64,000 nt of DNA from a virus (lineage: Duplodnaviria; Caudoviricetes): IMG/VR virus record IMGVR_UViG_3300037424_001630, positions 1-64,000 of that record; one strand, given 5' to 3'. The notes under the pieces were generated by a model. It was not told the origin of the DNA and ran no database searches. It was given only the letters and a program-made list of their open reading frames with translations. This document shows, piece by piece, positions 1-64,000 of the stretch. A program made the position numbers and the translations under genes. Every line of letters begins with the position of its first letter. Within the stretch, counting starts at the first letter, position 1.

Positions 1-2
1 CC

Positions 3-353
3 CAGCTCGAGGAGCGCCCGGACGTCGCCGCGTGGATCTACACGCGGAGTTGGCGCGTGCCGGCCCTGCTGCCGGAGCTGGAGCGCCTGCGAGCCCTCCC
101 GAACGTCCAGGTCTTCGCTTCCATGGACGGTTCGATCCCCGAGATGCCTCCCGCGGGGTGGCGTCGGTCCTGGATCGACGGCGACCCGCGGGCATTTAAA
201 GATTCTATCGGCGATCGTCGCGGGTGGCTCCGCACAGCTGACGGAACTCCGACTCTCGTGTGTCCGGAGCAGACCGGAGACAAGAAGGACTGCGAGGAGT
301 GCGGCTACTGCTTCGTGGGCAAGAGGAACGACGTCACCTTCCTGAGGCACTGA
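3..353 (+). CDS. Gp88-like phage protein, 5'-truncated by window edge
   Basis: Frame +3 open from base 3 (QLEERPDVAAWIYTRSWRVP...); WIYTRS motif and C-terminal CPEQ...CEECGYC cysteine cluster resemble actinophage Gp88-type proteins. Confidence 0.55.
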   Translation, partial: QLEERPDVAAWIYTRSWRVPALLPELERLRALPNVQVFASMDGSIPEMPPAGWRRSWIDGDPRAFKDSIGDRRGWLRTADGTPTLVCPEQTGDKKDCEECGYCFVGKRNDVTFLRH

Positions 354-356
354 GCG

Positions 357-698
357 GTGCGGACGCGGGTGTACGTGGCGGGACCGATCTCGGTGGGGGA
401 CGTCGAGGCGAACGTGCGCCGAGCCGTCAGCGTGGGCCTCGAGCTCTTCCGCGCTGGCTACGCGCCGTTCATCCCGCACCTCAGCCACTTCGCCGACCCA
501 CTTGCCCTCTGCGGCACCGAGGCGTACGAGGGGTGGCTGGATCTGGACCGCAGCTTCATCAGCGTGTGCGACGCGCTGCTGCGCCTCCCCGGCTACTCCG
601 CCGGGGCGGACAGGGAGGTGGCTTTCGCGAAGTCCTACTGGGTCCCCGTCTACTACTCCGTGGACCATCTTCTGTTAGAACTTGCCCCTACGCGGTAG
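357..698 (+). CDS. DUF4406/DUF1937-like nucleoside deoxyribosyltransferase-fold protein
   Basis: VYVAGPIS...GYAPFIPHL...CDALLRLPGYSAGADREVAFA pattern. Confidence 0.7.
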   Translation: MRTRVYVAGPISVGDVEANVRRAVSVGLELFRAGYAPFIPHLSHFADPLALCGTEAYEGWLDLDRSFISVCDALLRLPGYSAGADREVAFAKSYWVPVYYSVDHLLLELAPTR

Positions 699-706
699 CA
701 GAAGAC

Positions 707-1513
707 ATGATCGGTCCCCTCGTCTCCGTAGTGGTCCCCACGCGCCGGCACGAGTCGGTGGAGCTCACCGTCAGGAGCCTGGCGGCGCAGTCGTGCCAGG
801 ACTTCGAGGTACACGTCGTCGTGGACTCCGGAGAGCGGGGCGCGCCGTGGGCGCGGAACCGCGGGGCCGAGCGCGCGCGGGGGAAGTTCATCTTGTTCAG
901 CGACTCCGACGTCGACTGGGACCCGACCGCTCTGGACACCATGGTCTCGACCCTCGAGCGGGCGATGCTCCGCGACGCTGAGGCGATCCGCGCGGAGGCG
1001 CCACCGAGGTTCCGGACCGCATACGCGTATGGCGGGTACCGCACGACGTTCCCGGCCCCGCGCGCCTCCGGTGCCCCGCACGCGAACGCCTCGTGGGACT
1101 TCGCGACCTTGAAGTACCGCAACGTCGCCTCGACCATGGCGCTGGTCTACCGGGACGCGTTCACCGGCTTCGACGAGACCCTGGCGAGGCTTCAGGATTG
1201 GGACCTGTGGCTCGGGATGGCGCTTAACGCCGACGAGCGCGGGGAGTGGGTGGGGCGCATCCTGTTCACGACGCCGTACCGGGAGGACGGGATCAGCGCC
1301 CCGGGGCGCGACGCTTACGTCGCCGCGTGGCAGGCGGTCCGGAGGAAGTACGGGCTCTCGACTGACTTCTTGCCGCAGTATACGGCGTCGGCTCCCGCGG
1401 ACGTGCCGCCCCCTCTTCCTCCGCCTTCCCCGACGCCGCCCACGCCGCGGCCGTCTCCCATAATCCACCTCGACTCGCACCGGCGGCGACACCCGCCAGG
1501 AGGGCGACGCTGA
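707..1513 (+). CDS. Glycosyltransferase family 2 with Pro-rich C-terminal tail
   Basis: ATG at 707; VSVVVPT, ARNRGAERARGKFILFSDSD (DxD), QDWDLWL motifs. Confidence 0.85.
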   Translation: MIGPLVSVVVPTRRHESVELTVRSLAAQSCQDFEVHVVVDSGERGAPWARNRGAERARGKFILFSDSDVDWDPTALDTMVSTLERAMLRDAEAIRAEAPPRFRTAYAYGGYRTTFPAPRASGAPHANASWDFATLKYRNVASTMALVYRDAFTGFDETLARLQDWDLWLGMALNADERGEWVGRILFTTPYREDGISAPGRDAYVAAWQAVRRKYGLSTDFLPQYTASAPADVPPPLPPPSPTPPTPRPSPIIHLDSHRRRHPPGGRR

Positions 1514-2073
1514 TGTGCCACGACACAGTTCTGGCGTTCGGACCGCGGGTGGTGAAGCGGGAGCACGTCGAGGGGCTGCGCGTCCTCGAGGTGGGCTCGC
1601 GGAACGTCAACGGGTCGCTCCGCCCGTACATCGAGTCGCTCGCTCCGGCGTCCTACGTCGGCGTCGACGTCCAGCCGGGGCCCGGCGTGGACGGGCTCCG
1701 CGACGTCGAGGGCGCCTCGTTCTGCTTCCTGGAGCCGTTCGACCTGGTGGTCTGCACGGAGGTGCTGGAGCACGTCCGGGACTGGCGCGCGGCGGCGCGG
1801 AACCTCAAGCGCAGCGTGCGCGTTGGCGGGCACCTGCTGATCACGACCCGCAGCCGCGGCTTCAAGCTCCACGAGTTCCCGGGCGACTACTGGCGGTACT
1901 CGCTGGACGACATGGCGAACATCTTCGCGGACTTCGAGATCCTCGTGCTGGAGTCCGACACGCACGCGCCGGGGGTCCTCTTCTACGCCCAGAACCTCGG
2001 ACCGCGGGACCTAGACCTGTCCGACATCAAGCTGTACGCGATGCCTGCTCCGCAAACGAAGGGCGCGGGGTGA
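1513..2073 (+). CDS. Class I SAM-dependent methyltransferase
   Basis: VLEVGSRNVNGS, YVGVDVQPGPGVD, FDLVVCTEVLEHV, DYWRYS motifs; TGATG coupling to upstream gene. Confidence 0.85.
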   Translation: MCHDTVLAFGPRVVKREHVEGLRVLEVGSRNVNGSLRPYIESLAPASYVGVDVQPGPGVDGLRDVEGASFCFLEPFDLVVCTEVLEHVRDWRAAARNLKRSVRVGGHLLITTRSRGFKLHEFPGDYWRYSLDDMANIFADFEILVLESDTHAPGVLFYAQNLGPRDLDLSDIKLYAMPAPQTKGAG

Positions 2074-2807
2074 TGCTCAGCGTCGTGACGTGGAAGTGGA
2101 ACCGCCCGGACGGGTCCTCCCTGTTCGGGCCCGAGTACGTGAACCGCATGCGCTCCATGATGGAGCGCCACCTCCACGTCGAGCACCGCGTTGTCTGCGT
2201 CACTGACGACGCGGCCGGGCTCGACCTGCGCGTGGACGTCGTCCCGCTTCCGCACGAGTTCTCCGGGTCTCCGCGGTGCATCCGGCGCCTCCGGCAGTAC
2301 GACGAGCAGTGGTCGCGCTACTGGTTCGGCCCGCGCTTCCTCAGCATCGACCTCGACATGGTGGTCACGGGTGACGTGACGCACCTGTTCGACCGGACGG
2401 AGCCGCTCGTGTGCTGGCGTCTCGGCTGGCGCCACGAGATTTACGGCGGCGCGCTCGTCCTGATGGACGCCGGCGCGCTCCGTGGCCTGTGGGAGCGCTT
2501 CTCGGCGGACCCGTGGGGCTACGCGCTCGCCGCGCAGGCGTCCGTCTACCACAAGCCGACGCCTGGCGCGCCGTGGAGCGGGGCGTCCGACCAGCCCGTC
2601 TTGAACTACTACATCAGGACGTCCGGCGTCCGGGTCGCCGACCTGAAGGACGAGGACGGGCTCACCACGTACCGCAACGGGTTCCGGCCGAAGGACCCGC
2701 CGATGTCGGAGCTGCGCCCCGGCGTCCGGCTCGTCTCGTTCGGGCACGGGTCTATCGACGTGATGGAGGGGGGGAAACACGAATGGGTACGCGAGAATTG
2801 GCGGTGA
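2073..2807 (+). CDS. Putative glycosyltransferase (GT-A fold, DxD)
   Basis: VVTWKW...GPEYVNRMRSMMERHL...SIDLDMVVTGD...SDQ; paralog of 4469-5206. Confidence 0.7.
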   Translation: MLSVVTWKWNRPDGSSLFGPEYVNRMRSMMERHLHVEHRVVCVTDDAAGLDLRVDVVPLPHEFSGSPRCIRRLRQYDEQWSRYWFGPRFLSIDLDMVVTGDVTHLFDRTEPLVCWRLGWRHEIYGGALVLMDAGALRGLWERFSADPWGYALAAQASVYHKPTPGAPWSGASDQPVLNYYIRTSGVRVADLKDEDGLTTYRNGFRPKDPPMSELRPGVRLVSFGHGSIDVMEGGKHEWVRENWR

Positions 2808-3142
2808 CGAGCGTCGCCGCGGCGCTCTCTGACACGCGGGCGCGGCTCATCGAGAGCTGGCTGGCGAAACACGCGGGGCATGGTCCGGGTTCGCTGTCGA
2901 TCCGCACGCCGAGCGGGGAGGAGACGGTATCCTGCCCGTGTTGCGCGAGGGCGCGAGTCCGAGTCTATATCAACCGGCGCAGTTGTACCGTCGAGCTGGA
3001 AGATCTGGTGTCGCCGCGGTCGTGGGGCGCCCCGGCCGGCCGACGAGACCGGGAGCTGCGCCGGGTGCGAGATGATCTCACAGACGAGACGGACCGCAAA
3101 ATCGCATGCGGGAAGCCGCGCCGCTGGAGGAATCGGTTGTGA
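2804..3142 (+). CDS. Hypothetical protein with CPCC motif
   Basis: GTGA overlaps with both neighbours. Confidence 0.45.
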   Translation: MTSVAAALSDTRARLIESWLAKHAGHGPGSLSIRTPSGEETVSCPCCARARVRVYINRRSCTVELEDLVSPRSWGAPAGRRDRELRRVRDDLTDETDRKIACGKPRRWRNRL

Positions 3143-3759
3143 ACCTCCTCGTGACCATCCCGTTCGCCCTGGACCTGAACCTCGGCGCCGCGTACAACCG
3201 CGTCATGGACGACCTCCCAGACGGCGGGTGGGCGTGCCTCCTCGACCACGACGTGATGTTCACGACGTCGTCCTGGTACCGGCAGCTCCGGGAGGCGATG
3301 GTGGCGGAGCCGCGGGGCTCGTTCACCGCCGTGGCGAACCGCATGCGCGCCCGGTGGCAGGTGGCGCCGGAGCTTTCGCCGCAGGAGAAGGACAGCGACG
3401 ACGTCGCGTTCCACCGCAGGATCGGCAAGCAGCGCGCCGCGAACCGCGGGCTGCTGGACGTCACGGACACGGGTGGCTGGGGCGGGCTCCTGATGCTCGT
3501 CAGCAAGGCGGCCTGGCAGGACGCGGGCGGGTTCGCCGACGGGCTCTGGTGCGTGGACCACATGTTCCACTACGCGCTCCGCGCCGCCGGCCGACGCCTC
3601 TACCTCATCGAGGGGCTGTACCTCTACCACTTTCGCGCCTCGTCGTCCGACCGGGACATGCTGCGGTCCGCGCCCCGGGCGCGGGACCCTCAGACGGGTC
3701 TCGGGTGTCCCTGTCGGACTGCGCCGCACGTCGCCCCGACTGAGAGGAGGATGCTGTGA
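3139..3759 (+). CDS. Putative glycosyltransferase (GT2-like)
   Basis: NLGAAYNRVM...ACLLDHDVMF (DxD)...GFADGLWCVDHMF. Confidence 0.7.
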   Translation: MNLLVTIPFALDLNLGAAYNRVMDDLPDGGWACLLDHDVMFTTSSWYRQLREAMVAEPRGSFTAVANRMRARWQVAPELSPQEKDSDDVAFHRRIGKQRAANRGLLDVTDTGGWGGLLMLVSKAAWQDAGGFADGLWCVDHMFHYALRAAGRRLYLIEGLYLYHFRASSSDRDMLRSAPRARDPQTGLGCPCRTAPHVAPTERRML

Positions 3760-4472
3760 CGCCGATCGTGGATATCGTGGTCCCGACGTTCAATCAGAGC
3801 GACATGACGCGCGCCTGCGCTCAGTCTATATGGCTTAACACGGCTCCCGGCTATGTTCGGGTGATCTGGGTGGACAACGGTAGTGACCTGATCGAGCTCG
3901 CTGTAGCGAGGAACGCTTGGGAAGCGATGCGTCCGGGCGTCGAGGTGCTGACCCTCCTCCTGCCGACCAACCTGGGGTACGTGAAGGCGACGAACGCAGG
4001 CATCGCGGTCACCACGGCGCCCTACGTGCTGCTCCTCAACAATGACACGGAGCTCCCGCCCGGGTGGCTCGAGGCTATGACCGACGTGATGTCGGAGCGC
4101 CCGGAGGTCGGCATCGTCGGTCCGCGGTCATCCGCGCTGGGGCAGTGGCAGGGGATGGTCCCGCACGCGCCCGGCTACGTCGCGCCGATCAAGGAGCGCA
4201 TGTTGTCGTTCTTCTGCGCGCTGGTCCGCCGCGATGTCATCGTCCGGTGCGGCTACCTGTCGGAGGAGTACCGCGCCGGTCTGGGGGACGACGATGACTA
4301 CTGCGAGCGCGTGCTCCGCGCCGGCTGGCAGCTCGCCCTGCGGACGGACGTGCTGGTCAGGCACCACCACCGGACGACGTTCCGGGCGGTGTACGGGGAC
4401 GGCGGCTGGATCGGGTACCAGAGGGAGAACATAGCGCTCCTAAGGGAAAAGTGGGGCAAGGTGAAGAAGTGA
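3756..4472 (+). CDS. Glycosyltransferase family 2
   Basis: DIVVPTFN, VDNGS, NLGYVKATNAG, LLLNNDT, DDDYCER motifs. Confidence 0.9.
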   Translation: MTPIVDIVVPTFNQSDMTRACAQSIWLNTAPGYVRVIWVDNGSDLIELAVARNAWEAMRPGVEVLTLLLPTNLGYVKATNAGIAVTTAPYVLLLNNDTELPPGWLEAMTDVMSERPEVGIVGPRSSALGQWQGMVPHAPGYVAPIKERMLSFFCALVRRDVIVRCGYLSEEYRAGLGDDDDYCERVLRAGWQLALRTDVLVRHHHRTTFRAVYGDGGWIGYQRENIALLREKWGKVKK

Positions 4473-5206
4473 GGGACCTCGCCGTCGTGACGTGGCTGTG
4501 GGCTGCGCCGGAGTCTCCGTTCGGACCGGAGTACGTGAACCGACTGCACTCCATGCTCCAGAGACACCTCCGTGCACCTCACAAACTGTACTGCATCACG
4601 GACAACCCGGTCACGGATTTCGATTCGGGCATCGAGACCGTCTCCATGTCGCCGAACTTCCTCCGACACGCCGACATGCGGGCGGGCAACCGCTCGTGCT
4701 TCAGGCGCCTGCGAATCTTCGACGCTGGGATGGCGTTAGACTTCGGGCCGCGGATCCTCCAGCTCGACCTCGACGCGGTGATAGTGGACGACGTGACTCC
4801 CCTGTTTGCCCGCACCGAGCCGCTCGTCCTATGCGTGCAGAACCGCCCCGCGCGCCGCACGGTGTACAACCCGAGCGCCGCCCTGTTCGACGCCGGGGTG
4901 CTCCACGAGATGTGGGAGCGCTTTGACGCCGCGCCGCGCGAGACGTGGCTGGAGGCTAAGCGCCGCGGCTGGTCGTGCTCGGACATGGCGGTCATCAACG
5001 ACTTCGTCAGCCGGCTCCCCGTAGGCGACCCGCGACGCCCCGCGGCGTGGACGGAGGCCGAGGGGATGGTGGCGTACTGGCGGGACGTGAAGAAGGACGG
5101 CGCTCTGCCGCCCGGAGCGCGCATGGTCCTGTTCTACGGCAACAGTAACCCGGGGGACGCGAGCGTGCAGGCGAAGAGTCCGTGGGTGGCGGAGCACTGG
5201 CGGTGA
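4469..5206 (+). CDS. Putative glycosyltransferase (GT-A fold, DxD)
   Basis: VVTWLW...GPEYVNRLHSMLQRHL...LQLDLDAVIVDD...SDM; paralog of 2073-2807. Confidence 0.7.
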   Translation: MRDLAVVTWLWAAPESPFGPEYVNRLHSMLQRHLRAPHKLYCITDNPVTDFDSGIETVSMSPNFLRHADMRAGNRSCFRRLRIFDAGMALDFGPRILQLDLDAVIVDDVTPLFARTEPLVLCVQNRPARRTVYNPSAALFDAGVLHEMWERFDAAPRETWLEAKRRGWSCSDMAVINDFVSRLPVGDPRRPAAWTEAEGMVAYWRDVKKDGALPPGARMVLFYGNSNPGDASVQAKSPWVAEHWR

Positions 5207-5324
5207 TAAGGGTCATCTTGCCGTGGGGGGACATCTTGGCTGTGTTCACGCTATGTCCGCGGTGCAAGCAGATCAAGCCGTACTTCTGCCGGTGTTCCGA
5301 GTGGCCGCCGGATAGGAAGAGGTG

Positions 5325-7268
5325 ATGGCGGACCCCGAGCTGACCCTCCTGCACGGTGACTGCGTCGAGGTCATGGGCGCGATGGCGCCGGATAGCGTCG
5401 ACGCGGTCGTGTGCGACCCGCCCTACGGGCTCGAGTTCATGGGCAAGGAGTGGGACAGGTTCTCGCCGAATCAGCCCACGCTGAGGTCCGGATCCGACCA
5501 CGCGGGGAGTAGCTTCGCGGGCATCGACAAGTTTGTCATAGGCGACAACGCTCCGAGCCAGCTCCCCACCTACGGGAAGCGAAGGACCACGGCGCGATGC
5601 AAGTCGTGCGGCAAGCGGGACGCGTTCAAGAACCCCCACGCCTGCGGCGCCGGCGAGTGGGTCATTGAGTTCGTCGACGCCGCCCCGCTAGAGATGCAGG
5701 CGTTCGGCGAGTGGTGCAGGACGTGGGCGCTCGCCGCCCTGCGCGTCCTCAAGCCGGGCGGGCACCTGGTCTCCTTCGGCGGCACGCGCACGTACCACCG
5801 GCTCGCGTGCGCGCTCGAGGACGCGGGCTTCGAGCTGCGCGACTCGCTCCTGTGGCTCTACGGTCAGGGCTTCCCGAAGTCGCGGGACATCGGCAAGGCG
5901 ATCGACAAGGAGGCCGGTGCGGAGCGCGAGGTAAGCAGGCCCGGTGCGAAGTACGAGAGCGCTCCGGACGGGTCCGTCTACAATCACGGACTGAACGCGA
6001 ATTTTCAACAGCGCCAGCTGACCGCCCCCGCCACGGCCGCCGCCCGCGAGTGGGCAGGCTGGGGCACCGCCCTGAAGCCTTCTTACGAGCCCATCGTCCT
6101 CGCCCGCAAGCCGCTGTCCGAGAACACCGTCGCCGCCAACGTACTGCGCTGGGGGACGGGCGCGTTGAACGTGGACGGGTGCCGGATCGGCACCGGGACT
6201 GGTGACAGCCGTGACGGTGAGGCGACGGCCGAGACGCGGTACACTGAGCGCGGGAGCGTGACGTTCGCAGCCAAGCCGGGCCCGCGCGGCGGGGACGCGA
6301 AGGGACGCTGGCCCGCCAACGTCGTCCTGAGCCACACGGCCGACTGCGAGGTGGTCGGCACCGCACCCGACAGGCACGTCAAGAACGTGCGCCCGGTGGC
6401 GGACGCGGCTAAGCACTCCGAGGGGTGGGGCACCGCGCCCATGGAGACAGCCGAGGTCGAGGAGGAGCGCGAGGTCTGGGCGTGCGTCGAGGGCTGTCCC
6501 GTGCGGCTGCTGGACAAGCAGAGCGGGCGTCTGCAGAGCGGGACGGGCGCGGTCAAGCGCAGGGCGTCCGCGACACGGGACGGCAACAGGAGCGCCGCGT
6601 TCGGGAAGGAGAACCGCGCCGAGGGTACTCCGAACGTGGAGTATGGCGACGCCGGCGGAGCCTCGCGCTTCTTCTACTGCGCGAAGGCGAGCCGCGCGGA
6701 GCGGGAGCGGGGGCTGGACGCTCTCCCGACCCACACCAGCGAGGAGCTCAGCGGAGGGGGCGGCACTGCGCACCCGCTTGCGGGCGCCTATCAGTCGCGG
6801 AAGCCCGAGGGGATGCACAACACGCACCCGACCGTGAAGCCCGTCGCCGTCATGCGGTGGCTGATACGCCTCGTCGCGCCGCCGGGAGGCGTCGTCCTCG
6901 ATCCGTTCGTCGGCTCAGGTACTACGCTGGTCGCCGCCCGCGAGGAGGGTATGGCGGCGGTCGGGATCGAGCGCGACGCCGGGTACGTTCTTATCGCTTC
7001 GGCGCGGGCGGGGGTCGAGTCGCCGGTCTCGCCGGAGGACGCGCCGACGCCCGTCTCGGAAGTCGACAGGACTCTGAACCCCTACAAGACGGCGCGGTGC
7101 AACGTGTGCGGTTCCAAGACGAAGTCCCCCGGGCAGTCCTCGCCGGGACCGAACTGCGGGCACGGTGACTGGTCGTGGGTCGGGCAGGTGGGGGGCGCTC
7201 GCGCCCCGGCTGGTATACTGGTTGGAGCCCCTCCCCCACAAGAGGACGTGGACCCGTACATGTCATGA
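5325..7268 (+). CDS. DNA amino-methyltransferase (N6-A/N4-C, beta class)
   Basis: LLHGDC, VVCDPPYG (catalytic motif IV), FGGTRTYHRL, ALKPSYEPIVLARKP, HPTVKP, VLDPFVGSGTT (SAM-binding motif I). Confidence 0.92.
   Translation: MADPELTLLHGDCVEVMGAMAPDSVDAVVCDPPYGLEFMGKEWDRFSPNQPTLRSGSDHAGSSFAGIDKFVIGDNAPSQLPTYGKRRTTARCKSCGKRDAFKNPHACGAGEWVIEFVDAAPLEMQAFGEWCRTWALAALRVLKPGGHLVSFGGTRTYHRLACALEDAGFELRDSLLWLYGQGFPKSRDIGKAIDKEAGAEREVSRPGAKYESAPDGSVYNHGLNANFQQRQLTAPATAAAREWAGWGTALKPSYEPIVLARKPLSENTVAANVLRWGTGALNVDGCRIGTGTGDSRDGEATAETRYTERGSVTFAAKPGPRGGDAKGRWPANVVLSHTADCEVVGTAPDRHVKNVRPVADAAKHSEGWGTAPMETAEVEEEREVWACVEGCPVRLLDKQSGRLQSGTGAVKRRASATRDGNRSAAFGKENRAEGTPNVEYGDAGGASRFFYCAKASRAERERGLDALPTHTSEELSGGGGTAHPLAGAYQSRKPEGMHNTHPTVKPVAVMRWLIRLVAPPGGVVLDPFVGSGTTLVAAREEGMAAVGIERDAGYVLIASARAGVESPVSPEDAPTPVSEVDRTLNPYKTARCNVCGSKTKSPGQSSPGPNCGHGDWSWVGQVGGARAPAGILVGAPPPQEDVDPYMS
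7211..7219 (+). promoter_or_regulatory. Candidate extended -10 promoter (TGG TATACT) upstream of MuF gene
   Basis: TGn-TATACT about 45 nt upstream of ATG 7265; AT-rich hexamer is rare in this GC-rich DNA. Confidence 0.4.
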
Positions 7269-9703
7269 TCCCCGAGCACTTTCGACAGTCGGCTGAGCAC
7301 AGGAAGCTCTGGGCGACCATGGAGTACCTGTGCGAGTGCGACCCCGCGGGACCGTTCCTTCACGGGGGCGTGGAGAAGAGCGCCGACCAGCACGGCTCCG
7401 CCAAGGCCGCCGCGGAGCGGCGCAGGACGGTCCTGGAGCACCGAGCCGCGGACGAGATGCGGGCGTACTTCCGCGAGGAGCGGGAGCACATCGTCCCCGC
7501 CGTTGCCAGGGGGGACTTCGAGACCGAGGTGGACGGGGACGGCGCCCTAGTCGTCACGTCGCTCCCGGCGCTCGACGCCCTCCGGGACGACCTGATAGAG
7601 GCGTACTGGTCCGTTTGGGGTGGCGCCGCGGACGAGTGGGCGAAGTGGGTGGCCGGGCACGCGCGGGACCGCGTTGCGAAGTACAGGGAGGACCAGGAGC
7701 GCGACGAGGACGGGCGCTGGGTGGACGAGGGGGGCGGTAGTCGCGGCTCGTGGGCGCGCGTCCAGGCGCGGGACTTCATCGCGGCGCGGAGCAAGACGAC
7801 CCGCCCCGGGTTCCTGTCGCACCTCGAGCCGGCGGACTTGAAGGACCACCGACTATACACGAACCCGGATAGTACGGTTGGGTTCGCTATTGACCCGAAG
7901 GGGGACGCGCAGAACCTCTTCAACAACGACGGGCCGCAGGGCGCCGGTACAATAGCGGTGTTCGACTCCGTCCGCAAGGGCGGGCGCACGCTCGACTGCT
8001 TCGACGGGTACCTTCCGCGCTTGTACACGCAGGCGGGGTTCGTCGAGACCGGGCGCATGAAGTTCGACGCGGACCAGGCGCCGGATGACTGGGACTACAG
8101 GAAGGACGACCAGCCGGACGTCGTGTTCATGGCGTGGAAAGGATGGCCAGACGATGATGAGCGACGAGCGGAAGACCGGGCGATCGGAGACAAGGACGGG
8201 TGGCTACCGTGGGTCGCCAGCACCCGGTACTACGACGACTACGGGAAGGCCAAGGAGGACTCCCGCGGAGGAGCGCTTCCTCGCCCAGATGGTGCGGCTG
8301 GGCGGGGGAAAGCCCCTCACCGTACAGGAGGAGAATCTGTCCATCCGGCAATGCCTCGAGCTGAACGGCACGCTGGAGTAGCGAAGGCCGACGAGCCGGC
8401 CTACGACTACGGCGCGCCGATCGACGCGTGGCTCCGGGAGAACGCGGGCAAGCGCATCGTCGGGATCAACGAGACGACCCGCAAGCGGATCGCCGCCGAG
8501 ATCGCCGCGGGCCGGGCGGCCGGCGAGACGCTCCGCCAGATCGCCAGGCGCATCGACAAGTTCTACCTCGAGGACATCATCCCGCACCGGAGCATGACCA
8601 TAGCCGTGACCGAGGTCGGGCACGCGGCGAACTGGTCGCAGAACTTCATCGCTGAGGACACGGCGGAGCGGGGCGTCCCGATGGAGAAGGAGTGGGGCGC
8701 CATCTTCGTGCGGACCCGGGAGGCGCACGAGGAGGCGGACGGTCAGCGCGTGCCGCTGGACGAGCCGTTCGACGTCGGCGGCGAGAAGATGATGTACCCG
8801 GGCGACGAGACGCTCGGGGCGGGGCCGGAGAACATCATCAACTGCCACTGCTTCGTGATGTACCACGTGGTCGACGAGGAGGCCAAGGCGAAGGCGGCCG
8901 AGGTGCCCGCGGCTCTGCCTACCCCGGCGGAGTTCGCCAAGACCGTCCTCGGGGTCGAGAACTCCGACGTGGTCACGGCTCTGGCGTTCGCGCGGGGCGT
9001 GTTCTCCGAGGGGGACGACTGGGTGCGGGCGCGGAAGACTGTCATGAAGCACGTCCGCCAGCTCCGGCGCGCGGCGCCCGTCGAGAAGTACGAGGAGGGC
9101 GAGCACCCCAGGGACGAGCGGGGTCGGTGGACCGACTCCGGCGCCGCTGAAGCCTCTCCGAGCGCTCCGGGCGACCCCATCCCCGGCAGGGCTGATGTCG
9201 TCCGGCAGCGCGTCCGAGAAGCGGAGCGCGCCCACGCCCATGCCTCGGTCGAGCATGCCCGGGTCGTCTCGCGTTCCGGCGCCGTGTTGTTCGACAGGTC
9301 TGACGGGGCCGCCAGCAGCATCGACTTCACCCCCGCGGACATGTGGACGTTCCGGGACAACAGAGGCGCGGTGCTGACGCACAACCATCCGGGCGGCGAC
9401 AGCTTCAGCAAGGACGACATCGCGTTCGCGCGCCAGGCGGGGCTGTCGGAGATCCGGGCGTCGACCCGCGACGCCGTGTTCTCCATGCGGCCCGGCCCGC
9501 GCGGCTGGCCCTACACCGACGACGTCTTCATGTGGCACTTGGAGGTGGACGCGGCGGTCGTGCTCGAGATCAACACGAAAGTCGCGGAGGGACTCGGCAT
9601 CAGCGAGGCGTACCGCATGCACTTCGACGAGGTGTGGAGGCGAATAGCCGCGGCCCACCCCGAGCACCTCGTGTACAGCAAGGAGGCGACGAGAAATGCC
9701 TGA
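7265..9703 (+). CDS. MuF (SPP1 gp7-like) head morphogenesis protein fused to GNAT-like and JAB/MPN-like cargo domains
   Basis: MuF core RIVGINETTRKRIAAEI...RSMTIAVTEVG...KEWGA...TREAHEEADGQRVPLDEPFDVGGEKMMYPGD...NIINCHC; two tag copies (7679, 9086); LDCFDGYLPRLYTQAGF GNAT-like block; THNHPGGDSFSKDD JAB-like motif. Confidence 0.88.
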   Translation: MIPEHFRQSAEHRKLWATMEYLCECDPAGPFLHGGVEKSADQHGSAKAAAERRRTVLEHRAADEMRAYFREEREHIVPAVARGDFETEVDGDGALVVTSLPALDALRDDLIEAYWSVWGGAADEWAKWVAGHARDRVAKYREDQERDEDGRWVDEGGGSRGSWARVQARDFIAARSKTTRPGFLSHLEPADLKDHRLYTNPDSTVGFAIDPKGDAQNLFNNDGPQGAGTIAVFDSVRKGGRTLDCFDGYLPRLYTQAGFVETGRMKFDADQAPDDWDYRKDDQPDVVFMAWKGWPDDDERRAEDRAIGDKDGWLPWVASTRYYDDYGKAKEDSRGGALPRPDGAAGRGKAPHRTGGESVHPAMPRAERHAGVAKADEPAYDYGAPIDAWLRENAGKRIVGINETTRKRIAAEIAAGRAAGETLRQIARRIDKFYLEDIIPHRSMTIAVTEVGHAANWSQNFIAEDTAERGVPMEKEWGAIFVRTREAHEEADGQRVPLDEPFDVGGEKMMYPGDETLGAGPENIINCHCFVMYHVVDEEAKAKAAEVPAALPTPAEFAKTVLGVENSDVVTALAFARGVFSEGDDWVRARKTVMKHVRQLRRAAPVEKYEEGEHPRDERGRWTDSGAAEASPSAPGDPIPGRADVVRQRVREAERAHAHASVEHARVVSRSGAVLFDRSDGAASSIDFTPADMWTFRDNRGAVLTHNHPGGDSFSKDDIAFARQAGLSEIRASTRDAVFSMRPGPRGWPYTDDVFMWHLEVDAAVVLEINTKVAEGLGISEAYRMHFDEVWRRIAAAHPEHLVYSKEATRNA

Positions 9704-9806
9704 GACACCGGACGGGGGATGGCACCTCGACGACGCGCAGGAGAACCCGTACGCCAAGAAGCCGACCCCAGCGCAGGACGACCATGAGGGCGACGATGAT
9801 GAGTAA
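9696..9806 (+). CDS. 36-aa acidic peptide (MPETPDGGWHLDD...) downstream of the JAB domain
   Basis: Follows AAGGAGG SD; overlaps MuF stop and next start; DGGWxLDD also begins ORF 21579, which follows the other JAB copy. Confidence 0.55.
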   Translation: MPETPDGGWHLDDAQENPYAKKPTPAQDDHEGDDDE

Positions 9807-10299
9807 CTCGGACCGCACCCTGACGCTCCTGGGAGCCACCGACCGCGCCGGCGCGATCCTGGCGAACTTCTGCGCCGCTCTTGGCAAGGAGCAGACGCTC
9901 GCCTGCTACGGCTGGATGTCCCCGCCGCGGGAGGCCCGGTGGGGGGAGACATTCTACGAGTTCGTCGACTCCGTCGGTGGCGTGGCGTGGTCGAGTCTGT
10001 CGGAGTACCCGAAGGAGCCGGGGTACTACGAGCTCGCGCTCGGAGTGTGGCCCTACCAGCAGGGGCTCGGGTGGAGGCGCCAGGTCCTCGACCTGACGGT
10101 CCGGGCGGCGTTCGGGACCCTGGGCGCTCACCTGGTGAGCATGCTGGTCCTGGACACGTGCCGGGTGCATCACGCGATCTGCCTCGACGAGTGGTCCCGC
10201 GGTGTCAGCCCGTGGGTGCTCGCCGGGCGCGTCTGGCACCCGGTGAAGTACAGCATATTCTCGTACGCGCGACCCGCGGAGTACCGCTCCTCCGGATAG
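9799..10299 (+). CDS. Putative GNAT acetyltransferase
   Basis: YELALGVWPYQQGLGWRRQVL resembles the GNAT acetyl-CoA-binding motif A. Confidence 0.55.
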   Translation: MSNSDRTLTLLGATDRAGAILANFCAALGKEQTLACYGWMSPPREARWGETFYEFVDSVGGVAWSSLSEYPKEPGYYELALGVWPYQQGLGWRRQVLDLTVRAAFGTLGAHLVSMLVLDTCRVHHAICLDEWSRGVSPWVLAGRVWHPVKYSIFSYARPAEYRSSG

Positions 10300-10321
10300 G
10301 AAGGGCACGGAGGTGACGGTC

Positions 10322-10453
10322 ATGAAGAGGAAGTGGTACGTGAACTGGGAGCTCCTGCTCGTGGGCGCCGGTCTGGTCCTGTTCTGGTGGGGCGTCTTCC
10401 GGCTGGTTCCCGTGGCGGCTCGACTGTGGGGGGCGGGCTGGGATGGGCTTTGA
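10322..10453 (+). CDS. Small membrane protein
   Basis: SD GGAGG; MKRKWYVNWELLLVGAGLVLFWWGVF hydrophobic stretch. Confidence 0.45.
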   Translation: MKRKWYVNWELLLVGAGLVLFWWGVFRLVPVAARLWGAGWDGL

Positions 10454-10805
10454 GAACAACTCCTGCCACCTGTGCGGGGTCCAGCTGGCGCCGGACGACT
10501 TCGACGCGGTGTGCTCCGTGTGCGACGAGGAGGGCGAGGAGATGATGACGAACCCGGATGGCGGGTGGCGGTCCGGTCCCAGAGTGGCCCGGCCGACTCA
10601 GTCTGTGCGCGGGTGGCTCGGGCGGCTGGTGACGGCGGAGGTGCGCTCGTACTACGCCGAGCACGGGGGCGACTTCAACCTGGAGATATGGGCTCCCGTG
10701 TACAGGGCGGCGCGGGCCGGGTGGCGCCGCGGGTTCCTGGTCGGGCTGGTGGTCGGCTACCTTGCCGCGTCGCTGTCGGTCTGGCTGATGCTCCTGGAGC
10801 CGTAG
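10443..10805 (+). CDS. Hypothetical protein with CxxC...CxxC and C-terminal TM helix
   Basis: CHLC...CSVC; FLVGLVVGYLAASLSVWLMLL. Confidence 0.5.
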   Translation: MGFENNSCHLCGVQLAPDDFDAVCSVCDEEGEEMMTNPDGGWRSGPRVARPTQSVRGWLGRLVTAEVRSYYAEHGGDFNLEIWAPVYRAARAGWRRGFLVGLVVGYLAASLSVWLMLLEP

Positions 10806-10806
10806 G

Positions 10807-10995
10807 GTGTCCGCCTCCTGGCTCTTCCTCCTCGCGGCGACCGTGCCCGTGGTGGCGTCGCTCCTGTGGGTGAACGGCTCCCTCATGGGCGAGAAGCTGG
10901 AGATCGTCCGGCAGGCGCAGGTGGAGCGGGCGGACTACAAGTCGTGCGCCGCGGAGCTGGCGGCTCTGAGGTCCAGGAGGGCGAGGCCATGGTGA
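10807..10995 (+). CDS. Small membrane protein
   Basis: N-terminal hydrophobic helix; closely packed with neighbours. Confidence 0.4.
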   Translation: MSASWLFLLAATVPVVASLLWVNGSLMGEKLEIVRQAQVERADYKSCAAELAALRSRRARPW

Positions 10996-11315
10996 TGATG
11001 GGGGACGTGAGGTATGTCAAGCCTTGGCGTTACTCTCTCCGGGACCGTGTCGGCGCGGGGTACCCGGGCGACGCGCTTCAGCTGTGGGGTTGCTGGGTCT
11101 GGTACGGCATGCCGTACCTCAACGAGCGGGTCTACTGGGTCGGCGGGCGCTGCGCGGCGGGGTGTCACTCCGTCGGTCACTTTGTCACCAACCTGGAGAT
11201 GGACAGCCTGGACCCCGCCGACCTCGCGGAGCTGATGTCCAGCTTCGCCCGAGACATGTTGTCCGACCTCGCCGTCGCCCATTTCATGCGCTCGCCGGAG
11301 CCAGACACGCGGTGA
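10989..11315 (+). CDS. Hypothetical protein
   Basis: SD AGGAGG; overlaps neighbours; GC3-rich codons. Confidence 0.45.
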   Translation: MVMMGDVRYVKPWRYSLRDRVGAGYPGDALQLWGCWVWYGMPYLNERVYWVGGRCAAGCHSVGHFVTNLEMDSLDPADLAELMSSFARDMLSDLAVAHFMRSPEPDTR

Positions 11316-11539
11316 CCTTCACGGAGGACCAGGCGGCCGACCTGATCCTGGAGGGGAACGCGTTCCGCAGCGTCAAGGAGCCCGGCTCCTGGCGCGTACG
11401 GGTCTGCCTGTGGCGCCCGGTGGATGTCGGGACGGAGCGCGCGGGGCCCGAGGACGCGGCGGTCCTCGAGCGGGTCGCTATGACGCTCGGCTTTCCCTCC
11501 CGTACTTCCCATGCTGAGGGTGGCGAAGGCGGGATATGA
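11312..11539 (+). CDS. Hypothetical protein
   Basis: GTGA coupling to upstream ORF. Confidence 0.4.
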   Translation: MTFTEDQAADLILEGNAFRSVKEPGSWRVRVCLWRPVDVGTERAGPEDAAVLERVAMTLGFPSRTSHAEGGEGGI

Positions 11540-11599
11540 TGGTGTGCGGGAAGTTTTCGGGTCTTCGTAGTTAAACAACTTACGGGAGGCGACGTACAG

Positions 11600-12493
11600 A
11601 TGACGAGATCGAGGTGGGTGAGAAGCTTCACGAGGTTCTTGTTCTTGGCGGTCGCGGCGGCGGCCTTCGCCGTGTTCCCGGTCATCGGCGACGTGGCCTA
11701 CGCCGGCAAGCCGAGCGGCGCCCCGGGCAACAGCGGGGCCGGCGGCAACTCGGGCGGGGGCAATTCGGGCGGGACGGGGTCCAGCAACGGGACGTCCCAC
11801 TCGGGAGGCGTCGGGGGTGGCGGCGGCAACCCGGGGGGTGGTACTGGCGGGGGAGGGTCGACTGGTGGAGGTGGCAACTCCGGGGGCGGCGGGTCGACTG
11901 GTGGAGGTGGCAACTCCGGGGGTGGTGGGTCGACGGGTGGCGGTGGGTCGACGGGTGGCGGTGGGTCGACGGGTGGTGGTGGGTCGACTGGCGGGGGTGG
12001 CAACTCCGGTGGGGGCGGCAACTCCGGTGGGGGCGGCAACTCCGGTGGGGGCGGCAACTCCGGCGCGGCAGGTCCCGGCGGTGTCAGCCCTGCCGGTTCC
12101 GGCAGCGCCTCGGGAGGCATCTCCGGGGGCGACGCGTCCGGCGGCGGCGACGGTGGACCGAGCGCGGGCTCGGGGTCTCGGTCCCCGGGTTCCGGGTCCG
12201 TGAAGCAGACTCCCGGCAAGAAGGTGGGCTTCCTCACGGCGGCTCAGGCAGCCACGGCAGACGCGGCGTCGGGGTGCCTGGGGAGCATAGCGTTCACGAT
12301 CATAGACGTCAACGTGGTGAACTCCGACGGGTCGTTCGGGTGGTCGACGCCCGGCCCGGTCGGGCACAGCGCCGACTTCATACGCTGCATGCGCGCCCTG
12401 GGGTACACGTTCGGGGCTACCATGCCCGCGTATGACCGACGCGCTCCGGCGTTCACGGCTCCGTACTTCGAGACGGGTACTCAAACGCCTTAA
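11600..12493 (+). CDS. Secreted glycine-rich repeat protein
   Basis: Signal peptide (FLFLAVAAAAFAVFPVIGDVAYA); tandem GGGSTG/GGGNSG repeats about 11740-12065; C-terminal domain with two Cys. Confidence 0.7.
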   Translation: MTRSRWVRSFTRFLFLAVAAAAFAVFPVIGDVAYAGKPSGAPGNSGAGGNSGGGNSGGTGSSNGTSHSGGVGGGGGNPGGGTGGGGSTGGGGNSGGGGSTGGGGNSGGGGSTGGGGSTGGGGSTGGGGSTGGGGNSGGGGNSGGGGNSGGGGNSGAAGPGGVSPAGSGSASGGISGGDASGGGDGGPSAGSGSRSPGSGSVKQTPGKKVGFLTAAQAATADAASGCLGSIAFTIIDVNVVNSDGSFGWSTPGPVGHSADFIRCMRALGYTFGATMPAYDRRAPAFTAPYFETGTQTP

Positions 12494-12505
12494 TGGCTTC
12501 AGTGG

Positions 12506-12536
12506 GAGGGGCGGTCGGCGTTCCCGGCCGCCCCTC
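12506..12536 (+). terminator. Strong GC hairpin after the Gly-rich gene
   Basis: gaggggcggtcgg-cgttc-ccggccgcccctc, 13-bp stem with one G-U, followed by aattt. Confidence 0.55.
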
Positions 12537-12556
12537 AATTTGAAGGAGGGACTGCG

Positions 12557-12778
12557 GTGGCGGGGGACGTCGAGGTCAGGAACGGGCAGGCGGAGTCCAA
12601 CGGGGGCTGCAACGGGTGCTTCGCAGGCCGGGGGAGGGTCTTCATAATTCGCGCCAGCTACGGCGAGCTCCGACTCTGCCCCACCGAGCTCCGACTCTGC
12701 CCCACCTGCGCCTCGCTTCTGGTCGGGGCACTGAGAGATCACGGCGTCAGGGGCGCCAAGAGGGGGGAGTCGAAGTGA
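12557..12778 (+). CDS. Small Cys-containing hypothetical protein with a tandem 7-aa duplication
   Basis: SD AAGGAGG; CNGC and CPTC; ELRLCPT repeated twice. Confidence 0.5.
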   Translation: MAGDVEVRNGQAESNGGCNGCFAGRGRVFIIRASYGELRLCPTELRLCPTCASLLVGALRDHGVRGAKRGESK

Positions 12779-13377
12779 GCGGGCTCAGGATCAACCCCGA
12801 GTCGGCGCTGGACGGGGCCTCGCGGCATCGCCCGTGGCCGCCCCCGCCGCGGCCGGTGACGCTCGTCTTCGTGGACTGCGAGGCGTCGGGGCCGTGCCCC
12901 GGGTGGGGCGTCTGCACCGAGTTCGGGGCGGTCGAGTACATACCGATCGACGACCCGAGGCGCGCGGGCGACTTCGGCGGGGAGGACTTCCCGCGCGGCC
13001 CGGTCGGGAGGACGTTCAGGGGCGTCGTGTACAGCCGCGACGGGAAGGTCCTGCTGAACGACCCGGTCACGGTCTGGTCGTCGTTCGACGTCTGGCTCCG
13101 CGAGGTGCGCGGGGCTGGGGGCGCGGTGTCCATGGTGACGGACAACCCCGCCTTCGACTGGCAGTGGGTCAACGCGGGGCTCTGGGGGTCGACCGGGAGC
13201 AACGTCCTCGGGCACTCCGCCAGGCGCATCGGCGACTTCTACGCCGGCCTGACGGGCGACTTCCGCAACACGCAGCGGTGGAAGCGCCTGCGCGTGACCG
13301 AGCACGACCACGACCCGGTGCACGACGCCGCGGGCAACTGCGAGGCGTTCGACAGGATCCTCAGGGGGGAGCGATGA
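12775..13377 (+). CDS. DEDDh 3'-5' exonuclease-like protein
   Basis: VFVDCEASG (ExoI), TDNPAFDWQWV (ExoII), HDPVHDA (ExoIII). Confidence 0.75.
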   Translation: MSGLRINPESALDGASRHRPWPPPPRPVTLVFVDCEASGPCPGWGVCTEFGAVEYIPIDDPRRAGDFGGEDFPRGPVGRTFRGVVYSRDGKVLLNDPVTVWSSFDVWLREVRGAGGAVSMVTDNPAFDWQWVNAGLWGSTGSNVLGHSARRIGDFYAGLTGDFRNTQRWKRLRVTEHDHDPVHDAAGNCEAFDRILRGER

Positions 13378-13670
13378 AGGGCAGCCCGTTGCGCGTCATA
13401 AGGTACTCGCCGCGGACGAAGAGCGAGCCGATCACCGCGAGGACGTACGATGTCCTGCTCGCCGAGCTCGAGCGGGCCTATCCGGGCAAGTGGCGCCGGG
13501 CGGTCGACGTAACCCCCGTGGCGGTCTGCAAGACCGTGGACAACGAGGCCGACGCTCTGGAGACGATCCGGCGTATCCGCACGACCCCAGGAGCGCCTCG
13601 GGGGTCTGGCATGACCCCAGCGGCGCGGGAGCTGAGGCGTCGGGCGAGGGTGGCGGAAGACGAGGGGTAG
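13374..13670 (+). CDS. Hypothetical protein
   Basis: ATGA coupling to the exonuclease gene. Confidence 0.4.
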   Translation: MKGSPLRVIRYSPRTKSEPITARTYDVLLAELERAYPGKWRRAVDVTPVAVCKTVDNEADALETIRRIRTTPGAPRGSGMTPAARELRRRARVAEDEG

Positions 13671-13758
13671 TTAAAGAATTTAACAGCCGGGACCCGGGGT
13701 TGTACGCGGGTCGCGGACTACCCTAGTGGGCGAGTAGTACATGGGAGGTACGGGAGCC

Positions 13759-14031
13759 GTGACCTGGAACTACCGGCTGGTGTACCGGAAGGACTGCAAG
13801 ACAGCCCCCGGCGCGGGGGAGGGCGTGTACGCCGTACACGAGGTGCACTACGCCGACGACGGGGCGCCGGTCATGGTGACGGAGAGCGCGGTCGGCGTGG
13901 TCGGCGAGACTCCCGAGGAGGCCGCGGAGGCGTACAGGATGATGGGCGAGGCGTTCCGGGCGCCCGTGCTGGAGTACGACGACTTCTTGCACGGCGGCCG
14001 GTTCTGCCGGCCGCTGGAGCGGAGGGTCTAG
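13759..14031 (+). CDS. Hypothetical phage protein
   Basis: WNYRLVYR...YAVHEVHYADDG...GETPEE pattern; start may be 13741 or 13759. Confidence 0.55.
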   Translation: MTWNYRLVYRKDCKTAPGAGEGVYAVHEVHYADDGAPVMVTESAVGVVGETPEEAAEAYRMMGEAFRAPVLEYDDFLHGGRFCRPLERRV

Positions 14032-14033
14032 CA

Positions 14034-14234
14034 GTGGAGGCGGTGCGCCCGATGCAGGTCTGGGAGTCGTGCGACAAGCGCGAGTGGGGGCGCCGGGTCG
14101 TTGTCGAGCGGGTCGAGGGTGAGTACGCGGTGTGTCGCGGGTGGGCGGACGGGATGCCGAAGAGTCCCCGGCGCCGCATCCGCCTGGACAGGTTCAGGCC
14201 GAACGCGACCGGGTACAAGCTCGTCAGGGCGTGA
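14034..14234 (+). CDS. Small hypothetical phage protein
   Basis: QVWESCDKREWGRRVVVERV...RRIRLDRFRP; GC3-rich codons. Confidence 0.5.
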   Translation: MEAVRPMQVWESCDKREWGRRVVVERVEGEYAVCRGWADGMPKSPRRRIRLDRFRPNATGYKLVRA

Positions 14235-14298
14235 GAGGTACATGCGGTCGGGATATACAGAGTAAGGACAGCAGTTCACTCATACCAGGAGGCGACAA

Positions 14299-15003
14299 AT
14301 GAACGGGGAGCGGCAGCCTTTCGGTGAGCGCGGGGAACGGCGGCAGGAGTGGGTCAAGACCGGCGAGTTGAAGTTGCTCAGCTACAACGCCGCCGGAAGG
14401 ACGGACGAGTCGAAGCTGGCGGCTCTCCAGGACAGCATCAAGAAGTACGGCGTGATCGATGCCATTCACGTCTGCGGCGAAGACGGGATGGTGCTGGAGG
14501 GCAACCGGCGCTACACCGCGGCGAGGTTGCTCGGGATCCCTGAGATGCTGGCCTGGGCCTACTACGGGCTGAGCGAGGCGGAGAAGAAGCGCCTCGTCGC
14601 GGACGTGAACATCAACAAGAGGGCCCACACGGGACCCGAGAAGTTCGAGGAGGAACTCAAGGGGTCGGGCCCGGTCTGGGGGAAGATCAGCAAGTCCTTC
14701 GCGGAGCACAAGCGGCTGTTCGGCATCCCCAGGCTCAAGGAGCTGATCCTCGACCACCACATCGGCCCCGACGGGCTCGCCCTCTGCAAGCGGGCCGCCG
14801 CGTTCACCGGGCGAGTTCCGTACGACACGTGGGTCAAGGCCATCATGAACTGGAAAATCAAGCACAATCAGCACTACGTCTTGACTCATCTGCTCAACAA
14901 GCGCATCCTGCTCGGGAAGGACGGCGGGGAGTCTGTCAGGCAGAAGTTGATCCGCCGCGTCGAGGCGGACAAGCCGTACTACCGGGAAGACGGGAAGAAG
15001 TAG
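14299..15003 (+). CDS. ParB/Srx N-terminal domain protein
   Basis: SD AGGAGG; LQDSIKKYGVIDAIHV...VLEGNRRYTAARLLG. Confidence 0.75.
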   Translation: MNGERQPFGERGERRQEWVKTGELKLLSYNAAGRTDESKLAALQDSIKKYGVIDAIHVCGEDGMVLEGNRRYTAARLLGIPEMLAWAYYGLSEAEKKRLVADVNINKRAHTGPEKFEEELKGSGPVWGKISKSFAEHKRLFGIPRLKELILDHHIGPDGLALCKRAAAFTGRVPYDTWVKAIMNWKIKHNQHYVLTHLLNKRILLGKDGGESVRQKLIRRVEADKPYYREDGKK

Positions 15004-15039
15004 GGGTCGGGCTCGCATCGCTTTGCAGGGGTGGTGTCA

Positions 15040-15984
15040 ATGCAAACACGCGTCCGCTCCACGGGCGAGCTGGAAGTGAAACCCTTCCCCCCTGCTCCAG
15101 TCTCGACACCGCTGTTCGAGATCGACCCGGCGCGGATCCGCATCGAGCCAACTCCAACACCGGAGGTGGCGAGGTTGCAGCCATTGATGTCCAGGGCGGT
15201 CTGGCGCCCCTACGGTCGGCGCCTCGCCTTCAAGGTCACGCACGACAGCGCGCTCCTGGGGATCGTGTTCCTTACGTGCCCGGTCATTCAGATGACCGCG
15301 AGGGACGAGGCGTTCGCCAAGCGGCGCTACCCCGGGATGCTTCCGCTCCCAGGGAAAGGCCAGGTGGACGAGCAGGGACGAAAGCGCACTGAGGTCCTGA
15401 AACACTACGCCGAGATGTCAATCTGCGTCGGGGCGCAGCCGATTAGTTGGTACTGGAACCTCGGAAAACTCTGCGCTGTGTTGGCCGCTACGCTCAAGGA
15501 CGAGTGGTACGCTCACGCGTGGGCTTCAGAACCCCGGCATGTTGAACTGTTCGGGATCACCACCACGTCGCTGTGGGGCCACGCGGGCGGGGGCGGGTCT
15601 GGGACGCAGTACAATCGAGTCTACAGGTACCTCGGGGAAACGGTGGGGTTCGGGCACGCGCATATTTCTGACGAGACTTACCACACGATGCTGGGATTCA
15701 TGCGCGCCCGCGGGGCTGAGGTGCCATCGTCGAAGTTCGGCGCTGGGTGCAATTCACGGATGCGCCGGATACTCGCGTACCGCAAGGTGAGCGGCGACAA
15801 GGACATCACGCTGCGCCACGGACAACGGCGGGGCGTCTACTACTGTCCGGCGCGTCCGACCGCGGAGCGCGCCCGCGTGATTCAGGAGTGGTACGACCGC
15901 TGGGGGCTCCCACGCTACCTGCGAACACGGGGCCGGGCCACGCCGTACCAGAGCGGTACTGATTTGCCACCTGGGGCAACATGA
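15040..15984 (+). CDS. DUF4338/Druantia DruA-like protein
   Basis: LLGIVFLTCPVIQMTARD, AQPISWYWNLGKLCA, ITTTSLWG...QYNRVYRYLGETVGFG pattern recalled from the DUF4338 family. Confidence 0.6.
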   Translation: MQTRVRSTGELEVKPFPPAPVSTPLFEIDPARIRIEPTPTPEVARLQPLMSRAVWRPYGRRLAFKVTHDSALLGIVFLTCPVIQMTARDEAFAKRRYPGMLPLPGKGQVDEQGRKRTEVLKHYAEMSICVGAQPISWYWNLGKLCAVLAATLKDEWYAHAWASEPRHVELFGITTTSLWGHAGGGGSGTQYNRVYRYLGETVGFGHAHISDETYHTMLGFMRARGAEVPSSKFGAGCNSRMRRILAYRKVSGDKDITLRHGQRRGVYYCPARPTAERARVIQEWYDRWGLPRYLRTRGRATPYQSGTDLPPGAT

Positions 15985-15998
15985 CTGCCCCCACACAC

Positions 15999-16074
15999 GC
16001 GGCGCTAGCTCAACTGGAAGAGCAGCGGTTTCGTAAACCGCCGGTTGGAGGTTCGAGTCCTCCGCGCCGCGCCA
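15999..16074 (+). tRNA. trnT: tRNA-Thr(CGT)
   Basis: Complete cloverleaf: acceptor GCGGCGC/GCGCCGC, D-stem GCTC/GAGC, anticodon loop TT-CGT-AA, T-loop TTCGAGT, encoded CCA. Confidence 0.93.
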
Positions 16075-16101
16075 CTCGAAGTCGTGTTGGATAGTGTGGA
16101 T

Positions 16102-16188
16102 GAGGGAACCCGGGCGCGGACCCGGCCGGCGAGCGGGGAGTAAGCGCTCCTGGTCCGGCGGCCGAACGCGACCCGGGAGCTGTCCCTC
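16102..16188 (+). ncRNA. Candidate structured RNA (long rod-like hairpin) between the tRNAs
   Basis: Nested pairings gaggga/tccctc, cccgggcgcg/cgcgacccggg, ccggccgg/ctggtccgg, gagcg/cgctc. Confidence 0.4.
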
Positions 16189-16225
16189 CGCGGCGATGGT
16201 TGTGGGCTGGGGTCGCCGCCCAATC

Positions 16226-16301
16226 GGGACGGTCGTCCAATGGGACAGGACACCGGGCTGTGACCCCGGCAACGGCGGTTCGACTCCGCCCCGCCCCTCC
16301 A
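16226..16301 (+). tRNA. trnH: tRNA-His(GTG), atypical
   Basis: Cloverleaf with anticodon loop CT-GTG-AC, T-loop TTCGACT, encoded CCA; C at -1, U73 and an A4:C69 mismatch. Confidence 0.82.
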
Positions 16302-16322
16302 CTTTCACTGGAGGTCGATCGC

Positions 16323-16508
16323 ATGCTGACCCGGACGTGTAAGCCTCTGCTCTGCCGCCTCGGCCTGCACCACTTCTGCGTCGAGCTCAGGCGCACTCCC
16401 GTGTACGTGCGGGGGTGGTTCTGCACCCAGGAGCGCTACCGATACGCGAGGTACCTCGTCCAGTGCTGCAGGTGCTCGACTCAGAGCACCAGGGAGCGGT
16501 TCATCTAA
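16323..16508 (+). CDS. Small Cys/His-rich protein
   Basis: SD GGAGG; LCRLGLHHFC...CCRC. Confidence 0.45.
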   Translation: MLTRTCKPLLCRLGLHHFCVELRRTPVYVRGWFCTQERYRYARYLVQCCRCSTQSTRERFI

Positions 16509-16540
16509 CCCGGACACCCTCCGCCCCCCACTTCTCGCGG

Positions 16541-16546
16541 TATAAT
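16541..16546 (+). promoter_or_regulatory. Candidate -10 box TATAAT heading the polyprotein operon
   Basis: Perfect TATAAT in the intergenic gap 40 nt before ATG 16587; no clear -35. Confidence 0.45.
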
Positions 16547-16586
16547 GGGATGTCAATCATCCGACCGACGGGGGAGAACAAGCCTC

Positions 16587-17114
16587 ATGCCGAGCGACGG
16601 GAACGGCCGCACGCACGAGCCGAACTTGCGCGAGCTGGTCGCGCAGATCGACGGGCTCGTCAGGCTGTACGATGAGCGGGACAGGCGGTACGAGGAGCGG
16701 TTCGCGGCGCAGGGGACCGCGGTCAACGCCGCCCTCGCCGCGCTGGACAAGCAGACGACGAGCGCCTTCGCCGCGAGCAAGGACGCCATCGTCAAGGCCG
16801 AACAGGCGCAGTCCGCGTACAACCTCAGCCACAACGACCTCGCCCGGAAGATGGACGCGCAGTACAAGGACATGCTCCCTCGCGCCGAGGCCGAGAGCCG
16901 TATCAACGCCGTCATCGAGAAGGTCGAGGACGTGAGGAAGGCGGTCTACGACCTGCGCGAGTCGCGGAGCCAGATCGGCGGGCGGGACGCGCAGCGGGAG
17001 CAGACCGGCGCGTCCGCGCGCTGGCTGATCGGCATCACGGTCGCCACCCTCGTCAACCTCGTCATGGGCGCGCTTAACCTGCTCAGCCTGCTCCGCCTCG
17101 CGGGCGCGCAGTGA
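16587..17114 (+). CDS. Coiled-coil protein with C-terminal transmembrane helix
   Basis: Ala/Gln-rich helix then WLIGITVATLVNLVMGALNLLSLL. Confidence 0.6.
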   Translation: MPSDGNGRTHEPNLRELVAQIDGLVRLYDERDRRYEERFAAQGTAVNAALAALDKQTTSAFAASKDAIVKAEQAQSAYNLSHNDLARKMDAQYKDMLPRAEAESRINAVIEKVEDVRKAVYDLRESRSQIGGRDAQREQTGASARWLIGITVATLVNLVMGALNLLSLLRLAGAQ

Positions 17115-17416
17115 GGGGGACTGTGAGGAAGGGGTACCGGAGGGTCCTGAGCGTCACGCTCAAGGACTGCCGCGTGGACACGTTCCGCGCCGGCGGGTCC
17201 GGCGGGCAGAACCAGAACAAGGTCAGCTCGGGCGTGCGCGTGGTCCACGAGCCCTCCGGCGCCGTGGGCGAGGCGCGAGACACGCGCGACCAGATCCACA
17301 ACAAGCGCGCCGCCTTCCGTCGGATGGCGACGTCGCCCGAGTTCCAGGCGTGGGCGCGGGTCGAGGCCATGACGCTGCCGGAGGACATCCTCGTCGAGGT
17401 GGGGGTCGGGCCGTGA
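17111..17416 (+). CDS. RF-1 domain (GGQ) peptidyl-tRNA hydrolase, PrfH/ArfB-like
   Basis: DTFRAGGSGGQNQNKVSSGVRVVHEPSG...RDQIHNKRAAFRRM is the class I release-factor catalytic domain. Confidence 0.88.
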   Translation: MRGTVRKGYRRVLSVTLKDCRVDTFRAGGSGGQNQNKVSSGVRVVHEPSGAVGEARDTRDQIHNKRAAFRRMATSPEFQAWARVEAMTLPEDILVEVGVGP

Positions 17417-20400
17417 CATCGTTCGCCGTCCGCCTGAAGCCGCGCATGCCCCCGCGCGCGCCCGTCGCCCTGGCTTCCCGGGACAGGGTCGTCTACGAGA
17501 AGTACGCGCCGGACCAGCCTCGAGACGACCGCGGGCGCTGGACCGAGGGCGGGGGTGGGACGCTGTTTCACGGGACGTCGGCGCCAGGCTTCAGGCGCTT
17601 CCGCCCCGGCGTCGCGTACCTCGCGCCCTCCGGCGCCGAGGCGGGGATCTACGCCACGAGCCCCGTCCTCTCGAAGCCGGGCGGGGAGCCCCGCGTCCTC
17701 GAGGTCCGCGCCGCGCCCGGCCGCTCGAAGGACGTCAACGCGCGGGTCGAGGACGCGGTGATGGGCGACGAGGACGTCGACGAGGTCGTCGGGACCCTGG
17801 CGGCGACCGCGCGCTCCGAGGGGTTTCGGTACATCAGCTTCGAGCACCCCGGCGGCGGGGAGGACTACATCACGGTCCGGGTCAGTCTGTACCCGGACGA
17901 GGACCTGAGGATCCTCAGGACGCACCGCGCGGTCGAGAAGTACGACGAGTCGGAGCACCCCAGGGACGAGTCGGGGAGGTGGATCTCCGGTGGAGGAGGT
18001 GGTTCTCGCGCAGACGTCGCCGCCGCGATGAAGGCGGGCCTGCCGCACGTGGACGAGCTCGGGCCGGCCGCGAGCTACGTGCTCCCCGACGGGACCATTC
18101 TCGGGCGCACCATGGACAACCCCACTCACAGCGCCCTCGCCGCGCGCTTCATCCCAGACGAGGCGGGGTGGGGTCCCGAGGAGAAGTGGAACCCGGAGGG
18201 GGAGAACAGGGTCGTCGGGGAGATCATGCGCCGCTCCGGCGCCGTGCGAGTGGTCTACTCGAACGAGATCGCGGTGGGCGTCTCCGGTCCGTTGTCGCCG
18301 GCGCAGGCGCGTCTTTTTATCGGGGAGGCGCGCGCCGCGGGCATGCCGCTCATCGTGGACGTGTACCGAAAGGACGGCGGGACGGACGGCGAGATATTTG
18401 CGCGCCCCACGGTCGACGAGGTGAACGCCTGGATCGCTCGGCAGGTGGGCGTCAGCAAGGCGTACGACGAGTCGGAGCACCCCAGGGACGAGGACGGGAA
18501 GTGGGTTGTTGACCCCGCAGGGATAGGCGCGTCTCTGGATGAGGCGGGGCGGTCGACCGCGTCGCACGAGGCGCGAGTCTCTGCCGCTTTAGATGCCTTG
18601 CCCGCGGGGTACGAGATCAAGGCGGGCAAGCGGACGTACACCCACACGCTCGTCGGATCTGACAAGTTCTGGATCGATGACAGGGGGAAGGGCTACGCGG
18701 CTCGAGACGTGTATCTCGAGGTCGGCAGTCGGCGGCTCATCCCCCACATCGGCGCAGAGGCGCTCGGTCAGGGTGAGGTCAGCAAGGCGGTGACCCACGA
18801 CGGCGTCATGGTGGCGCTCAGGCTGCCCCCTGCAGCCGCTGGGCGCCTCGCCCTGGGCACTTCGGGGGCTGAGGCGGCCGAGGACCTCCACGTCACCCTC
18901 GTCTACCTGGGCGACTCCGACGAGCTCGACCCGAACGCCCTCGGGCGACTGCACGACGGCCTGTCGGCCCTCGCCGCGCGGACGCCACCCGTCAGCGGGC
19001 GCGTGACCGGGTACGGGCGGTTCACGAACGACGAGGAGGACGTGCTCTGGGCGGGCCTGGACGCGCCGGACCTGGCCGAGCTGCGCCACGAGGTACTCCA
19101 GGAGGCGCGGGGCGCTGGCCTCGAGCCCGCGGGGGACCACGGGTGGACGCCCCACGTCACGCTGGCGTACGTAGAGCCCGGCGCGGGGGAGGACGCGGCG
19201 CCCCCCGACGTACCCGTGACCTTCAGGTACCTCAGCGTGGTCTCCGGTGGGCGCGAGGTCGCCCTGCGGCTGGCCGGCGCCGAGGACGAGGGCGGCGCCC
19301 AGAGGGCGCTCCCTCCGGAGACGTTCAGCGAGCTCCAGAGGTCGGACTCCGGCACCTTCTACTCCGTCGAGGCGCTCGAGGAGTGGGCGCGGGGGAGGGG
19401 CGACGTGCTGGTGCGCGCCGACGTGCTGGGCCCCGCCGCCGTGGTCGTGAAGAAGGGCGCTGGCGTGAGTGTGGGCGTCGAGGGGATGGAGGAGGGCGAC
19501 GAGGCGCACCTGGAGGACCTGGTCGCCGCCATGGGGCGGATCGCGCACGACTACGTCATGAGCGGGCGGATCGTCGCCCGGAGCCTGTCGGGGCGCTGGC
19601 TCCGGCCGGACGAGTTGGGCGGCGTGCTGTCGGGTCGCGCCTTGGCGTCCCCCGTCTTCTTCCCTGACGACCTGCTGGTCATGGACGGCGACCTGACCGA
19701 CCGGCCCGCCGTCGAGCGCTGGGAGCTGCTGCGCGCCCTGGTGCCGGAGGCGGGCGGGTCCGCGGTCGTGCCCAAGCAGGTGCTCTGCGGGGCGGACCAG
19801 GACCTCGAGGCGGCCGTCGAGTCGTGTCTGGCGTGGCGCCCTAGCGAGGGGGTCGGGCTGGTCGTCTCGGGGGCGACGTGCGTCGCCGCGCGCAGCGCGT
19901 ACTCGCACGGGCTGACGGGCGACGTGGCGCGCCTGGAGCGCGAGCCCGCGGTCAAGGGGAATGCGGAGACGGGGTTCATCCTGCCCGACGGGCGCATCCG
20001 GCGGGTGAACCCGAACACCGAGGGCGACCACCAGACGGCCGCCCAGCGCATGGGGTACGAGGGTCCGGACGAGGTGCACAGCGCCCTCGCCGCCGGGCTC
20101 GTCCGGTACAGCTCGTCCCCCGAGTCCGACTGGAGCCGGCGCCCCGTGGTCGCCTTACACTTCATGGAGGGGAACGAGATCGGCAGGGCGAGCGCCGAGA
20201 GGTACGTCGAGGGTCACCAGGGCGTCTCGGCGTACTTCGTAGACACCGAGGACCCGAAGACGGGGCACATCGTGAGCTCCGGTCGGTTCACCCCCGCGAA
20301 GGCGCTCGAGCATGTCCGGCGCCCGAGCCGCACCGGCATAGTCGTGGACCGCCCCACGCCCTGGACGACGCCCCCGCGCGGGCCAGGCGCGCAGCCCCGC

Positions 20401-21579
20401 GTGCCGGCGGGGTCGCCCGAGGGCGGGCAGTGGGCTGAGAAGTACGAGGAGGGCGAGCACCCCAGGGACGAGTCGGGTAGGTGGACGGAGAGCGGCGGGG
20501 GAGCTTCGGTATCGCGGCACGCCGCGGCGGCGAAGACGGCCACTGAGTACCTCGACAGCGTGGACGCGGGCGAGGTGAAGATGGTAGACGCCCACAACGC
20601 GGCGTGGATCACCCCGGACGGGCGCCTGTACGGGAAGTTCGTGGATCACTACGAGTCGGCGGAGCACATCCTGGGTCTCCTCGGCGAGAGCAAGACCGAC
20701 AGCTGGCTCACCGAGCGCATGCTGGCGGCGACCGGCTTCATACGGTTCGGCATGACGGGTGACGAGGTGGACGTGGAGGTGGTGGGCGCGCCGACGGCGG
20801 CGCAGGTCTCCGCCCTCCAGGACGTCATCAGGAAGCACCGCCCGGAGCGGTTCGTGTACGACATATCGAGGGAAGCCACCGGGCGCGGCGCCGTAACCGG
20901 CGAGGGCTGGGGACACTTCCTCGAGGACGTCGGCGTGCGCAAGGACTACGACGAGGCGGAGCATCCCAGGGACGAGTCCGGGAGGTGGACGGGCGCCGGC
21001 GGGGGCGGGCGCATGTCGTCGCCCGTCAGGAAGGTCATGGAGGCCGCGGAGCGGAAGTACGAGAGCGCCAGCGCCGAGTACGCGTTCATAGCCGACAAGG
21101 ACGGGAACGTCCTGTTGCGGGACAAGACGTCGGGTGCTCCGAACTATGTTAGATTCACCGAGGGGGAAGTCTCCCGGATACGCAGCAGCCCCGGCGCCGT
21201 GTTCACGCATAACCACCCGGCGGGGCGGAGCCTGAGCTTGGACGATGTGCGCCTGGCGAGGAATATGCTTCTCAGTGAGATACGCGCATCCACCTCGACG
21301 TCGGTGTTCTCCATGCGCCCGGGCCCGGCCGGTTGGCCGCCGTACACCCGAGGGTTGCCGGACCCGGCGAACCCTAGCATCCGGGGGTACGACGTGGACA
21401 CGCTCATAGGGTGGTACACGGACTTCGACAAGCAGGTGTTCGACGATTTCACCGCGAGAATCAAGGCGGCGACGATGACCGTTGACGAAGCCTCCGCGAA
21501 GCACCATGATGAGGTGTGGCGGCGCCTCGTCGCCGCTCACCCGGAGCACCTGGTGTACAGCGAGGAGGACCGCTACTGA
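17413..21579 (+). CDS. Tagged polyprotein 1 (ART-like, PDG-His x3, 2H phosphoesterase, degenerate ligase, JAB-like)
   Basis: GTG 17413; five tags; TLFHGTS (ART-like); EDLHVTL/WTPHVTL (2H); ligase-like DDLLVMDG.DL...ERWELL; FTHNHPAGRSLSLDD (JAB). Confidence 0.85.
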   Translation: MTSFAVRLKPRMPPRAPVALASRDRVVYEKYAPDQPRDDRGRWTEGGGGTLFHGTSAPGFRRFRPGVAYLAPSGAEAGIYATSPVLSKPGGEPRVLEVRAAPGRSKDVNARVEDAVMGDEDVDEVVGTLAATARSEGFRYISFEHPGGGEDYITVRVSLYPDEDLRILRTHRAVEKYDESEHPRDESGRWISGGGGGSRADVAAAMKAGLPHVDELGPAASYVLPDGTILGRTMDNPTHSALAARFIPDEAGWGPEEKWNPEGENRVVGEIMRRSGAVRVVYSNEIAVGVSGPLSPAQARLFIGEARAAGMPLIVDVYRKDGGTDGEIFARPTVDEVNAWIARQVGVSKAYDESEHPRDEDGKWVVDPAGIGASLDEAGRSTASHEARVSAALDALPAGYEIKAGKRTYTHTLVGSDKFWIDDRGKGYAARDVYLEVGSRRLIPHIGAEALGQGEVSKAVTHDGVMVALRLPPAAAGRLALGTSGAEAAEDLHVTLVYLGDSDELDPNALGRLHDGLSALAARTPPVSGRVTGYGRFTNDEEDVLWAGLDAPDLAELRHEVLQEARGAGLEPAGDHGWTPHVTLAYVEPGAGEDAAPPDVPVTFRYLSVVSGGREVALRLAGAEDEGGAQRALPPETFSELQRSDSGTFYSVEALEEWARGRGDVLVRADVLGPAAVVVKKGAGVSVGVEGMEEGDEAHLEDLVAAMGRIAHDYVMSGRIVARSLSGRWLRPDELGGVLSGRALASPVFFPDDLLVMDGDLTDRPAVERWELLRALVPEAGGSAVVPKQVLCGADQDLEAAVESCLAWRPSEGVGLVVSGATCVAARSAYSHGLTGDVARLEREPAVKGNAETGFILPDGRIRRVNPNTEGDHQTAAQRMGYEGPDEVHSALAAGLVRYSSSPESDWSRRPVVALHFMEGNEIGRASAERYVEGHQGVSAYFVDTEDPKTGHIVSSGRFTPAKALEHVRRPSRTGIVVDRPTPWTTPPRGPGAQPRVPAGSPEGGQWAEKYEEGEHPRDESGRWTESGGGASVSRHAAAAKTATEYLDSVDAGEVKMVDAHNAAWITPDGRLYGKFVDHYESAEHILGLLGESKTDSWLTERMLAATGFIRFGMTGDEVDVEVVGAPTAAQVSALQDVIRKHRPERFVYDISREATGRGAVTGEGWGHFLEDVGVRKDYDEAEHPRDESGRWTGAGGGGRMSSPVRKVMEAAERKYESASAEYAFIADKDGNVLLRDKTSGAPNYVRFTEGEVSRIRSSPGAVFTHNHPAGRSLSLDDVRLARNMLLSEIRASTSTSVFSMRPGPAGWPPYTRGLPDPANPSIRGYDVDTLIGWYTDFDKQVFDDFTARIKAATMTVDEASAKHHDEVWRRLVAAHPEHLVYSEEDRY

Positions 21580-22448
21580 TGGCGCCGCAGACGGCTGACG
21601 GCGGCTGGCTGCTCGACGACCGCGAGGCGCCGCGCTATGGGCTCGGCGTCGAGAAGGCGTTCGATGAGAGCGAGCACCCTCGAGACGAGCAGGGCCAGTG
21701 GACCGAGGGCGGTCCGGCGGCGGGGGTCAAGCGCCTCAAGCTTGCCGACGACGCCGTCGCCGCTGTCGGGGGCACGCCGGGCGCGAAGATCACCGAGGAC
21801 GGCATCGAGGTCGACGTCTCCCGCTACCAGGACCCCGGGCAGTCCGGCGAGCTGTCCGTGCGCACGGGCGTCTTCTTCCTGCCTGAGCACAAGTCGCCGT
21901 GGGGGCGCCACTATACGGGGAAGCCCGCCGAGTCGGGGGGATACGGCGGCACCATGAAGATCGAGGGGCGCGTGACGCTGCGGAACCCGTTCGTGGTGCG
22001 GGCGAGCACCGGCGGGAACGCGGTGGTGAAGGCGTACGACGCGGTCGAGGGGAAGGGCGCGTATGAGAGGATGCGGACGGACGTGTTGCAGCACGCGATG
22101 CCCCGCTTGTGGGGGGAGCAAGCTCGCGGTTCGTCTGACGACCTCGAGCGGAGAGTGCGCGGCGTCCTGGAAAAGTACGGCGGCGAGCCGGGGATGGCCG
22201 CCGCGATCATCGAGCACAGCGGGAAGGGCAACCTGCACGCGTACGCGATCCAGGAGCACATCGCCGCGCACGCGCTGAGGAAGGCGGGCTACGACTCCGT
22301 GCTGGGGTACTCGAAGCACAAGGGGCAGCCGCGCCTGGCCGAGGTGTTCGACCTCACGCAGACGCACTACCCGGACCCGTTCAAGAAGGGGTGGGCGGAG
22401 AAGGCGATCGACCCGGCCGAGTGGACCGCGGAGGAGGAGATCATCTGA
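21579..22448 (+). CDS. Tagged protein 2 (ART-like domain)
   Basis: TGATG coupling; DGGWLLDD leader, one tag, then RYQ...GVFF...VTLRNPFV...LRKAGYDSV resembling polyvalent-protein ART domains. Confidence 0.7.
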   Translation: MAPQTADGGWLLDDREAPRYGLGVEKAFDESEHPRDEQGQWTEGGPAAGVKRLKLADDAVAAVGGTPGAKITEDGIEVDVSRYQDPGQSGELSVRTGVFFLPEHKSPWGRHYTGKPAESGGYGGTMKIEGRVTLRNPFVVRASTGGNAVVKAYDAVEGKGAYERMRTDVLQHAMPRLWGEQARGSSDDLERRVRGVLEKYGGEPGMAAAIIEHSGKGNLHAYAIQEHIAAHALRKAGYDSVLGYSKHKGQPRLAEVFDLTQTHYPDPFKKGWAEKAIDPAEWTAEEEII

Positions 22449-25400
22449 TGGCGCCGGCGCGCGCGACCGCGAAGGGTCGAAAGCTCGACTTCCGCACCGA
22501 GTTCCAGGGGATCCCGGTCAGCGTCGAGACGCGCCGGGGTGCGCTCCGCCACTGGCACGACCCGCTGACCGGGCGCGACGGGGCGACGAAGATGCCCCAC
22601 CACTACGGGTACATCCTCCTGACCGAGGGCGCCGACGGGGACCACGTCGACTGCTTCGTCGGCCCGGTCGAGGACGCGGCGAGCGCCTACGTCGTGCGGC
22701 AGAACGACCCGAAGACGGGGGAGTACGACGAGGACAAGGTCATGCTCGGCTTCGCCAGCGTCGCGGACGCGAAGGCGGCGTACCTGGCGTCGCGCGACGA
22801 CGGTTCGAGGGCTTTCGGCTCGATCGTCCCCATGCCGATGGAGCGGTTCAAGCAGCGTGTCCTGGAGGCCCGCGGCGGTCCCGTGAGGAAGTACGACGAG
22901 GCGGAGCACCCCAGGGACGAGCAGGGACAGTGGACCGAGTCAGGAGGCGCGTCGTCGGACGACTTCACGGACGCGAAGAGCGACATCGACGACGCGGACG
23001 GTCCGGCGCGGATACAGGCAGCGCTCTCGCACTACGGCGCGCGCCCGCTCAAGATCAGGGGCGAGGCAGTGCCGAACCTGTACGTCACATCGGACCTCGT
23101 CGTGGAGTGGAACGGCGCGGACCGCTTCGCGTCAGTGTACGAGAAGGCGGAGTGGGTCGACCGGACCGACCCCGAGGACTTCTACCCGGACTATCAAGAC
23201 CAGTTCAACGACGACTTCTGGGCGTCCGGCGGCGAGGTGTACCACGCCACCGACGAGGAGAACGCGGCGGGGATCGAGAGCGACGGCATCGAGGCGAGCA
23301 GCCGGACGCGCGGGCTCTCCAACCGCGGGGTGGGAGCCGCGGTGTTCACGACGAGTGACGTGGAGGAGACGGAGCTGGGGTCGTACGGTCCGGCCGTCTT
23401 CAAGATTGACGTAGCCGCGATGGCTCGCGACGGCGTGAAGCCGTACGCCTCACAGGAGCCCGACGTGGTGGCGTACGAGCTGAAGGGCGCCCTGGCGGCG
23501 GCCGTCGAGCTGGACGACTACTCGCCGGAGGAGCCGGAGTCGGGCATGTCGGTCCACACCGTCATTCTGGGCGGGAGCGTCCCAGCGAAGTACGTGAGCC
23601 GCCTCGAATCGGGCAAGGCGTACCACGCGAAGCGCGCGAGGTTCAACCCCAATCGGATCGTCGAGAAGTACGACGAGAGCGAGCACCCGCGGGACGAGTC
23701 GGGGAGGTGGACCGAGGGCGGAGGCGGAGGTGGGACCGCGGTCACTGACGACCCCGAGGCGAGCGCCGAGCGCTGGGCGAAGGAGCTCGGCGCGACGTGG
23801 AACGGCGTCCAGGAGGGCGCGGACGGCAAGCCGAAGTACGCGATGATGACGGAGGGGCGCACGCACTCCACCGCCGCGGTCCCGCTCGAGGGCATAACTC
23901 GCGACAAAGTCGCGACGAAGTTGCGACAGGTCCGCGAGCGCTTCGGCCTGACGGAGGAGCGAGACGTCATTGAGCGCCCCGCCGAGGAGGGCGAGGAGGG
24001 CGACGTCGTGCTCCGGGTGGGGCGGACCCACGTGTACATCGGCGACTATCCCGTTCCGGGGAGCGGGCCTGCGGCGGAAGATCCCACGCGGCCGGGCAAA
24101 GCGGCGAACGTCTCCATCGCCCGGCACAGCCCCACGCCCGATTGGATGGGGTACGACAAGGAGCCCGACCCCGTCGAGACTCGCCGCGCCCTGGTCGGGA
24201 GCGTGAAGTGGCTGCGGGAGCACGGCTACACGTACCTGACCGCGGTCGCCGTCAACCCCGGCGTTCACTCGCTCCTCGAGCGCCTGGGCGCCACGAAGGA
24301 GCCCGGCACGGGGCGCCAGTGGCTCCCGCTGTCCGCGATCCGCAAGGCGGTGTGGGACGAGGTGGAGAAGGACGTCTTCGGCACGTCCGGCACCGCCGGC
24401 ATCCTCGCGCCGGAGCAGGGCGTGTTCAGGAAGCCGCGGCGTTCGCGTCCCGCGAACAAGGCGGAGGGGATAGGCATCCCGCTGACGGTCGCCAAGTCGC
24501 AGCGGGTGGACGCCGGGTTCGTCACCGCGGACGGGACCGTGCTGCGCATGGATCCCGATATGGAACACGAGGACTTCCTCAAGTCGCTGCCCGCCGCGCA
24601 GCGTCCCGCTGGCACTCGTCCTGGGCGCGACATGATCCTCGAGGCTCATCGAGCCGGGTGGGTGCGCTGGTCCCAGTTCAGGTACGCCTCGACGCGCCCG
24701 ACGCTCATGCTGAGCTTCGCGGCGGGGAACCCCGCGGGCGCCGAGAACGCGAGGAAGTTGATCGCGCAGCGCCCCGCGATGGGGAAGTACGTCGTCGACG
24801 CCGAGGACGTCCATTCCGGGGGCGGTCCGGTGTCGTCGAGGGTGTTCGAGTCGAGTGCGGACGCTATGGTTCACGTGGTGGCCATCGGTGGTGCCGGTGG
24901 AGGCGGGGCATTCGACGAGTCGGAGCACCCTCGGGACGAGGAGGGGAAGTGGGTCGACAAGGACCGCGACGGGGACAGCTTCTCGGTCGGTCCCGGCGTC
25001 GTGGGGGGGCACCGTTTCGTGGTCGGGCGCCTCGAGGGCGGGAGGATCGTCGAGGACAAGGAGCACCCGCGGGTCAACCCCTACGAGGCGATCTTCCAGC
25101 GCCGCGGCGCCCGCGTCGGCGGCTCCGTCGAGAAGTACAGCGCGGACCAGCCTCGAGACGAGCAGGGCCAGTGGTCCGGCTCATCGAGCGCGACACGGAA
25201 CGACCCGAACGGGTGGCTGAAGCCGGCGACCGGGGATCTGCTGCAGAACGAGGGGCGCATGCACGTCGAGCACGCGCACGACCTCGGCTTTAGCGGCGGC
25301 CCCGAGATGCTGGACGAGGGGTACGTGCGCGTGACCGCGGAGCGGGACGCCTCGGGGAGTAGGCGACCTATTTTTGGGCTACACTTCCGGGACGGCAACG

Positions 25401-28237
25401 CCGCCGCGATAGCGGGCGCTCGATCGTTTGTGGAGCGGTACGCGGGCGGGCGGTGGTATCGCTTCGACGTGGAGCGGAAGGGTGGAGAATCGAAGAGCTA
25501 TGCCGCTGCGACACAGCAGGAAGCGCTCGACTACCTGGACGGCAAGGTCGGGAAGGCCAAGGTCGAGAAGGCGTACGACGAGTCGCTCCACCCGCGCGAC
25601 GAGTCGGGCAGGTGGAGCGAGGGCGGCGGGGCTGCGGTGGAGCATATCAGGGCCGGCGTCGCGAGCGCGGTCGAGGCGGTCCCGGGCAGGGCGGCGCACG
25701 GGCGCACGGCGGAGAACGCGTTCGTCCTGACCCGCGACGGCAAGGTGTACGCCTGGAACAGGCAGGGCGAGATCGCGGACCGGCGCGAGGTGACGACCGT
25801 TCACAGCCATTCCGCCGACTCGGGACACGACCCCGCCACTCTGGAGGACTTCCAACCCCTCAACTCGAGGGACATCAAGAGCTTCCTCCAGGACACCGGG
25901 GCGCGCACCGACGCCATCATCATGGCGGACGGGCGCCTGGAGTTGCTGCACAAGCGGAACGACCCGGCGTTGTACGTGAAGCTGGGGAAGCGAACCAAGT
26001 GGCTCGACGCGACCCTGCATCCGACGTATCAGGAGCGCCAGGCGTACTACGAGCAGCACAAGGACGAACCCGGCTACAGCATGTACAATCAGGAGCGTGA
26101 GCGGCTGAGCGCCTTCGCGGCGGCGCACGGGCTGGACTACCACGACGACCTCCGATGGCGCGGCGTCGAGAAGGCGTACGAGGAGAGCGAGCACCCCAGG
26201 GACGAGTCGGGTAGGTGGACGGACGCGGGCGGATCCGCGAGCGGCGCGACCGACGTTGAATGGCGCGGGTGGACCGAGCGACCCGAGGGGGACTACGCGA
26301 ACCCCGAGCAGGATAGGTACGTCGAGAACGTCGCGCACCTGTCGGGGTGGAACGGGCAGGTCGTCACGCGGGCGGGCAACGGCCCGAAGTTCACGGTCGG
26401 CGGGAAGGAGTTCATCGAGGGCGGACACTACGACCCGCGGACGGACCAGGTCGTGATCTACATAGACAAGGAGCCGCGCGAGGGCGCCGAGCAGATCGCG
26501 GTGCACGAGGCGTCCCACGGGCTGTGGCACGCGGCGAAGCCGGAGCTCGACAAGCAGCTCGACGCCGTGAGGGACATCGCCACCGCCGCGGCCGGGGGGG
26601 TGCCTCCTCCGCCAGGTCTGACGCCGAAGGAGACGAAGAACTGGCCGTACCTCAGCCCGGCGGACGATCGGATACACCCGCTGCTGAAGGAGAAGTACCC
26701 GCTCGCCTACGCGTACCGGGAGCTGATGGAGAGCGAGTGGGTCGCCACGGGGAAGCGCGTCTCCCCCTACGCGGCTGCCTGGTGGGCCGCCCACGAGGCC
26801 GGGGACGCGGCATCCATGCCGGCGGTCAACGAGACGCTCGCGGAGATCAGCGCGCAGACGAGGAGGTGGGGCCTCGACACGTTCGACTCCCCCATGTTCA
26901 AGGAGTGGAAGGCGTTCCACCACGAGGTCATGAAGGCCGGCCGCGCCCACGTCGCGCCCCCCGTCACCACGGCGGCGTCGAAGGCCGCGGAGAGAGTCGT
27001 CGTGATCGGCCCGGACGGGCGCGGCGAGGTGCACGAGGCTGACGGTACGGTGCGGTGGCTGCGCCCCGCGCCCGTCGAGAAGGACTACGACGAGGCGGAG
27101 CACCCCAGGGACGAGCAGGGACAGTGGACCGACGCCGGCGGCGGGGCGGCGTCCGCGGGTGCGGGCGGAGCCCTCGGGGAGCGGGGGGGCACGTTCGAGT
27201 CCCGGAGTGCGTACGAAGCCCTCCAGCGCTCGACCCACGCGGCGTGGGCTCGGAGGGGGGCGGCCCTCGACGCCGCGGCGAAGGCGAAGAACCGCTTCGA
27301 GGCGGCCGGGCACATCGCGACCGCGGGGCTCGCGGCGCGCGACGAGCTGAACGAGGTCATCGCTCAATATGGGATCCAAGCCGGGCAGGCGACGCTTCTG
27401 CCGAACAGGGCGGCGGTCCAGGCGACCATGCTGCTCAACGAGCACGACGCCCTGAGCAGCGCGGCGAGGACGGTCGACGACAAGTCGGTGCGGAACTGGC
27501 GGGCGAGCCTGCGGGAGTACTACCGCGAGCCGTATCTGGACTTCGGGAACTCCCGGACCGACGGGAAGGGGTACGAACGCGTCGCGTCCGGCAGCGGGTA
27601 CTACTCGACCGGCGCCGTGGAGTGGGCTGGCGGCGGTGCGAACCCCGAGTCGCCGTCGTGGACGGACGAGGAGCTGGCCGACATCGCGCAGGACCTAAAG
27701 GGGCTCCCCCCGATCGACGACGTCCGCCCGCTCGTGCTCTTGACGACTTTCATGTCCCTCGACCAGGCGGGATCGCGCGGCGGATCTGAAATGCCGGAGT
27801 ATACTGGGATCATCACGATACAGGCGTCGTCGCGCGCCGAGGACGCCAGGCAGACGGTGCTCCACGAGTTCGGCCACGAGGCGGTGTACTCGGCTATCCG
27901 CGGGTACGGGAGGCGGAGCGACGCCGGCAAGTGGGACGACCCGAACTACACGCCCGGCGACGCGGTTCGGGCCTTCGAGAAGGACCACGCCGCCCTGGCG
28001 GCCAGCCCGGACCGAGCGCAGCGCTTCCGCATGGACACCGGCGGGGGGCGCTCGTGGGGCGGGCCGGAGGAGTTGTTCGCCGAGGACTTCGCGACGGCGT
28101 TCAGCGGTCGACCGACGAACCGCTTCGGCAAGGAGAGCGTGGGGAACGTGGAGGCTCTGACGCCGGAGGAGCGCGAGAAGTTCAAGGCGTGGATCGTCGC
28201 CGCTACCGCTAGCTCGCCGCGCCCGACGAGGGAATGA
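22448..28237 (+). CDS. Tagged polyprotein 3 (InPase, ART-like, GNAT-like, PDG-His x2, JAB-like, two zincin metallopeptidases)
   Basis: TGATG coupling; seven tags; HYGYILLTEGADGDHVDCFVGP (InPase); YHATD...VFTT (ART); VHSHS...SRD (JAB); HEASH and HEFGH (HExxH). Confidence 0.85.
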   Translation: MAPARATAKGRKLDFRTEFQGIPVSVETRRGALRHWHDPLTGRDGATKMPHHYGYILLTEGADGDHVDCFVGPVEDAASAYVVRQNDPKTGEYDEDKVMLGFASVADAKAAYLASRDDGSRAFGSIVPMPMERFKQRVLEARGGPVRKYDEAEHPRDEQGQWTESGGASSDDFTDAKSDIDDADGPARIQAALSHYGARPLKIRGEAVPNLYVTSDLVVEWNGADRFASVYEKAEWVDRTDPEDFYPDYQDQFNDDFWASGGEVYHATDEENAAGIESDGIEASSRTRGLSNRGVGAAVFTTSDVEETELGSYGPAVFKIDVAAMARDGVKPYASQEPDVVAYELKGALAAAVELDDYSPEEPESGMSVHTVILGGSVPAKYVSRLESGKAYHAKRARFNPNRIVEKYDESEHPRDESGRWTEGGGGGGTAVTDDPEASAERWAKELGATWNGVQEGADGKPKYAMMTEGRTHSTAAVPLEGITRDKVATKLRQVRERFGLTEERDVIERPAEEGEEGDVVLRVGRTHVYIGDYPVPGSGPAAEDPTRPGKAANVSIARHSPTPDWMGYDKEPDPVETRRALVGSVKWLREHGYTYLTAVAVNPGVHSLLERLGATKEPGTGRQWLPLSAIRKAVWDEVEKDVFGTSGTAGILAPEQGVFRKPRRSRPANKAEGIGIPLTVAKSQRVDAGFVTADGTVLRMDPDMEHEDFLKSLPAAQRPAGTRPGRDMILEAHRAGWVRWSQFRYASTRPTLMLSFAAGNPAGAENARKLIAQRPAMGKYVVDAEDVHSGGGPVSSRVFESSADAMVHVVAIGGAGGGGAFDESEHPRDEEGKWVDKDRDGDSFSVGPGVVGGHRFVVGRLEGGRIVEDKEHPRVNPYEAIFQRRGARVGGSVEKYSADQPRDEQGQWSGSSSATRNDPNGWLKPATGDLLQNEGRMHVEHAHDLGFSGGPEMLDEGYVRVTAERDASGSRRPIFGLHFRDGNAAAIAGARSFVERYAGGRWYRFDVERKGGESKSYAAATQQEALDYLDGKVGKAKVEKAYDESLHPRDESGRWSEGGGAAVEHIRAGVASAVEAVPGRAAHGRTAENAFVLTRDGKVYAWNRQGEIADRREVTTVHSHSADSGHDPATLEDFQPLNSRDIKSFLQDTGARTDAIIMADGRLELLHKRNDPALYVKLGKRTKWLDATLHPTYQERQAYYEQHKDEPGYSMYNQERERLSAFAAAHGLDYHDDLRWRGVEKAYEESEHPRDESGRWTDAGGSASGATDVEWRGWTERPEGDYANPEQDRYVENVAHLSGWNGQVVTRAGNGPKFTVGGKEFIEGGHYDPRTDQVVIYIDKEPREGAEQIAVHEASHGLWHAAKPELDKQLDAVRDIATAAAGGVPPPPGLTPKETKNWPYLSPADDRIHPLLKEKYPLAYAYRELMESEWVATGKRVSPYAAAWWAAHEAGDAASMPAVNETLAEISAQTRRWGLDTFDSPMFKEWKAFHHEVMKAGRAHVAPPVTTAASKAAERVVVIGPDGRGEVHEADGTVRWLRPAPVEKDYDEAEHPRDEQGQWTDAGGGAASAGAGGALGERGGTFESRSAYEALQRSTHAAWARRGAALDAAAKAKNRFEAAGHIATAGLAARDELNEVIAQYGIQAGQATLLPNRAAVQATMLLNEHDALSSAARTVDDKSVRNWRASLREYYREPYLDFGNSRTDGKGYERVASGSGYYSTGAVEWAGGGANPESPSWTDEELADIAQDLKGLPPIDDVRPLVLLTTFMSLDQAGSRGGSEMPEYTGIITIQASSRAEDARQTVLHEFGHEAVYSAIRGYGRRSDAGKWDDPNYTPGDAVRAFEKDHAALAASPDRAQRFRMDTGGGRSWGGPEELFAEDFATAFSGRPTNRFGKESVGNVEALTPEEREKFKAWIVAATASSPRPTRE

Positions 28238-30243
28238 TGGAGATCAGCTCACAGGCCGTCGTGTTTGACTCCCGCAACCGGGCGCTTCTCTACCTGGTGG
28301 AGCGGGGGCGCAGTCCCGACGTGATGGGCAAGTGGTCCGTCGGCTGGGCCGCTCCGCGTTCGTTCGCCCCCCTCGCCCCGGAGCGCGAGTACGCGATGCT
28401 CCACCCCGACGGTGCCGGTCGGCGCATCTTCGCCCTCCGCTCCCGCGTGGCGAAGGAGTACGTCGAGTCCGAGCATCCCCGGGACGAGGACGGGAAGTGG
28501 ACGGACGCCGGCGGCGCCCCGCACGCGGGTGACCCCGAAGCCATGCGGGTCGTCCAGGCGGAGCTCGGCTGGCGCCCCGAGGTGCGGGACGAGGAGGGTC
28601 AGAAGGACGTCGAGATGCTGCACCGCCTCGTCGAGGAGCGAAAGGCCGCGGTCCCGCGCATGGACGCGCTGTCGAAGACGCTGGAGGGGGAGGAGGTCTC
28701 CGGACATGTAGCGCAGAACTGGGACAGCTTGAGCAGCTCGGCGCAGGCGGAAGCCGAGCAAGCATGGAAGGAAGGCAACTACTCCAGCTCCTATGAAGCC
28801 GAGGTGGAGAGCTGGAGGGAGGGGCTCCCCTCCGAGATCGAGGAGGCGATGTCCCTGACTCGCGACGACTGGCGGTATGAGGGCCTGAAGGAGGCCCTCA
28901 CGGACTACGGGTTCACCGCGGAGTCGGTGGACGCCACGATCAAGGAGTATGACCCGAGGGCGATGGACGCGGCGGACTGGAACAAGGCTATCAAGGAGGA
29001 GTACATAGCCGGGCGCCTGGTCCACGTCGATGACGCGCCAGCCAATTTCCTCGCGGGCGGTGATGATCCGGAGAAGCAGCCCGAGCTGCCTGGCGTCCCG
29101 CCGCCGACCCCGGAGGAGATCGCGGCCTATCGCGAGCGCCAGCGGGCGCGCATGACGCGGGAGTGGGACAGCGAGACGCACGCCGTCACGGCCGACGTCA
29201 ATAAGGCGTGGGAGGAGGAGGTCCAGAGGCGCATCGACCACGAAGATCCGCCTGACTACCTCGAGGAGTCCGTGCACGAGTTCCTGGACGACCAGTGGTC
29301 CCAGATGAGCGACGAGGACAAGTACGCTGAGGCCCCCGACAGCTCGAAGGAGGACGGTGCGGGCGACGAGGCTGGGATCGTCCGCATGCCGAAGAATGTC
29401 AAGACGATCGCCGACGGCGAGGACTACGAGAAGACGAGGCTGCTCCTGCGCTCGATGGTCAACTCTCGCGCCGCTGAGCTGTTCAAGGAGAGGGGGATAG
29501 ACGCGGACCCGCAGGCGGTCGCGGACGAGCTGTGGGAGGGGTGGAAGGGGTCGTCTGGCAACCCGATCGGGTCCCTGCTCCGCCGGGCGATCAAGGAGGA
29601 GTTCGGTACGTGGGATGCGGGTCGAGGCGCGCCTCCCGGAGGGCTGAGCATTTCGGGATCCGACGTGAGGATGGACCCGCAGGACGCGATGAAAGTGGCG
29701 AAGGCGTACGTGCGGGCGCAGTGGGAGGCGACGCAGTGGGCGCTCGCGAACACGAAGGACGAGAAGGGCGGGAAGCTCGGCGGCATGCTCCTGTACCGTG
29801 GTCTGATGAGACCCGGAGATGAGGTGGCGGATAGCGGCATGTCCGTTCCCGGGGAGAGCTCGTCGGGACATCCGGTGACGTACCGCCGTGTGTACACGAA
29901 ATCGTCCGGGAAGGCGCTGTCGGCCAACGCGCTGCAGTCCTTCACCACGAAGTCGACGCTCGCGAATAGCTGGAACGGAGTGAACGTAGAGCCCATGGCG
30001 ACGCCGACCCGAGTGGTGGTGCGCGCCCTGGTCCCGAATGAGGCGATCTTCTCCCTGCCCGCCTACGGGAAGAACATCCACGAGGAGCAGGAGGTTGTCG
30101 TCATGGGCGCCCCGCTGGAGGCGTGGGACGCCTGGTACACCCTCGCGCCGACCGGCGGGAATATACCGTTCCCCCGCACCCGCCGTACCGGGGTGTCCGC
30201 GCTCGGCAGGACTTTCGCGGAGAAGGGGATAGGTACGACATGA
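28234..30243 (+). CDS. Tagged protein 4: R-S-E clade mono-ADP-ribosyltransferase
   Basis: One tag; LLYRG (R), LQSFTT (S), HEEQEVVV (ExE) catalytic triad in the C-terminal domain. Confidence 0.8.
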   Translation: MMEISSQAVVFDSRNRALLYLVERGRSPDVMGKWSVGWAAPRSFAPLAPEREYAMLHPDGAGRRIFALRSRVAKEYVESEHPRDEDGKWTDAGGAPHAGDPEAMRVVQAELGWRPEVRDEEGQKDVEMLHRLVEERKAAVPRMDALSKTLEGEEVSGHVAQNWDSLSSSAQAEAEQAWKEGNYSSSYEAEVESWREGLPSEIEEAMSLTRDDWRYEGLKEALTDYGFTAESVDATIKEYDPRAMDAADWNKAIKEEYIAGRLVHVDDAPANFLAGGDDPEKQPELPGVPPPTPEEIAAYRERQRARMTREWDSETHAVTADVNKAWEEEVQRRIDHEDPPDYLEESVHEFLDDQWSQMSDEDKYAEAPDSSKEDGAGDEAGIVRMPKNVKTIADGEDYEKTRLLLRSMVNSRAAELFKERGIDADPQAVADELWEGWKGSSGNPIGSLLRRAIKEEFGTWDAGRGAPPGGLSISGSDVRMDPQDAMKVAKAYVRAQWEATQWALANTKDEKGGKLGGMLLYRGLMRPGDEVADSGMSVPGESSSGHPVTYRRVYTKSSGKALSANALQSFTTKSTLANSWNGVNVEPMATPTRVVVRALVPNEAIFSLPAYGKNIHEEQEVVVMGAPLEAWDAWYTLAPTGGNIPFPRTRRTGVSALGRTFAEKGIGTT

Positions 30244-31859
30244 CAGACTTCGCCTTCGACTTCGACCAAGGCAACAGCCCGGGCGCCCCCCACTGGCTCG
30301 CCGGCGGGAGGATGCGCCGGACCAGGGAGGAGACCCGCGCTGAAACGCGCCGACGCTGGAAGGCGAAGCGCGCCGAGCTCGAGGCGGACCCCGGCGCTGA
30401 CCTGAGGTTCGGCGACACGTTCGACGCCCTCGTGAAGGTCGCCAAGTCCGGCGACGTGGTCGCTGTGGACTTCGACGGGACGTGCACGGTCGACGCCGAC
30501 GGCACCGAGAACCCGCGCATGCGCACGCTCGTGCAGCACCTCGTGGGGCGCGGCGTCCCCGTCGTGGTCTTCACGGCGCGCCCCGCCGAGGAGGTGCGAG
30601 AGTGGCTCCGCACTCACGGCTGGCCCACCGGCGCGGTGACGAACGTCAAGAGCCCGGACTTCCGAGTCATGCTCGACGACCGGGCGGTGCACTTCGACCC
30701 GGCGATGCTCGCCGACCCGGACCTCGCCGACGAGCTGGTCGGCTTCAAGTCGTGGTGGGAGAAGGGCGAGGACACGCCGCTGTACCTCACCGAGAAGGAC
30801 ATGGTCGAGAAGGTCTGGGACGTCGAGAAGTACAGCGCGGACCAGCCTCGAGACGAGGACGGGCGCTGGACGTCCGGAGGCGGCGGGGTGGACGTCTCCG
30901 CCCGCACCGTGGAGACCGACGACGTAGAGGAGGCCGCCCGCGCGCTGGGCGAGGGGCGCCGGGTCGTCCTCAGCCAGCCGCGCCAGGTGTCGACCTTGCT
31001 GGATCGTCTCGCCGAGAAGGCGAGGGAGGCCGAGGCGAAGGGCGAGCAGGCGCCGAAGTACGACCTGTGCAACGTGTCGGTGAAGGGGACGAACATCTTC
31101 TGCGCTGGCGGCCTGGGTATCAAGCGCCTCCAGATGCCGCAGCTCTCCGGGAAGCCGACGCCGGGCTCGCCGGCGGATGGGCTCCCGAAGAACGCGAAGG
31201 GCGAGGTCGACATCGGTCCCGCGTTCCTCGAGAGCCTCCGCAATGAGGGCGTCGGGGTGAAGACGGAGACCGAGGAGCCGGGGCACCTTCGCGCGTCGCA
31301 GGCGGAGCTGAACGGCGTGAAGGTCGCGGGGATCATGGGCTTCCTTCGCTCGAATCCGGACAAGGTCGCCCGCGCGGAGCCGCTCTTCGTCAGCCGGGAC
31401 AACTACATCGTGGACGGGCACCACCGCTGGGCGGCGACCGTCGGGCTCGACTACGCGTCCGACTCCGACGCGGAGATTAGCGTCCCCATTCACCGCGTCG
31501 ACATGTCCATCACGGAGCTGCTCAAGCGGTCGCGCGACTTCGCCGAGAAGCACGGGCTCCCCCCGATGGGGTTCAAGCGGAAGGCGACGGGGTGCGGGTG
31601 CGAGGGCCTGCCCGCGTGGTCGCCCGCGGCGGAAGAGGCGGAGGAGGTACCCGCGGAGGTGTCGCCGCCGCGGATAGATCAGGTGGCTGTCGCGCTCGAG
31701 CGCGCCATAGGGGCGCTCCCGGGCGCCGTCGCCGCGGCGCTGGGGGTGGGCGGTCCGCAGGTGGCGCCGGAGCCGAGGGCGCCCCGCAAGGTGAGGAAGA
31801 CGGTCGTGCGGGACGAGAACCACCGCATCCTGTACGTGGACGAGGAGGAGATCGACTGA
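30240..31859 (+). CDS. Tagged protein 5: HAD phosphatase plus ParB-like domain
   Basis: ATGA coupling; VAVDFDGT...VFTAR...KSP..MLDDRA (HAD motifs I-IV); tag; LRASQAEL...PLFVSRDNYIVDGHHRWAA (ParB/Srx). Confidence 0.8.
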   Translation: MTDFAFDFDQGNSPGAPHWLAGGRMRRTREETRAETRRRWKAKRAELEADPGADLRFGDTFDALVKVAKSGDVVAVDFDGTCTVDADGTENPRMRTLVQHLVGRGVPVVVFTARPAEEVREWLRTHGWPTGAVTNVKSPDFRVMLDDRAVHFDPAMLADPDLADELVGFKSWWEKGEDTPLYLTEKDMVEKVWDVEKYSADQPRDEDGRWTSGGGGVDVSARTVETDDVEEAARALGEGRRVVLSQPRQVSTLLDRLAEKAREAEAKGEQAPKYDLCNVSVKGTNIFCAGGLGIKRLQMPQLSGKPTPGSPADGLPKNAKGEVDIGPAFLESLRNEGVGVKTETEEPGHLRASQAELNGVKVAGIMGFLRSNPDKVARAEPLFVSRDNYIVDGHHRWAATVGLDYASDSDAEISVPIHRVDMSITELLKRSRDFAEKHGLPPMGFKRKATGCGCEGLPAWSPAAEEAEEVPAEVSPPRIDQVAVALERAIGALPGAVAAALGVGGPQVAPEPRAPRKVRKTVVRDENHRILYVDEEEID

Positions 31860-32509
31860 TGCCGCCCCCCTACATGGAGGACGCGCTAGGCATCCCGCTG
31901 CGCGACGCGCTGGCGGTCATGCAGCGCCGCATCAAGAAGCGCTCCATGTACCACGGGATCCCGATTCAGAAGAACCCGCTCGACCTGTGGGTGTACCAGG
32001 AGGTCGTCCACGCGCTTCGCCCGGACGTGGTCGTGGAGGTCGGAGTGCTCGCGGGGGGATCCACGCTCTGGTTCGCGCACACCCTGGACGTGGTGGGAGG
32101 GCTGGGCGTTGTGATCGGCGTCGACGTGGATACCAGCCGCGCCAGGGCCAACGCGGTGCACAGGCGCGTCATGTTCGTGGAGGGAGATGCGACAGACCTC
32201 CGCGTCGTGGCCGAGGTGCGCGACATGGTGGTCGGCGCGCGGGTCGTGATGGTGGTCGAGGACAGCTCGCACACGTACGCGAACACCGTCGGCGTGCTGG
32301 ACCTGTACTCCCCGCTCGTCACGCCGGGGAGCCTCATGATCGTGGAGGATGGGATCTGCCACCACGGGCTGGACGCGGGCCCGAGTCCCGGGCCGTACGA
32401 GGCGGTCAAGAACTGGCTCCCCGCGCACCCCGAGTTTGCCGCGGACCGGAGCCTCGAGTCGTTCCTGGTGACGTGGAACCCGGGCGGGTTCCTCAGGAGG
32501 CTGCGGTGA
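31859..32509 (+). CDS. CmcI/cephalosporin-hydroxylase family O-methyltransferase
   Basis: GIPIQKNPLDLWVYQEVV..LRPDVVVEVGVLAGGS...EDSSHTY...LMIVEDG. Confidence 0.85.
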   Translation: MPPPYMEDALGIPLRDALAVMQRRIKKRSMYHGIPIQKNPLDLWVYQEVVHALRPDVVVEVGVLAGGSTLWFAHTLDVVGGLGVVIGVDVDTSRARANAVHRRVMFVEGDATDLRVVAEVRDMVVGARVVMVVEDSSHTYANTVGVLDLYSPLVTPGSLMIVEDGICHHGLDAGPSPGPYEAVKNWLPAHPEFAADRSLESFLVTWNPGGFLRRLR

Positions 32510-32658
32510 CGTATATCATGCTGGCGTACCTGATTTTCGTCGCCGCGGAGCTAGCCGCAGTCGCCTGGTTCCTCTGGCAGATCAGGCGGGACGGGCGGCG
32601 GAGCCCGCTCAACCACGACTCGGAGAGCTGTCTGATTTGCCGCGGGAGGGAACCGTGA
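32506..32658 (+). CDS. Small membrane protein
   Basis: Hydrophobic N-half; GTGA couplings on both sides. Confidence 0.4.
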   Translation: MTYIMLAYLIFVAAELAAVAWFLWQIRRDGRRSPLNHDSESCLICRGREP

Positions 32659-33107
32659 GGTCCCCCAGGTTCAGCGATAGGTGCCTCAACGCGAAGGCGG
32701 ACGCCGCCTGCGCGCTTCTCGGGGGTGGGTACCTGCTCCTGTACGACGGCGCGCGCCCGGAGAGTGCTGACGACCTGGTCGACCAGGCGGAGGAGGAAGT
32801 ACCCCTCGCGGTCGTGAGGCTGCGCTCCCCGGCGTTCCAGCCGGCGAACCACGGGAGGGCGACGGCCCGCGCGGTCGAGTCCGTCCCCGGGCTCCGGTCC
32901 GGGGCGCCGACGTGGTTCCGCGCTGTGACGAAGCTCGGTGAGGCGGTTTTCGACGGGACGTGCGGTCCGGCGCCGATAATTGAGCTCGGTGAGGCGGTTT
33001 TCGACGGCGCGAGGGGCGAGGAGTTCGACATGTACGTCAACGGGGAGATAGAAGTTGACGGGGAGGTGCGCGTCCTGCGGCTCGTCTACGCGGAGTCGCG
33101 GGGCTGA
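32655..33107 (+). CDS. Putative virion structural protein
   Basis: NAKADAACALLGGGYLLLYDGARP...LRSPAF pattern seen in phage structural proteins; contains a 17-aa internal duplication. Confidence 0.5.
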   Translation: MRSPRFSDRCLNAKADAACALLGGGYLLLYDGARPESADDLVDQAEEEVPLAVVRLRSPAFQPANHGRATARAVESVPGLRSGAPTWFRAVTKLGEAVFDGTCGPAPIIELGEAVFDGARGEEFDMYVNGEIEVDGEVRVLRLVYAESRG

Positions 33108-33145
33108 CACCGCGGTATACTAGACAGGATGAGGAGGAGACCACC

Positions 33146-33529
33146 ATGAAGACGATCGCTGCCGTCGCTGTAGCTCTCGCGCTGTTCGTGACTTTCCCGT
33201 CGCCGCCCGCCGAGGGGGGCGCGTGCCTCCCGCCTGGCGTCTCCGCATCGGCTCTGGCGTCCTGGCCCGTCGTGGCGACGCAGCCGATGCTCACGCAGGA
33301 CGAGACTGGAGCCGTCGTGGGCGTCGTCCTGAAGATGTACGACCGGGGGAGCGGCACCGTCATGCTCGCGTGGGTCAGGGACGTCGCCGTCTTCTTCGAC
33401 CCGAACCCGGATGACCCTAACGTCCCGGGACTCTTGAACGAGCAGATGTTCAACGCCGACAAGGCGCTGCGGACCGCGCCGACCGGCCCGTGCAAGTGGC
33501 GAAAGATCCGTGAGGGCTCGTCCGCGTGA
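33146..33529 (+). CDS. Putative secreted protein
   Basis: SD GAGGAGG; signal peptide MKTIAAVAVALALFVTFPSPPAEG; preceded by TATACT at 33116. Confidence 0.6.
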   Translation: MKTIAAVAVALALFVTFPSPPAEGGACLPPGVSASALASWPVVATQPMLTQDETGAVVGVVLKMYDRGSGTVMLAWVRDVAVFFDPNPDDPNVPGLLNEQMFNADKALRTAPTGPCKWRKIREGSSA

Positions 33530-34503
33530 GCGTACTGACCGGGGACCTGAACTGCTACGGCAGCGCCGTGATGCCCGACGACGACTCCGTCCTCGACATA
33601 GGCGGAGCCGTCGACCGAACGCGGACCGTGGAGTTCGTGGACGTGGGGAGCGACTCCCTGCAGGCGGTGAGCTCCAGCGCCGCCGACGTGACGCAGTCCG
33701 TCGACGTGGCGTACCGCGACGCGACGGGCGTCGCCCTGTCGCTCTCCATCGCCCTGGCGGGCCAGGCGGTGGTGTCCGACGCGACGGTGGTCGAGCGCAT
33801 CCTGAAGGCGGTCAAGGACCTCACTTGCGCCGGGGACGTGGCGCTCGAGGCCGCGACCGCCGTGCTGTCCGGGACCCTGTCGGCCGGCGGCCTCACCTCC
33901 GCCACTCTGCCCGTCGGCGCCTCGCCGGTCGACGACGCGTACCGCGGGCTCGTACTACGCGAGACGAACGGCGCGCGCCGCATCCGGAAGGTCGTCCGGT
34001 ACACGGGGGCGTCGCGCGTGGCGGTCGTGGATCGCGCCTGGGGCGGGTCGCCGCCCGACGGGACGACGACGTTCCGCCTCTCCGCTGGCGCGTACTTCCC
34101 GAAGCTGCCGTTCGAGGTCTTCGAGGTCCGCCGCCCGTTCTACGCGGCGTCGTCGGACCCGCTTGTCGCCAAGACGTACTACGAGAAGGTGTTCCTGAGC
34201 AACGAGCACGCGACCCTCGCGCTGCTGGAGGCGGTGGTGTCGGAGTACGACGACCCGGGGGCGGACATAGAGTTCGCCCTCGAGACCACCCTCGACGGGT
34301 CGGGCACGAACGGCGCAGGGAACAGCCGGCAGGTCGCGCCCTCGGCGGGGGTCGGCGCGTTCAGCAGCGCGGACAAGCCCGCGGTCGGGAGCGTCGTGGG
34401 GGCGGGGCAGGCGCAGGGGACGTGGCTGAAGCTGTCCCTCCCGGCCGACGCGCCCGCGCAGAACACGACGTACACGGTCGCGCTTACCGGGACGTCCATC
34501 TGA
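33526..34503 (+). CDS. Virion structural protein (paralog of 55117-56124)
   Basis: Shares ERILKAVKDLTCAGDVALE, YYEK and GSGTNG.GN.RQVAP with 55117-56124. Confidence 0.7.
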   Translation: MSVLTGDLNCYGSAVMPDDDSVLDIGGAVDRTRTVEFVDVGSDSLQAVSSSAADVTQSVDVAYRDATGVALSLSIALAGQAVVSDATVVERILKAVKDLTCAGDVALEAATAVLSGTLSAGGLTSATLPVGASPVDDAYRGLVLRETNGARRIRKVVRYTGASRVAVVDRAWGGSPPDGTTTFRLSAGAYFPKLPFEVFEVRRPFYAASSDPLVAKTYYEKVFLSNEHATLALLEAVVSEYDDPGADIEFALETTLDGSGTNGAGNSRQVAPSAGVGAFSSADKPAVGSVVGAGQAQGTWLKLSLPADAPAQNTTYTVALTGTSI

Positions 34504-34829
34504 TGCCGGTCACCCCGCGGGACGGCGGCCAGGCGGCACTGACCGTCGCTGACCAGACCATCTACACGTGTCCGGCCGCGACGACGATGACGCTGCGGGC
34601 GATCACCGTCTGCAACACGACGGCCGCGGCGCTGTCCGTCACCGTCTACAAGGTGCCGAGCGGGCAGGTGGTGGGGGACGAGTACGCGCTGATGCGCGAC
34701 CTGCTGGTCCCCGGGAGGGGGATGGCGGTCGACGACTCGGTCCACGTCCTCGAGGAGGGCGGCAAGATTGTCGCCCACGCGAGCGACGTCGGCCTGACCA
34801 TCTCCCTCGACGGCGCGGAGGTGACGTAG
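34503..34829 (+). CDS. Small beta-rich virion protein
   Basis: TIYTCPAATT...ITVCNTT...LEEGGKIVA pattern; TGATG coupling. Confidence 0.55.
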   Translation: MPVTPRDGGQAALTVADQTIYTCPAATTMTLRAITVCNTTAAALSVTVYKVPSGQVVGDEYALMRDLLVPGRGMAVDDSVHVLEEGGKIVAHASDVGLTISLDGAEVT

Positions 34830-34831
34830 CC

Positions 34832-36127
34832 GTGGCCATCACCGTCGTCCCGAGCACGCCCCAGGGCCTCGCGACCACCGACAGCCCGACGTTCGCCGCG
34901 CTGACGCTGACGAACCCCCTCGTCCCGGCGAGTGGCGGTACCGGGCACGCGGTCTACGTGGTCGGGGACCTGCTCCAGGCGGACACGACGACGACGCTCG
35001 CGCGTCTCGCGGCTCCGTCGGCCGGGAAGTTCATCAGGGCGGCGGGCGTCGGGGTGATGTTCGCGTGGTCCACGCTCGTCCTGCCGAACGCGGCGACGGC
35101 GTTCCGCCTGCCCGTGGCGACGGCCGCCGACACGATCGGCGAGCTCGCCGCCTCCGGCGCGGCGGGGGAGTACCTCGCGGGGGTGACCGGGGCGGTTCCC
35201 GCGTGGGCGACGCTGAACCAGGCCGCGGTGGCGGGGCTGACGACCGCCTCGACGCCCACGTTCGTCAGCGTTCTGCTCTCGGGGCTCACGGCGTCCGTCC
35301 CCGTGGTCACGGACGGGAGTAAGAACCTCGCCTCGCAGACGTATGCGAGCTTCAAGGCGAGCCTGGTCATCGCCCAGGCTGACGTCGCGGGCCTGACGAC
35401 GGCGAGCAGCCCGACGTTCAACGCCCTGACGCTGACGACGAACCTCGGGGCCGGCGGCGCCGCCGCGGCGCGGGTTTGGATCAAGCAGTCCGCCAACTCG
35501 GTCGCCGGCGGGCTGAGGAGCGTTCGGAGCGACGCGGCAAACTTCCTCGACCTGTACATCGGCGGCGACAACGCGATATATCTCCAGAACAACGGCGGCG
35601 CCGACGCCTACGTGTCGCTGGGGTCCGCGGGCCAGTTCGTCGTCGGCACGGCGGGCCCGCACGCCATCGGTGGAGCGGTGAGCGTCAACGACCAGATCAC
35701 GCTCAAGGGCGCCTTCACAGGTTCGGCGCTGACTCGCGGGTTTACAATGACATCCGACCTCACCGGAATAGCGGGAGCGGACATCAAGGGCGCGCAGTTC
35801 AACCCGAACCTTATTGAGGCCGGGAGCGGCGTGCACGCGGTCGTGGTCGGCTTCGAGGTGATCCCCGGAATCACCGCGGGCGCCGCGACGGTGACGGACG
35901 CCATCGGGGCGCGGTTCCGCGAGTTCGCAGCGGCGACGGGGACCACAAGCGCCAGCACGGTCAAGATCGAGGACGCCCCGACCGGGGCGACGAACATGTA
36001 CGCGCTGTGGGTCGTGACGGGAGGCGTGCGGCTCGGCGGGCTCGGCGCCTTCGTGGCCGGCGACAAGTACGTCATCGCGGACGCGAACGGGAACCTGCAC
36101 GTGTCGGCGCTCGGGCCGGCGTCCTAG
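34832..36127 (+). CDS. Tail fibre/appendage-like protein
   Basis: Thr/Ala/Gly-rich; repeated GLTTASSPTF-type motifs typical of fibre proteins. Confidence 0.6.
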   Translation: MAITVVPSTPQGLATTDSPTFAALTLTNPLVPASGGTGHAVYVVGDLLQADTTTTLARLAAPSAGKFIRAAGVGVMFAWSTLVLPNAATAFRLPVATAADTIGELAASGAAGEYLAGVTGAVPAWATLNQAAVAGLTTASTPTFVSVLLSGLTASVPVVTDGSKNLASQTYASFKASLVIAQADVAGLTTASSPTFNALTLTTNLGAGGAAAARVWIKQSANSVAGGLRSVRSDAANFLDLYIGGDNAIYLQNNGGADAYVSLGSAGQFVVGTAGPHAIGGAVSVNDQITLKGAFTGSALTRGFTMTSDLTGIAGADIKGAQFNPNLIEAGSGVHAVVVGFEVIPGITAGAATVTDAIGARFREFAAATGTTSASTVKIEDAPTGATNMYALWVVTGGVRLGGLGAFVAGDKYVIADANGNLHVSALGPAS

Positions 36128-36131
36128 CGCA

Positions 36132-36584
36132 ATGAAGAAGCGGCACCTCTACCTGGTCAAACCCACGAGGAGGCACGGAGCCATGATGAAGATGCCCATC
36201 GAGACGCCCCAGCTGTTCGCCGAGCTGTACACCGCCTTCCAGGCGGGGGAGCGCGGCCTGACCGGCGTGCGCAACCTCCGGGCCGCGGCCCGCGTCTACG
36301 ACGCGCTCGACGCGGTCAGCGTCGAGGTCAAGAGCGCCGCCGGGCAGGTGGTCGGGCGCCAGCTGGCGACGCCGGGCTCCGACCTCGTGCTGGAGACGGC
36401 CGAGTGGGACCTGTTCCGCGACGTCGTGAAGGGCGTCGTTGAGGACGGCGCCAAGGGGGCGGGGCGCATCATGGACGCCCGGCGCTCGCTCGTCCTGCTC
36501 GAGGCGCTCGAGGGCGCGGGGAAGGTGGCGGTCGCGACAGCGCACGAGGACGTCGCGCCGCTGCAGGCCGAGCCGCAGGCGTAG
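36132..36584 (+). CDS. Hypothetical protein, possibly fibre assembly chaperone
   Basis: Helical ORF directly after the fibre-like gene; function inferred from position only. Confidence 0.4.
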   Translation: MKKRHLYLVKPTRRHGAMMKMPIETPQLFAELYTAFQAGERGLTGVRNLRAAARVYDALDAVSVEVKSAAGQVVGRQLATPGSDLVLETAEWDLFRDVVKGVVEDGAKGAGRIMDARRSLVLLEALEGAGKVAVATAHEDVAPLQAEPQA

Positions 36585-36586
36585 CC

Positions 36587-37876
36587 ATGGCAGAGCAGGT
36601 CGTCAGGATCCTCCCGGACTCGACGGGCAAGCGCGTCCGCGTGGTCGAGGTGACGCGCAACGCCCTGCAGGTCGAGCAGCAGGTCGTCTGCATCGCCAAC
36701 GAGCGCGGGGACATCCTGCCGACCTCGGAGCTGATGTCGGAGTTCGGGCTCATGCGCGTCGCGGCGCCCATCACGCTGTTCGACGGGAAGTTCCTGTCGG
36801 ACAAGCAGCCCCTCTTCTGGGACGAGACGCTCGTCGGAGGCGGGACGGTGACGTACGACGCGGCGCACTCGCACGTCGAGCTGGCGGTGACCGGGGGCGT
36901 CGACTCCGCCGTCATGCAGACGCACATGCGGTTCAACTACCAGGCGGGCAAGAGCCAGCTGATCATGATGTCCGGCCTCTTCTCACAGCAGGCCAACGTG
37001 AGGAAGCGCGTCGGCTACTTCGACGGGATAACCGGGCTGTTCCTGGAGGTCACGGGGACGGGGATCTCCATGAACATCATGAACGCCGCCGCGGTCACCG
37101 AGACGGCCGCCCAGGCGGCGTGGAACTTGGACCCGCTCGACGGGACCGGGCCGTCCGGCGTAACGCTCGACCTGGACGCGACGCAGATCCTCATCATCGA
37201 CTTCCAGTGGCTCGGTACGGGGCGAGTCCGGTTCGGCTTCATCATCGGCGGGCGCATCGTGTACGTGCACGCGTTCGACCACGCGAACGTCGCGGGGAAC
37301 GCCTTCGCGTACATGTTGAGCCCGAACCTCCCGCTGCGGTACGACGTCTTGTCGTCCGGCGGGGCGGGGTCGGCGATCCAGATATGCTCGACGGTGGTCG
37401 TCGAGGGCGGCAGCACGGACAGGGGTCTGACGTACAGCGTCGACATGGGCGTGACGCCGCTCACCCTGCCAGCGTCGGGCGTGCAGGCGCTCATCGCGGT
37501 GCGCCTCAAGGCGGGGCGGGCCGCGACGGTGGTGCCGGACGGCATGAACCTGCTGACGACCACGGTGAACGCCAACATCCGTTGGGAGATGCGGATGAAC
37601 CCGGTGGTGGCCGGCACCGCCCTGGTCTGGGTGGGGGTGGACGACACGAGCATCGAGGTAGCCTACGGGGTGGCGACCAACCTTGTCACGGGCGGGTTCC
37701 AGGGCTCTTCCGGGTACCTCTCGTCGCAGGTGCGCCTGGCGGAGACCAAGCTGAACCCGTCCCTCCTCCTGGGCACCGCCTTCTTCGGCACTCAGGACGT
37801 CCTGATCCTGAGCGCTCAGGCCGTCGCGGGGACGCCGAACGTCCTGGCGGAGCTGTCGTTCCGAGAGATCCTGTAG
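36587..37876 (+). CDS. Virion structural protein, beta-sandwich rich
   Basis: FNYQAGKSQ, IDFQWLGTGRVRFG, PNLPLRY motifs common in phage structural proteins. Confidence 0.6.
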   Translation: MAEQVVRILPDSTGKRVRVVEVTRNALQVEQQVVCIANERGDILPTSELMSEFGLMRVAAPITLFDGKFLSDKQPLFWDETLVGGGTVTYDAAHSHVELAVTGGVDSAVMQTHMRFNYQAGKSQLIMMSGLFSQQANVRKRVGYFDGITGLFLEVTGTGISMNIMNAAAVTETAAQAAWNLDPLDGTGPSGVTLDLDATQILIIDFQWLGTGRVRFGFIIGGRIVYVHAFDHANVAGNAFAYMLSPNLPLRYDVLSSGGAGSAIQICSTVVVEGGSTDRGLTYSVDMGVTPLTLPASGVQALIAVRLKAGRAATVVPDGMNLLTTTVNANIRWEMRMNPVVAGTALVWVGVDDTSIEVAYGVATNLVTGGFQGSSGYLSSQVRLAETKLNPSLLLGTAFFGTQDVLILSAQAVAGTPNVLAELSFREIL

Positions 37877-37888
37877 CCGGAGGGCGGC

Positions 37889-38581
37889 GTGACCCTCCTC
37901 ACGCTCCTCCAGATATGGCACCCGGCGCCGTCGGTCAGCAACGACGACGCCTGGGACGTCGCGCCCGGGATGCTGTCGTCCTCCGGAGTGGCGACGCTCG
38001 CGGACCTCCCGTTCGCCGCCTACTACGACCTGACCGTCCGGCGCCGGATCGGCGTCCCGGTCGAGTCGCTCGCCGGGCCCGACCGGCGGGTAGTCATCCC
38101 GATCGAGTCGCTCGCGGGGATGGCGCGCAGACTAGGCGTGCCCATAGAGTCCCTCGTCGGGCTGGCCCGGAAGCTCGGCATCCCGGTCGAGTCGCTCTCC
38201 GGCTCGGGTCGCCGGGCGGGCGCCCCGGTCGAGTCGCTAGTCGGACTGGCCCGCCGGCTCAGCATGCCGGTCGAGGCGATCGTCGAGCTGATGGCCCGCA
38301 GGCTCGGCGTCCCGGTCGAGTCGCTCGCGGCGACGTCGCGGCTGGTGACCATCCCGGTGGAGTGGTCGTCGACGGCACAGCCGTCCCCCGGGCCCGGGTT
38401 CCCGCCCCAGCCCGGCGGCGGTGTGGCGCTGCCCAAGCGGAGGCGCCCGTGGCCGACCATGTCGGAGCCGGTCTGCCTAGTGGGACTCGTCGTCGCCCCG
38501 CCAGCGAGGCTGCGAGGGGACGGTGCGGCGGAGCCGGACGAGCTGTTCGGCGAGGAGGGCCGGCTGCTCGGGCTGGTCTGA
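37889..38581 (+). CDS. Structural protein with ~14-aa tandem repeats
   Basis: About 8 copies of RRLGVPVESLAGxx at ~38040-38365. Confidence 0.6.
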   Translation: MTLLTLLQIWHPAPSVSNDDAWDVAPGMLSSSGVATLADLPFAAYYDLTVRRRIGVPVESLAGPDRRVVIPIESLAGMARRLGVPIESLVGLARKLGIPVESLSGSGRRAGAPVESLVGLARRLSMPVEAIVELMARRLGVPVESLAATSRLVTIPVEWSSTAQPSPGPGFPPQPGGGVALPKRRRPWPTMSEPVCLVGLVVAPPARLRGDGAAEPDELFGEEGRLLGLV

Positions 38582-38594
38582 CGCGGCGGTGGCG

Positions 38595-38600
38595 TATAAT
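38595..38600 (+). promoter_or_regulatory. Candidate -10 box TATAAT heading the lysis cassette
   Basis: TATAAT 20 nt upstream of the holin ATG and before its GGAGG SD. Confidence 0.45.
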
Positions 38601-38620
38601 GGCGGGGTGGAGGACGAGCC

Positions 38621-38980
38621 ATGGTGAGGTTCCAGAACTTCCTACGAGAGACCTGGCGGGTGCGGTGGATGCTCGCCTTCGCCCTCGCGATCGTCGCCGT
38701 CAGGGCCTACGGGCTGCTCCCCGAAGAGTCGGTGACACTCAGGACGCTGTACCGCCCGGCGATCGGCTCTATGGGGTTCGTCGTCGCGCACGTCGGCTGG
38801 TCCCAGGTCTTCCCGTACCTGGACATGCGCGACCTGCTCCGTCGCTCCCAGATCGACGAGGATCGGAGGAACGGCGACCCGTTCTCGCGCTGGGCGTCCG
38901 CCGTTGCGTTCGGCGCGGTCTGCGTGGCGCGCGGGCTCGTGTATTCTGCGTTCGTCGTCGGGGCGATGCTCGCCCTGTGA
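38621..38980 (+). CDS. Putative holin
   Basis: Three hydrophobic segments; QVFPYLD and GLVYSAFVVGAMLAL resemble Mu-type putative holins; upstream of the endolysin. Confidence 0.65.
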   Translation: MVRFQNFLRETWRVRWMLAFALAIVAVRAYGLLPEESVTLRTLYRPAIGSMGFVVAHVGWSQVFPYLDMRDLLRRSQIDEDRRNGDPFSRWASAVAFGAVCVARGLVYSAFVVGAMLAL

Positions 38981-38993
38981 GAAGGGTCCGGAC

Positions 38994-39080
38994 ATGGGGT
39001 GGCACATCGCGCAGCTGATCTTCGCCTTGGTAGTGCTCGCCCTGCTCGCTATGCTCGCACTCGGGCTGATCGCCCCGTGA
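38994..39080 (+). CDS. 28-aa membrane peptide MGWHIAQLIFALVVLALLAMLALGLIAP
   Basis: ATG after gaagggtccggac; paralogous to 39961-40071. Confidence 0.5.
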   Translation: MGWHIAQLIFALVVLALLAMLALGLIAP

Positions 39081-39229
39081 CGGCGCTCGAGTGGGCGACG
39101 ACGGAGCGGTGCGTGCGGTGCCGGTGGACCGGGTCGTTCCCTATCAGGCGAGAGAAGATCCACCGCTGCCCGCGGTGCGGCGGAGTCGTAGCCGAGTACG
39201 CCCACGGGGACCAGGAGCGCCCGGCGTGA
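39077..39229 (+). CDS. Small zinc-ribbon protein
   Basis: CVRC...CPRC; GTGA couplings. Confidence 0.45.
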   Translation: MTALEWATTERCVRCRWTGSFPIRREKIHRCPRCGGVVAEYAHGDQERPA

Positions 39230-39948
39230 GAATAGCGATCCGCCTTGTTTTCGCGATCCCCGTCATGCTCGCGTGGCTCCTCGCCGGTTGCTCCCCCGAG
39301 TCTCCCGCGTCGGCGGCGGCCGGTCCGCTGTCGCCTGCGTACGTGACCGTCCCCGGGGTCCCGAAGGGGATACCGAAGGAGGCGGCACAGTACCGGCGCG
39401 CCATCATCAGGGAGGCGGGGTACTACTGGGGGCTGTCGGCCCCCACGACGACGTTCTTCGCTCAGGTCCACCAGGAGAGCAGGTTCCGCGCCGAGGCGAG
39501 GTCGAGGTTCGCCGCCGGCCTGGCTCAGTTCACGCCGCAGACGGCGGCGGGCATGCAGGCGCAGTACCCGGACCTCCGCGTGCTGTGCGGCGAGGGCGGC
39601 GGCTGCGCGCTCGACCCGGGGTGGGCGATCCGTGCGATGGTGCTGTACGACCGCGGGCTCTGGCGCGGGCGCGCCTTCGCCGCGGGGGACGAGCGACTCG
39701 CCTTCATGCTGGCGGACTACAACGGCGGCGCGGGCTGGGTCAATCGCGAGCGAGCCGCGTGCCTCGCCGCGCCTCCGGCCGGCGCGCCCGGCGGGTGCGA
39801 CTCGACGAGGTACTTCAGGAACGTCCAGTCGTTCTGCGGGAAGTCGGTCCCCTCCCGCGCGGAGTGGGCGTGCAAGGAGAACACGAGGTATCCGAGTGTT
39901 ATAATGTTCTCGTGGCGTCCGCTGTACGATCGCTGGCTGAGTAACTGA
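39226..39948 (+). CDS. Lytic transglycosylase (SLT) endolysin with lipoprotein signal
   Basis: QVHQESRF (catalytic Glu), AAGLAQFTPQTA, LADYNGGAGWV; N-terminal LLAGC lipobox. Confidence 0.85.
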   Translation: MRIAIRLVFAIPVMLAWLLAGCSPESPASAAAGPLSPAYVTVPGVPKGIPKEAAQYRRAIIREAGYYWGLSAPTTTFFAQVHQESRFRAEARSRFAAGLAQFTPQTAAGMQAQYPDLRVLCGEGGGCALDPGWAIRAMVLYDRGLWRGRAFAAGDERLAFMLADYNGGAGWVNRERAACLAAPPAGAPGGCDSTRYFRNVQSFCGKSVPSRAEWACKENTRYPSVIMFSWRPLYDRWLSN

Positions 39949-39960
39949 GGGAGGTCCGCT

Positions 39961-40071
39961 ATGGGTTGGTACGTCGCGCTGATCTTCGCCCTGATCCTCC
40001 TCGTCGCCTACCGCGGCGAGGTCAAGTCCGCGGTCGAGTGGGCGGTCTCGCTGTTCAGGAAGAGCGGGTAG
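39961..40071 (+). CDS. 36-aa membrane peptide MGWYVALIFALILLVAYRGEVK...
   Basis: SD GGGAGG; extended -10 TGTTATAAT at 39897-39905; paralogous to 38994-39080. Confidence 0.55.
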   Translation: MGWYVALIFALILLVAYRGEVKSAVEWAVSLFRKSG

Positions 40072-40072
40072 C

Positions 40073-40462
40073 GTGGGCGCCGCTCTCGCGTTCATCGTCC
40101 CTCTCCTGAGGAAGCCCCTGGTGTGGGGGATACTCGGCGGCGCGCTCCTGGTCGGGGTCGGGTACGTCTGGCTGGCGCCGAAGATCAGCGCGTGGCGGTC
40201 CGGGCGCCAGGGGCTCGCTCAGATCGACACGACCGTCCGGGACATCGATACGCTCCGCCGCGACCGGGAGAAGCAGGGCAACGTGATCCGCCAGCTCTCG
40301 GCGGACATCGCCCGTCTCCGCCAGGAGGCGGCGGCGCGGCAGGCGACCGTCCTGGAACTGCAGGCGCGGATAGACGCCGCCACCGCAGCCCGCGAGGACC
40401 AGAAGCCCGTGAGGTCGCTCAGGGAGGCCAAGGAGGCGCTCGATGCGCTGTACCGCAGGTAG
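40073..40462 (+). CDS. i-spanin-like protein
   Basis: N-terminal TM followed by coiled coil, downstream of the endolysin. Confidence 0.55.
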   Translation: MGAALAFIVPLLRKPLVWGILGGALLVGVGYVWLAPKISAWRSGRQGLAQIDTTVRDIDTLRRDREKQGNVIRQLSADIARLRQEAAARQATVLELQARIDAATAAREDQKPVRSLREAKEALDALYRR

Positions 40463-40916
40463 GGCATTCGTCGCGTCCCTGGCGCTCGTCTTCCTGGCAG
40501 CCGCGCCCGCGTGGTCCGAGAACGTAGCTGAACTTCGGACCGGGACACCCGCTCCGTTCGACGGGCTTCTGATCGACCTGCCGGTCGCTGAGCGGGTCGT
40601 CGAGGACGCGCGCGACGCCCGGTCGCTACGGGAGGTGAACGCCCTCCTGACGAAGCAGGTCGAGGAGATGCGCGCGGCGAACCGGCTCCTGGAGCTGGCG
40701 CTGGCGAAGGCCGACGCGCGCGAGGAGCTCCGGAAGGAGATGGACGCCAGGGTCGACTTCGTGCTGGCGGAGTCGCGCAAGACGTTGCAGGACACGCGCG
40801 AGCTGATCGTGTTCTACGAGAAGCAGATGGAGCGCCTGGAGCGGCGGATGCTGGTCACGCAGATCCTCGGCGTCCTCGGCCCGATCGGCATGGGCGTCGC
40901 GTTTTTCCTGCACTGA
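40443..40916 (+). CDS. Spanin-region envelope protein (signal peptide, coiled coil, C-terminal TM)
   Basis: Overlaps the previous gene; AFVASLALVFLAAAPAWS signal; ILGVLGPIGMGVAFFLH C-terminal anchor. Confidence 0.5.
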   Translation: MRCTAGRAFVASLALVFLAAAPAWSENVAELRTGTPAPFDGLLIDLPVAERVVEDARDARSLREVNALLTKQVEEMRAANRLLELALAKADAREELRKEMDARVDFVLAESRKTLQDTRELIVFYEKQMERLERRMLVTQILGVLGPIGMGVAFFLH

Positions 40917-40925
40917 GGAGCGGCT

Positions 40926-42263
40926 ATGGGAACCGAAGCGAGGGCGGTTAGCGTAGAGCGCTCGGAGTGGTCCGCGGCCAAGATCAACGACCTGCCCGAC
41001 AGCTCGTTCGCGTACATAGAGCCCGGCGGGCGCAAGGACGACCAGGGTAAGACGGTGCCTCGTTCGCTGCGGCACCTCCCGTACAAGGACGAGGGCGGGG
41101 CGGTCGACCTGGACCACCTCCGCGCTGCGCTCTCGCGCGTGTCGCAGACGGACCTCCCCAAGGCGACCCAGGCGAGGGTGCGCGCGAGGCTCGAGGCAGC
41201 GGCGGCAGAGCGCGGCGTGGGAGAGCACGAGAAGGGCGCCGTCGAGAAGTACATAACCCACGAAGGGGGCAAGTGGCAGGTGCGCGCGGAGAGCGGCAAG
41301 ATCCTCGGTACGCACGACAGCAAGGGGGACGCGGTCCGCCAGCTGGCCGCCGTCGAGGCGAACAAGGACCCGAAGGGGAAGTCCGTCGCCTTCTCCTCCG
41401 CCAAGTTTAAGGCGGAGAACCCGGGCAGCGAGGTCCAGACACTCATCTTCGGCAAGGACAAGTACCCGAAGGCGTCGGAGGCGAAGGCGTGGGCGAGCGA
41501 CCACGGGTTCGAGTCAGGCGACGTCGAGGAGACCGGCGAGAGCTTCCGGCTCCTCCAGAGGGCCCCCGACAAGTACGCGCGCATGCGGACCATCGAGATG
41601 ACGGAGGGCGTGCAGGCGGTCATCGGCTTCCCGAAGAAGTCGCTCGAGGCCGTCAAGTCTCTGTTCCTTCGGAGCGTCGAGAGCCTGCTCCCCGCGCTCA
41701 AGGCCGCCGACCTGTACCGGGCGGAGTTCGAGCCGGTCGAGGAGACGGAGGCCGGGACGGTCTACCGCGTCAAGTGCGCTGGCCGGGACTTCCACTTCGC
41801 CGAGAAGAACGGGAGCGCGGCGCCCGTCCCCTCGTACGCGGCGCTCAAGCTCCTGCGAAAGCGGGCCTTCGTGCCGGTCGTCAAGAGCGAGGAGAAGCGG
41901 TACACGCTTGGGGTGTGCTACCCCGCATCGAAGGTCGGCAAGCCCGAGCCGGACTTCCACGGCGACGTGATGGGCGAGGACGAGCTCGAGAAGAGCGCCT
42001 GGGGCTTCATGGCGAAGGGCGCCGACCGGATCGGGCTCATGCACAGGCCGGGCACCGCCGGCGCGGGGCGGGTGGTGGAGAGCTACATCTACCGGGGACC
42101 GTCCTACAAGGTGAAGGACGTCAGTGGCGCGGAGCAGGAGATCAGCCCCGGAGACTGGATGCTCGGTGTGGTGTGGAACGACGAGGGGTGGCAGGCGATC
42201 AAGAGCGGGAACCTCACCGGGTACTCGCTCCAGGGCGCCGCGCGGAAGGAGGCCGTAGCATGA
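40926..42263 (+). CDS. Multi-domain head protein with C-terminal XkdF-like putative prohead protease
   Basis: KSEEKRYTLGVCYP...DFHGDVMGEDELEKSAWGFM...GLMH...VVESYI...GDWMLGV...WQAIKSGNLTGYSLQG. Confidence 0.8.
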   Translation: MGTEARAVSVERSEWSAAKINDLPDSSFAYIEPGGRKDDQGKTVPRSLRHLPYKDEGGAVDLDHLRAALSRVSQTDLPKATQARVRARLEAAAAERGVGEHEKGAVEKYITHEGGKWQVRAESGKILGTHDSKGDAVRQLAAVEANKDPKGKSVAFSSAKFKAENPGSEVQTLIFGKDKYPKASEAKAWASDHGFESGDVEETGESFRLLQRAPDKYARMRTIEMTEGVQAVIGFPKKSLEAVKSLFLRSVESLLPALKAADLYRAEFEPVEETEAGTVYRVKCAGRDFHFAEKNGSAAPVPSYAALKLLRKRAFVPVVKSEEKRYTLGVCYPASKVGKPEPDFHGDVMGEDELEKSAWGFMAKGADRIGLMHRPGTAGAGRVVESYIYRGPSYKVKDVSGAEQEISPGDWMLGVVWNDEGWQAIKSGNLTGYSLQGAARKEAVA

Positions 42264-42799
42264 GGTACAACGACACGTTCCTGCGGTTCGGCGGGCTCTC
42301 CCCCGTCGAGAAGGCGGGAAGCCCACATCCCCCGCACCCCAAGGTCATCGAGGTCGGTGACTGCGCGGTGGTGTCGGCGGAGATCCACGACCCGACCGAC
42401 TCCTTCCGGCCAAGCTCCGCCGCCGTCGGCAAGGACGAGCTATTCAGTCCGGTCGGCAAGGCGTGGTCTGACGAAGCCAGGGCGGCGGCGATCGAGGCTC
42501 GTCGTGCTGGTGGTGCGCGAAATAATCCTGCCGCGTCCGGAAGTGTCAGAAATCACCTCACCGCGCTTCAGGAGAACGCCGAAGACGCTAGGCGGGAGGG
42601 CAACAAGGACGGCGCCGCCCTTCTGATGGACGGGGCGAAGGCGTTAGCCGGGCAAGCCATTGACCCGAAGATCGCAGCCCGAGCGCACGCGCTCCTCGAG
42701 GAGCACGAGTCGGACGCGGAAAAGGACGGGAACCAGGAGCTCCTCGGCGCTATTCGGGCCGCCCGCGGCGCGCTGTCCCGGTACGTGAAGAGCTCATGA
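42260..42799 (+). CDS. Head-region protein with KAWSDEARAAAIEARR motif and helical cargo
   Basis: ATGA coupling; motif at 42458; the cargo after it has lower-GC codons. Confidence 0.6.
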   Translation: MRYNDTFLRFGGLSPVEKAGSPHPPHPKVIEVGDCAVVSAEIHDPTDSFRPSSAAVGKDELFSPVGKAWSDEARAAAIEARRAGGARNNPAASGSVRNHLTALQENAEDARREGNKDGAALLMDGAKALAGQAIDPKIAARAHALLEEHESDAEKDGNQELLGAIRAARGALSRYVKSS

Positions 42800-43080
42800 C
42801 GGCGTCGCAGCCCGCCGACGCCGTCCCCCAGCTGACCGGCGCACAGTGCCCGGGCGGCAGCGTCATGTACACCTGCTCCGGGCTGAACGAGCAGGGCAGG
42901 AAGTGCGGCAAGCTCCTGTTCGTGTGGGTCTCCCCGGCTGAGCGATCGACCGCCGCGCAGGGCCTCGCGCGAGTCGCGAGAGACGGCGTCCCCCTGGTGC
43001 CGGACCACGGGCGGATCGAGGTGAAGTGCCGGCGCTGCAAGACGGTCAACTTCGTGCTGCTCGACGCCGACTTCCCGTGA
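42796..43080 (+). CDS. Mu Com-like zinc-finger protein
   Basis: CGKLLF...IEVKCRRCKTVN. Confidence 0.65.
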   Translation: MTASQPADAVPQLTGAQCPGGSVMYTCSGLNEQGRKCGKLLFVWVSPAERSTAAQGLARVARDGVPLVPDHGRIEVKCRRCKTVNFVLLDADFP

Positions 43081-43112
43081 AAAATAGGAGTACCTAGACC
43101 GAACGAAAGCCG

Positions 43113-43121
43113 TGATATGAT
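43113..43121 (+). promoter_or_regulatory. Candidate extended -10 promoter (TGA TATGAT) for scaffold/capsid genes
   Basis: TGn-TATGAT in an AT-richer intergenic gap before 43190. Confidence 0.45.
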
Positions 43122-43189
43122 GGGTACCGAGTAGTAGACACGCGGAGCGCCTAGAGCGCCTGTCGAACCCGAACCAAGGGAGACACGAC

Positions 43190-44002
43190 ATGGCAAAGGC
43201 TCAGGAGCTCAAGGACCTCGACGTTGATCGCGTGGACGGCGTCGACAAGCCCGCCACGGGTCGCAACTTCCTCCTCTTCAAGAGCGAGGACGGCGACGCC
43301 ATCATGAAGGGCTACGGCGCCGTCGCGACCGCGGCCCACATCGTCCTCGAGAAGGTCCGCAAGGACTCGAAGGCCGTCGTGAGCCGGAAGAGCGCCATCG
43401 CTCTCAACGGCCTCGCTCAGGTCCTCGGTGAGGGCGCCGTGTTCGTCGGCAAGTCAGTCCCCACCCAGCCGTACATGCTCACCGAGCCCGACGTCAACGC
43501 CCGCGGTCCCGCGGACGAGAAGCTCGGCCCCAACTTCACCGCCAAGGCCGGCCCCGGCAGCATGGTCGGCAGCGTCCAGTTCAGCGTGGAGGACGCCGAC
43601 GGCGTCGCCAAGGCGTGGCCGCCCGCCGACGACGAGAAGGAGAAGGAGCCCGAAGAGGACGACATGATGAACGGGAAGCAGAAGCCCAACCCGTTCGCCA
43701 AGAAGGGGCTCGAGAACTTCGGCGACAAGAAGGCGGCGCCCTTCAAGTCGGAGGACGGCTCCGAGGGCATCGTCCGGAGCATGGAGGCCATGGCGAAGGC
43801 CATGGAGGCGCTCCCCGGCCAGATCGTGAAGGCCCTGGTCGCCGGTCCGGTGCAGAAGGACGCGGGTGACGAGCCGGCCGAGCCGGTGCGCCCGAGGTCC
43901 CGGCAGATCGAGGAGGACGAGCCCGTGCGGGTGAGGAAGTCCGGCGGGTACGAGCCGCGCATGGGAGTGTCCTTCGCGGACATCGCGTTCGGCAAGCGGT
44001 AG
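43190..44002 (+). CDS. Capsid scaffolding-type protein
   Basis: ELKDLDVDRVDGVDKPATGRNFLLFKS N-terminus typical of genes between XkdF-type protease and capsid; acidic/Lys-rich C-half. Confidence 0.7.
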   Translation: MAKAQELKDLDVDRVDGVDKPATGRNFLLFKSEDGDAIMKGYGAVATAAHIVLEKVRKDSKAVVSRKSAIALNGLAQVLGEGAVFVGKSVPTQPYMLTEPDVNARGPADEKLGPNFTAKAGPGSMVGSVQFSVEDADGVAKAWPPADDEKEKEPEEDDMMNGKQKPNPFAKKGLENFGDKKAAPFKSEDGSEGIVRSMEAMAKAMEALPGQIVKALVAGPVQKDAGDEPAEPVRPRSRQIEEDEPVRVRKSGGYEPRMGVSFADIAFGKR

Positions 44003-44064
44003 ACGACAACAGCTCTGCCGCGCCACCGAGCGCCCCGAGCGAGACGAAAGGGAGGACGACGACA

Positions 44065-45057
44065 ATGCTGCTCCGATGGCTGGAGAAGGCGACGTGGACC
44101 ACGCCGGACATCATCGCCCCTGCGGGGGGTGGATACCTCTCGCCGCAGCAGGCGCGGGAGTTCCTGCGCGTGCTGATCGACGAGTCCGTGCTGCTCAAGG
44201 AGGCCAACAACCAGACCTCCGCGAGCCCGAAGTTCGAGGTGCCCCGCCTCTCGTTCGGCAACCGCATCCTGCGGCCCGGCACCGAGGGCGCGCGCCTGGC
44301 CGACGCCGATCGCGTGAAGCCCCTGACGGGTCTCGTGACGCTGTCGACCAACCTCTTCAAGGGGGAGGTCCCGGTGTCCGACGAGCTGTTCGAGGACAAC
44401 ATCGAGCGCGACGCGCTGGCGGACACCATCATGGTGATGATCGCCGAGGCGGTCGGGCGCGACACCGAGGAGTACGCGATCAAGAACGACACCGACCGGA
44501 CCGCGGGCGACGGCGCGGACTTCGCGCCGCTGTCACAGTTCGACGGTCTCATCAAGCAGCTCCAGACGGGGCTGCCCGCCGCGCACCGGCTCGACGGCGC
44601 AGGCATGACGAGCTACGACCAGCTCTTCCGCAACATGATCGCCTCGCTGCCGGCCAGGTACCGGCGCGACCCGACCGCGCTGCGGTTCTACGTGCCCGTC
44701 AAGCACAACGACGGGTACCAGAGCGAGCTGGCGGGGCGCGGCACGCCGCTCGGCGACACGAACGTGACCGAGAACCTGCGGCTGAAGCTGGCGTTCCGCG
44801 GGGTGCCGGTGGTCCCGATCCCGCTCATGACGGGGGTCAGCACCATCGACGGCGCGGAGATCGACTACGACGGCTTCGCCATCCTGACGCACCCGCAGAA
44901 CCTCTACGTGGGCTGGCACCGCCGGATCCGCGTGGAGCGGTGGCGCGACCCGAGGGACGGCGCGACCAGCTTCCTGCCGACCCTCCGCTTCGACGTGAAG
45001 TACGCCGACCCGAGCTTCGGCGTGCTCGCGAGCGGTATCGAGCTCGGCTCGCTGTAG
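44065..45057 (+). CDS. Major capsid protein (HK97 fold, XkdG-like)
   Basis: GGGYLSPQQAREFL, LFEDNIE, FDGLIK, THPQNL, LPTLRFDVKY; 330 aa; position after scaffold. Confidence 0.88.
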   Translation: MLLRWLEKATWTTPDIIAPAGGGYLSPQQAREFLRVLIDESVLLKEANNQTSASPKFEVPRLSFGNRILRPGTEGARLADADRVKPLTGLVTLSTNLFKGEVPVSDELFEDNIERDALADTIMVMIAEAVGRDTEEYAIKNDTDRTAGDGADFAPLSQFDGLIKQLQTGLPAAHRLDGAGMTSYDQLFRNMIASLPARYRRDPTALRFYVPVKHNDGYQSELAGRGTPLGDTNVTENLRLKLAFRGVPVVPIPLMTGVSTIDGAEIDYDGFAILTHPQNLYVGWHRRIRVERWRDPRDGATSFLPTLRFDVKYADPSFGVLASGIELGSL

Positions 45058-45076
45058 GACCTGACGCGGACCTGAC

Positions 45077-45106
45077 GCCGGCGCGCCCCTGACCGGGTGC
45101 GCCGGC
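45077..45106 (+). terminator. GC hairpin after the capsid gene
   Basis: gccggcgcgccc-ctgacc-gggtgcgccggc, 12-bp stem; U-tract weak. Confidence 0.45.
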
Positions 45107-45197
45107 CGCTGTAACCTTCGCGCGTCTGTGATGCGCGACGGTCGACGTCAACTTCCGCCCCCGGCGACGGGGTGTGGGGACGAAGGGGAGAGAGACC

Positions 45198-46211
45198 ATG
45201 GCCATCACGGACGAGTCACGCCGGTACGCAGACAACCTCCGCCGCAAGCGGCGCTACCTCCAGGGGCGCGGCGTCAACCTCCGCGAGACGATCGTCCTGT
45301 CGGACGCGGTGTACGTGGACGACCGGATCGTCGTCCCCGGCCTGCACGATGACGACGACATCATCAGCGTCCTCAACATGACGGACCTGGTCGACGTGAC
45401 CGGGTACCTCGACGACGCTGGCGAGTTCGCGACGATCGACATCTTCACCGTCAACAAGGGGATCCGGTTCACGGCCCTCCGGGTCGGCGCTGGCGGCAAC
45501 AAGATCGCCATCAAGGCGGCGGCTGACCCCGCCGTGTCCCAGCCGCTCAGCGTGGACATCGGCGACTACGACACGCTCTTCGGGACGACCGGAAACCCCG
45601 GCAAGACGGGCATCCTGGTCAACCTGGCGACCGACGCGGCCGGTGTTGCGCTGGTCTCGGCGGTCAACAGCGCGGCGAACGTCTTCGTGGCGATCATCGA
45701 CGCGCAGGAGGCCACGATCGGCTCGGCCGTCGTCGACCTCGCCCTCCTGGGCACCGGCGCGACGGCGTGGACCGCGACAGGCCCGACCGCCCTGGCGGGC
45801 GGGGCGAGCTTCCGGCAGGGTCCGACCGCCGCGCAGCTCGACATGACCGACACGTTCATCCGGTACACGGCGCGCACGCGCGGGACGGACGGGAACGCCA
45901 CCACGATCACTCACACGGCCGGCGGCGCTCTGGCGGTGGCGGTGATCGGGACGGCCATCACGGTCACCTACGTGGACGACACGACGACCGTGCAGGAGGC
46001 CATCGACGCGGTCAACGCCAGCGCGACGGCGAGCGCGCTCGTCCTCGCGAGCCTGCAGCCCGGCGCCGACGGCACCGACGTGCTGACGGACAACCAGGGC
46101 CCGACCGCCCTCGCGGGCGGCATCGATCCGGGTATCCAGCTCTCGGAGGTGTCGAGTACCAAGAAGCTCAAGGTGCTCTGGCTGACGCGCGACGAGCTCG
46201 ACGAGAACTAG
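45198..46211 (+). CDS. Virion structural/decoration protein with two copies of a sheath-insertion-like domain
   Basis: IRFTALRVGAGGNKIAI and IRYTARTRGTDGNATTI...GPTALAGG repeats. Confidence 0.6.
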   Translation: MAITDESRRYADNLRRKRRYLQGRGVNLRETIVLSDAVYVDDRIVVPGLHDDDDIISVLNMTDLVDVTGYLDDAGEFATIDIFTVNKGIRFTALRVGAGGNKIAIKAAADPAVSQPLSVDIGDYDTLFGTTGNPGKTGILVNLATDAAGVALVSAVNSAANVFVAIIDAQEATIGSAVVDLALLGTGATAWTATGPTALAGGASFRQGPTAAQLDMTDTFIRYTARTRGTDGNATTITHTAGGALAVAVIGTAITVTYVDDTTTVQEAIDAVNASATASALVLASLQPGADGTDVLTDNQGPTALAGGIDPGIQLSEVSSTKKLKVLWLTRDELDEN

Positions 46212-46247
46212 TCCGCGGCGCCGTAGAGGCCCATAGGAGGTCCGAAC

Positions 46248-46628
46248 GTGAACGACACGAGAGTGCTGGGCAGGTCATACGGGTACGTGATGATCCCCGT
46301 CGGCGGGCTCACCGTCGACGGGGTGAAGTTCCCCGCGGGGCCGCGGGCTCCCGGCAAGAGCGGGTGGTACAAGAGGCTGCTCGAGGCGGGGTGCGCGCGG
46401 CTGACGCAGGAAGAGTACGAGGATCTGATACGAGCGAGCCAGTCCCTCGCCCCCACCGGCGCGGGTTCGGCTCAGGGAGAAGCGAATGGCCGACCTCGCG
46501 ACACTCGCGGAGATCAAAGGGCGCCTGGAGCTCGCCGACGTGGACGCGACCCGGGACGCCGTCCTCGAGGCGTGGCGCCTGGCGATACAGGAGAGGGTGC
46601 TCGACCTGACGGGGTTCCTGCTCCCTGA
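46248..46628 (+). CDS. Hypothetical head-region protein
   Basis: SD AGGAGG; GTG start; C-terminal part overlaps the next gene and may be spurious. Confidence 0.4.
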   Translation: MNDTRVLGRSYGYVMIPVGGLTVDGVKFPAGPRAPGKSGWYKRLLEAGCARLTQEEYEDLIRASQSLAPTGAGSAQGEANGRPRDTRGDQRAPGARRRGRDPGRRPRGVAPGDTGEGARPDGVPAP

Positions 46629-47184
46629 CGACCCGTACTTCACCTCGATCCAGAAGGTCGAGGAGCAGCAGAACGTCCAGCTCGGCATGTCGCGCCTGAT
46701 GAAGTACCGCCCGCTCGTCCCCATGTCGACGGACCCCACGAAGGCCGTCACGCTCCGCGCCCGGATGCTCGGGTCGAGCACGTCCGACACGATCCTGGGG
46801 GAGATCCGCGACACCTGGCGCGCGAGGGTCATCGCCCTCGCGTCGGAGCTCCCGTCCGCGTCCGCGTGGCCCCCGACGGGTATCGGGGTCACGGCGGTGT
46901 GGCGACGGTGGCAGCAGGCGATATGGCCGACTATCGAGTACACGTACCTGGTCGACCCACTCGGGTCCCCGACGAACCCGACGCCCGAGGCTCTCAACCG
47001 CACCGTCGTCGAGTGGGCCGCGTTCGTGTGGGCCATGAAGCCGCACTCGGGGCGCGTCAGGTCGTTCAGCGCGGAGTCGGTCAGCGAGACGTACGAGAAC
47101 TACCCCGTCACGACGGCGGTGCCGCCGATCGTGAGCCTGCTGCTGTCGCGGTACATCCGGGGACAGGGGTCCCTCATCTTCTAA
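46486..47184 (+). CDS. Head-tail connector (gp6/gp15-like)
   Basis: LATLAEIKGRL N-terminus and VRSFSAESVSETY...LLSRY C-terminus; position after capsid. Confidence 0.7.
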   Translation: MADLATLAEIKGRLELADVDATRDAVLEAWRLAIQERVLDLTGFLLPDDPYFTSIQKVEEQQNVQLGMSRLMKYRPLVPMSTDPTKAVTLRARMLGSSTSDTILGEIRDTWRARVIALASELPSASAWPPTGIGVTAVWRRWQQAIWPTIEYTYLVDPLGSPTNPTPEALNRTVVEWAAFVWAMKPHSGRVRSFSAESVSETYENYPVTTAVPPIVSLLLSRYIRGQGSLIF

Positions 47185-47200
47185 GCGGAGGAGAACTGAA

Positions 47201-47932
47201 ATGCGAACCCAGTTGTTTCGCACGCAGCCGGTCCTGATCAACGACGCCGGCGTCGTCGTGGCGCTGAAGGACATCGACGGCGTCAACCCGTTCACGCTCT
47301 TCCTCGAGAACCGCTCCATCGCGGCGAGCCTGCGCACGCGGTTCGGGTCGAAGAACGCGAACATCCGCCTCGTCGCCGCGACGGTCGGGACGGTGGGGAA
47401 TGAAATCTCGCTGGAGATCACCGCCGCGGTGGACCAGGCGTTCTCGGTCGACGTGACTCCGGGGCCCTACTACCCGGACGGGGGCGCCATCACCGTCAAC
47501 CTCCGGTGCGACGGGGACGGGATACCGAACCAGTTCGTCTCCGACCTAGTCGACCTCCTGAACGCCGACGTGGACGTGGCGGCGCTCGTGCGCGTGTCCC
47601 GAGCGCTCGGGTCGGACGGCAGCGCGCACATGGAGCTGGTGGACGGCGACCCGACCCACGCCGTCGCCCTGACGTACCTGACGGGCGGGTTCGACGCGAC
47701 CGTCCTCGGGGCGGTGACGGTGGAGTACTCAGCGCTCGGGGCGCCGGACTTCGCTGGCCCGTGGGTGACGCTGACCGCCGCGGGGACCGCGCTCTCTACC
47801 GTGGGCGCCGAGGCGGTGAAGTCGTACGCCTTCGTCGACGTCCCGTTCGCCGGGCTGCGCGTGAAGGCGTCGAAGGGCGCCGCGGATACGATGGTGGTGG
47901 CGACGGCCATCGCCGAGAAGAAGGCGGTCTGA
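47201..47932 (+). CDS. Structural protein with sheath-insertion-like domain
   Basis: IRLVAATVGTVGNEISL...LTYLTGG shares the domain seen in 45198 and 49443. Confidence 0.55.
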   Translation: MRTQLFRTQPVLINDAGVVVALKDIDGVNPFTLFLENRSIAASLRTRFGSKNANIRLVAATVGTVGNEISLEITAAVDQAFSVDVTPGPYYPDGGAITVNLRCDGDGIPNQFVSDLVDLLNADVDVAALVRVSRALGSDGSAHMELVDGDPTHAVALTYLTGGFDATVLGAVTVEYSALGAPDFAGPWVTLTAAGTALSTVGAEAVKSYAFVDVPFAGLRVKASKGAADTMVVATAIAEKKAV

Positions 47933-48072
47933 TGAAGACGTGCGGACACGGGGCGGAGCACGACTACCGGAGGTGCTCGCCCTGCCAGCGGCTCCTTTCT
48001 GCTGAGGAGGGGCGGTACTGCTGGAGGTGCGGTCAGCTCGCCACGCGGCTCTGCCGCCCGTGCCAGAGGTGA
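47932..48072 (+). CDS. Small Cys-rich protein
   Basis: TGATG coupling; CGH, CSPC, CWRC, CRPC. Confidence 0.4.
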   Translation: MKTCGHGAEHDYRRCSPCQRLLSAEEGRYCWRCGQLATRLCRPCQR

Positions 48073-48076
48073 CGGC

Positions 48077-48448
48077 GTGACGGCGACGGCGTGGCTCCGG
48101 GCACTCCGCCACACGGTCACGGTGCGGCGGAACACGACGAGCGTGTCATCGTCCGGGTCGACGAAGTTCGTCTATAGCGTCGTGGCGACCGGGGTCAAGT
48201 GCGCGCTCCAGGACGGCGGCGGCCGGATGTCGCAGGCCGACGTCGGCCAGGACCCGAAGCGGAAGAAGAGGGCTCTGTTCGCGCCGGCGTACATGGGTGT
48301 CCTGCAGCAGAACGACGTCCTGCTCATCACCGCGGGCGCCGAGGTCGGGTCGTCGTACAAGATCATGCACCTCCACGACGTCCCGGACCCGAACGCGCCG
48401 CACGTCGAGGCCGACGTCGAGCAGGTAGAGTCCGCGGGGGGAGACTAG
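48077..48448 (+). CDS. Head closure/head-tail adaptor protein
   Basis: LRHTVTVRR...GVKCALQ...LQQNDVL...PHVEADV; position. Confidence 0.7.
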   Translation: MTATAWLRALRHTVTVRRNTTSVSSSGSTKFVYSVVATGVKCALQDGGGRMSQADVGQDPKRKKRALFAPAYMGVLQQNDVLLITAGAEVGSSYKIMHLHDVPDPNAPHVEADVEQVESAGGD

Positions 48449-48913
48449 GTGGGCGCCACCGTCCAGACGACGTTCTTCGCCGACGAGGTCGTCAGGCTCC
48501 AGGGCAGGAAGATGCTGCCGGCTATGACGGACATCGCGACGAAGTACGCCAACGGGGTCCAGCTGCTCATGCGCGACTCGCCTCGCACCGGGCGAGTCTA
48601 CAAGCGCGGGAGCCTCACGCACCGCGCGTCCGCGCCGGGGGAGCCGCCCGCGCCGGAGCACGGCGGCGCAGGGCTGCTCGGGAGCGTCAAGTGGCGCGTC
48701 CGCCAGGACGGAGACAGGTGGTTCGCCGAGGTCGGCAGCACGCTCCCGTACGCCCTCTACCTGGAGTACGGCGCGGCGAAGGGGAACCGCGGGGCGTCCG
48801 GGCGCCTGGAGTCCGTCTCGTGGATCCTGTTCCCCCGCCCGGCGTGGGCGCCTGCGCTCGTAGCGCTCCGGCCGCGCATACCCGGCATCTTCGCGAAGTA
48901 CGGGGGGAGGTAG
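48449..48913 (+). CDS. HK97 gp10-like tail completion protein
   Basis: HRASAPGEPPAP...GLLGSV...YALYLEYG...PRPAWAPAL. Confidence 0.8.
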   Translation: MGATVQTTFFADEVVRLQGRKMLPAMTDIATKYANGVQLLMRDSPRTGRVYKRGSLTHRASAPGEPPAPEHGGAGLLGSVKWRVRQDGDRWFAEVGSTLPYALYLEYGAAKGNRGASGRLESVSWILFPRPAWAPALVALRPRIPGIFAKYGGR

Positions 48914-48916
48914 ACG

Positions 48917-49348
48917 GTGGACCTCAGGGTCGCGATCCGAACGGCGGTCAAGACCGCCCTCGACGAGGCGCTGGGCGTGCTCTACGCGCCGTACGAGACC
49001 GTTGTCGTCACGTACCGGCCTACGCGGTCGCCCATCGTGCTCCCGGCGGTCACCTTCTACGACACGGGGCTGAAGCCGGACGACGTCGTCCCGCTGTACG
49101 ACAGGTCCCTGCACGTCGACGTCTGGACGGCCGGGGACCTGGACCTCGCCGAGGGCATCGCGCACGAGGTCAACCGGGTGCTCGACCACCAGGCGCTTGA
49201 GCTCCCCGGCGACGAGGGGCTGGTCGCGGCCCTGCTGCTCCAAGCCGACGACGACCTCCCGCAGTCGGACGCCGACCTGCTCCGGAAGCACCTCCGGTAC
49301 AGGATGCTGGCCTACTCCTTCACGGACCCGCCGCCGTTCGGGGAATAG
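48917..49348 (+). CDS. Tail terminator-like protein
   Basis: LPAVTF...LHVDVWT...IAHEVNRVL; position before the tail tube. Confidence 0.65.
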   Translation: MDLRVAIRTAVKTALDEALGVLYAPYETVVVTYRPTRSPIVLPAVTFYDTGLKPDDVVPLYDRSLHVDVWTAGDLDLAEGIAHEVNRVLDHQALELPGDEGLVAALLLQADDDLPQSDADLLRKHLRYRMLAYSFTDPPPFGE

Positions 49349-49359
49349 CGGTGAGACGG

Positions 49360-49368
49360 TGGTATAAT
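49360..49368 (+). promoter_or_regulatory. Candidate extended -10 promoter (TGG TATAAT) for the tail tube operon
   Basis: Perfect TGnTATAAT in the intergenic gap. Confidence 0.55.
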
Positions 49369-49442
49369 AGCGGGAGCAGCACTGGGGGCGGAAGCGCCGC
49401 GAGCGCCGGGACCTCGGTCACAGACAGAGGAGGCGCTTGACC

Positions 49443-50348
49443 ATGGCGAAGAACCCCCGGAAGCTGGAGCTGGGTCCGGCCAACATCTACATCACCACGC
49501 TTCCCAGGGCGGACGCGCTCATCCTGGGATACCCCGACCCGGACAACGGGGTCTACGTCCAGTCGGTCCGCCCCGGCGCGGGGTTCGACCCGGCCGGCAA
49601 CCCGGTCGACTACAGCGGCAACGACGTCACGATCCAGTACGTCGACGACATCACGAACCCGACCACGCCGACGGTCACGGTCACCGAGGAGGCGATCGTG
49701 GTCAACATCGACTCCGGCGTGACCACCGCGAATCAGGTCATCACCGCCCTCACGCAGAGCCAGAACGCCTCCTTCCTCGTGACCGCGGCGAAGGCGGCCG
49801 GCGGGAACGGCACGGGCCCGGTGACGACGACCGGCCCGACGTCGCTCACGGGCGGCGACGGCGCGGCCATCAGGACCGACGTCGGCTTCCTCGGCGACGA
49901 GGTCGCCTACCAGGTGACCACGGAGGCCGCGAACCTGACCGGCGCGCAGACGGGCAACGTCCCGCAGGACAAGGTCGTCATCGGCGGCATGGTCCGGGTG
50001 ATCGTGCCGTTCAAGGAGATCAGCCTCGACAACTTCCGCGCTGGCGTGCCTTCGGCGCGCATCGTGGAGAACAGCGACGGGACACGGCGCCGGGTGGACT
50101 TCACGGTCGCCGTCGGGCAGAGCATGCGCCAGACGCTCGCCGTGAAGATGGAGCTCGTCAAGATCAAGGGCGGCAAGGAGTCGTCCCTGGCGGAGGACAA
50201 GATCGTCATTCCGGCGATCAGCCCGGCCGAGGGTGAGGTCAACTTCCCCTTCGCGCCGGTCAATCAGCGCTTCATCATGACCAACTGGTACGCGTGGCCG
50301 GACGAGAACACGGGCCGCTGGGCCTTCACCGGCGACGAACTGCCGTGA
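49443..50348 (+). CDS. Major tail (tube) protein with inserted domain
   Basis: LELGPANIY N-terminus; DVGFLGDEV, VIVPFKEISLDNF; SD GAGGAGG; upstream of chaperones and tape measure. Confidence 0.75.
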   Translation: MAKNPRKLELGPANIYITTLPRADALILGYPDPDNGVYVQSVRPGAGFDPAGNPVDYSGNDVTIQYVDDITNPTTPTVTVTEEAIVVNIDSGVTTANQVITALTQSQNASFLVTAAKAAGGNGTGPVTTTGPTSLTGGDGAAIRTDVGFLGDEVAYQVTTEAANLTGAQTGNVPQDKVVIGGMVRVIVPFKEISLDNFRAGVPSARIVENSDGTRRRVDFTVAVGQSMRQTLAVKMELVKIKGGKESSLAEDKIVIPAISPAEGEVNFPFAPVNQRFIMTNWYAWPDENTGRWAFTGDELP

Positions 50349-50455
50349 CGACAAAGTAGAGGGAGCGGGCGGACGACTGGCCGGCACCGCCTTTGGCGGA
50401 GCATACGCCGAACAAAAGCCGGCACTCAACACAGAGGCCCAGGAGGAGGCTCAGC

Positions 50456-50941
50456 ATGCCGCGACACACGGTCAAGCCCGACGAAGGCGATCCCACGGAG
50501 ATGGTCACCGAGAAGGACGGCGTCTGGCGCATGGACGTCGACACCTTCCTCCCCAAGCCCGAGGGGTACATCAAGATCAAGCGGGTGGAGTACCCGATCT
50601 ACAGCTTCATCGACGTCCCGATCGACGCCTCGCTCAAGGTCGCCCGGCTCGGCGACGACATCAAGGCCGCCGAGCTCTACGACGAGAAACTGGAGCGCAG
50701 CATCGAGCAGATCATCCTGCTCAACCAGCCGTCCGGGCCCGATCTGCCCGCGGAGCTCCACCTGACCCGGGAGCACTTCAGGGGCGTGTCGCCGAAGCAG
50801 ATCATCACGCTGACGGTCCTGGCGTCGAGCATCGCCGGGGTCCCTCAGAAGGCCGCCGCGGAGGAGACCAGCAGCTCTCCCTCTCCCTCGCCCGCGTCGG
50901 CCGGTTCTACGGGTGGGAGCGAGGGGAACTCTTCCGACTGA
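50456..50941 (+). CDS. Tail assembly chaperone (G-like)
   Basis: Position between the tube and tape measure genes. Confidence 0.7.
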   Translation: MPRHTVKPDEGDPTEMVTEKDGVWRMDVDTFLPKPEGYIKIKRVEYPIYSFIDVPIDASLKVARLGDDIKAAELYDEKLERSIEQIILLNQPSGPDLPAELHLTREHFRGVSPKQIITLTVLASSIAGVPQKAAAEETSSSPSPSPASAGSTGGSEGNSSD

Positions 50942-51189
50942 GCGTCCGCCAGCTCAGGCTGTGGGAGGGTCACGCGGAGAGGATCCGCGCCGCGGAGACT
51001 CTAGACGCCATCCTCGCGCAGAGCGTGCCGTGGATGAGCGAGGAGGGGCAGGTCGATACGCTGGTCGCCCTGCGGCGGATCGCCGGAGTCGAGGCGGCTG
51101 ACCGAGGGGACGGGACGGAGCGGATCACGATGGACCAGTTCAGGGCGGAGATAGGCGCGCCGCCGAGGAGAGACAAGGGCGATGGCTGA
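50821..51189 (+). CDS. Tail assembly chaperone extension (T-like) in the -1 frame
   Basis: Frame +1 reads LSLSLARVGRFYGWERGELFRLSVRQLRLW... to TGA 51187-51189, overlapping the chaperone; no good start codon; start coordinate approximate. Confidence 0.6.
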   Translation, partial: GVEHRRGPSEGRRGGDQQLSLSLARVGRFYGWERGELFRLSVRQLRLWEGHAERIRAAETLDAILAQSVPWMSEEGQVDTLVALRRIAGVEAADRGDGTERITMDQFRAEIGAPPRRDKGDG

Positions 51190-53860
51190 CCAGGCTGCAC
51201 CGACCAACCCGGAAGGGTCGGCGTTCGCCGTCCTCGGTAGGATCGAGGTCGACCTCGCCACGCTGAGGAAGTCTCTCGGCGCCGCCGAGGCCGAGGTCAA
51301 GACGTCCGGGGACCGCCTGAAGCGCGTCTGGACCAAGCAGTCGGAGGATGTCAGCAAGGTCGTCTTCAATGAGGGGCGTCTCCCCGGCGACCGCCCCAGC
51401 TCGGGCGGCGGCGAGGGGGTCGGCGGGGGCGGTGGCGAGGGCGGCGGGCGCACCCCCGCGTCCCAGTTCGCCCACCTGGCCCGCATCATCAGGTCCACGC
51501 TCATCCCGGCGATGTCCCAGCTCAACCCGGAGATGGGTCAGTTCATCAGCGCCGGCGCGCAGTCCGCCAGGACTGCGGTGTTCTTCGGCGGCGCGCTCGG
51601 GGGCATCGCCATCGCGGCGACGGCCCTGTCGGTGGCCATCGGGAAGTACGTCGCGGCGGCCAAGGACGCGACCGCGGCGACCCTCGACAACAGCCAGGCC
51701 ATCGCGACGTGGGACGCGTCCCGCGCCGAGGCGGGCCTGAAGAGGATCACGGAGAGCATCGCCGAGTACAACCTCAATGTCGACCAGGCAACCGGCAAGG
51801 TCGAGGCGGGGTTCTGGCAGAAGCTCGTCGCTTGGACCGGGATCGCCACCGAGGCCGTGACCGGGTCGCTCGACGCGCAGATCAAGAAGATGTCCGAGTA
51901 CGCCGACACGGTCGCCAAGATCGAGGCGAAGGTCGGGATCCCGAAGGCGGAGTCGGAGTCCCGCAGCGCGGCGGCCGACATCGTCTCGCGGCAGGCGCAG
52001 GGCGAGATTCGGCGGGCGACCGACGAGGCTGCGCTCACCGCCGCCTACAACAAGTCCCGGGAGGCCATCAAGCAGAAGGGCGTCGAGCAGCTCAAGATGA
52101 TCGAGATCGAGGCCGACGTGAGGAAGTCGGTCCAGGCGAACATGAAGCAGCAGGGCGAGCAGTTCATCATGCAGGCGGCCAACAAGGAGCGCGACAAGGC
52201 GATCGAAGCGACCAAGAAGATGGGCCTCGGCTTCGACCCGAAGTCCGAGACGGGACTCGCGCACCTGGCGGAGATCGAGAAGAAGTACGCCGCGGAGAAG
52301 CAGCGGGCGGCTGACCTTGGCGCCAAGTTCGACAAGAACATCGCCGACGTAGAGCACAAGACCGACCTCGAGCGCGCGAAGTCGAGGGCGACCGCCGCTC
52401 AGAGCGTCATCGACGAGGAGCACAAGGAGCAGGAGGCGCGTGGGCGGCTCGCGTCTGAGAACGAGGGGCTCGTCCAGAAGGAGATCGACAGGGACCAGAA
52501 GCGGCGCGAGGGCGTCATGGCGACCGCGAAGGCGGTCACCGACGCCGAGAAGGTGGTCGCCGACCTCCGCCGGAGGCACATCGGCGAGGTCGAGGGGGCG
52601 TCCGAGCTGGAGGCCCGGTTCGCCGCGGACCGCGTGCACGCCGCGGAGATGTCCGCCACCGCGATCGAGGCCGTGACGCAGAAGTACGAAAGCCAGAGGC
52701 GCGCCCTCCAGGCGCTCATCGACGCCGGCACCGCGGGCGCCAACAGCGCCGAGAAGATGGCCGACATAGAGAAGTCCGGCGCGGCCGATGTCGCCGCCCT
52801 CCGGGAGAAGCACGCGCAGGAGGAGTCGGCGCGCGGGGCGAAGCAGGCGCAGGAGCGCCAGGCGCGCGTCCAGGAGGAGGTCGCGCTCGAGGACAAGCGC
52901 TTCTCTCACTTCACCGCCATGGGGCGCATCACCATGCAGGAGGAGATGGGGCGCCAGAAGCGCGCCACCGTCGACCCGCGCAGGACGCTCGACCAGCAGG
53001 AGGCGGCCGAGCGCGAGCTCCTCGGCATGCGGAAGAGCTACGCCGACGAGTACTTCCGCTACTACCAGTCGCTCGGGACGAGCACGTGGGAGGACCAGCT
53101 CACCAGCGCACGCCAGTTCCTCGCGGAGGCGATCACCGGCTCGAAGGAGTGGTTCGCCGCGGTGGACAAGGTTGCGGGCGTCTACAAGAGCATCCACGAC
53201 GAGGCGAAGGGTATCTTCTCCCAGCAGGTCTCCATCGCCGAGGCGGAGGCGCGCAAGGAGGGGCGCGAGACGATGTCCGTGGGCGACGTCTCCCGCTACA
53301 TGGCGCAGGTTCGGCAGAGGGACGTGCGGGCGCTCGGCGGCGCGCAGGTGCCTCTAGGGGAGATAGGCGCGGCGATCGGGCGCAAGGACTTCTGGAAGAC
53401 GGTCGACCGCGAGAAGCTCACGCCCGGCGCGGCGTTCCAGAAGATGCAGGAGGGCCCGCAGGACCAGCTCGCCAAGGCGCTCGCCGAGACGGCCACGCGC
53501 ACCGCAGGCTTCTCGGGCACCCTGGAGCAGGCGACCGTGACGTCCAAGGAGCTCGGGGACGCGCTCGGCGGCATGATCCCGTCGCTCCTGGACGCTGCCG
53601 TGAAGTCCCGCGACCTGGCGGACGCGGCGAAGCAGGCCGCCGACAACCTCCGGCTGATCCCGCCGCCGAAGGACGAGAACGGGAAGAACGGCAAGGGTGG
53701 TGGCAAGAACGCCACCAGCTCGAACGTCCTCGGCTCGGCGGGGGACGGCGTGTACACGCACCCCGGGCAGCCGATCAGCAGCAACCTCGACACCGCGCTC
53801 GGGCGCAACCTCCAGCTCGCCAACCGGCGCGGCGTCAACACGAACGAGAGCGCACTGTGA
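51182..53860 (+). CDS. Tape measure protein
   Basis: 892 aa, Ala/Glu/Lys-rich helical; VLGRIEVDLATLRKSL N-terminus; position. Confidence 0.85.
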   Translation: MADQAAPTNPEGSAFAVLGRIEVDLATLRKSLGAAEAEVKTSGDRLKRVWTKQSEDVSKVVFNEGRLPGDRPSSGGGEGVGGGGGEGGGRTPASQFAHLARIIRSTLIPAMSQLNPEMGQFISAGAQSARTAVFFGGALGGIAIAATALSVAIGKYVAAAKDATAATLDNSQAIATWDASRAEAGLKRITESIAEYNLNVDQATGKVEAGFWQKLVAWTGIATEAVTGSLDAQIKKMSEYADTVAKIEAKVGIPKAESESRSAAADIVSRQAQGEIRRATDEAALTAAYNKSREAIKQKGVEQLKMIEIEADVRKSVQANMKQQGEQFIMQAANKERDKAIEATKKMGLGFDPKSETGLAHLAEIEKKYAAEKQRAADLGAKFDKNIADVEHKTDLERAKSRATAAQSVIDEEHKEQEARGRLASENEGLVQKEIDRDQKRREGVMATAKAVTDAEKVVADLRRRHIGEVEGASELEARFAADRVHAAEMSATAIEAVTQKYESQRRALQALIDAGTAGANSAEKMADIEKSGAADVAALREKHAQEESARGAKQAQERQARVQEEVALEDKRFSHFTAMGRITMQEEMGRQKRATVDPRRTLDQQEAAERELLGMRKSYADEYFRYYQSLGTSTWEDQLTSARQFLAEAITGSKEWFAAVDKVAGVYKSIHDEAKGIFSQQVSIAEAEARKEGRETMSVGDVSRYMAQVRQRDVRALGGAQVPLGEIGAAIGRKDFWKTVDREKLTPGAAFQKMQEGPQDQLAKALAETATRTAGFSGTLEQATVTSKELGDALGGMIPSLLDAAVKSRDLADAAKQAADNLRLIPPPKDENGKNGKGGGKNATSSNVLGSAGDGVYTHPGQPISSNLDTALGRNLQLANRRGVNTNESAL

Positions 53861-54267
53861 GCATCCGCACGATAGGGAAGGTGTACTTGAATGGGACTCG
53901 GTTCACGACCGACCCCCGGATACAGCGCTCGTGGCCGCCCCGGCGCGCGAAGCTCGCGGGCATCATGGGCAGCTCGACGAAGCAGGACTTCGGGCGGTTC
54001 GCGGGCGACCTGCGGCTGACCCTGACGAGCGACGGGAACTTCATCAACCGGAGCTTCAAGGCGGCCGTCGAGGCGCTCATGCTCGTGCGACGCGCGACCT
54101 ACTCGTACAGCGACTACCAGGGGCTCGAGGGGACCGTGGTCATCGTCGACTTCGTGCCGGCGCCGACGTTCATCAAGGACGGCTCCGGGGTGCTCTTCGA
54201 GTACATGATGGTCCTGGACGTGGTCACGCTGACGAAGCTGGACTTCGCCACGTACACGGGTTCCTGA
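53857..54267 (+). CDS. Distal tail (Dit)-like protein
   Basis: GTGA coupling immediately after the tape measure gene. Confidence 0.5.
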   Translation: MSIRTIGKVYLNGTRFTTDPRIQRSWPPRRAKLAGIMGSSTKQDFGRFAGDLRLTLTSDGNFINRSFKAAVEALMLVRRATYSYSDYQGLEGTVVIVDFVPAPTFIKDGSGVLFEYMMVLDVVTLTKLDFATYTGS

Positions 54268-54278
54268 GGGGAGAGAAG

Positions 54279-55112
54279 ATGCCGACCAACGTGCGGTACA
54301 GGGACGCGGACGGGTTCACGCAGGTCGTCGGGACGACGGAGGACCTCGGGCAGGTCGTGTCCAGCCCGTCCGCGGTCGTCAACACGACCCCGATCAAGGT
54401 CTGCCTGGAGAACATCAGCGACCGCGCCCTCGGAGCCTCACCGTTCGCGGGGGTCGTCCTCCACCACGAGCAGGTCGGTACCAACGACGGCATCTCGCTC
54501 GTCTACACGGCGCTCGACACCATCAACGGCACGCTGAGCAAGCCGTGGGGCGCCGACGTCGATGCCTTCGACGTGCCGACCGGCGCACCCGAGGCGACCA
54601 TGACCGGGCCGTACGGCGTGTGGGCGGCCACCGGCGACTACGGGGTCGTCGTCACAGCGCTCAACGCCGCCGGAGAGACGATCGCGAGCGTGGAGAAGGT
54701 CGTCACCGTGTCGGACGTCTCCGAGGAGTGGACGTACGAGTGGGCACATGTCCCCGGCGCGACGGGCGGGTACAACATCTACCGCACGGACGTCGACGAC
54801 GCTGGCACCTATGGCGCGTACAGCCTGATCGGGCACAACGCGGCGGTCGGCGACGTGACGTTCGCGGACGACGGGAGCCCGCAGACCATAGGAACGCCGC
54901 CCTCGGAGAACACGACGGGAGGGGCGGGCCCGACCTACGGGACGGCTCCCGCTGCGGTGGATCACACCACGGCGGACAAGACGATCGCCGCGGCGCCCGC
55001 CGGGCTCGCGGTGGGCGAGCAGTGGTTCTTCTGGCTCATGGCGAAGATCCCGGCCGGCACGTCGTCGACGGGGAACAAGCGGATCATGCGGCTGCAGCCG
55101 ACGGAGGGATAG
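54279..55112 (+). CDS. Tail-tip structural protein with FN3/Ig-like segment
   Basis: YGVVVTALNAAGET...WAHVPGATGGYNIYR. Confidence 0.55.
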   Translation: MPTNVRYRDADGFTQVVGTTEDLGQVVSSPSAVVNTTPIKVCLENISDRALGASPFAGVVLHHEQVGTNDGISLVYTALDTINGTLSKPWGADVDAFDVPTGAPEATMTGPYGVWAATGDYGVVVTALNAAGETIASVEKVVTVSDVSEEWTYEWAHVPGATGGYNIYRTDVDDAGTYGAYSLIGHNAAVGDVTFADDGSPQTIGTPPSENTTGGAGPTYGTAPAAVDHTTADKTIAAAPAGLAVGEQWFFWLMAKIPAGTSSTGNKRIMRLQPTEG

Positions 55113-55116
55113 GACA

Positions 55117-56124
55117 ATGAGCGTTCTGCTCTCGGACATCAAGCTCTACGCGGCGGCTGTCACGCCGGAGGACGACGTCGCCACCGCCATCGGGGGCGCC
55201 ATCGACCTGACGAAGAAGTTCGACTTCTCGGACTTCACCGGCACGTGCCAGGCCGTCTCGTCGGAGGCGGCCGACACCACCCAGTCCGTCACGCTCACGT
55301 ACCGCGACACGGCCGGAGTGATCCAGACGCTCGTCATCGCCCTGAACGGGCTGACGCCCGTGACCAACGCGGGGTCGATCGAGCGCATCCTGAAGGCGGT
55401 CAAGGACCTCACCTGCGCCGGGGACGTCGCCCTGGAGAACCAGACGGCCGAGCGCACGAACACGCTCGCATCTCTGGGCACCTCGGCGGACGAGGTCGTC
55501 CTCGACGCCGGAGCGTCGGCGGTCGACGGCTTCTACAACGGGATGGTGTTCCGCGCGACGGCGGGCGCCGGGGTGGGCGACATCGCCGAGATCATCAACT
55601 ACGTCGGCGCGTCGAAGACGGCGACCCTCAGCCGGGCCGTCGACGGGGTGTACGGCTTCGACGGGACGACGGTCTTCCGCATCTCGAAGGGCGTGTTCTT
55701 CGACAAGACGCCGAGCGAGATCATGTACGTCGTGCGCCTGGACTACGACTCCGCGGCGGAGGCGCCGGGCGGCTCGGACCTCAACTTCTACGAGAAGGGG
55801 TACTTCAAGCACACCGACGCGAGCGGGTCGGGCCTGACGCTCCTGACGTGCTCGGTCACCGAGGTCGCCGACCCCAGCGCGCGGGTCACCTTCGCGCTGG
55901 ACACGGCCATCAACGGCAGCGGCACGAACGGCGGCGGGAACAACCGGCAGGTCGCCCCGGTCGCCGGCGTCACGGCGTTCGACAGCGCCGCCAAGACGGT
56001 GCCCGGGGGGGCGACGATGGCGCCCGCCGACATCATCGGCGTGTGGATCGCTCTCGCGGCCGACGCGGGGGCGGCGGCCCTGAAGACGACCTGGACGCCC
56101 GGCTTCCTGGGCACCACGACGTAG
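55117..56124 (+). CDS. Virion structural protein (paralog of 33526-34503)
   Basis: Shared blocks with 33526-34503 at protein and DNA level. Confidence 0.7.
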   Translation: MSVLLSDIKLYAAAVTPEDDVATAIGGAIDLTKKFDFSDFTGTCQAVSSEAADTTQSVTLTYRDTAGVIQTLVIALNGLTPVTNAGSIERILKAVKDLTCAGDVALENQTAERTNTLASLGTSADEVVLDAGASAVDGFYNGMVFRATAGAGVGDIAEIINYVGASKTATLSRAVDGVYGFDGTTVFRISKGVFFDKTPSEIMYVVRLDYDSAAEAPGGSDLNFYEKGYFKHTDASGSGLTLLTCSVTEVADPSARVTFALDTAINGSGTNGGGNNRQVAPVAGVTAFDSAAKTVPGGATMAPADIIGVWIALAADAGAAALKTTWTPGFLGTTT

Positions 56125-56134
56125 GGGGGACGAG

Positions 56135-56938
56135 ATGGGCGACTGGCCCGTACTGTCGCACACGAAGTTCGCGTCGGACGACGTCTCGCCGTCCACGTAC
56201 TACACGAGCATCCCGCGCCCGGCGGTGCAGAACACGAAGGGTGCGTACGTGGAGTTCGTCGCGTCGACCCCGTTCGACGTCGCCGGGCTGATCCTCGAGT
56301 TCCAGAACACCCCGTGGAACCTGGGCTTCGTCAACACGCTTGTGGACATCGCCGTCGGCGTAGCGGCGAGCGAGCAGATCGTGGTTCCCGACATGTGGAT
56401 CGGGCACATCTCCGGCTCCCCGATGACGCACCACCGCGTGATCCCGATCCGCATCGGTAAGGGGGTCAGGATCTCGGTTCGGTACCAGACGCCCGAGGGA
56501 GCTGGGAGCGCCACGTTCCGCCTGAAGATGCACATGATCCAGGCCGGGGGCTTCGCCTCCGCGCAGCCCCCGACGAAGTACGAGGCGTGGGGCGAGGACG
56601 CGACCGCCTCCCGCGGGACCGCGATCACGTCCGGCGGCGTCAACACCAAGGGGAGCTACACCGCGCTCGTCGCGGCGACGGCGCTCACGACGCGGTGGCT
56701 CATCGTCACCATGGGGAACGGCACGTCCGGTGCCCCGTTCGCGATCGACATCGCCATCGGCGGAGCGGGGAGCGAGCAGGTCGTGATCCCGAACCTGTTC
56801 ACCGAACACACGAACCCGTCGCCGCTCGCAGTGTGGACCCTCCCCTGGTCGATCCCGAAGGGGACGCGCGTGGCCGCCCGCTGCGCGTCGACCGCCAGCG
56901 GCGTGACCCAGTACGCCCACATCCTCGGAGGCGCGTGA
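56135..56938 (+). CDS. Structural protein with internal two-fold duplication
   Basis: NTKG[AS]Y...DIA[VI]G.A.SEQ[IV]V[VI]P[DN]...IP[KI]G.R occurs twice. Confidence 0.55.
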   Translation: MGDWPVLSHTKFASDDVSPSTYYTSIPRPAVQNTKGAYVEFVASTPFDVAGLILEFQNTPWNLGFVNTLVDIAVGVAASEQIVVPDMWIGHISGSPMTHHRVIPIRIGKGVRISVRYQTPEGAGSATFRLKMHMIQAGGFASAQPPTKYEAWGEDATASRGTAITSGGVNTKGSYTALVAATALTTRWLIVTMGNGTSGAPFAIDIAIGGAGSEQVVIPNLFTEHTNPSPLAVWTLPWSIPKGTRVAARCASTASGVTQYAHILGGA

Positions 56939-56939
56939 C

Positions 56940-57308
56940 ATGGCTCTATCGGTCAAGGCGAGCGGTACCCAGACGGCCGTCATCGGCACGGAGCACACGC
57001 TGAATGCGGGGGCTTTCACTGACGCGGGGGTGTACGTCCTGACGGTCGACACCCGGGCGATGGTCAACGGAGACGAGCTGGAGCTGCGCGCCTACGTGAA
57101 GACGCTGACCGGCGACGCGCAGGGGTACCTCGTCTACGGGGCGACATACGCGCAGCAGCAGGGCGACGCCGCGGCGCCGGGCTCGGAAGCGTACGGCGAG
57201 ACGGTCAAGGCGTCCATCCCCATCGCGTCGGCGTACTCGGTGACGTTCACGCTCACGCAGACGGTGGGGACGGGCCGGGACTTCCCCTGGCGGGTCGACA
57301 CGCTCTAG
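56940..57308 (+). CDS. Small structural protein
   Basis: Beta-rich; SD GGAGG; in the tail-tip block. Confidence 0.5.
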   Translation: MALSVKASGTQTAVIGTEHTLNAGAFTDAGVYVLTVDTRAMVNGDELELRAYVKTLTGDAQGYLVYGATYAQQQGDAAAPGSEAYGETVKASIPIASAYSVTFTLTQTVGTGRDFPWRVDTL

Positions 57309-57317
57309 AGGGGCGCC

Positions 57318-57962
57318 GTGTCCTCCTACTCGCTCCGCAGCTCCGCGCTCTTCATACTGAGCGGGGTGTCCCTGTCCCTCTCGGTGCCGCTCCCCCTGGA
57401 GGCGGGCGGACCGCTGCGCCTCGCCATCCCGCTGCCCCTGGAGTCGGACGGCGGGCACCTGGTCCTCTCCGTCCCTCTCCACGCGGAGTCTCTTGGCGGT
57501 CGGCTGCTCGGGCTCCCCCTGCCGCTCGAGGCAGGCGGGAGCCTGCTGCTCGGGATCCCCCTGCCGCTGGAGGCCGGCGGCACGGCGCCGCTGTTGCTCG
57601 GCTTGCCCCTGTCGCTGGAGGCCGCGGCGAACCTGCGCCTCGTCCTGCCGGTGTCCCTGGAGGTCGCTCTCCTCCACGACCTGGTGCTGCGCATCCCCCT
57701 GCCGCTGGAGGCGCCGTCCCCCGACCACGCCTGGCTGGACGTGACCTTCGACGTTCTGACCCGCGTTCGGTCCCCGCTCTATGTCCAGTTCGACATCCTT
57801 CCGGTGCAGACCGTCCTTGACCCGCTCACGGTCGAGCTCACCGTCGTCGAGACCACGGGCGACTTCCTCACCGTCACGCTTGACGTCATCAGCGGGCAGT
57901 TGTTCCTGATGCGGACCAGCGACGACGTGCAGGCGCCGATCGCCCACGTGACCCTGACATGA
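57318..57962 (+). CDS. Structural protein with ~14-aa tandem repeats
   Basis: About 8 copies of LLLGIPLPLEAGG-type units; architecture parallels 37889-38581. Confidence 0.55.
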   Translation: MSSYSLRSSALFILSGVSLSLSVPLPLEAGGPLRLAIPLPLESDGGHLVLSVPLHAESLGGRLLGLPLPLEAGGSLLLGIPLPLEAGGTAPLLLGLPLSLEAAANLRLVLPVSLEVALLHDLVLRIPLPLEAPSPDHAWLDVTFDVLTRVRSPLYVQFDILPVQTVLDPLTVELTVVETTGDFLTVTLDVISGQLFLMRTSDDVQAPIAHVTLT

Positions 57963-59680
57963 CCACGAATCCGAGCGAGCTGAACTACGATCAGTCGGTC
58001 CAGCTGGTGGGAGACCAGTTCGAGATCGCCCTGAACGGCTCCGACGCGTACCTCGACGGGGTCGCCCTCGCCGACATGGACACGGGGCTGCTCGACCCGT
58101 ACCTCGCGCCGGAGGTGGTGGAGCACGTCTCCGGCGGGGTCGTGGACGAGCGCGAGCTGCACGTCTTCCCCGACAAGATGGTGTCGGTGGTCCGCGGGCG
58201 CGACGCGTCCGCCAACGCGGCGGACTCCACGGTGTACGCCAACTACGTCGTCGGGGGGCTGCTGCCGGGCGGCCTGGTCGGCGGCGAGACGCCGTCGCCC
58301 CCCGGCTTCCCGAGTCTGCCGGCGATCGAGGGTGTGACCGTACCGCTCGACCTGAGGGGGCCGCAGTGGACGGCGTCCATGATCGCCAAGGACTTGTGCT
58401 CCCGGGTCGGGCTCGCGTGCTCCTACGAGGCGCCCGACTACGTCATGCGCGAGGACTTCCAGGTCAACGGGTCGGTCACCGGGGCGATCATGTCCCTCGT
58501 GGAGCCGTTCTCCCACTTCGAGCCGAGCAAGGTTGACATCTGGCTCGACGGGGACGTGCTGATCGTCAGGGCGAGGAGCGCCGGGGCGCCCGAGGACAGC
58601 GTCTCCATCAGCGCCCACGACGCCCGCGTCACGCAGCTGATGTTCCGCGACCACTTCCTCGGGTACGTCCGGGTCCTCCGCCTGACCGGCAGTGTGACTG
58701 GTCAAAGCACCAACTTCGTCGCCGTCGACCCGGGGAGCAGGACGACGTCCACGGTCGACGAGATGGAGAAGGACGGGCACATTGAGTCCCGCATCATCAC
58801 CACCGAGACGGTGCGCATCCTCGACAACGCGATCCTGAGCAGCCTCGTCGAGACGTTCAAGTGGGACCCCGTGACCAGCACGCTCGCCCTGAGCGAGACG
58901 GTGGAGACGGCGGTGGACGTGGACGACCTCGTGCTCGCGTACCCGAACCAGATCGTCAACCAGCCGCAGGAGCACAGCCGGGTCAGCATCACGTCGTCGT
59001 TCACCATCGACTCCAGCGGGTTCCGGACGTTCGGACCCACGAAAAAGACGACGTTCATCACGTCGTACGACCTCACCGGGCGCAAGAGCGCCGAGGAGAC
59101 CGTTGAGGAGAAGTGGGCGCTCATCAACCTGACGACGGGGTTTGGCTGGGTGCTCAAGTCCAGCGAGACGAAGCAGTACCGGGACAGCGGGCCCGGTCAG
59201 TACATGATCGTCTCCACGTCCTACAACTCCAGGGGGGCGCCCGGCAAGACCAGGAGGACGACGGCCAACGGGAGCCGGCCGGGCGGCCCGGGGCTGAGCG
59301 TCTCGCGCAACGCGAACGACCCGACCACGCCGACGTCCGACGTCGTCTACGCGGTCGTCATCAGCACCGCGCCGGGCGCGAAGGACGTGAACATCACGAA
59401 CCGGAACCTGCTGGACGAGCACCTGGCGTCCATCGCCGCGCAGGCTTCGGCCGCGAGCGGGTCCACCGAGACGGAGATCAGCTTCACGGCGGCGGGCATG
59501 CCGTGGATCCGCCGGGGGCAGTACCTCACGATAACCGGGCTCGACGACGAGCTCGGGTACGACATCCCGATCGCGACGGCGCTGGTGATCGAGGCGCGGG
59601 TGGAGTATCGTGAGGGCGAGGGGGACGGCGGCTCGTCGTACACGACGTTCGTGCGGGCCGCGTACTGGAGCAAGCTCTGA
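57959..59680 (+). CDS. Tail hub/baseplate (Tal-like) protein
   Basis: 573 aa, Thr/Ser-rich; C-terminal PWIRRGQYLTI; position. Confidence 0.5.
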   Translation: MTTNPSELNYDQSVQLVGDQFEIALNGSDAYLDGVALADMDTGLLDPYLAPEVVEHVSGGVVDERELHVFPDKMVSVVRGRDASANAADSTVYANYVVGGLLPGGLVGGETPSPPGFPSLPAIEGVTVPLDLRGPQWTASMIAKDLCSRVGLACSYEAPDYVMREDFQVNGSVTGAIMSLVEPFSHFEPSKVDIWLDGDVLIVRARSAGAPEDSVSISAHDARVTQLMFRDHFLGYVRVLRLTGSVTGQSTNFVAVDPGSRTTSTVDEMEKDGHIESRIITTETVRILDNAILSSLVETFKWDPVTSTLALSETVETAVDVDDLVLAYPNQIVNQPQEHSRVSITSSFTIDSSGFRTFGPTKKTTFITSYDLTGRKSAEETVEEKWALINLTTGFGWVLKSSETKQYRDSGPGQYMIVSTSYNSRGAPGKTRRTTANGSRPGGPGLSVSRNANDPTTPTSDVVYAVVISTAPGAKDVNITNRNLLDEHLASIAAQASAASGSTETEISFTAAGMPWIRRGQYLTITGLDDELGYDIPIATALVIEARVEYREGEGDGGSSYTTFVRAAYWSKL

Positions 59681-59955
59681 TGCCCGCGCCGCGGCACGTC
59701 ACGGCGATCGTCGGGCAGCCCAAGCCCGCAACCGACTGGCGGAGCGCGGCCCACGCGCTGGCCGTCTCCGGCGAGTGGACCCGCGGCGTGGTCAGCCGAG
59801 CGGCGGGCGAGATCAACGCCGTCTTCACGGTGACGCTCGAGAGCGGGACGGCGGTCGTCGCGCTCTCCGTCATCAACGAGCCCATCGAGGTCGGGACCTT
59901 CGTCTGGGTAGTGCAGGCGGGCACCCGCTACATCGTGGTGGGCGTCCAGCGGTGA
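59680..59955 (+). CDS. Small tail-tip protein
   Basis: TGATG coupling; OB-like beta pattern. Confidence 0.4.
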   Translation: MPAPRHVTAIVGQPKPATDWRSAAHALAVSGEWTRGVVSRAAGEINAVFTVTLESGTAVVALSVINEPIEVGTFVWVVQAGTRYIVVGVQR

Positions 59956-61601
59956 CGACCCCCAGGTTCGTCACGTCCGTGCGCGCGCTGCCGGGACCGC
60001 TGCCGCAGGTCACCCCGGCCGAGGGCGTCACGTTCACGGACGAGTACGTCGAGGGCGGCGCGCCGGGGGGGCGGTACCTCATCCGGGGGGTGCCGACCCA
60101 GACCCGGGGCGAGCTGCACGTCGTGACGGGGGACCGCGTGACCGTGATGTGGAAGCGCGGCGTGCCGTGGATGATCCTGAACGTCGCGTCCCGGAAGGGC
60201 TCCGGGCATGACGCCGCCGATGAGGGCGGGGGGGTCGTCGAGGAGCTGATCCAGGCGCCCCTGGAGGCGCCGGGGTTCCTCTTCCCGGACACGGACGTCT
60301 GGTTCCGGAACGCGGAGATGATCGAGCCGCTGAACCTGCTGTCGCTCCTGGGCGTGCCGACCGTCGGGTTCGCCCGAGTGCGCGGGTGGGGGTCGCAGAA
60401 GCGGCACTTCCTCGCCAAGAGCGCGGCGAACACCCTCCACGTCGTCAAGATCACCGGCGAACCGGACTCCGCGCAGACAGACGCGCCGGTGGCGTCGCTC
60501 GTGTCCACCGTCAACCTCCTCAACAGCACCGTCGTCCTCGGCAGCGTCAGGCTCAGGGTGCCCTCCTCATCGATCGACATCACCACGTCGGTGCAGCTCG
60601 GGACGCTGCTGTCGACCGGCTACAACGTCGGTCCCAACCTCGAGCACATCGAGGGGCGCGTCGAGGACGCGTACATAAACGGGGCGAACGAGGTGGTCAT
60701 CACCGTCGCGGTCACCATCCGGATGGACCCGAACTTCATCCTGGTGGGACCGCGCTGGGTGTACCCAGTCGTCCTGAACGTCACGACGGGTCAGTTCATC
60801 CTCAACGGCCTTACGACTCACAGCGGCCTCCCGGCGCCCGCAGGGGTTGTGCTGGACGGCGCCGACTTCAACCGCGACACGTGGGCCACGTCGGACTTCT
60901 CGCTGAACTACGGCGTCCGGCCTCTGCTGAACAGCGACGGCGACGTCGCCAACGCGATTGTCGGTCTCTCGTACTTCTCCGTCTCCGGCGCCAAGCATTT
61001 CACCGCGCTCCTGACGGGGCTCGGCGGGGGACCAGACCAGACGATCGTTCCGTTCCGCTCGGGGGGCGGAGACCGGGTGTGGCTCATGAGTGCAGATCAG
61101 CGGTACGCGCTCTGGGTTCACCTCGTGCTCGCGTCCGCGGCCACCACCGACCCGCTCGACGACTTCCCCCCGTTCGGGGCGGCGACGTACGACCCGGTGC
61201 ACATGACCGACTTCGTGACATTCCAGGACGTCGAGGTGGCGGCCGACGTCCCGGCCTTTCTCCTGTACAAGCCTGTCATGCTGTCGCCGAGCCTGCTCTT
61301 CGCGCTCAACTCGGAGCCGAACGACCCCGACCAGACCGACGTGGCAACGGAGTTCGCCGAGTTCCGGAGCGCCGGGGGGGAGATCACGCTCGACCAGACG
61401 GTCGTGGAGGTGGCGGGATCTGAGGAGGCGTCGGCGCTCAAGCCGTACTCCGAGGTGCCGGCGGCGACCTTCATCCCCCAGTACCTCGCGGACTTCGTTG
61501 CGGACCCCGCCGTCCCGACGGACCTCGGCTTCCTGCTCGGCTTCCTCAAGTACCAGACGATCGAGGACGACGACTCGGGCTTCGACTTCCCGCAGCCGTG
61601 A
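59952..61601 (+). CDS. Large tail-tip/receptor-binding candidate
   Basis: GTG 59952; last gene of the tail block; beta-rich. Confidence 0.5.
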   Translation: MTTPRFVTSVRALPGPLPQVTPAEGVTFTDEYVEGGAPGGRYLIRGVPTQTRGELHVVTGDRVTVMWKRGVPWMILNVASRKGSGHDAADEGGGVVEELIQAPLEAPGFLFPDTDVWFRNAEMIEPLNLLSLLGVPTVGFARVRGWGSQKRHFLAKSAANTLHVVKITGEPDSAQTDAPVASLVSTVNLLNSTVVLGSVRLRVPSSSIDITTSVQLGTLLSTGYNVGPNLEHIEGRVEDAYINGANEVVITVAVTIRMDPNFILVGPRWVYPVVLNVTTGQFILNGLTTHSGLPAPAGVVLDGADFNRDTWATSDFSLNYGVRPLLNSDGDVANAIVGLSYFSVSGAKHFTALLTGLGGGPDQTIVPFRSGGGDRVWLMSADQRYALWVHLVLASAATTDPLDDFPPFGAATYDPVHMTDFVTFQDVEVAADVPAFLLYKPVMLSPSLLFALNSEPNDPDQTDVATEFAEFRSAGGEITLDQTVVEVAGSEEASALKPYSEVPAATFIPQYLADFVADPAVPTDLGFLLGFLKYQTIEDDDSGFDFPQP

Positions 61602-61644
61602 CCCAGCCCCCTCCGGAGCCCTCAAATAGCCTCCGTGCGGCGCT

Positions 61645-61668
61645 AGGCGCCTCAGGGCGGCGCTTTTT
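61645..61668 (+). terminator. Intrinsic terminator ending the tail operon
   Basis: aggcgcc-tcagggc-ggcgctt stem-loop followed by TTTTT. Confidence 0.55.
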
Positions 61669-61748
61669 CCTGAAACCCCACTTCCCACCCGCCTGCGGCG
61701 CCAAGGAGGAAATCTAGACTGGGTACAGCGGAAGCGGATAGGTAGGGC

Positions 61749-63224
61749 ATGACGGAGCGCTCTACGATCACCGCGGGAGCCGTCTGGGCTCGCCTGGACG
61801 CCCCCTCCGACGTGCTGGCGGCGGCCCGGGCCGCCCTGGCTGTCCTCGACCCTGACGCAGCGCACAAGCGCGCGTTCCAGTCGGGGCGGTGGGACGGTCA
61901 GGTGCAGTTCATGCGCCGGCCGGGGAACGACTTCCTGGCTGGGCTGACGTGGAGGGTCGCCGCGGCCGTCACCATGGCTGGATACGAGCGGCCGAAGATC
62001 GGCTGGCCGTCAGTCCGGGAGCACCCGCCCCTCTCCGGCCCGCTCCGAGGCATCGAGTGGCGCCCGTACCAGGTCGCGGCGGTGGACAAGGCGCTCCGCG
62101 CCCGCCGGATGGCGATGCAGTGCCCGACGCGGTCGGGGAAGACGGAGATGGGCATCGAGTTCGTCCGCCGCGTCGGCGGGCGGGCGCTCTGGGTGACGCA
62201 CACCCGGGAGCTACTGCGCCAGACGCCGGAGCGCTTCCGCGACCGGCTCGGAGTGGAGTGCGGGGTCGTCGGCGGCGCGACGCGGACCGACGGTCCGGTC
62301 GTCGTCGGGATGGTCCAGACGCTCATTAAACTCGTTAATAAAGAGCCTCAATTCTTTGAACAGTTCGACGTGCTGGTGATGGACGAGGCGCACCACGCGG
62401 GTGCGGACACGTGGCAGGACGTCGCCCGGGCGTGCGCGAGGGCGTCGCACCGCCTCGGGCTCAGCGGGACCATGTCGACGGGCAACCGCGTCACCGACCT
62501 CAGGATCGAGGGTGCGCTGGGACCGACCCACGTCGTCTCGACCACGGTGGAGCTCGCCGACATGGGGTTCGTGGCTCGCCCTCGGGTGGTCCTCGTCAGC
62601 GTGTCCCCGCCTTCGTACCCGGCGTACGAGGAAGTGCGCGAGGCGGTCTGCCCGAACTGGCGCGACGACCCGCAGGGGCTCCTGTCCCGGCTGGGCGGCG
62701 CCCTCTTCCGGGAGTCGTACCGGCGCGGCATCACGGAGAACGAGGAGCGCAACTGGAGGATCATCCACATCGCCACCGGGCACGCCGACGCCGGCGACAA
62801 GTTCCTGGTCCTGTGCAACCGGGTACCCCACGCGCAGCGGCTCCACGCGGACATCGAGCGGAGAACGTCGTCACCCGTGTGGGTGCTGGACGGTGGCGCC
62901 CTTGACGACGAGCGCCGGAGGACCCTGGCGAAGTTCAAGGCGGTCGGCGGGGGCGCCGTCCTGGTCTGCACGCCGTTCTTCCGGGAGGGGGTCGACCTGC
63001 CCCAGATAGACGCGGGCATGCTGGCCGGCGGGGGCGAGTCGAGCATCGCTGTCCTCCAGGGGCTCGGGCGCATGCTGACGGTGCGGCCGGACAAGCCGGA
63101 GGTGCTCATCTACGACTTCACCGACGGACGGGACGAGACGCACGAGAAGGACTACCTAGCGCAGCACCGCCTCTCCCGCGTCTCGTTGTACAAGAAAAAC
63201 GGGTTCGTGATCGAAAGGGGATAG
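61749..63224 (+). CDS. SF2 DEAD/DEAH-box helicase
   Basis: WRPYQ (Q motif), CPTRSGKT (Walker A), DEAHH (Walker B), LSGT (motif III), EGVDLP, QGLGR (motif VI). Confidence 0.92.
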   Translation: MTERSTITAGAVWARLDAPSDVLAAARAALAVLDPDAAHKRAFQSGRWDGQVQFMRRPGNDFLAGLTWRVAAAVTMAGYERPKIGWPSVREHPPLSGPLRGIEWRPYQVAAVDKALRARRMAMQCPTRSGKTEMGIEFVRRVGGRALWVTHTRELLRQTPERFRDRLGVECGVVGGATRTDGPVVVGMVQTLIKLVNKEPQFFEQFDVLVMDEAHHAGADTWQDVARACARASHRLGLSGTMSTGNRVTDLRIEGALGPTHVVSTTVELADMGFVARPRVVLVSVSPPSYPAYEEVREAVCPNWRDDPQGLLSRLGGALFRESYRRGITENEERNWRIIHIATGHADAGDKFLVLCNRVPHAQRLHADIERRTSSPVWVLDGGALDDERRRTLAKFKAVGGGAVLVCTPFFREGVDLPQIDAGMLAGGGESSIAVLQGLGRMLTVRPDKPEVLIYDFTDGRDETHEKDYLAQHRLSRVSLYKKNGFVIERG

Positions 63225-63231
63225 TGGGACC

Positions 63232-63987
63232 GTGGACTACCTCGAGATCCTCCGCGACATCACGCCGTCTGCGTGCAAGGTGTACGCCGCCCTCTTGTAC
63301 CTGGGGCGCACGGGCAAGCCAGTCGAGGTGGCGTACAGCGAGCTGATGGGGCTCACGAACCAGTCATTCCCCACCGTACTCGATTGCGTGAAAGAATTGA
63401 TAGCGCGGGGGCTCGTGGGGCAAGACCCGGAGAAGCGCTACCTCGTGCCAACCGGGATCATAAAGTTTAACAAACTCAGTGAAAACTCTTGTAAAAATAA
63501 TTTCTATAACCCCGTAGGGGTTACTAATCTTCATCCTAGAATCATGAAACGGATGAAGGGGAAGAGGGGTGGGGGGTCCGGGGGGAGGGGGGATTTCAAG
63601 GAGGACACGGTCAACGGCATCACGTTCGAGGAGCGCCGCGCAGTTACGATCCAGGCGGCGAGCATCCTCGGTGCCCCTCGGGGCGACCTGAAGTACACGA
63701 GCGTCGCGCAGGCGAAGCTGTACCGCATCTTGAAGGGGGGTTTCACGACCGCCGACGCGTTGGAGGTCGTCCGGTACTGTCGCGCGGAATACGACCGGGG
63801 CGACAGGTTCAAGAAGCTCATAAACCTGATCTACGTCTGGTCGGCCACGCAGTTTACCGCCCTCCTGACCGCGGCGCGGACGACTCCCGCCCACGGGAAG
63901 GCGTACTCGACGATCGACGACCCGGAGGCGCGCCGGAAGTGGTCCGAGGACTATCAGCGCCGCGTCAGGGAGAGGGGATTGGCATGA
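63232..63987 (+). CDS. Phage replication initiator-like protein (N-terminal winged helix)
   Basis: KVYAALL...SELMGLTNQS...CVKELIARGLV HTH pattern; internal AT-rich patch; next gene starts at 63984 and is cut by the window. Confidence 0.65.
   Translation: MDYLEILRDITPSACKVYAALLYLGRTGKPVEVAYSELMGLTNQSFPTVLDCVKELIARGLVGQDPEKRYLVPTGIIKFNKLSENSCKNNFYNPVGVTNLHPRIMKRMKGKRGGGSGGRGDFKEDTVNGITFEERRAVTIQAASILGAPRGDLKYTSVAQAKLYRILKGGFTTADALEVVRYCRAEYDRGDRFKKLINLIYVWSATQFTALLTAARTTPAHGKAYSTIDDPEARRKWSEDYQRRVRERGLA
63455..63560. other. Candidate replication origin inside the initiator gene
   Basis: Most AT-rich stretch of the window; palindromes AGTTT-AAC-AAACT and TAACCCC-GTA-GGGGTTA (63507-63523). Confidence 0.45.
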
Positions 63988-64000
63988 ACCTGGACCGGGA

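Follow-up and report, generated by a model that had tools for sequence, protein, structure and literature searches.

In phage T4, the internal proteins IPI-III and Alt bear a capsid-targeting sequence that is cut off by the prohead protease gp21. The peptide-bearing proteins reach the head and are injected, so that a single element serves both targeting and cutting. In the Dar system of phage P1, DarB carries its packaging signal at the N-terminus, and very large anti-restriction proteins are loaded into heads. Strings of effectors are also found outside phages, in the secreted bacterial MARTX toxins, which are cut after Leu by their own cysteine protease domain. Phage-type polyvalent proteins are giant multidomain phage proteins encoded with the head genes, for which packaging and injection have been predicted and autoprocessing by zincins has been proposed (Iyer, Burroughs, Anand, de Souza, and Aravind 2017, J Bacteriol, PMC5512222). 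In addition, MuF-fused polymorphic toxins and SPP1 gp7-type head proteins carry C-terminal effectors on MuF (cited in PMC5512222; TIGR01641), and DdrB of P1 is processed (cited in PMC5512222). The string "HPR" and the word "linker" are absent from the main text of PMC5512222, and thus a short, reiterated header peptide is, as far as we found, not described there.

Such a peptide is present in the phage studied here, whose coordinates are given within the window, the 64,000-nucleotide stretch of DNA. The genome is high in GC, and its contig has a completeness of only about 76%. When all ORFs of the 77.5-kb contig were scanned with a tag profile (alignment A2), 17 copies and no more were significant (independent E-values, 2e-8 to 3e-16); the next best match (E=3) was noise. 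They are distributed over six ORFs, the MuF gene (two copies) and genes A (five), B (one), C (seven), D (one), and E (one), and profile and regular-expression counts over the whole genome identified no copy on the minus strand or outside these ORFs. The 17 copies in MuF and five consecutive ORFs reported in the preliminary description were thereby recovered; all lie within the span it gave (7265-31859), although 9704-17412 is tag-free. The tag is ~20 residues long, with the core consensus [FYW]-D-E-x-E-[HQ]-P-R-D-E-x-G-[RK]-[WF]-T-x-G-G-G across metagenome proteins: an aromatic-acidic lead-in, a tight P-R-D-E-x-G-[RK]-[WF] turn, in which the model pairs the Arg with the Trp, and a glycine-rich tether. 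In the AF2 model of protein B, the tag is a free, low-confidence hairpin, undocked from its module.

All features described below are on the plus strand. The MuF polyvalent protein (7265-9703, 812 aa), whose gene has an ATGA overlap with an upstream DNA methyltransferase gene, consists of an N-terminal unit, a degenerate tag 1 (7679-7738; DQERDE at 7694, KYREDQERDEDGRW; HMM i-E 2e-8), a further unit, the MuF domain (8486-8860, aa 408-532; Pfam Phage_Mu_F PF04233, E=3.4e-10, 41.1 bits vs. a cut-off of 29.6), tag 2 (9089-9148; 3e-14), and a RadC/JAB-like unit (9152-9700). The AF2 model of this last unit (pLDDT 87) has JAMM1 5ld9 (probability 1.00) and RadC 2qlc (0.97) as its best folds. Its paralogue, module A5 (21001-21576; JAMM motif HNHPAGRSLSLDD), is 44% identical, and an E...HxHP...S..D motif is invariant in alignment A5. 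Two of three earlier JAB-like calls (9380 and 21208) therefore rest on an invariant motif and a fold, while the third (25802) was not confirmed.

Polyvalent protein A (17413-21579, 1388 aa; ORF and GC3 frame, GTGA start overlap) has as its first tag 3 (17500-17559; DQPRDD variant, 1.2e-9), which heads module A1 (17557-17922), a small ART-fold-like unit with an LFHGTS start that is blank in Pfam, is 60% identical to a tag-headed module of P0068, and aligns weakly with a Tpt1/KptA-like stretch of P0120. Tag 4 (17941-18000; 7.4e-15) and tag 5 (18463-18522; 7.8e-14) follow. Inside module A3 are a 2H phosphoesterase domain (18877-19203; PF13563 E=6.1e-16, LigT_PEase E=1.4e-6), whose cultured-actinophage homologues carry the annotation RNA ligase, and, at its end, a PDG-His copy with no tag of its own (19954-20319). 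Tag 6 (20443-20502; 5.4e-13) and tag 7 (20947-21006; 5e-16) complete the protein's set. Protein B (21579-22448, 289 aa; TGATG junction) comprises only tag 8 (21660-21719; 6.4e-16) and one module, B1 (21720-22445), which is modeled confidently by AF2 (aa 55-280). B1 is a conserved, possibly ART-like family of 34 homologues, most of them tagless; elsewhere the tag is absent or other N-terminal leaders are present. Foldseek returned no matches for the B1 model, and VIA listed ART folds at Z of only 4.4 and 4.1.

Polyvalent protein C (22448-28237, 1929 aa, seven tags), the top match (P0001) of the tag-profile library search, opens with an untagged InPase domain (22493-22858; PF18823 E=1.7e-35). 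Tag 9 (22892-22951; 1.1e-14) heads module C1 (22952-23641), a weak Tpt1/KptA-like assignment within the ART superfamily (PF01885 E=0.016; E=0.0012 for the same family in its homologue P0047). Among tagged polyproteins, C1 has 10 matches, nine of which begin near the module N-terminus, seven of these nine directly after a tag. Tag 10 (23669-23728; 2.9e-16) is followed by C2, which ends in a PDG-His copy (24497-24889), and then come tag 11 (24911-24970; 2e-10), tag 12 (25133-25192; DQPRDE variant, 1.3e-8) with the PDG-His copy of C4 (25193-25552), and tag 13 (25574-25633; 1.9e-14). The last two tags, 14 (26177-26236; 9.9e-16) and 15 (27086-27145; 3.4e-16), precede the zincin-like modules C6 (26240-27061; HEASH) and C7 (27152-28234; HEFGH). 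Both have HExxH, and C6 has homologues in other tagged polyproteins; of the zincins called earlier at 26504 and 27863, the second gains a weak Peptidase_M78 match (E=0.028) and the first is blank in Pfam. Protein D (28234-30243, 669 aa) has a 70-residue leader, tag 16 (28459-28518; 2.4e-15), and a long module ending in an R-S-E-type ADP-ribosyltransferase domain (29656-30240), with YRG, SFT, and EEQE motifs, no Pfam match, nearest Atlas clusters DRAT (0.93), ADPrib_exo_Tox, and Mod_ADP_RT, and a structural TM of 0.51 to DRAT. Protein E (30240-31859, 539 aa; ATGA junction) joins a HAD-like unit (weak Hydrolase_3 match, E=0.0085, and a DFDGT motif), tag 17 (30828-30887; DQPRDE variant, 4.4e-12), and the ParB/sulfiredoxin-like module E1 (30891-31649; DGHHR; Atlas ParBc_2 cluster 0.90 with 177 shared features; TM 0.74 to a viral ParB/Srx cluster). 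E1 has the most homologues of any module here among the 150 best tag-profile matches (26 BLAST matches), with 39% identity to proteins of two other tag-bearing genomes, G007 and G015.

The Atlas leads and motifs thus agree with the earlier calls of a C-terminal ART in D and a ParB-like domain in E. The ART-like calls at 17560, 21720, and 23235 have weak matches, with 17560 blank in Pfam and 21720 without a Foldseek hit, and a GNAT-like module was not confirmed. Pfam supports MuF, InPase, and also the 2H phosphoesterase, which had been missed. The tag was said to head a different domain each time; it does head unrelated modules, but the two RadC/JAB modules and three clear PDG-His copies (BLASTP paralogy, HMM) are repeats. 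Some units lack their own tag, namely the N-terminal unit of the MuF protein, InPase, the 70-residue leader of D, the HAD-like unit at the start of E, and domains inside A3 and C2. Every gene junction is an overlap of stop and start codons (ATGA, GTGA, or TGATG), and hence the proposed translational coupling of the five ORFs is real, although the starts of B and C are at 21579 and 22448, not where they had been placed.

The DNA of the reiterated tag could serve mainly as a handle for recombination that shuffles the modules, leaving the peptide a neutral linker. Modules are clearly shuffled between polyproteins, some copies have exact runs of 31-47 nucleotides in common, and AGG is used at 14 of 20 conserved Arg codons (in the 13 ungapped EHPRDE-type copies of this genome) compared to about 15% genome-wide, an excess that indicates a local origin common to the copies. 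However, the median exact run between copies is 10 nt, synonymous-site identity is only slightly above the codon-usage expectation (596 vs. 546 of 822 comparisons), and other phages spell the same residues with different codons. Conservation at the residue level extends over 2,949 metagenome protein clusters (E<=1e-3; 552 at E<=1e-10), which implies selection on the peptide. As the main function, a recombination handle is largely refuted, and we give it very little credence.

In these clusters, with up to 20 copies per protein, the tag is a header. In all of the best 150 proteins it stands before a module and is never C-terminal; the first tag starts at residue 40 (median), copies are 227 residues apart (median), and at least 160 residues follow the last tag in 90% of proteins. 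The first tag lies inside the first 45 residues in 65 of the 150, and in some only 3-6 residues behind Met, a placement left unexplained if the tag were just a linker or separator. Of 65 homologues of the tag-headed modules of this phage, 42 begin between -15 and +40 residues from a tag end, compared to 19% for random positions. Tagged proteins contain ART-PolyVal, ADPrib_exo_Tox, MuF, GNAT, zeta-toxin, zincin, and XkdF domains. In the contexts sampled, they are encoded in head clusters (portal / MuF / tagged protein / capsid), usually between the portal and capsid genes. The strict EHPRDE form is almost absent from cells, with one true match in 185,579 species genomes, and plasmids gave no match to a single canonical 34-residue tag query, which detects near-exact copies only. 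Given the head-cluster contexts and this cellular rarity, the tag is not one of mainly non-phage or non-head settings. The reiterated header tag is real, and the data support its being a portable header before unrelated effector modules in polyvalent, MuF-fused, and portal-fused proteins of phage head clusters. No description of it was found in Pfam, NCBIfam, PDB, or the searched literature, in line with the preliminary description; the label is widespread on proteins whose genes lie among those for phage heads, and it seems not to have been described before.

The commonest companions of the tag are ARTs, and its core holds Arg, Asp, and Glu, so a modifying enzyme might recognize it and install a covalent change on each module; one short leader common to many unrelated proteins suits such systems. 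Set against this are the lack of an enzyme gene common to this phage and other tag-bearing genomes, the single tagged protein of phage G009, and the fact that no ART was detected in G007, and we consider a modification site highly improbable.

A live rival, albeit an unlikely one, is that the tag and its glycine-rich tail mark the sites at which polyproteins are cut into single enzymes, by the prohead protease or by their own zincin/JAB modules, with targeting left to the MuF/portal carrier or to something else. Tags lie at the borders between modules and immediately after MuF and portal carriers, for which release matters rather than an address. Of 150 multi-tag proteins, 65 contain HExxH (109 sites vs. 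about 7 expected by chance), an excess that agrees with the autoprocessing suggested by Iyer et al. 2017 (PMC5512222). Some tagged polyproteins end with an XkdF protease, and in this phage the lead-in L-R-x-x-x-V-E-K-Y resembles the start of the capsid protein (LRWLEKATW) and a VEKY sequence in the XkdF protein. Yet that VEKY site scores nothing with the tag profile, and the VEK lead-in is restricted to this genome (LLRK, LRRE, and similar in other phages). In addition, many tags are so extremely N-terminal that there is nothing to release, and a tagged protein of G009 has neither HExxH nor JAMM, while the five of G005 have no HExxH and one JAMM-like motif.

The comparison of tag-bearing phages also bears on processing, since protease families vary among them. 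What is new here is that tagged cargo proteins are all that this phage and four complete tag-bearing phages have in common; no head gene common to them was detectable, and no protease, MuF, portal, or capsid family constantly accompanies the tag in the genomes compared. The head parts include XkdF, Peptidase_S78, or neither, Portal_Mu or Phage_portal_3, and Mu gpT-type or HK97-type capsids. As to the suggested co-occurrence of the tag with MuF and XkdF, both domains are found in tagged proteins, no single MuF family goes with the tag, and XkdF was found in none of four complete phages. Within this diversity, G005 has five separate consecutive genes with one N-terminal tag each, and protein D has full-length homologues (27-29% identity) in the otherwise unrelated G005 and G009, in which the position of the tag is unchanged.

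A core that is nearly invariant in phages with no other gene in common, at GC from 50% to 70%, could also point to the recipient cell. The tag may bind a universally conserved host factor (a chaperone, protease adaptor, or other hub), and in the new cell each delivered module would thereby be refolded, brought into position, or scheduled for destruction. The invariance would be easier to explain by a conserved host pocket than by a diverging phage receptor, and the only named carriers of the true tag are a Faecalibacterium phage (FP_Brigit, where it lies behind a portal-Nudix) and a Bradyrhizobium genome. On the other hand, no candidate partner was found, and in G007 a canonical tag is accompanied by two others that clearly diverge from it. 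To our knowledge, the tag has no visible similarity to bacterial short motifs such as ssrA, clamp-binding motifs, the SSB tail, or Tat, which also counts against a host factor. This second live rival is improbable in our estimate.

Our best reading, held tentatively and at a little under an even chance, remains capsid loading through an address label like the T4 capsid-targeting sequence. Loading is favored by the N-terminal tags, the head-cluster contexts, the undocked tag, the gene row of G005, and the tagless B1 homologues. It is complicated by the variable head genes of tag-bearing phages, by tags that follow MuF and portal carriers, for which an address is unnecessary, and by B1 homologues being mostly tagless, and is disfavored by the array lying 5-27 kb from the recognized head genes in this incomplete contig and by the cultured Streptomyces phage YDN12, which joins MuF, 2H, and protease without a tag. 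We know of no capsid-targeting peptide that is not lineage-specific, and it is difficult to see how a near-invariant peptide would fit a receptor diverged beyond recognition. On this reading, the six proteins are phage-type polyvalent effectors built of exchangeable cassettes, each headed by the label, and the reader of the label during head assembly would be a factor not specific to one phage lineage. Tagged polypeptides would enter the procapsid alone or riding on a MuF or portal carrier, and may exit with the DNA as host-takeover and anti-defense enzymes (ART, 2H phosphoesterase, InPase, RadC/JAB, zincin, and ParB-like). As in T4, loading may go together with cleavage at the tag or close to it. 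The earlier interpretation, a capsid-loading or ejection signal on a modular payload, is as a whole partly supported; the analysis establishes that the label exists, where it lies, that it is portable, that it occurs among head genes, and that it is tied to no one head-gene lineage, while loading, ejection, and cutting are what we infer.

Compared to the known systems, the six proteins resemble polyvalent proteins in combining ART, InPase, zincin, RadC/JAB, ParB-like, and 2H-type domains, but differ from them as published in that boundaries bear one label, which also heads single-domain proteins. Unlike in MuF-fused toxins, MuF is tagged here on both sides, and most of the cargo is in five MuF-less genes. 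MARTX toxins likewise chain unrelated effector domains, separated by processing sites that recur, yet there is no cysteine protease domain here and the setting is the phage head. The likeness to P1 Dar lies in very large proteins, an N-terminal signal (for the tag, a candidate function), and processing; Dar relies on its own dedicated partner proteins, whereas the tag has no common partner gene in the compared genomes. As in T4, a short N-terminal peptide is found on otherwise unrelated proteins. While the T4 signal is lineage-specific and occurs once per protein with a defined cut site, the tag is reiterated inside polyproteins and is near-invariant across phages without a common head gene.

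The tag, a header peptide of about 20 residues with an EHPRDE-type core, occurs exactly 17 times in this genome when all ORFs are searched with a regular expression and then with a profile. Two copies lie in the MuF protein (7265–9703), five in gene A (17413–21579), one in B (21579–22448), seven in C (22448–28237), one in D (28234–30243), and one in E (30240–31859). The independent E-values of the 17 copies range from 2e-8 to 3e-16, while the next best ORF of the genome reaches E = 3, and the finding is real and statistically unambiguous. Because the profile recovers the 17 copies and all gene junctions overlap (ATGA, GTGA, or TGATG), the number, placement, and translational coupling claimed in the preliminary description are confirmed, with the start of B corrected to 21579 and with 7.7 kb between MuF and A that carry no tag. 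The idea that each tag heads a different domain holds only in part, as RadC/JAB occurs as two paralogues and PDG-His as at least three. Likewise, no separate tag precedes the N-terminal units (the InPase, a HAD-like unit, and the first 70 residues of D) or the domains inside the long modules A3 and C2. With 17 copies, six proteins, and ~5,600 residues of cargo, the array is an extreme example of its kind.

Pfam recognizes only MuF, a 2H phosphoesterase in A, and an InPase at the start of C, and is blank or weak on the remainder. The MuF assignment is secure (PF04233 at residues 408–532 of the ORF at 7265, 41.1 bits against a cut-off of 29.6), and none of the five other tagged proteins, A to E, matches PF04233. 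The RadC/JAB-like modules at 9152 (the C-terminal end of MuF) and at 21001 (a paralogue, in A) share an invariant E...HxHP...S..D site (E34, H77, H79, S86, and D89 in the alignment), and a confident model (pLDDT 87) has JAMM1 and RadC as its best folds. The JAB-like assignments proposed earlier are therefore borne out by metal site and fold for these two modules, and not for the one at 25802, which lacks the canonical spacing; a GNAT-like domain proposed in MuF finds no Pfam support either on the segment or on four homologues. The C-terminus of D contains YRG, SFT, and EEQE motifs, and the named Atlas clusters closest to it are DRAT, ADPrib_exo_Tox, and T4 Mod-type ARTs; a word-based search for homologues of D was swamped and yielded a single relative. 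Module C1 and its homologue in the tagged metagenome protein P0047 both show a weak likeness to Tpt1/KptA, and A1 gives a weak alignment to a comparable stretch of another such protein, P0120. Module B1 belongs to a well-conserved family with a confident AF2 model, yet its fold has no match by Foldseek, and the ART-fold rows (VIA) reach only Z 4.1–4.4, below the level separating folds. No Pfam ART model passes for the C-terminus of D, C1, B1, or A1. Two HExxH motifs and a weak M78 match (E = 0.028) mark putative zincin-like modules. Following its tag, E carries a ParB/sulfiredoxin-like module with a DGHHR motif, on which Pfam is blank, with an Atlas ParBc_2 cluster at 0.90 and a TM score of 0.74 to a viral ParB/Srx cluster.

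The array lies on a single contig of 77,532 bp with 69% GC, of which the window is the first 64 kb, and the coding signal is almost wholly on the plus strand. A nucleotide search of 7100–32000 against GenBank phages returned no match. Directly upstream of MuF, and coupled to it, a SAM methyltransferase, three glycosyltransferases, and a 648-residue DNA methyltransferase (1513–7268) may form a DNA hypermodification or surface-modification module. Downstream of the array are a virion structural protein (phrog_1645) and an SLT transglycosylase, and between these two a 234-residue protein (37877–38581) made up of about eight tandem repeats resembling G-[VI]-P-[VI]-E-S-L-x-G-x-x-R-R. Further downstream are a protein of 448 residues with an XkdF-type prohead protease at its end (40926–42263; PF14550, E = 1.3e-18), a scaffold-like gene, and the capsid protein (phrog_1623 and phrog_10). 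The MuF gene, the XkdF protease, and the capsid gene are all on one strand, and the array is 5–27 kb away from the recognized head genes. No terminase or portal gene was identified among the ORFs compared with PHROGs and Pfam, nor by a genome-wide search for Portal_Mu, and since the completeness estimated by CheckV is ~76%, the contig may lack some of the head module.

The XkdF protein was also considered as the site of an 18th tag (AVEKYITHEGGKW), and this candidate was rejected as it has no score against the tag profile. At 41241–41285 the same protein contains AVEKYITHEGGKWQV, in which the local VEKY lead-in and the tag's G-K-W recur, again without a profile score, and the stretch that follows is DUF2188-like by eye. 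The start of the capsid protein (44065–44100), MLLRWLEKATW, resembles the lead-in of some tags (LRWRGVEKAY), a very short stretch whose likeness could reflect a shared protease site after Lys.

Beyond this genome, the tag is widespread and apparently undescribed. A back-translated pattern matched exactly in 19 IMG/VR contig stretches, 14 of which hold a true tag, on contigs of 50–66% GC and mostly at residues 33–150 of ORFs of 440–1050 residues (stop to stop). Of the remaining five, three are copies of one unrelated small protein, one is a redundant locus, and one matched by chance. A search of 1.84 billion representative proteins with a profile built from 40 tag copies matched 2,949 clusters at E ≤ 1e-3, of which 552 reach E ≤ 1e-10 and 38 reach E ≤ 1e-30, and the most copies noted were 20 in one protein of 7,334 residues. 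The best 150 proteins hold 728 copies, with the first copy starting at median residue 40 and a median inter-copy gap of 227 residues, and in nine of ten of them at least 160 residues extend beyond the last copy. In 65 of the 150, the first tag falls within the first 45 residues, in some cases only 3–6 residues past the Met. The conserved core extends from approximately −7 to +13 around the Pro, K-[WFY]-[DE]-[EP]-x-x-[QH]-P-R-D-[ED]-x-G-[RKQ]-[WF]-T-[DSE]-G-G-G, and its flanks are featureless. Domains found among 49 tagged proteins include ART-PolyVal (8), ADPrib_exo_Tox (7), MuF (7), GNAT (6), zeta toxin (4), and XkdF (2), the last being found for example at the end of a tagged polyprotein of 1312 residues (P0067). 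A thioredoxin-reductase-like flavoenzyme module was an unexpected cargo in four of the 49. The PDG-His domain is rare among tagged proteins, and it was rejected as a receptor of the tag for this reason. No Pfam or NCBIfam model covers the tag in the 49 proteins, a PDB sequence search with the profile gave chance matches only, and full-text literature searches with tag motif strings, and with 'capsid targeting sequence' together with MuF, found nothing relevant. The main text of Iyer et al. 2017 (PMC5512222) does not mention the tag.

Five of six sampled tag loci show head clusters or strings of cargo genes. These arrangements include a terminase, a Portal_Mu-zeta toxin protein, MuF, a tagged ART-PolyVal protein, and a Mu gpT capsid in succession; a terminase, Phage_portal_3, a tagged protein, and a 2H-MuF protein; a tagged ART-PolyVal protein followed by Peptidase_S78 and Phage_capsid; a MuF polyprotein next to a tagged ART; and three consecutive tagged genes. 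A strict pattern run over 185,579 species genomes found one true tag, on a Bradyrhizobium contig, the rest being chance or unrelated matches, and plasmids gave no match to a single canonical 34-residue query, which detects only near-exact copies. The tag is therefore not found mainly outside phages, a setting that the preliminary description had named as contrary to its proposal. Among cultured phages, tblastn found only a portal fusion in Faecalibacterium phage FP_Brigit (MG711465, 4000–6486 of the locus), where the annotated portal consists of a portal, a Nudix hydrolase, a tag (FNEADHPRDENGQF), and a small C-terminal module, in which a PDG motif can be seen. Because the sensitivity of 34-residue queries is low, absence from cultured phages and plasmids is not claimed.

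The repeated element could be conserved as DNA or as peptide. Codon identity among the copies of this genome is only slightly above that predicted from codon usage (596 versus 546 of 822 comparisons), and the exact run shared between copies has a median of 10 nt, with a few pairs reaching 31–47 nt. In the 13 ungapped EHPRDE-type copies, 14 of the 20 conserved Arg positions that were scored use the rare codon AGG (for example, in the tags at 9104, 17956, and 20458), against ~15% genome-wide, whereas tags of other phages spell Arg as CGN, which suggests a recent local origin of the copies in this genome, or their homogenization. Across phages, the codon comparison indicates that selection acts on the peptide. 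On the codon identity, the short shared runs, and the codons of other phages, a recombination handle was rejected as the main function, and this reading, like that of the tag as a modification site, is a minor one.

We compared all ORFs of this phage with those of four complete tag-bearing IMG/VR genomes (G005, G007, G009, and G015). These four have more than 25 genes in common among themselves, whereas only tagged cargo proteins are common to them and this phage: D matches proteins of G005 and G009 over ~630 residues with the tag in the same position, and G007 and G015 have matches to the ParB-like module of E. The all-ORF comparison found no head, tail, or replication genes in common. A co-occurrence with MuF and XkdF genes, proposed as a check in the preliminary description, fails in the complete genomes, as neither XkdF nor a Pfam-detectable MuF is found in any of the four. 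Relatives of this phage's capsid protein were found in none of 15 tag-bearing records, and a Portal_Mu search is uninformative, since it matched neither the tag-bearing IMG/VR genomes nor the controls. Elsewhere, the tag accompanies Peptidase_S78 and HK97-type capsids, or Mu-type portals and capsids. Since these families differ and none is common to all, the label is untied to any single head lineage, protease, portal family, or MuF. This cross-lineage result is new here, and it means that no gene which these phages detectably have in common encodes what reads the tag.

The tag can also be separated from its cargo. Most of the 34 homologues of module B begin at the module or bear other N-terminal leaders, yet homologues of the tag-headed modules of this phage start right after a tag in 42 of 65 cases, compared to 19% at random. 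G005 represents an unfused state, with five consecutive genes that each have one N-terminal tag. G007 (31117–35152) has one canonical tag and two divergent elements in the same N-terminal position (F-I-Q-D-P-x-T-G-x-L-x-G and a Gly-rich tail), probably a diverged form of the tag. In addition, three cargo proteins of related phages (G005, 12625–14133; G007, 33437–35152; G015, 74032–75102) have a conserved mini-domain of ~45 residues ahead of the tag (T-I-D-G-R ... A-T-x-x-K-I-x-F-D-D-G).

An AF2 prediction of protein B from a 35-row alignment gave a confident module and a low-confidence tag (pLDDT ~62 at residues 31–40) that is not packed on the module and forms a short turn, with R35 bridging to W41, consistent with a flexibly tethered short linear motif. 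A predicted complex of four tag copies scored 0.02, which speaks neither for nor against self-association. That the label is read, and is not just a passive linker, is suggested by its header position, by tags at true N-termini, by genes with a single tag, by its portability, and by its setting among head genes. The reading we favor, to which we give slightly less than an even chance, is that the tag would be a capsid-loading label, possibly combined with cutting, as an analogue of the T4 targeting sequence and the P1 DarB signal. Its main difficulty is the invariance of the tag without a common head gene, as the targeting peptides known to us are lineage-specific. Alternatively, the tag could be a processing signal at which the polyproteins are cut, which we consider unlikely. 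Tags do sit behind MuF and portal carriers, HExxH occurs in 65 of the 150 best tagged proteins (109 sites versus ~7 expected), and the VEK lead-in of this phage has look-alikes at the N-terminus of the capsid protein and within the XkdF protein; however, tags are also found at N-termini, protease families differ among tag-bearing phages, and a tagged protein of G009 has neither an HExxH nor a JAMM motif. A reading of the tag on the host side would explain its invariance but has no candidate partner, and we regard it as quite unlikely. In a stronger proposal, the tag would be a lineage-independent head signal peptide, read by a feature common to diverse tailed phages or by an unrecognized adaptor, and sufficient for the loading and injection of any protein. 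This proposal is improbable in our estimation; if true, it would explain why unrelated phages can exchange cargo cassettes freely.

Phage polyvalent proteins are regarded as the earliest weapons that a phage fires into the cell. To our knowledge, how such proteins enter the capsid and are separated into working enzymes is known only for T4 and P1, and a label conserved across unrelated phages would make this question directly testable. The tag would also be a sequence handle for injected effectors in metagenomes, with 2,949 clusters already marked, and if loading requires nothing else, phage particles could be filled with proteins of choice by means of it. The cross-lineage result sharpens the puzzle of what reads it. 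In comparison with known systems, a likeness to the T4 capsid-targeting sequence, which is N-terminal on unrelated head-internal proteins, is tentative: the tag stands in a header position, but most copies here are internal. For the cut at a defined site by which the prohead protease removes the T4 sequence, the possible counterpart here is the local VEK resemblance. The cargo resembles the phage-type polyvalent proteins of Iyer et al. 2017 in placing several unrelated catalytic domains on one polypeptide (MuF, 2H, InPase, RadC/JAB, HExxH, and ParB-like units across A, C, MuF, and E, with D ending in a putative ART), and in its tailed-phage gene set with head-morphogenesis genes, where relatives lie between portal and capsid.
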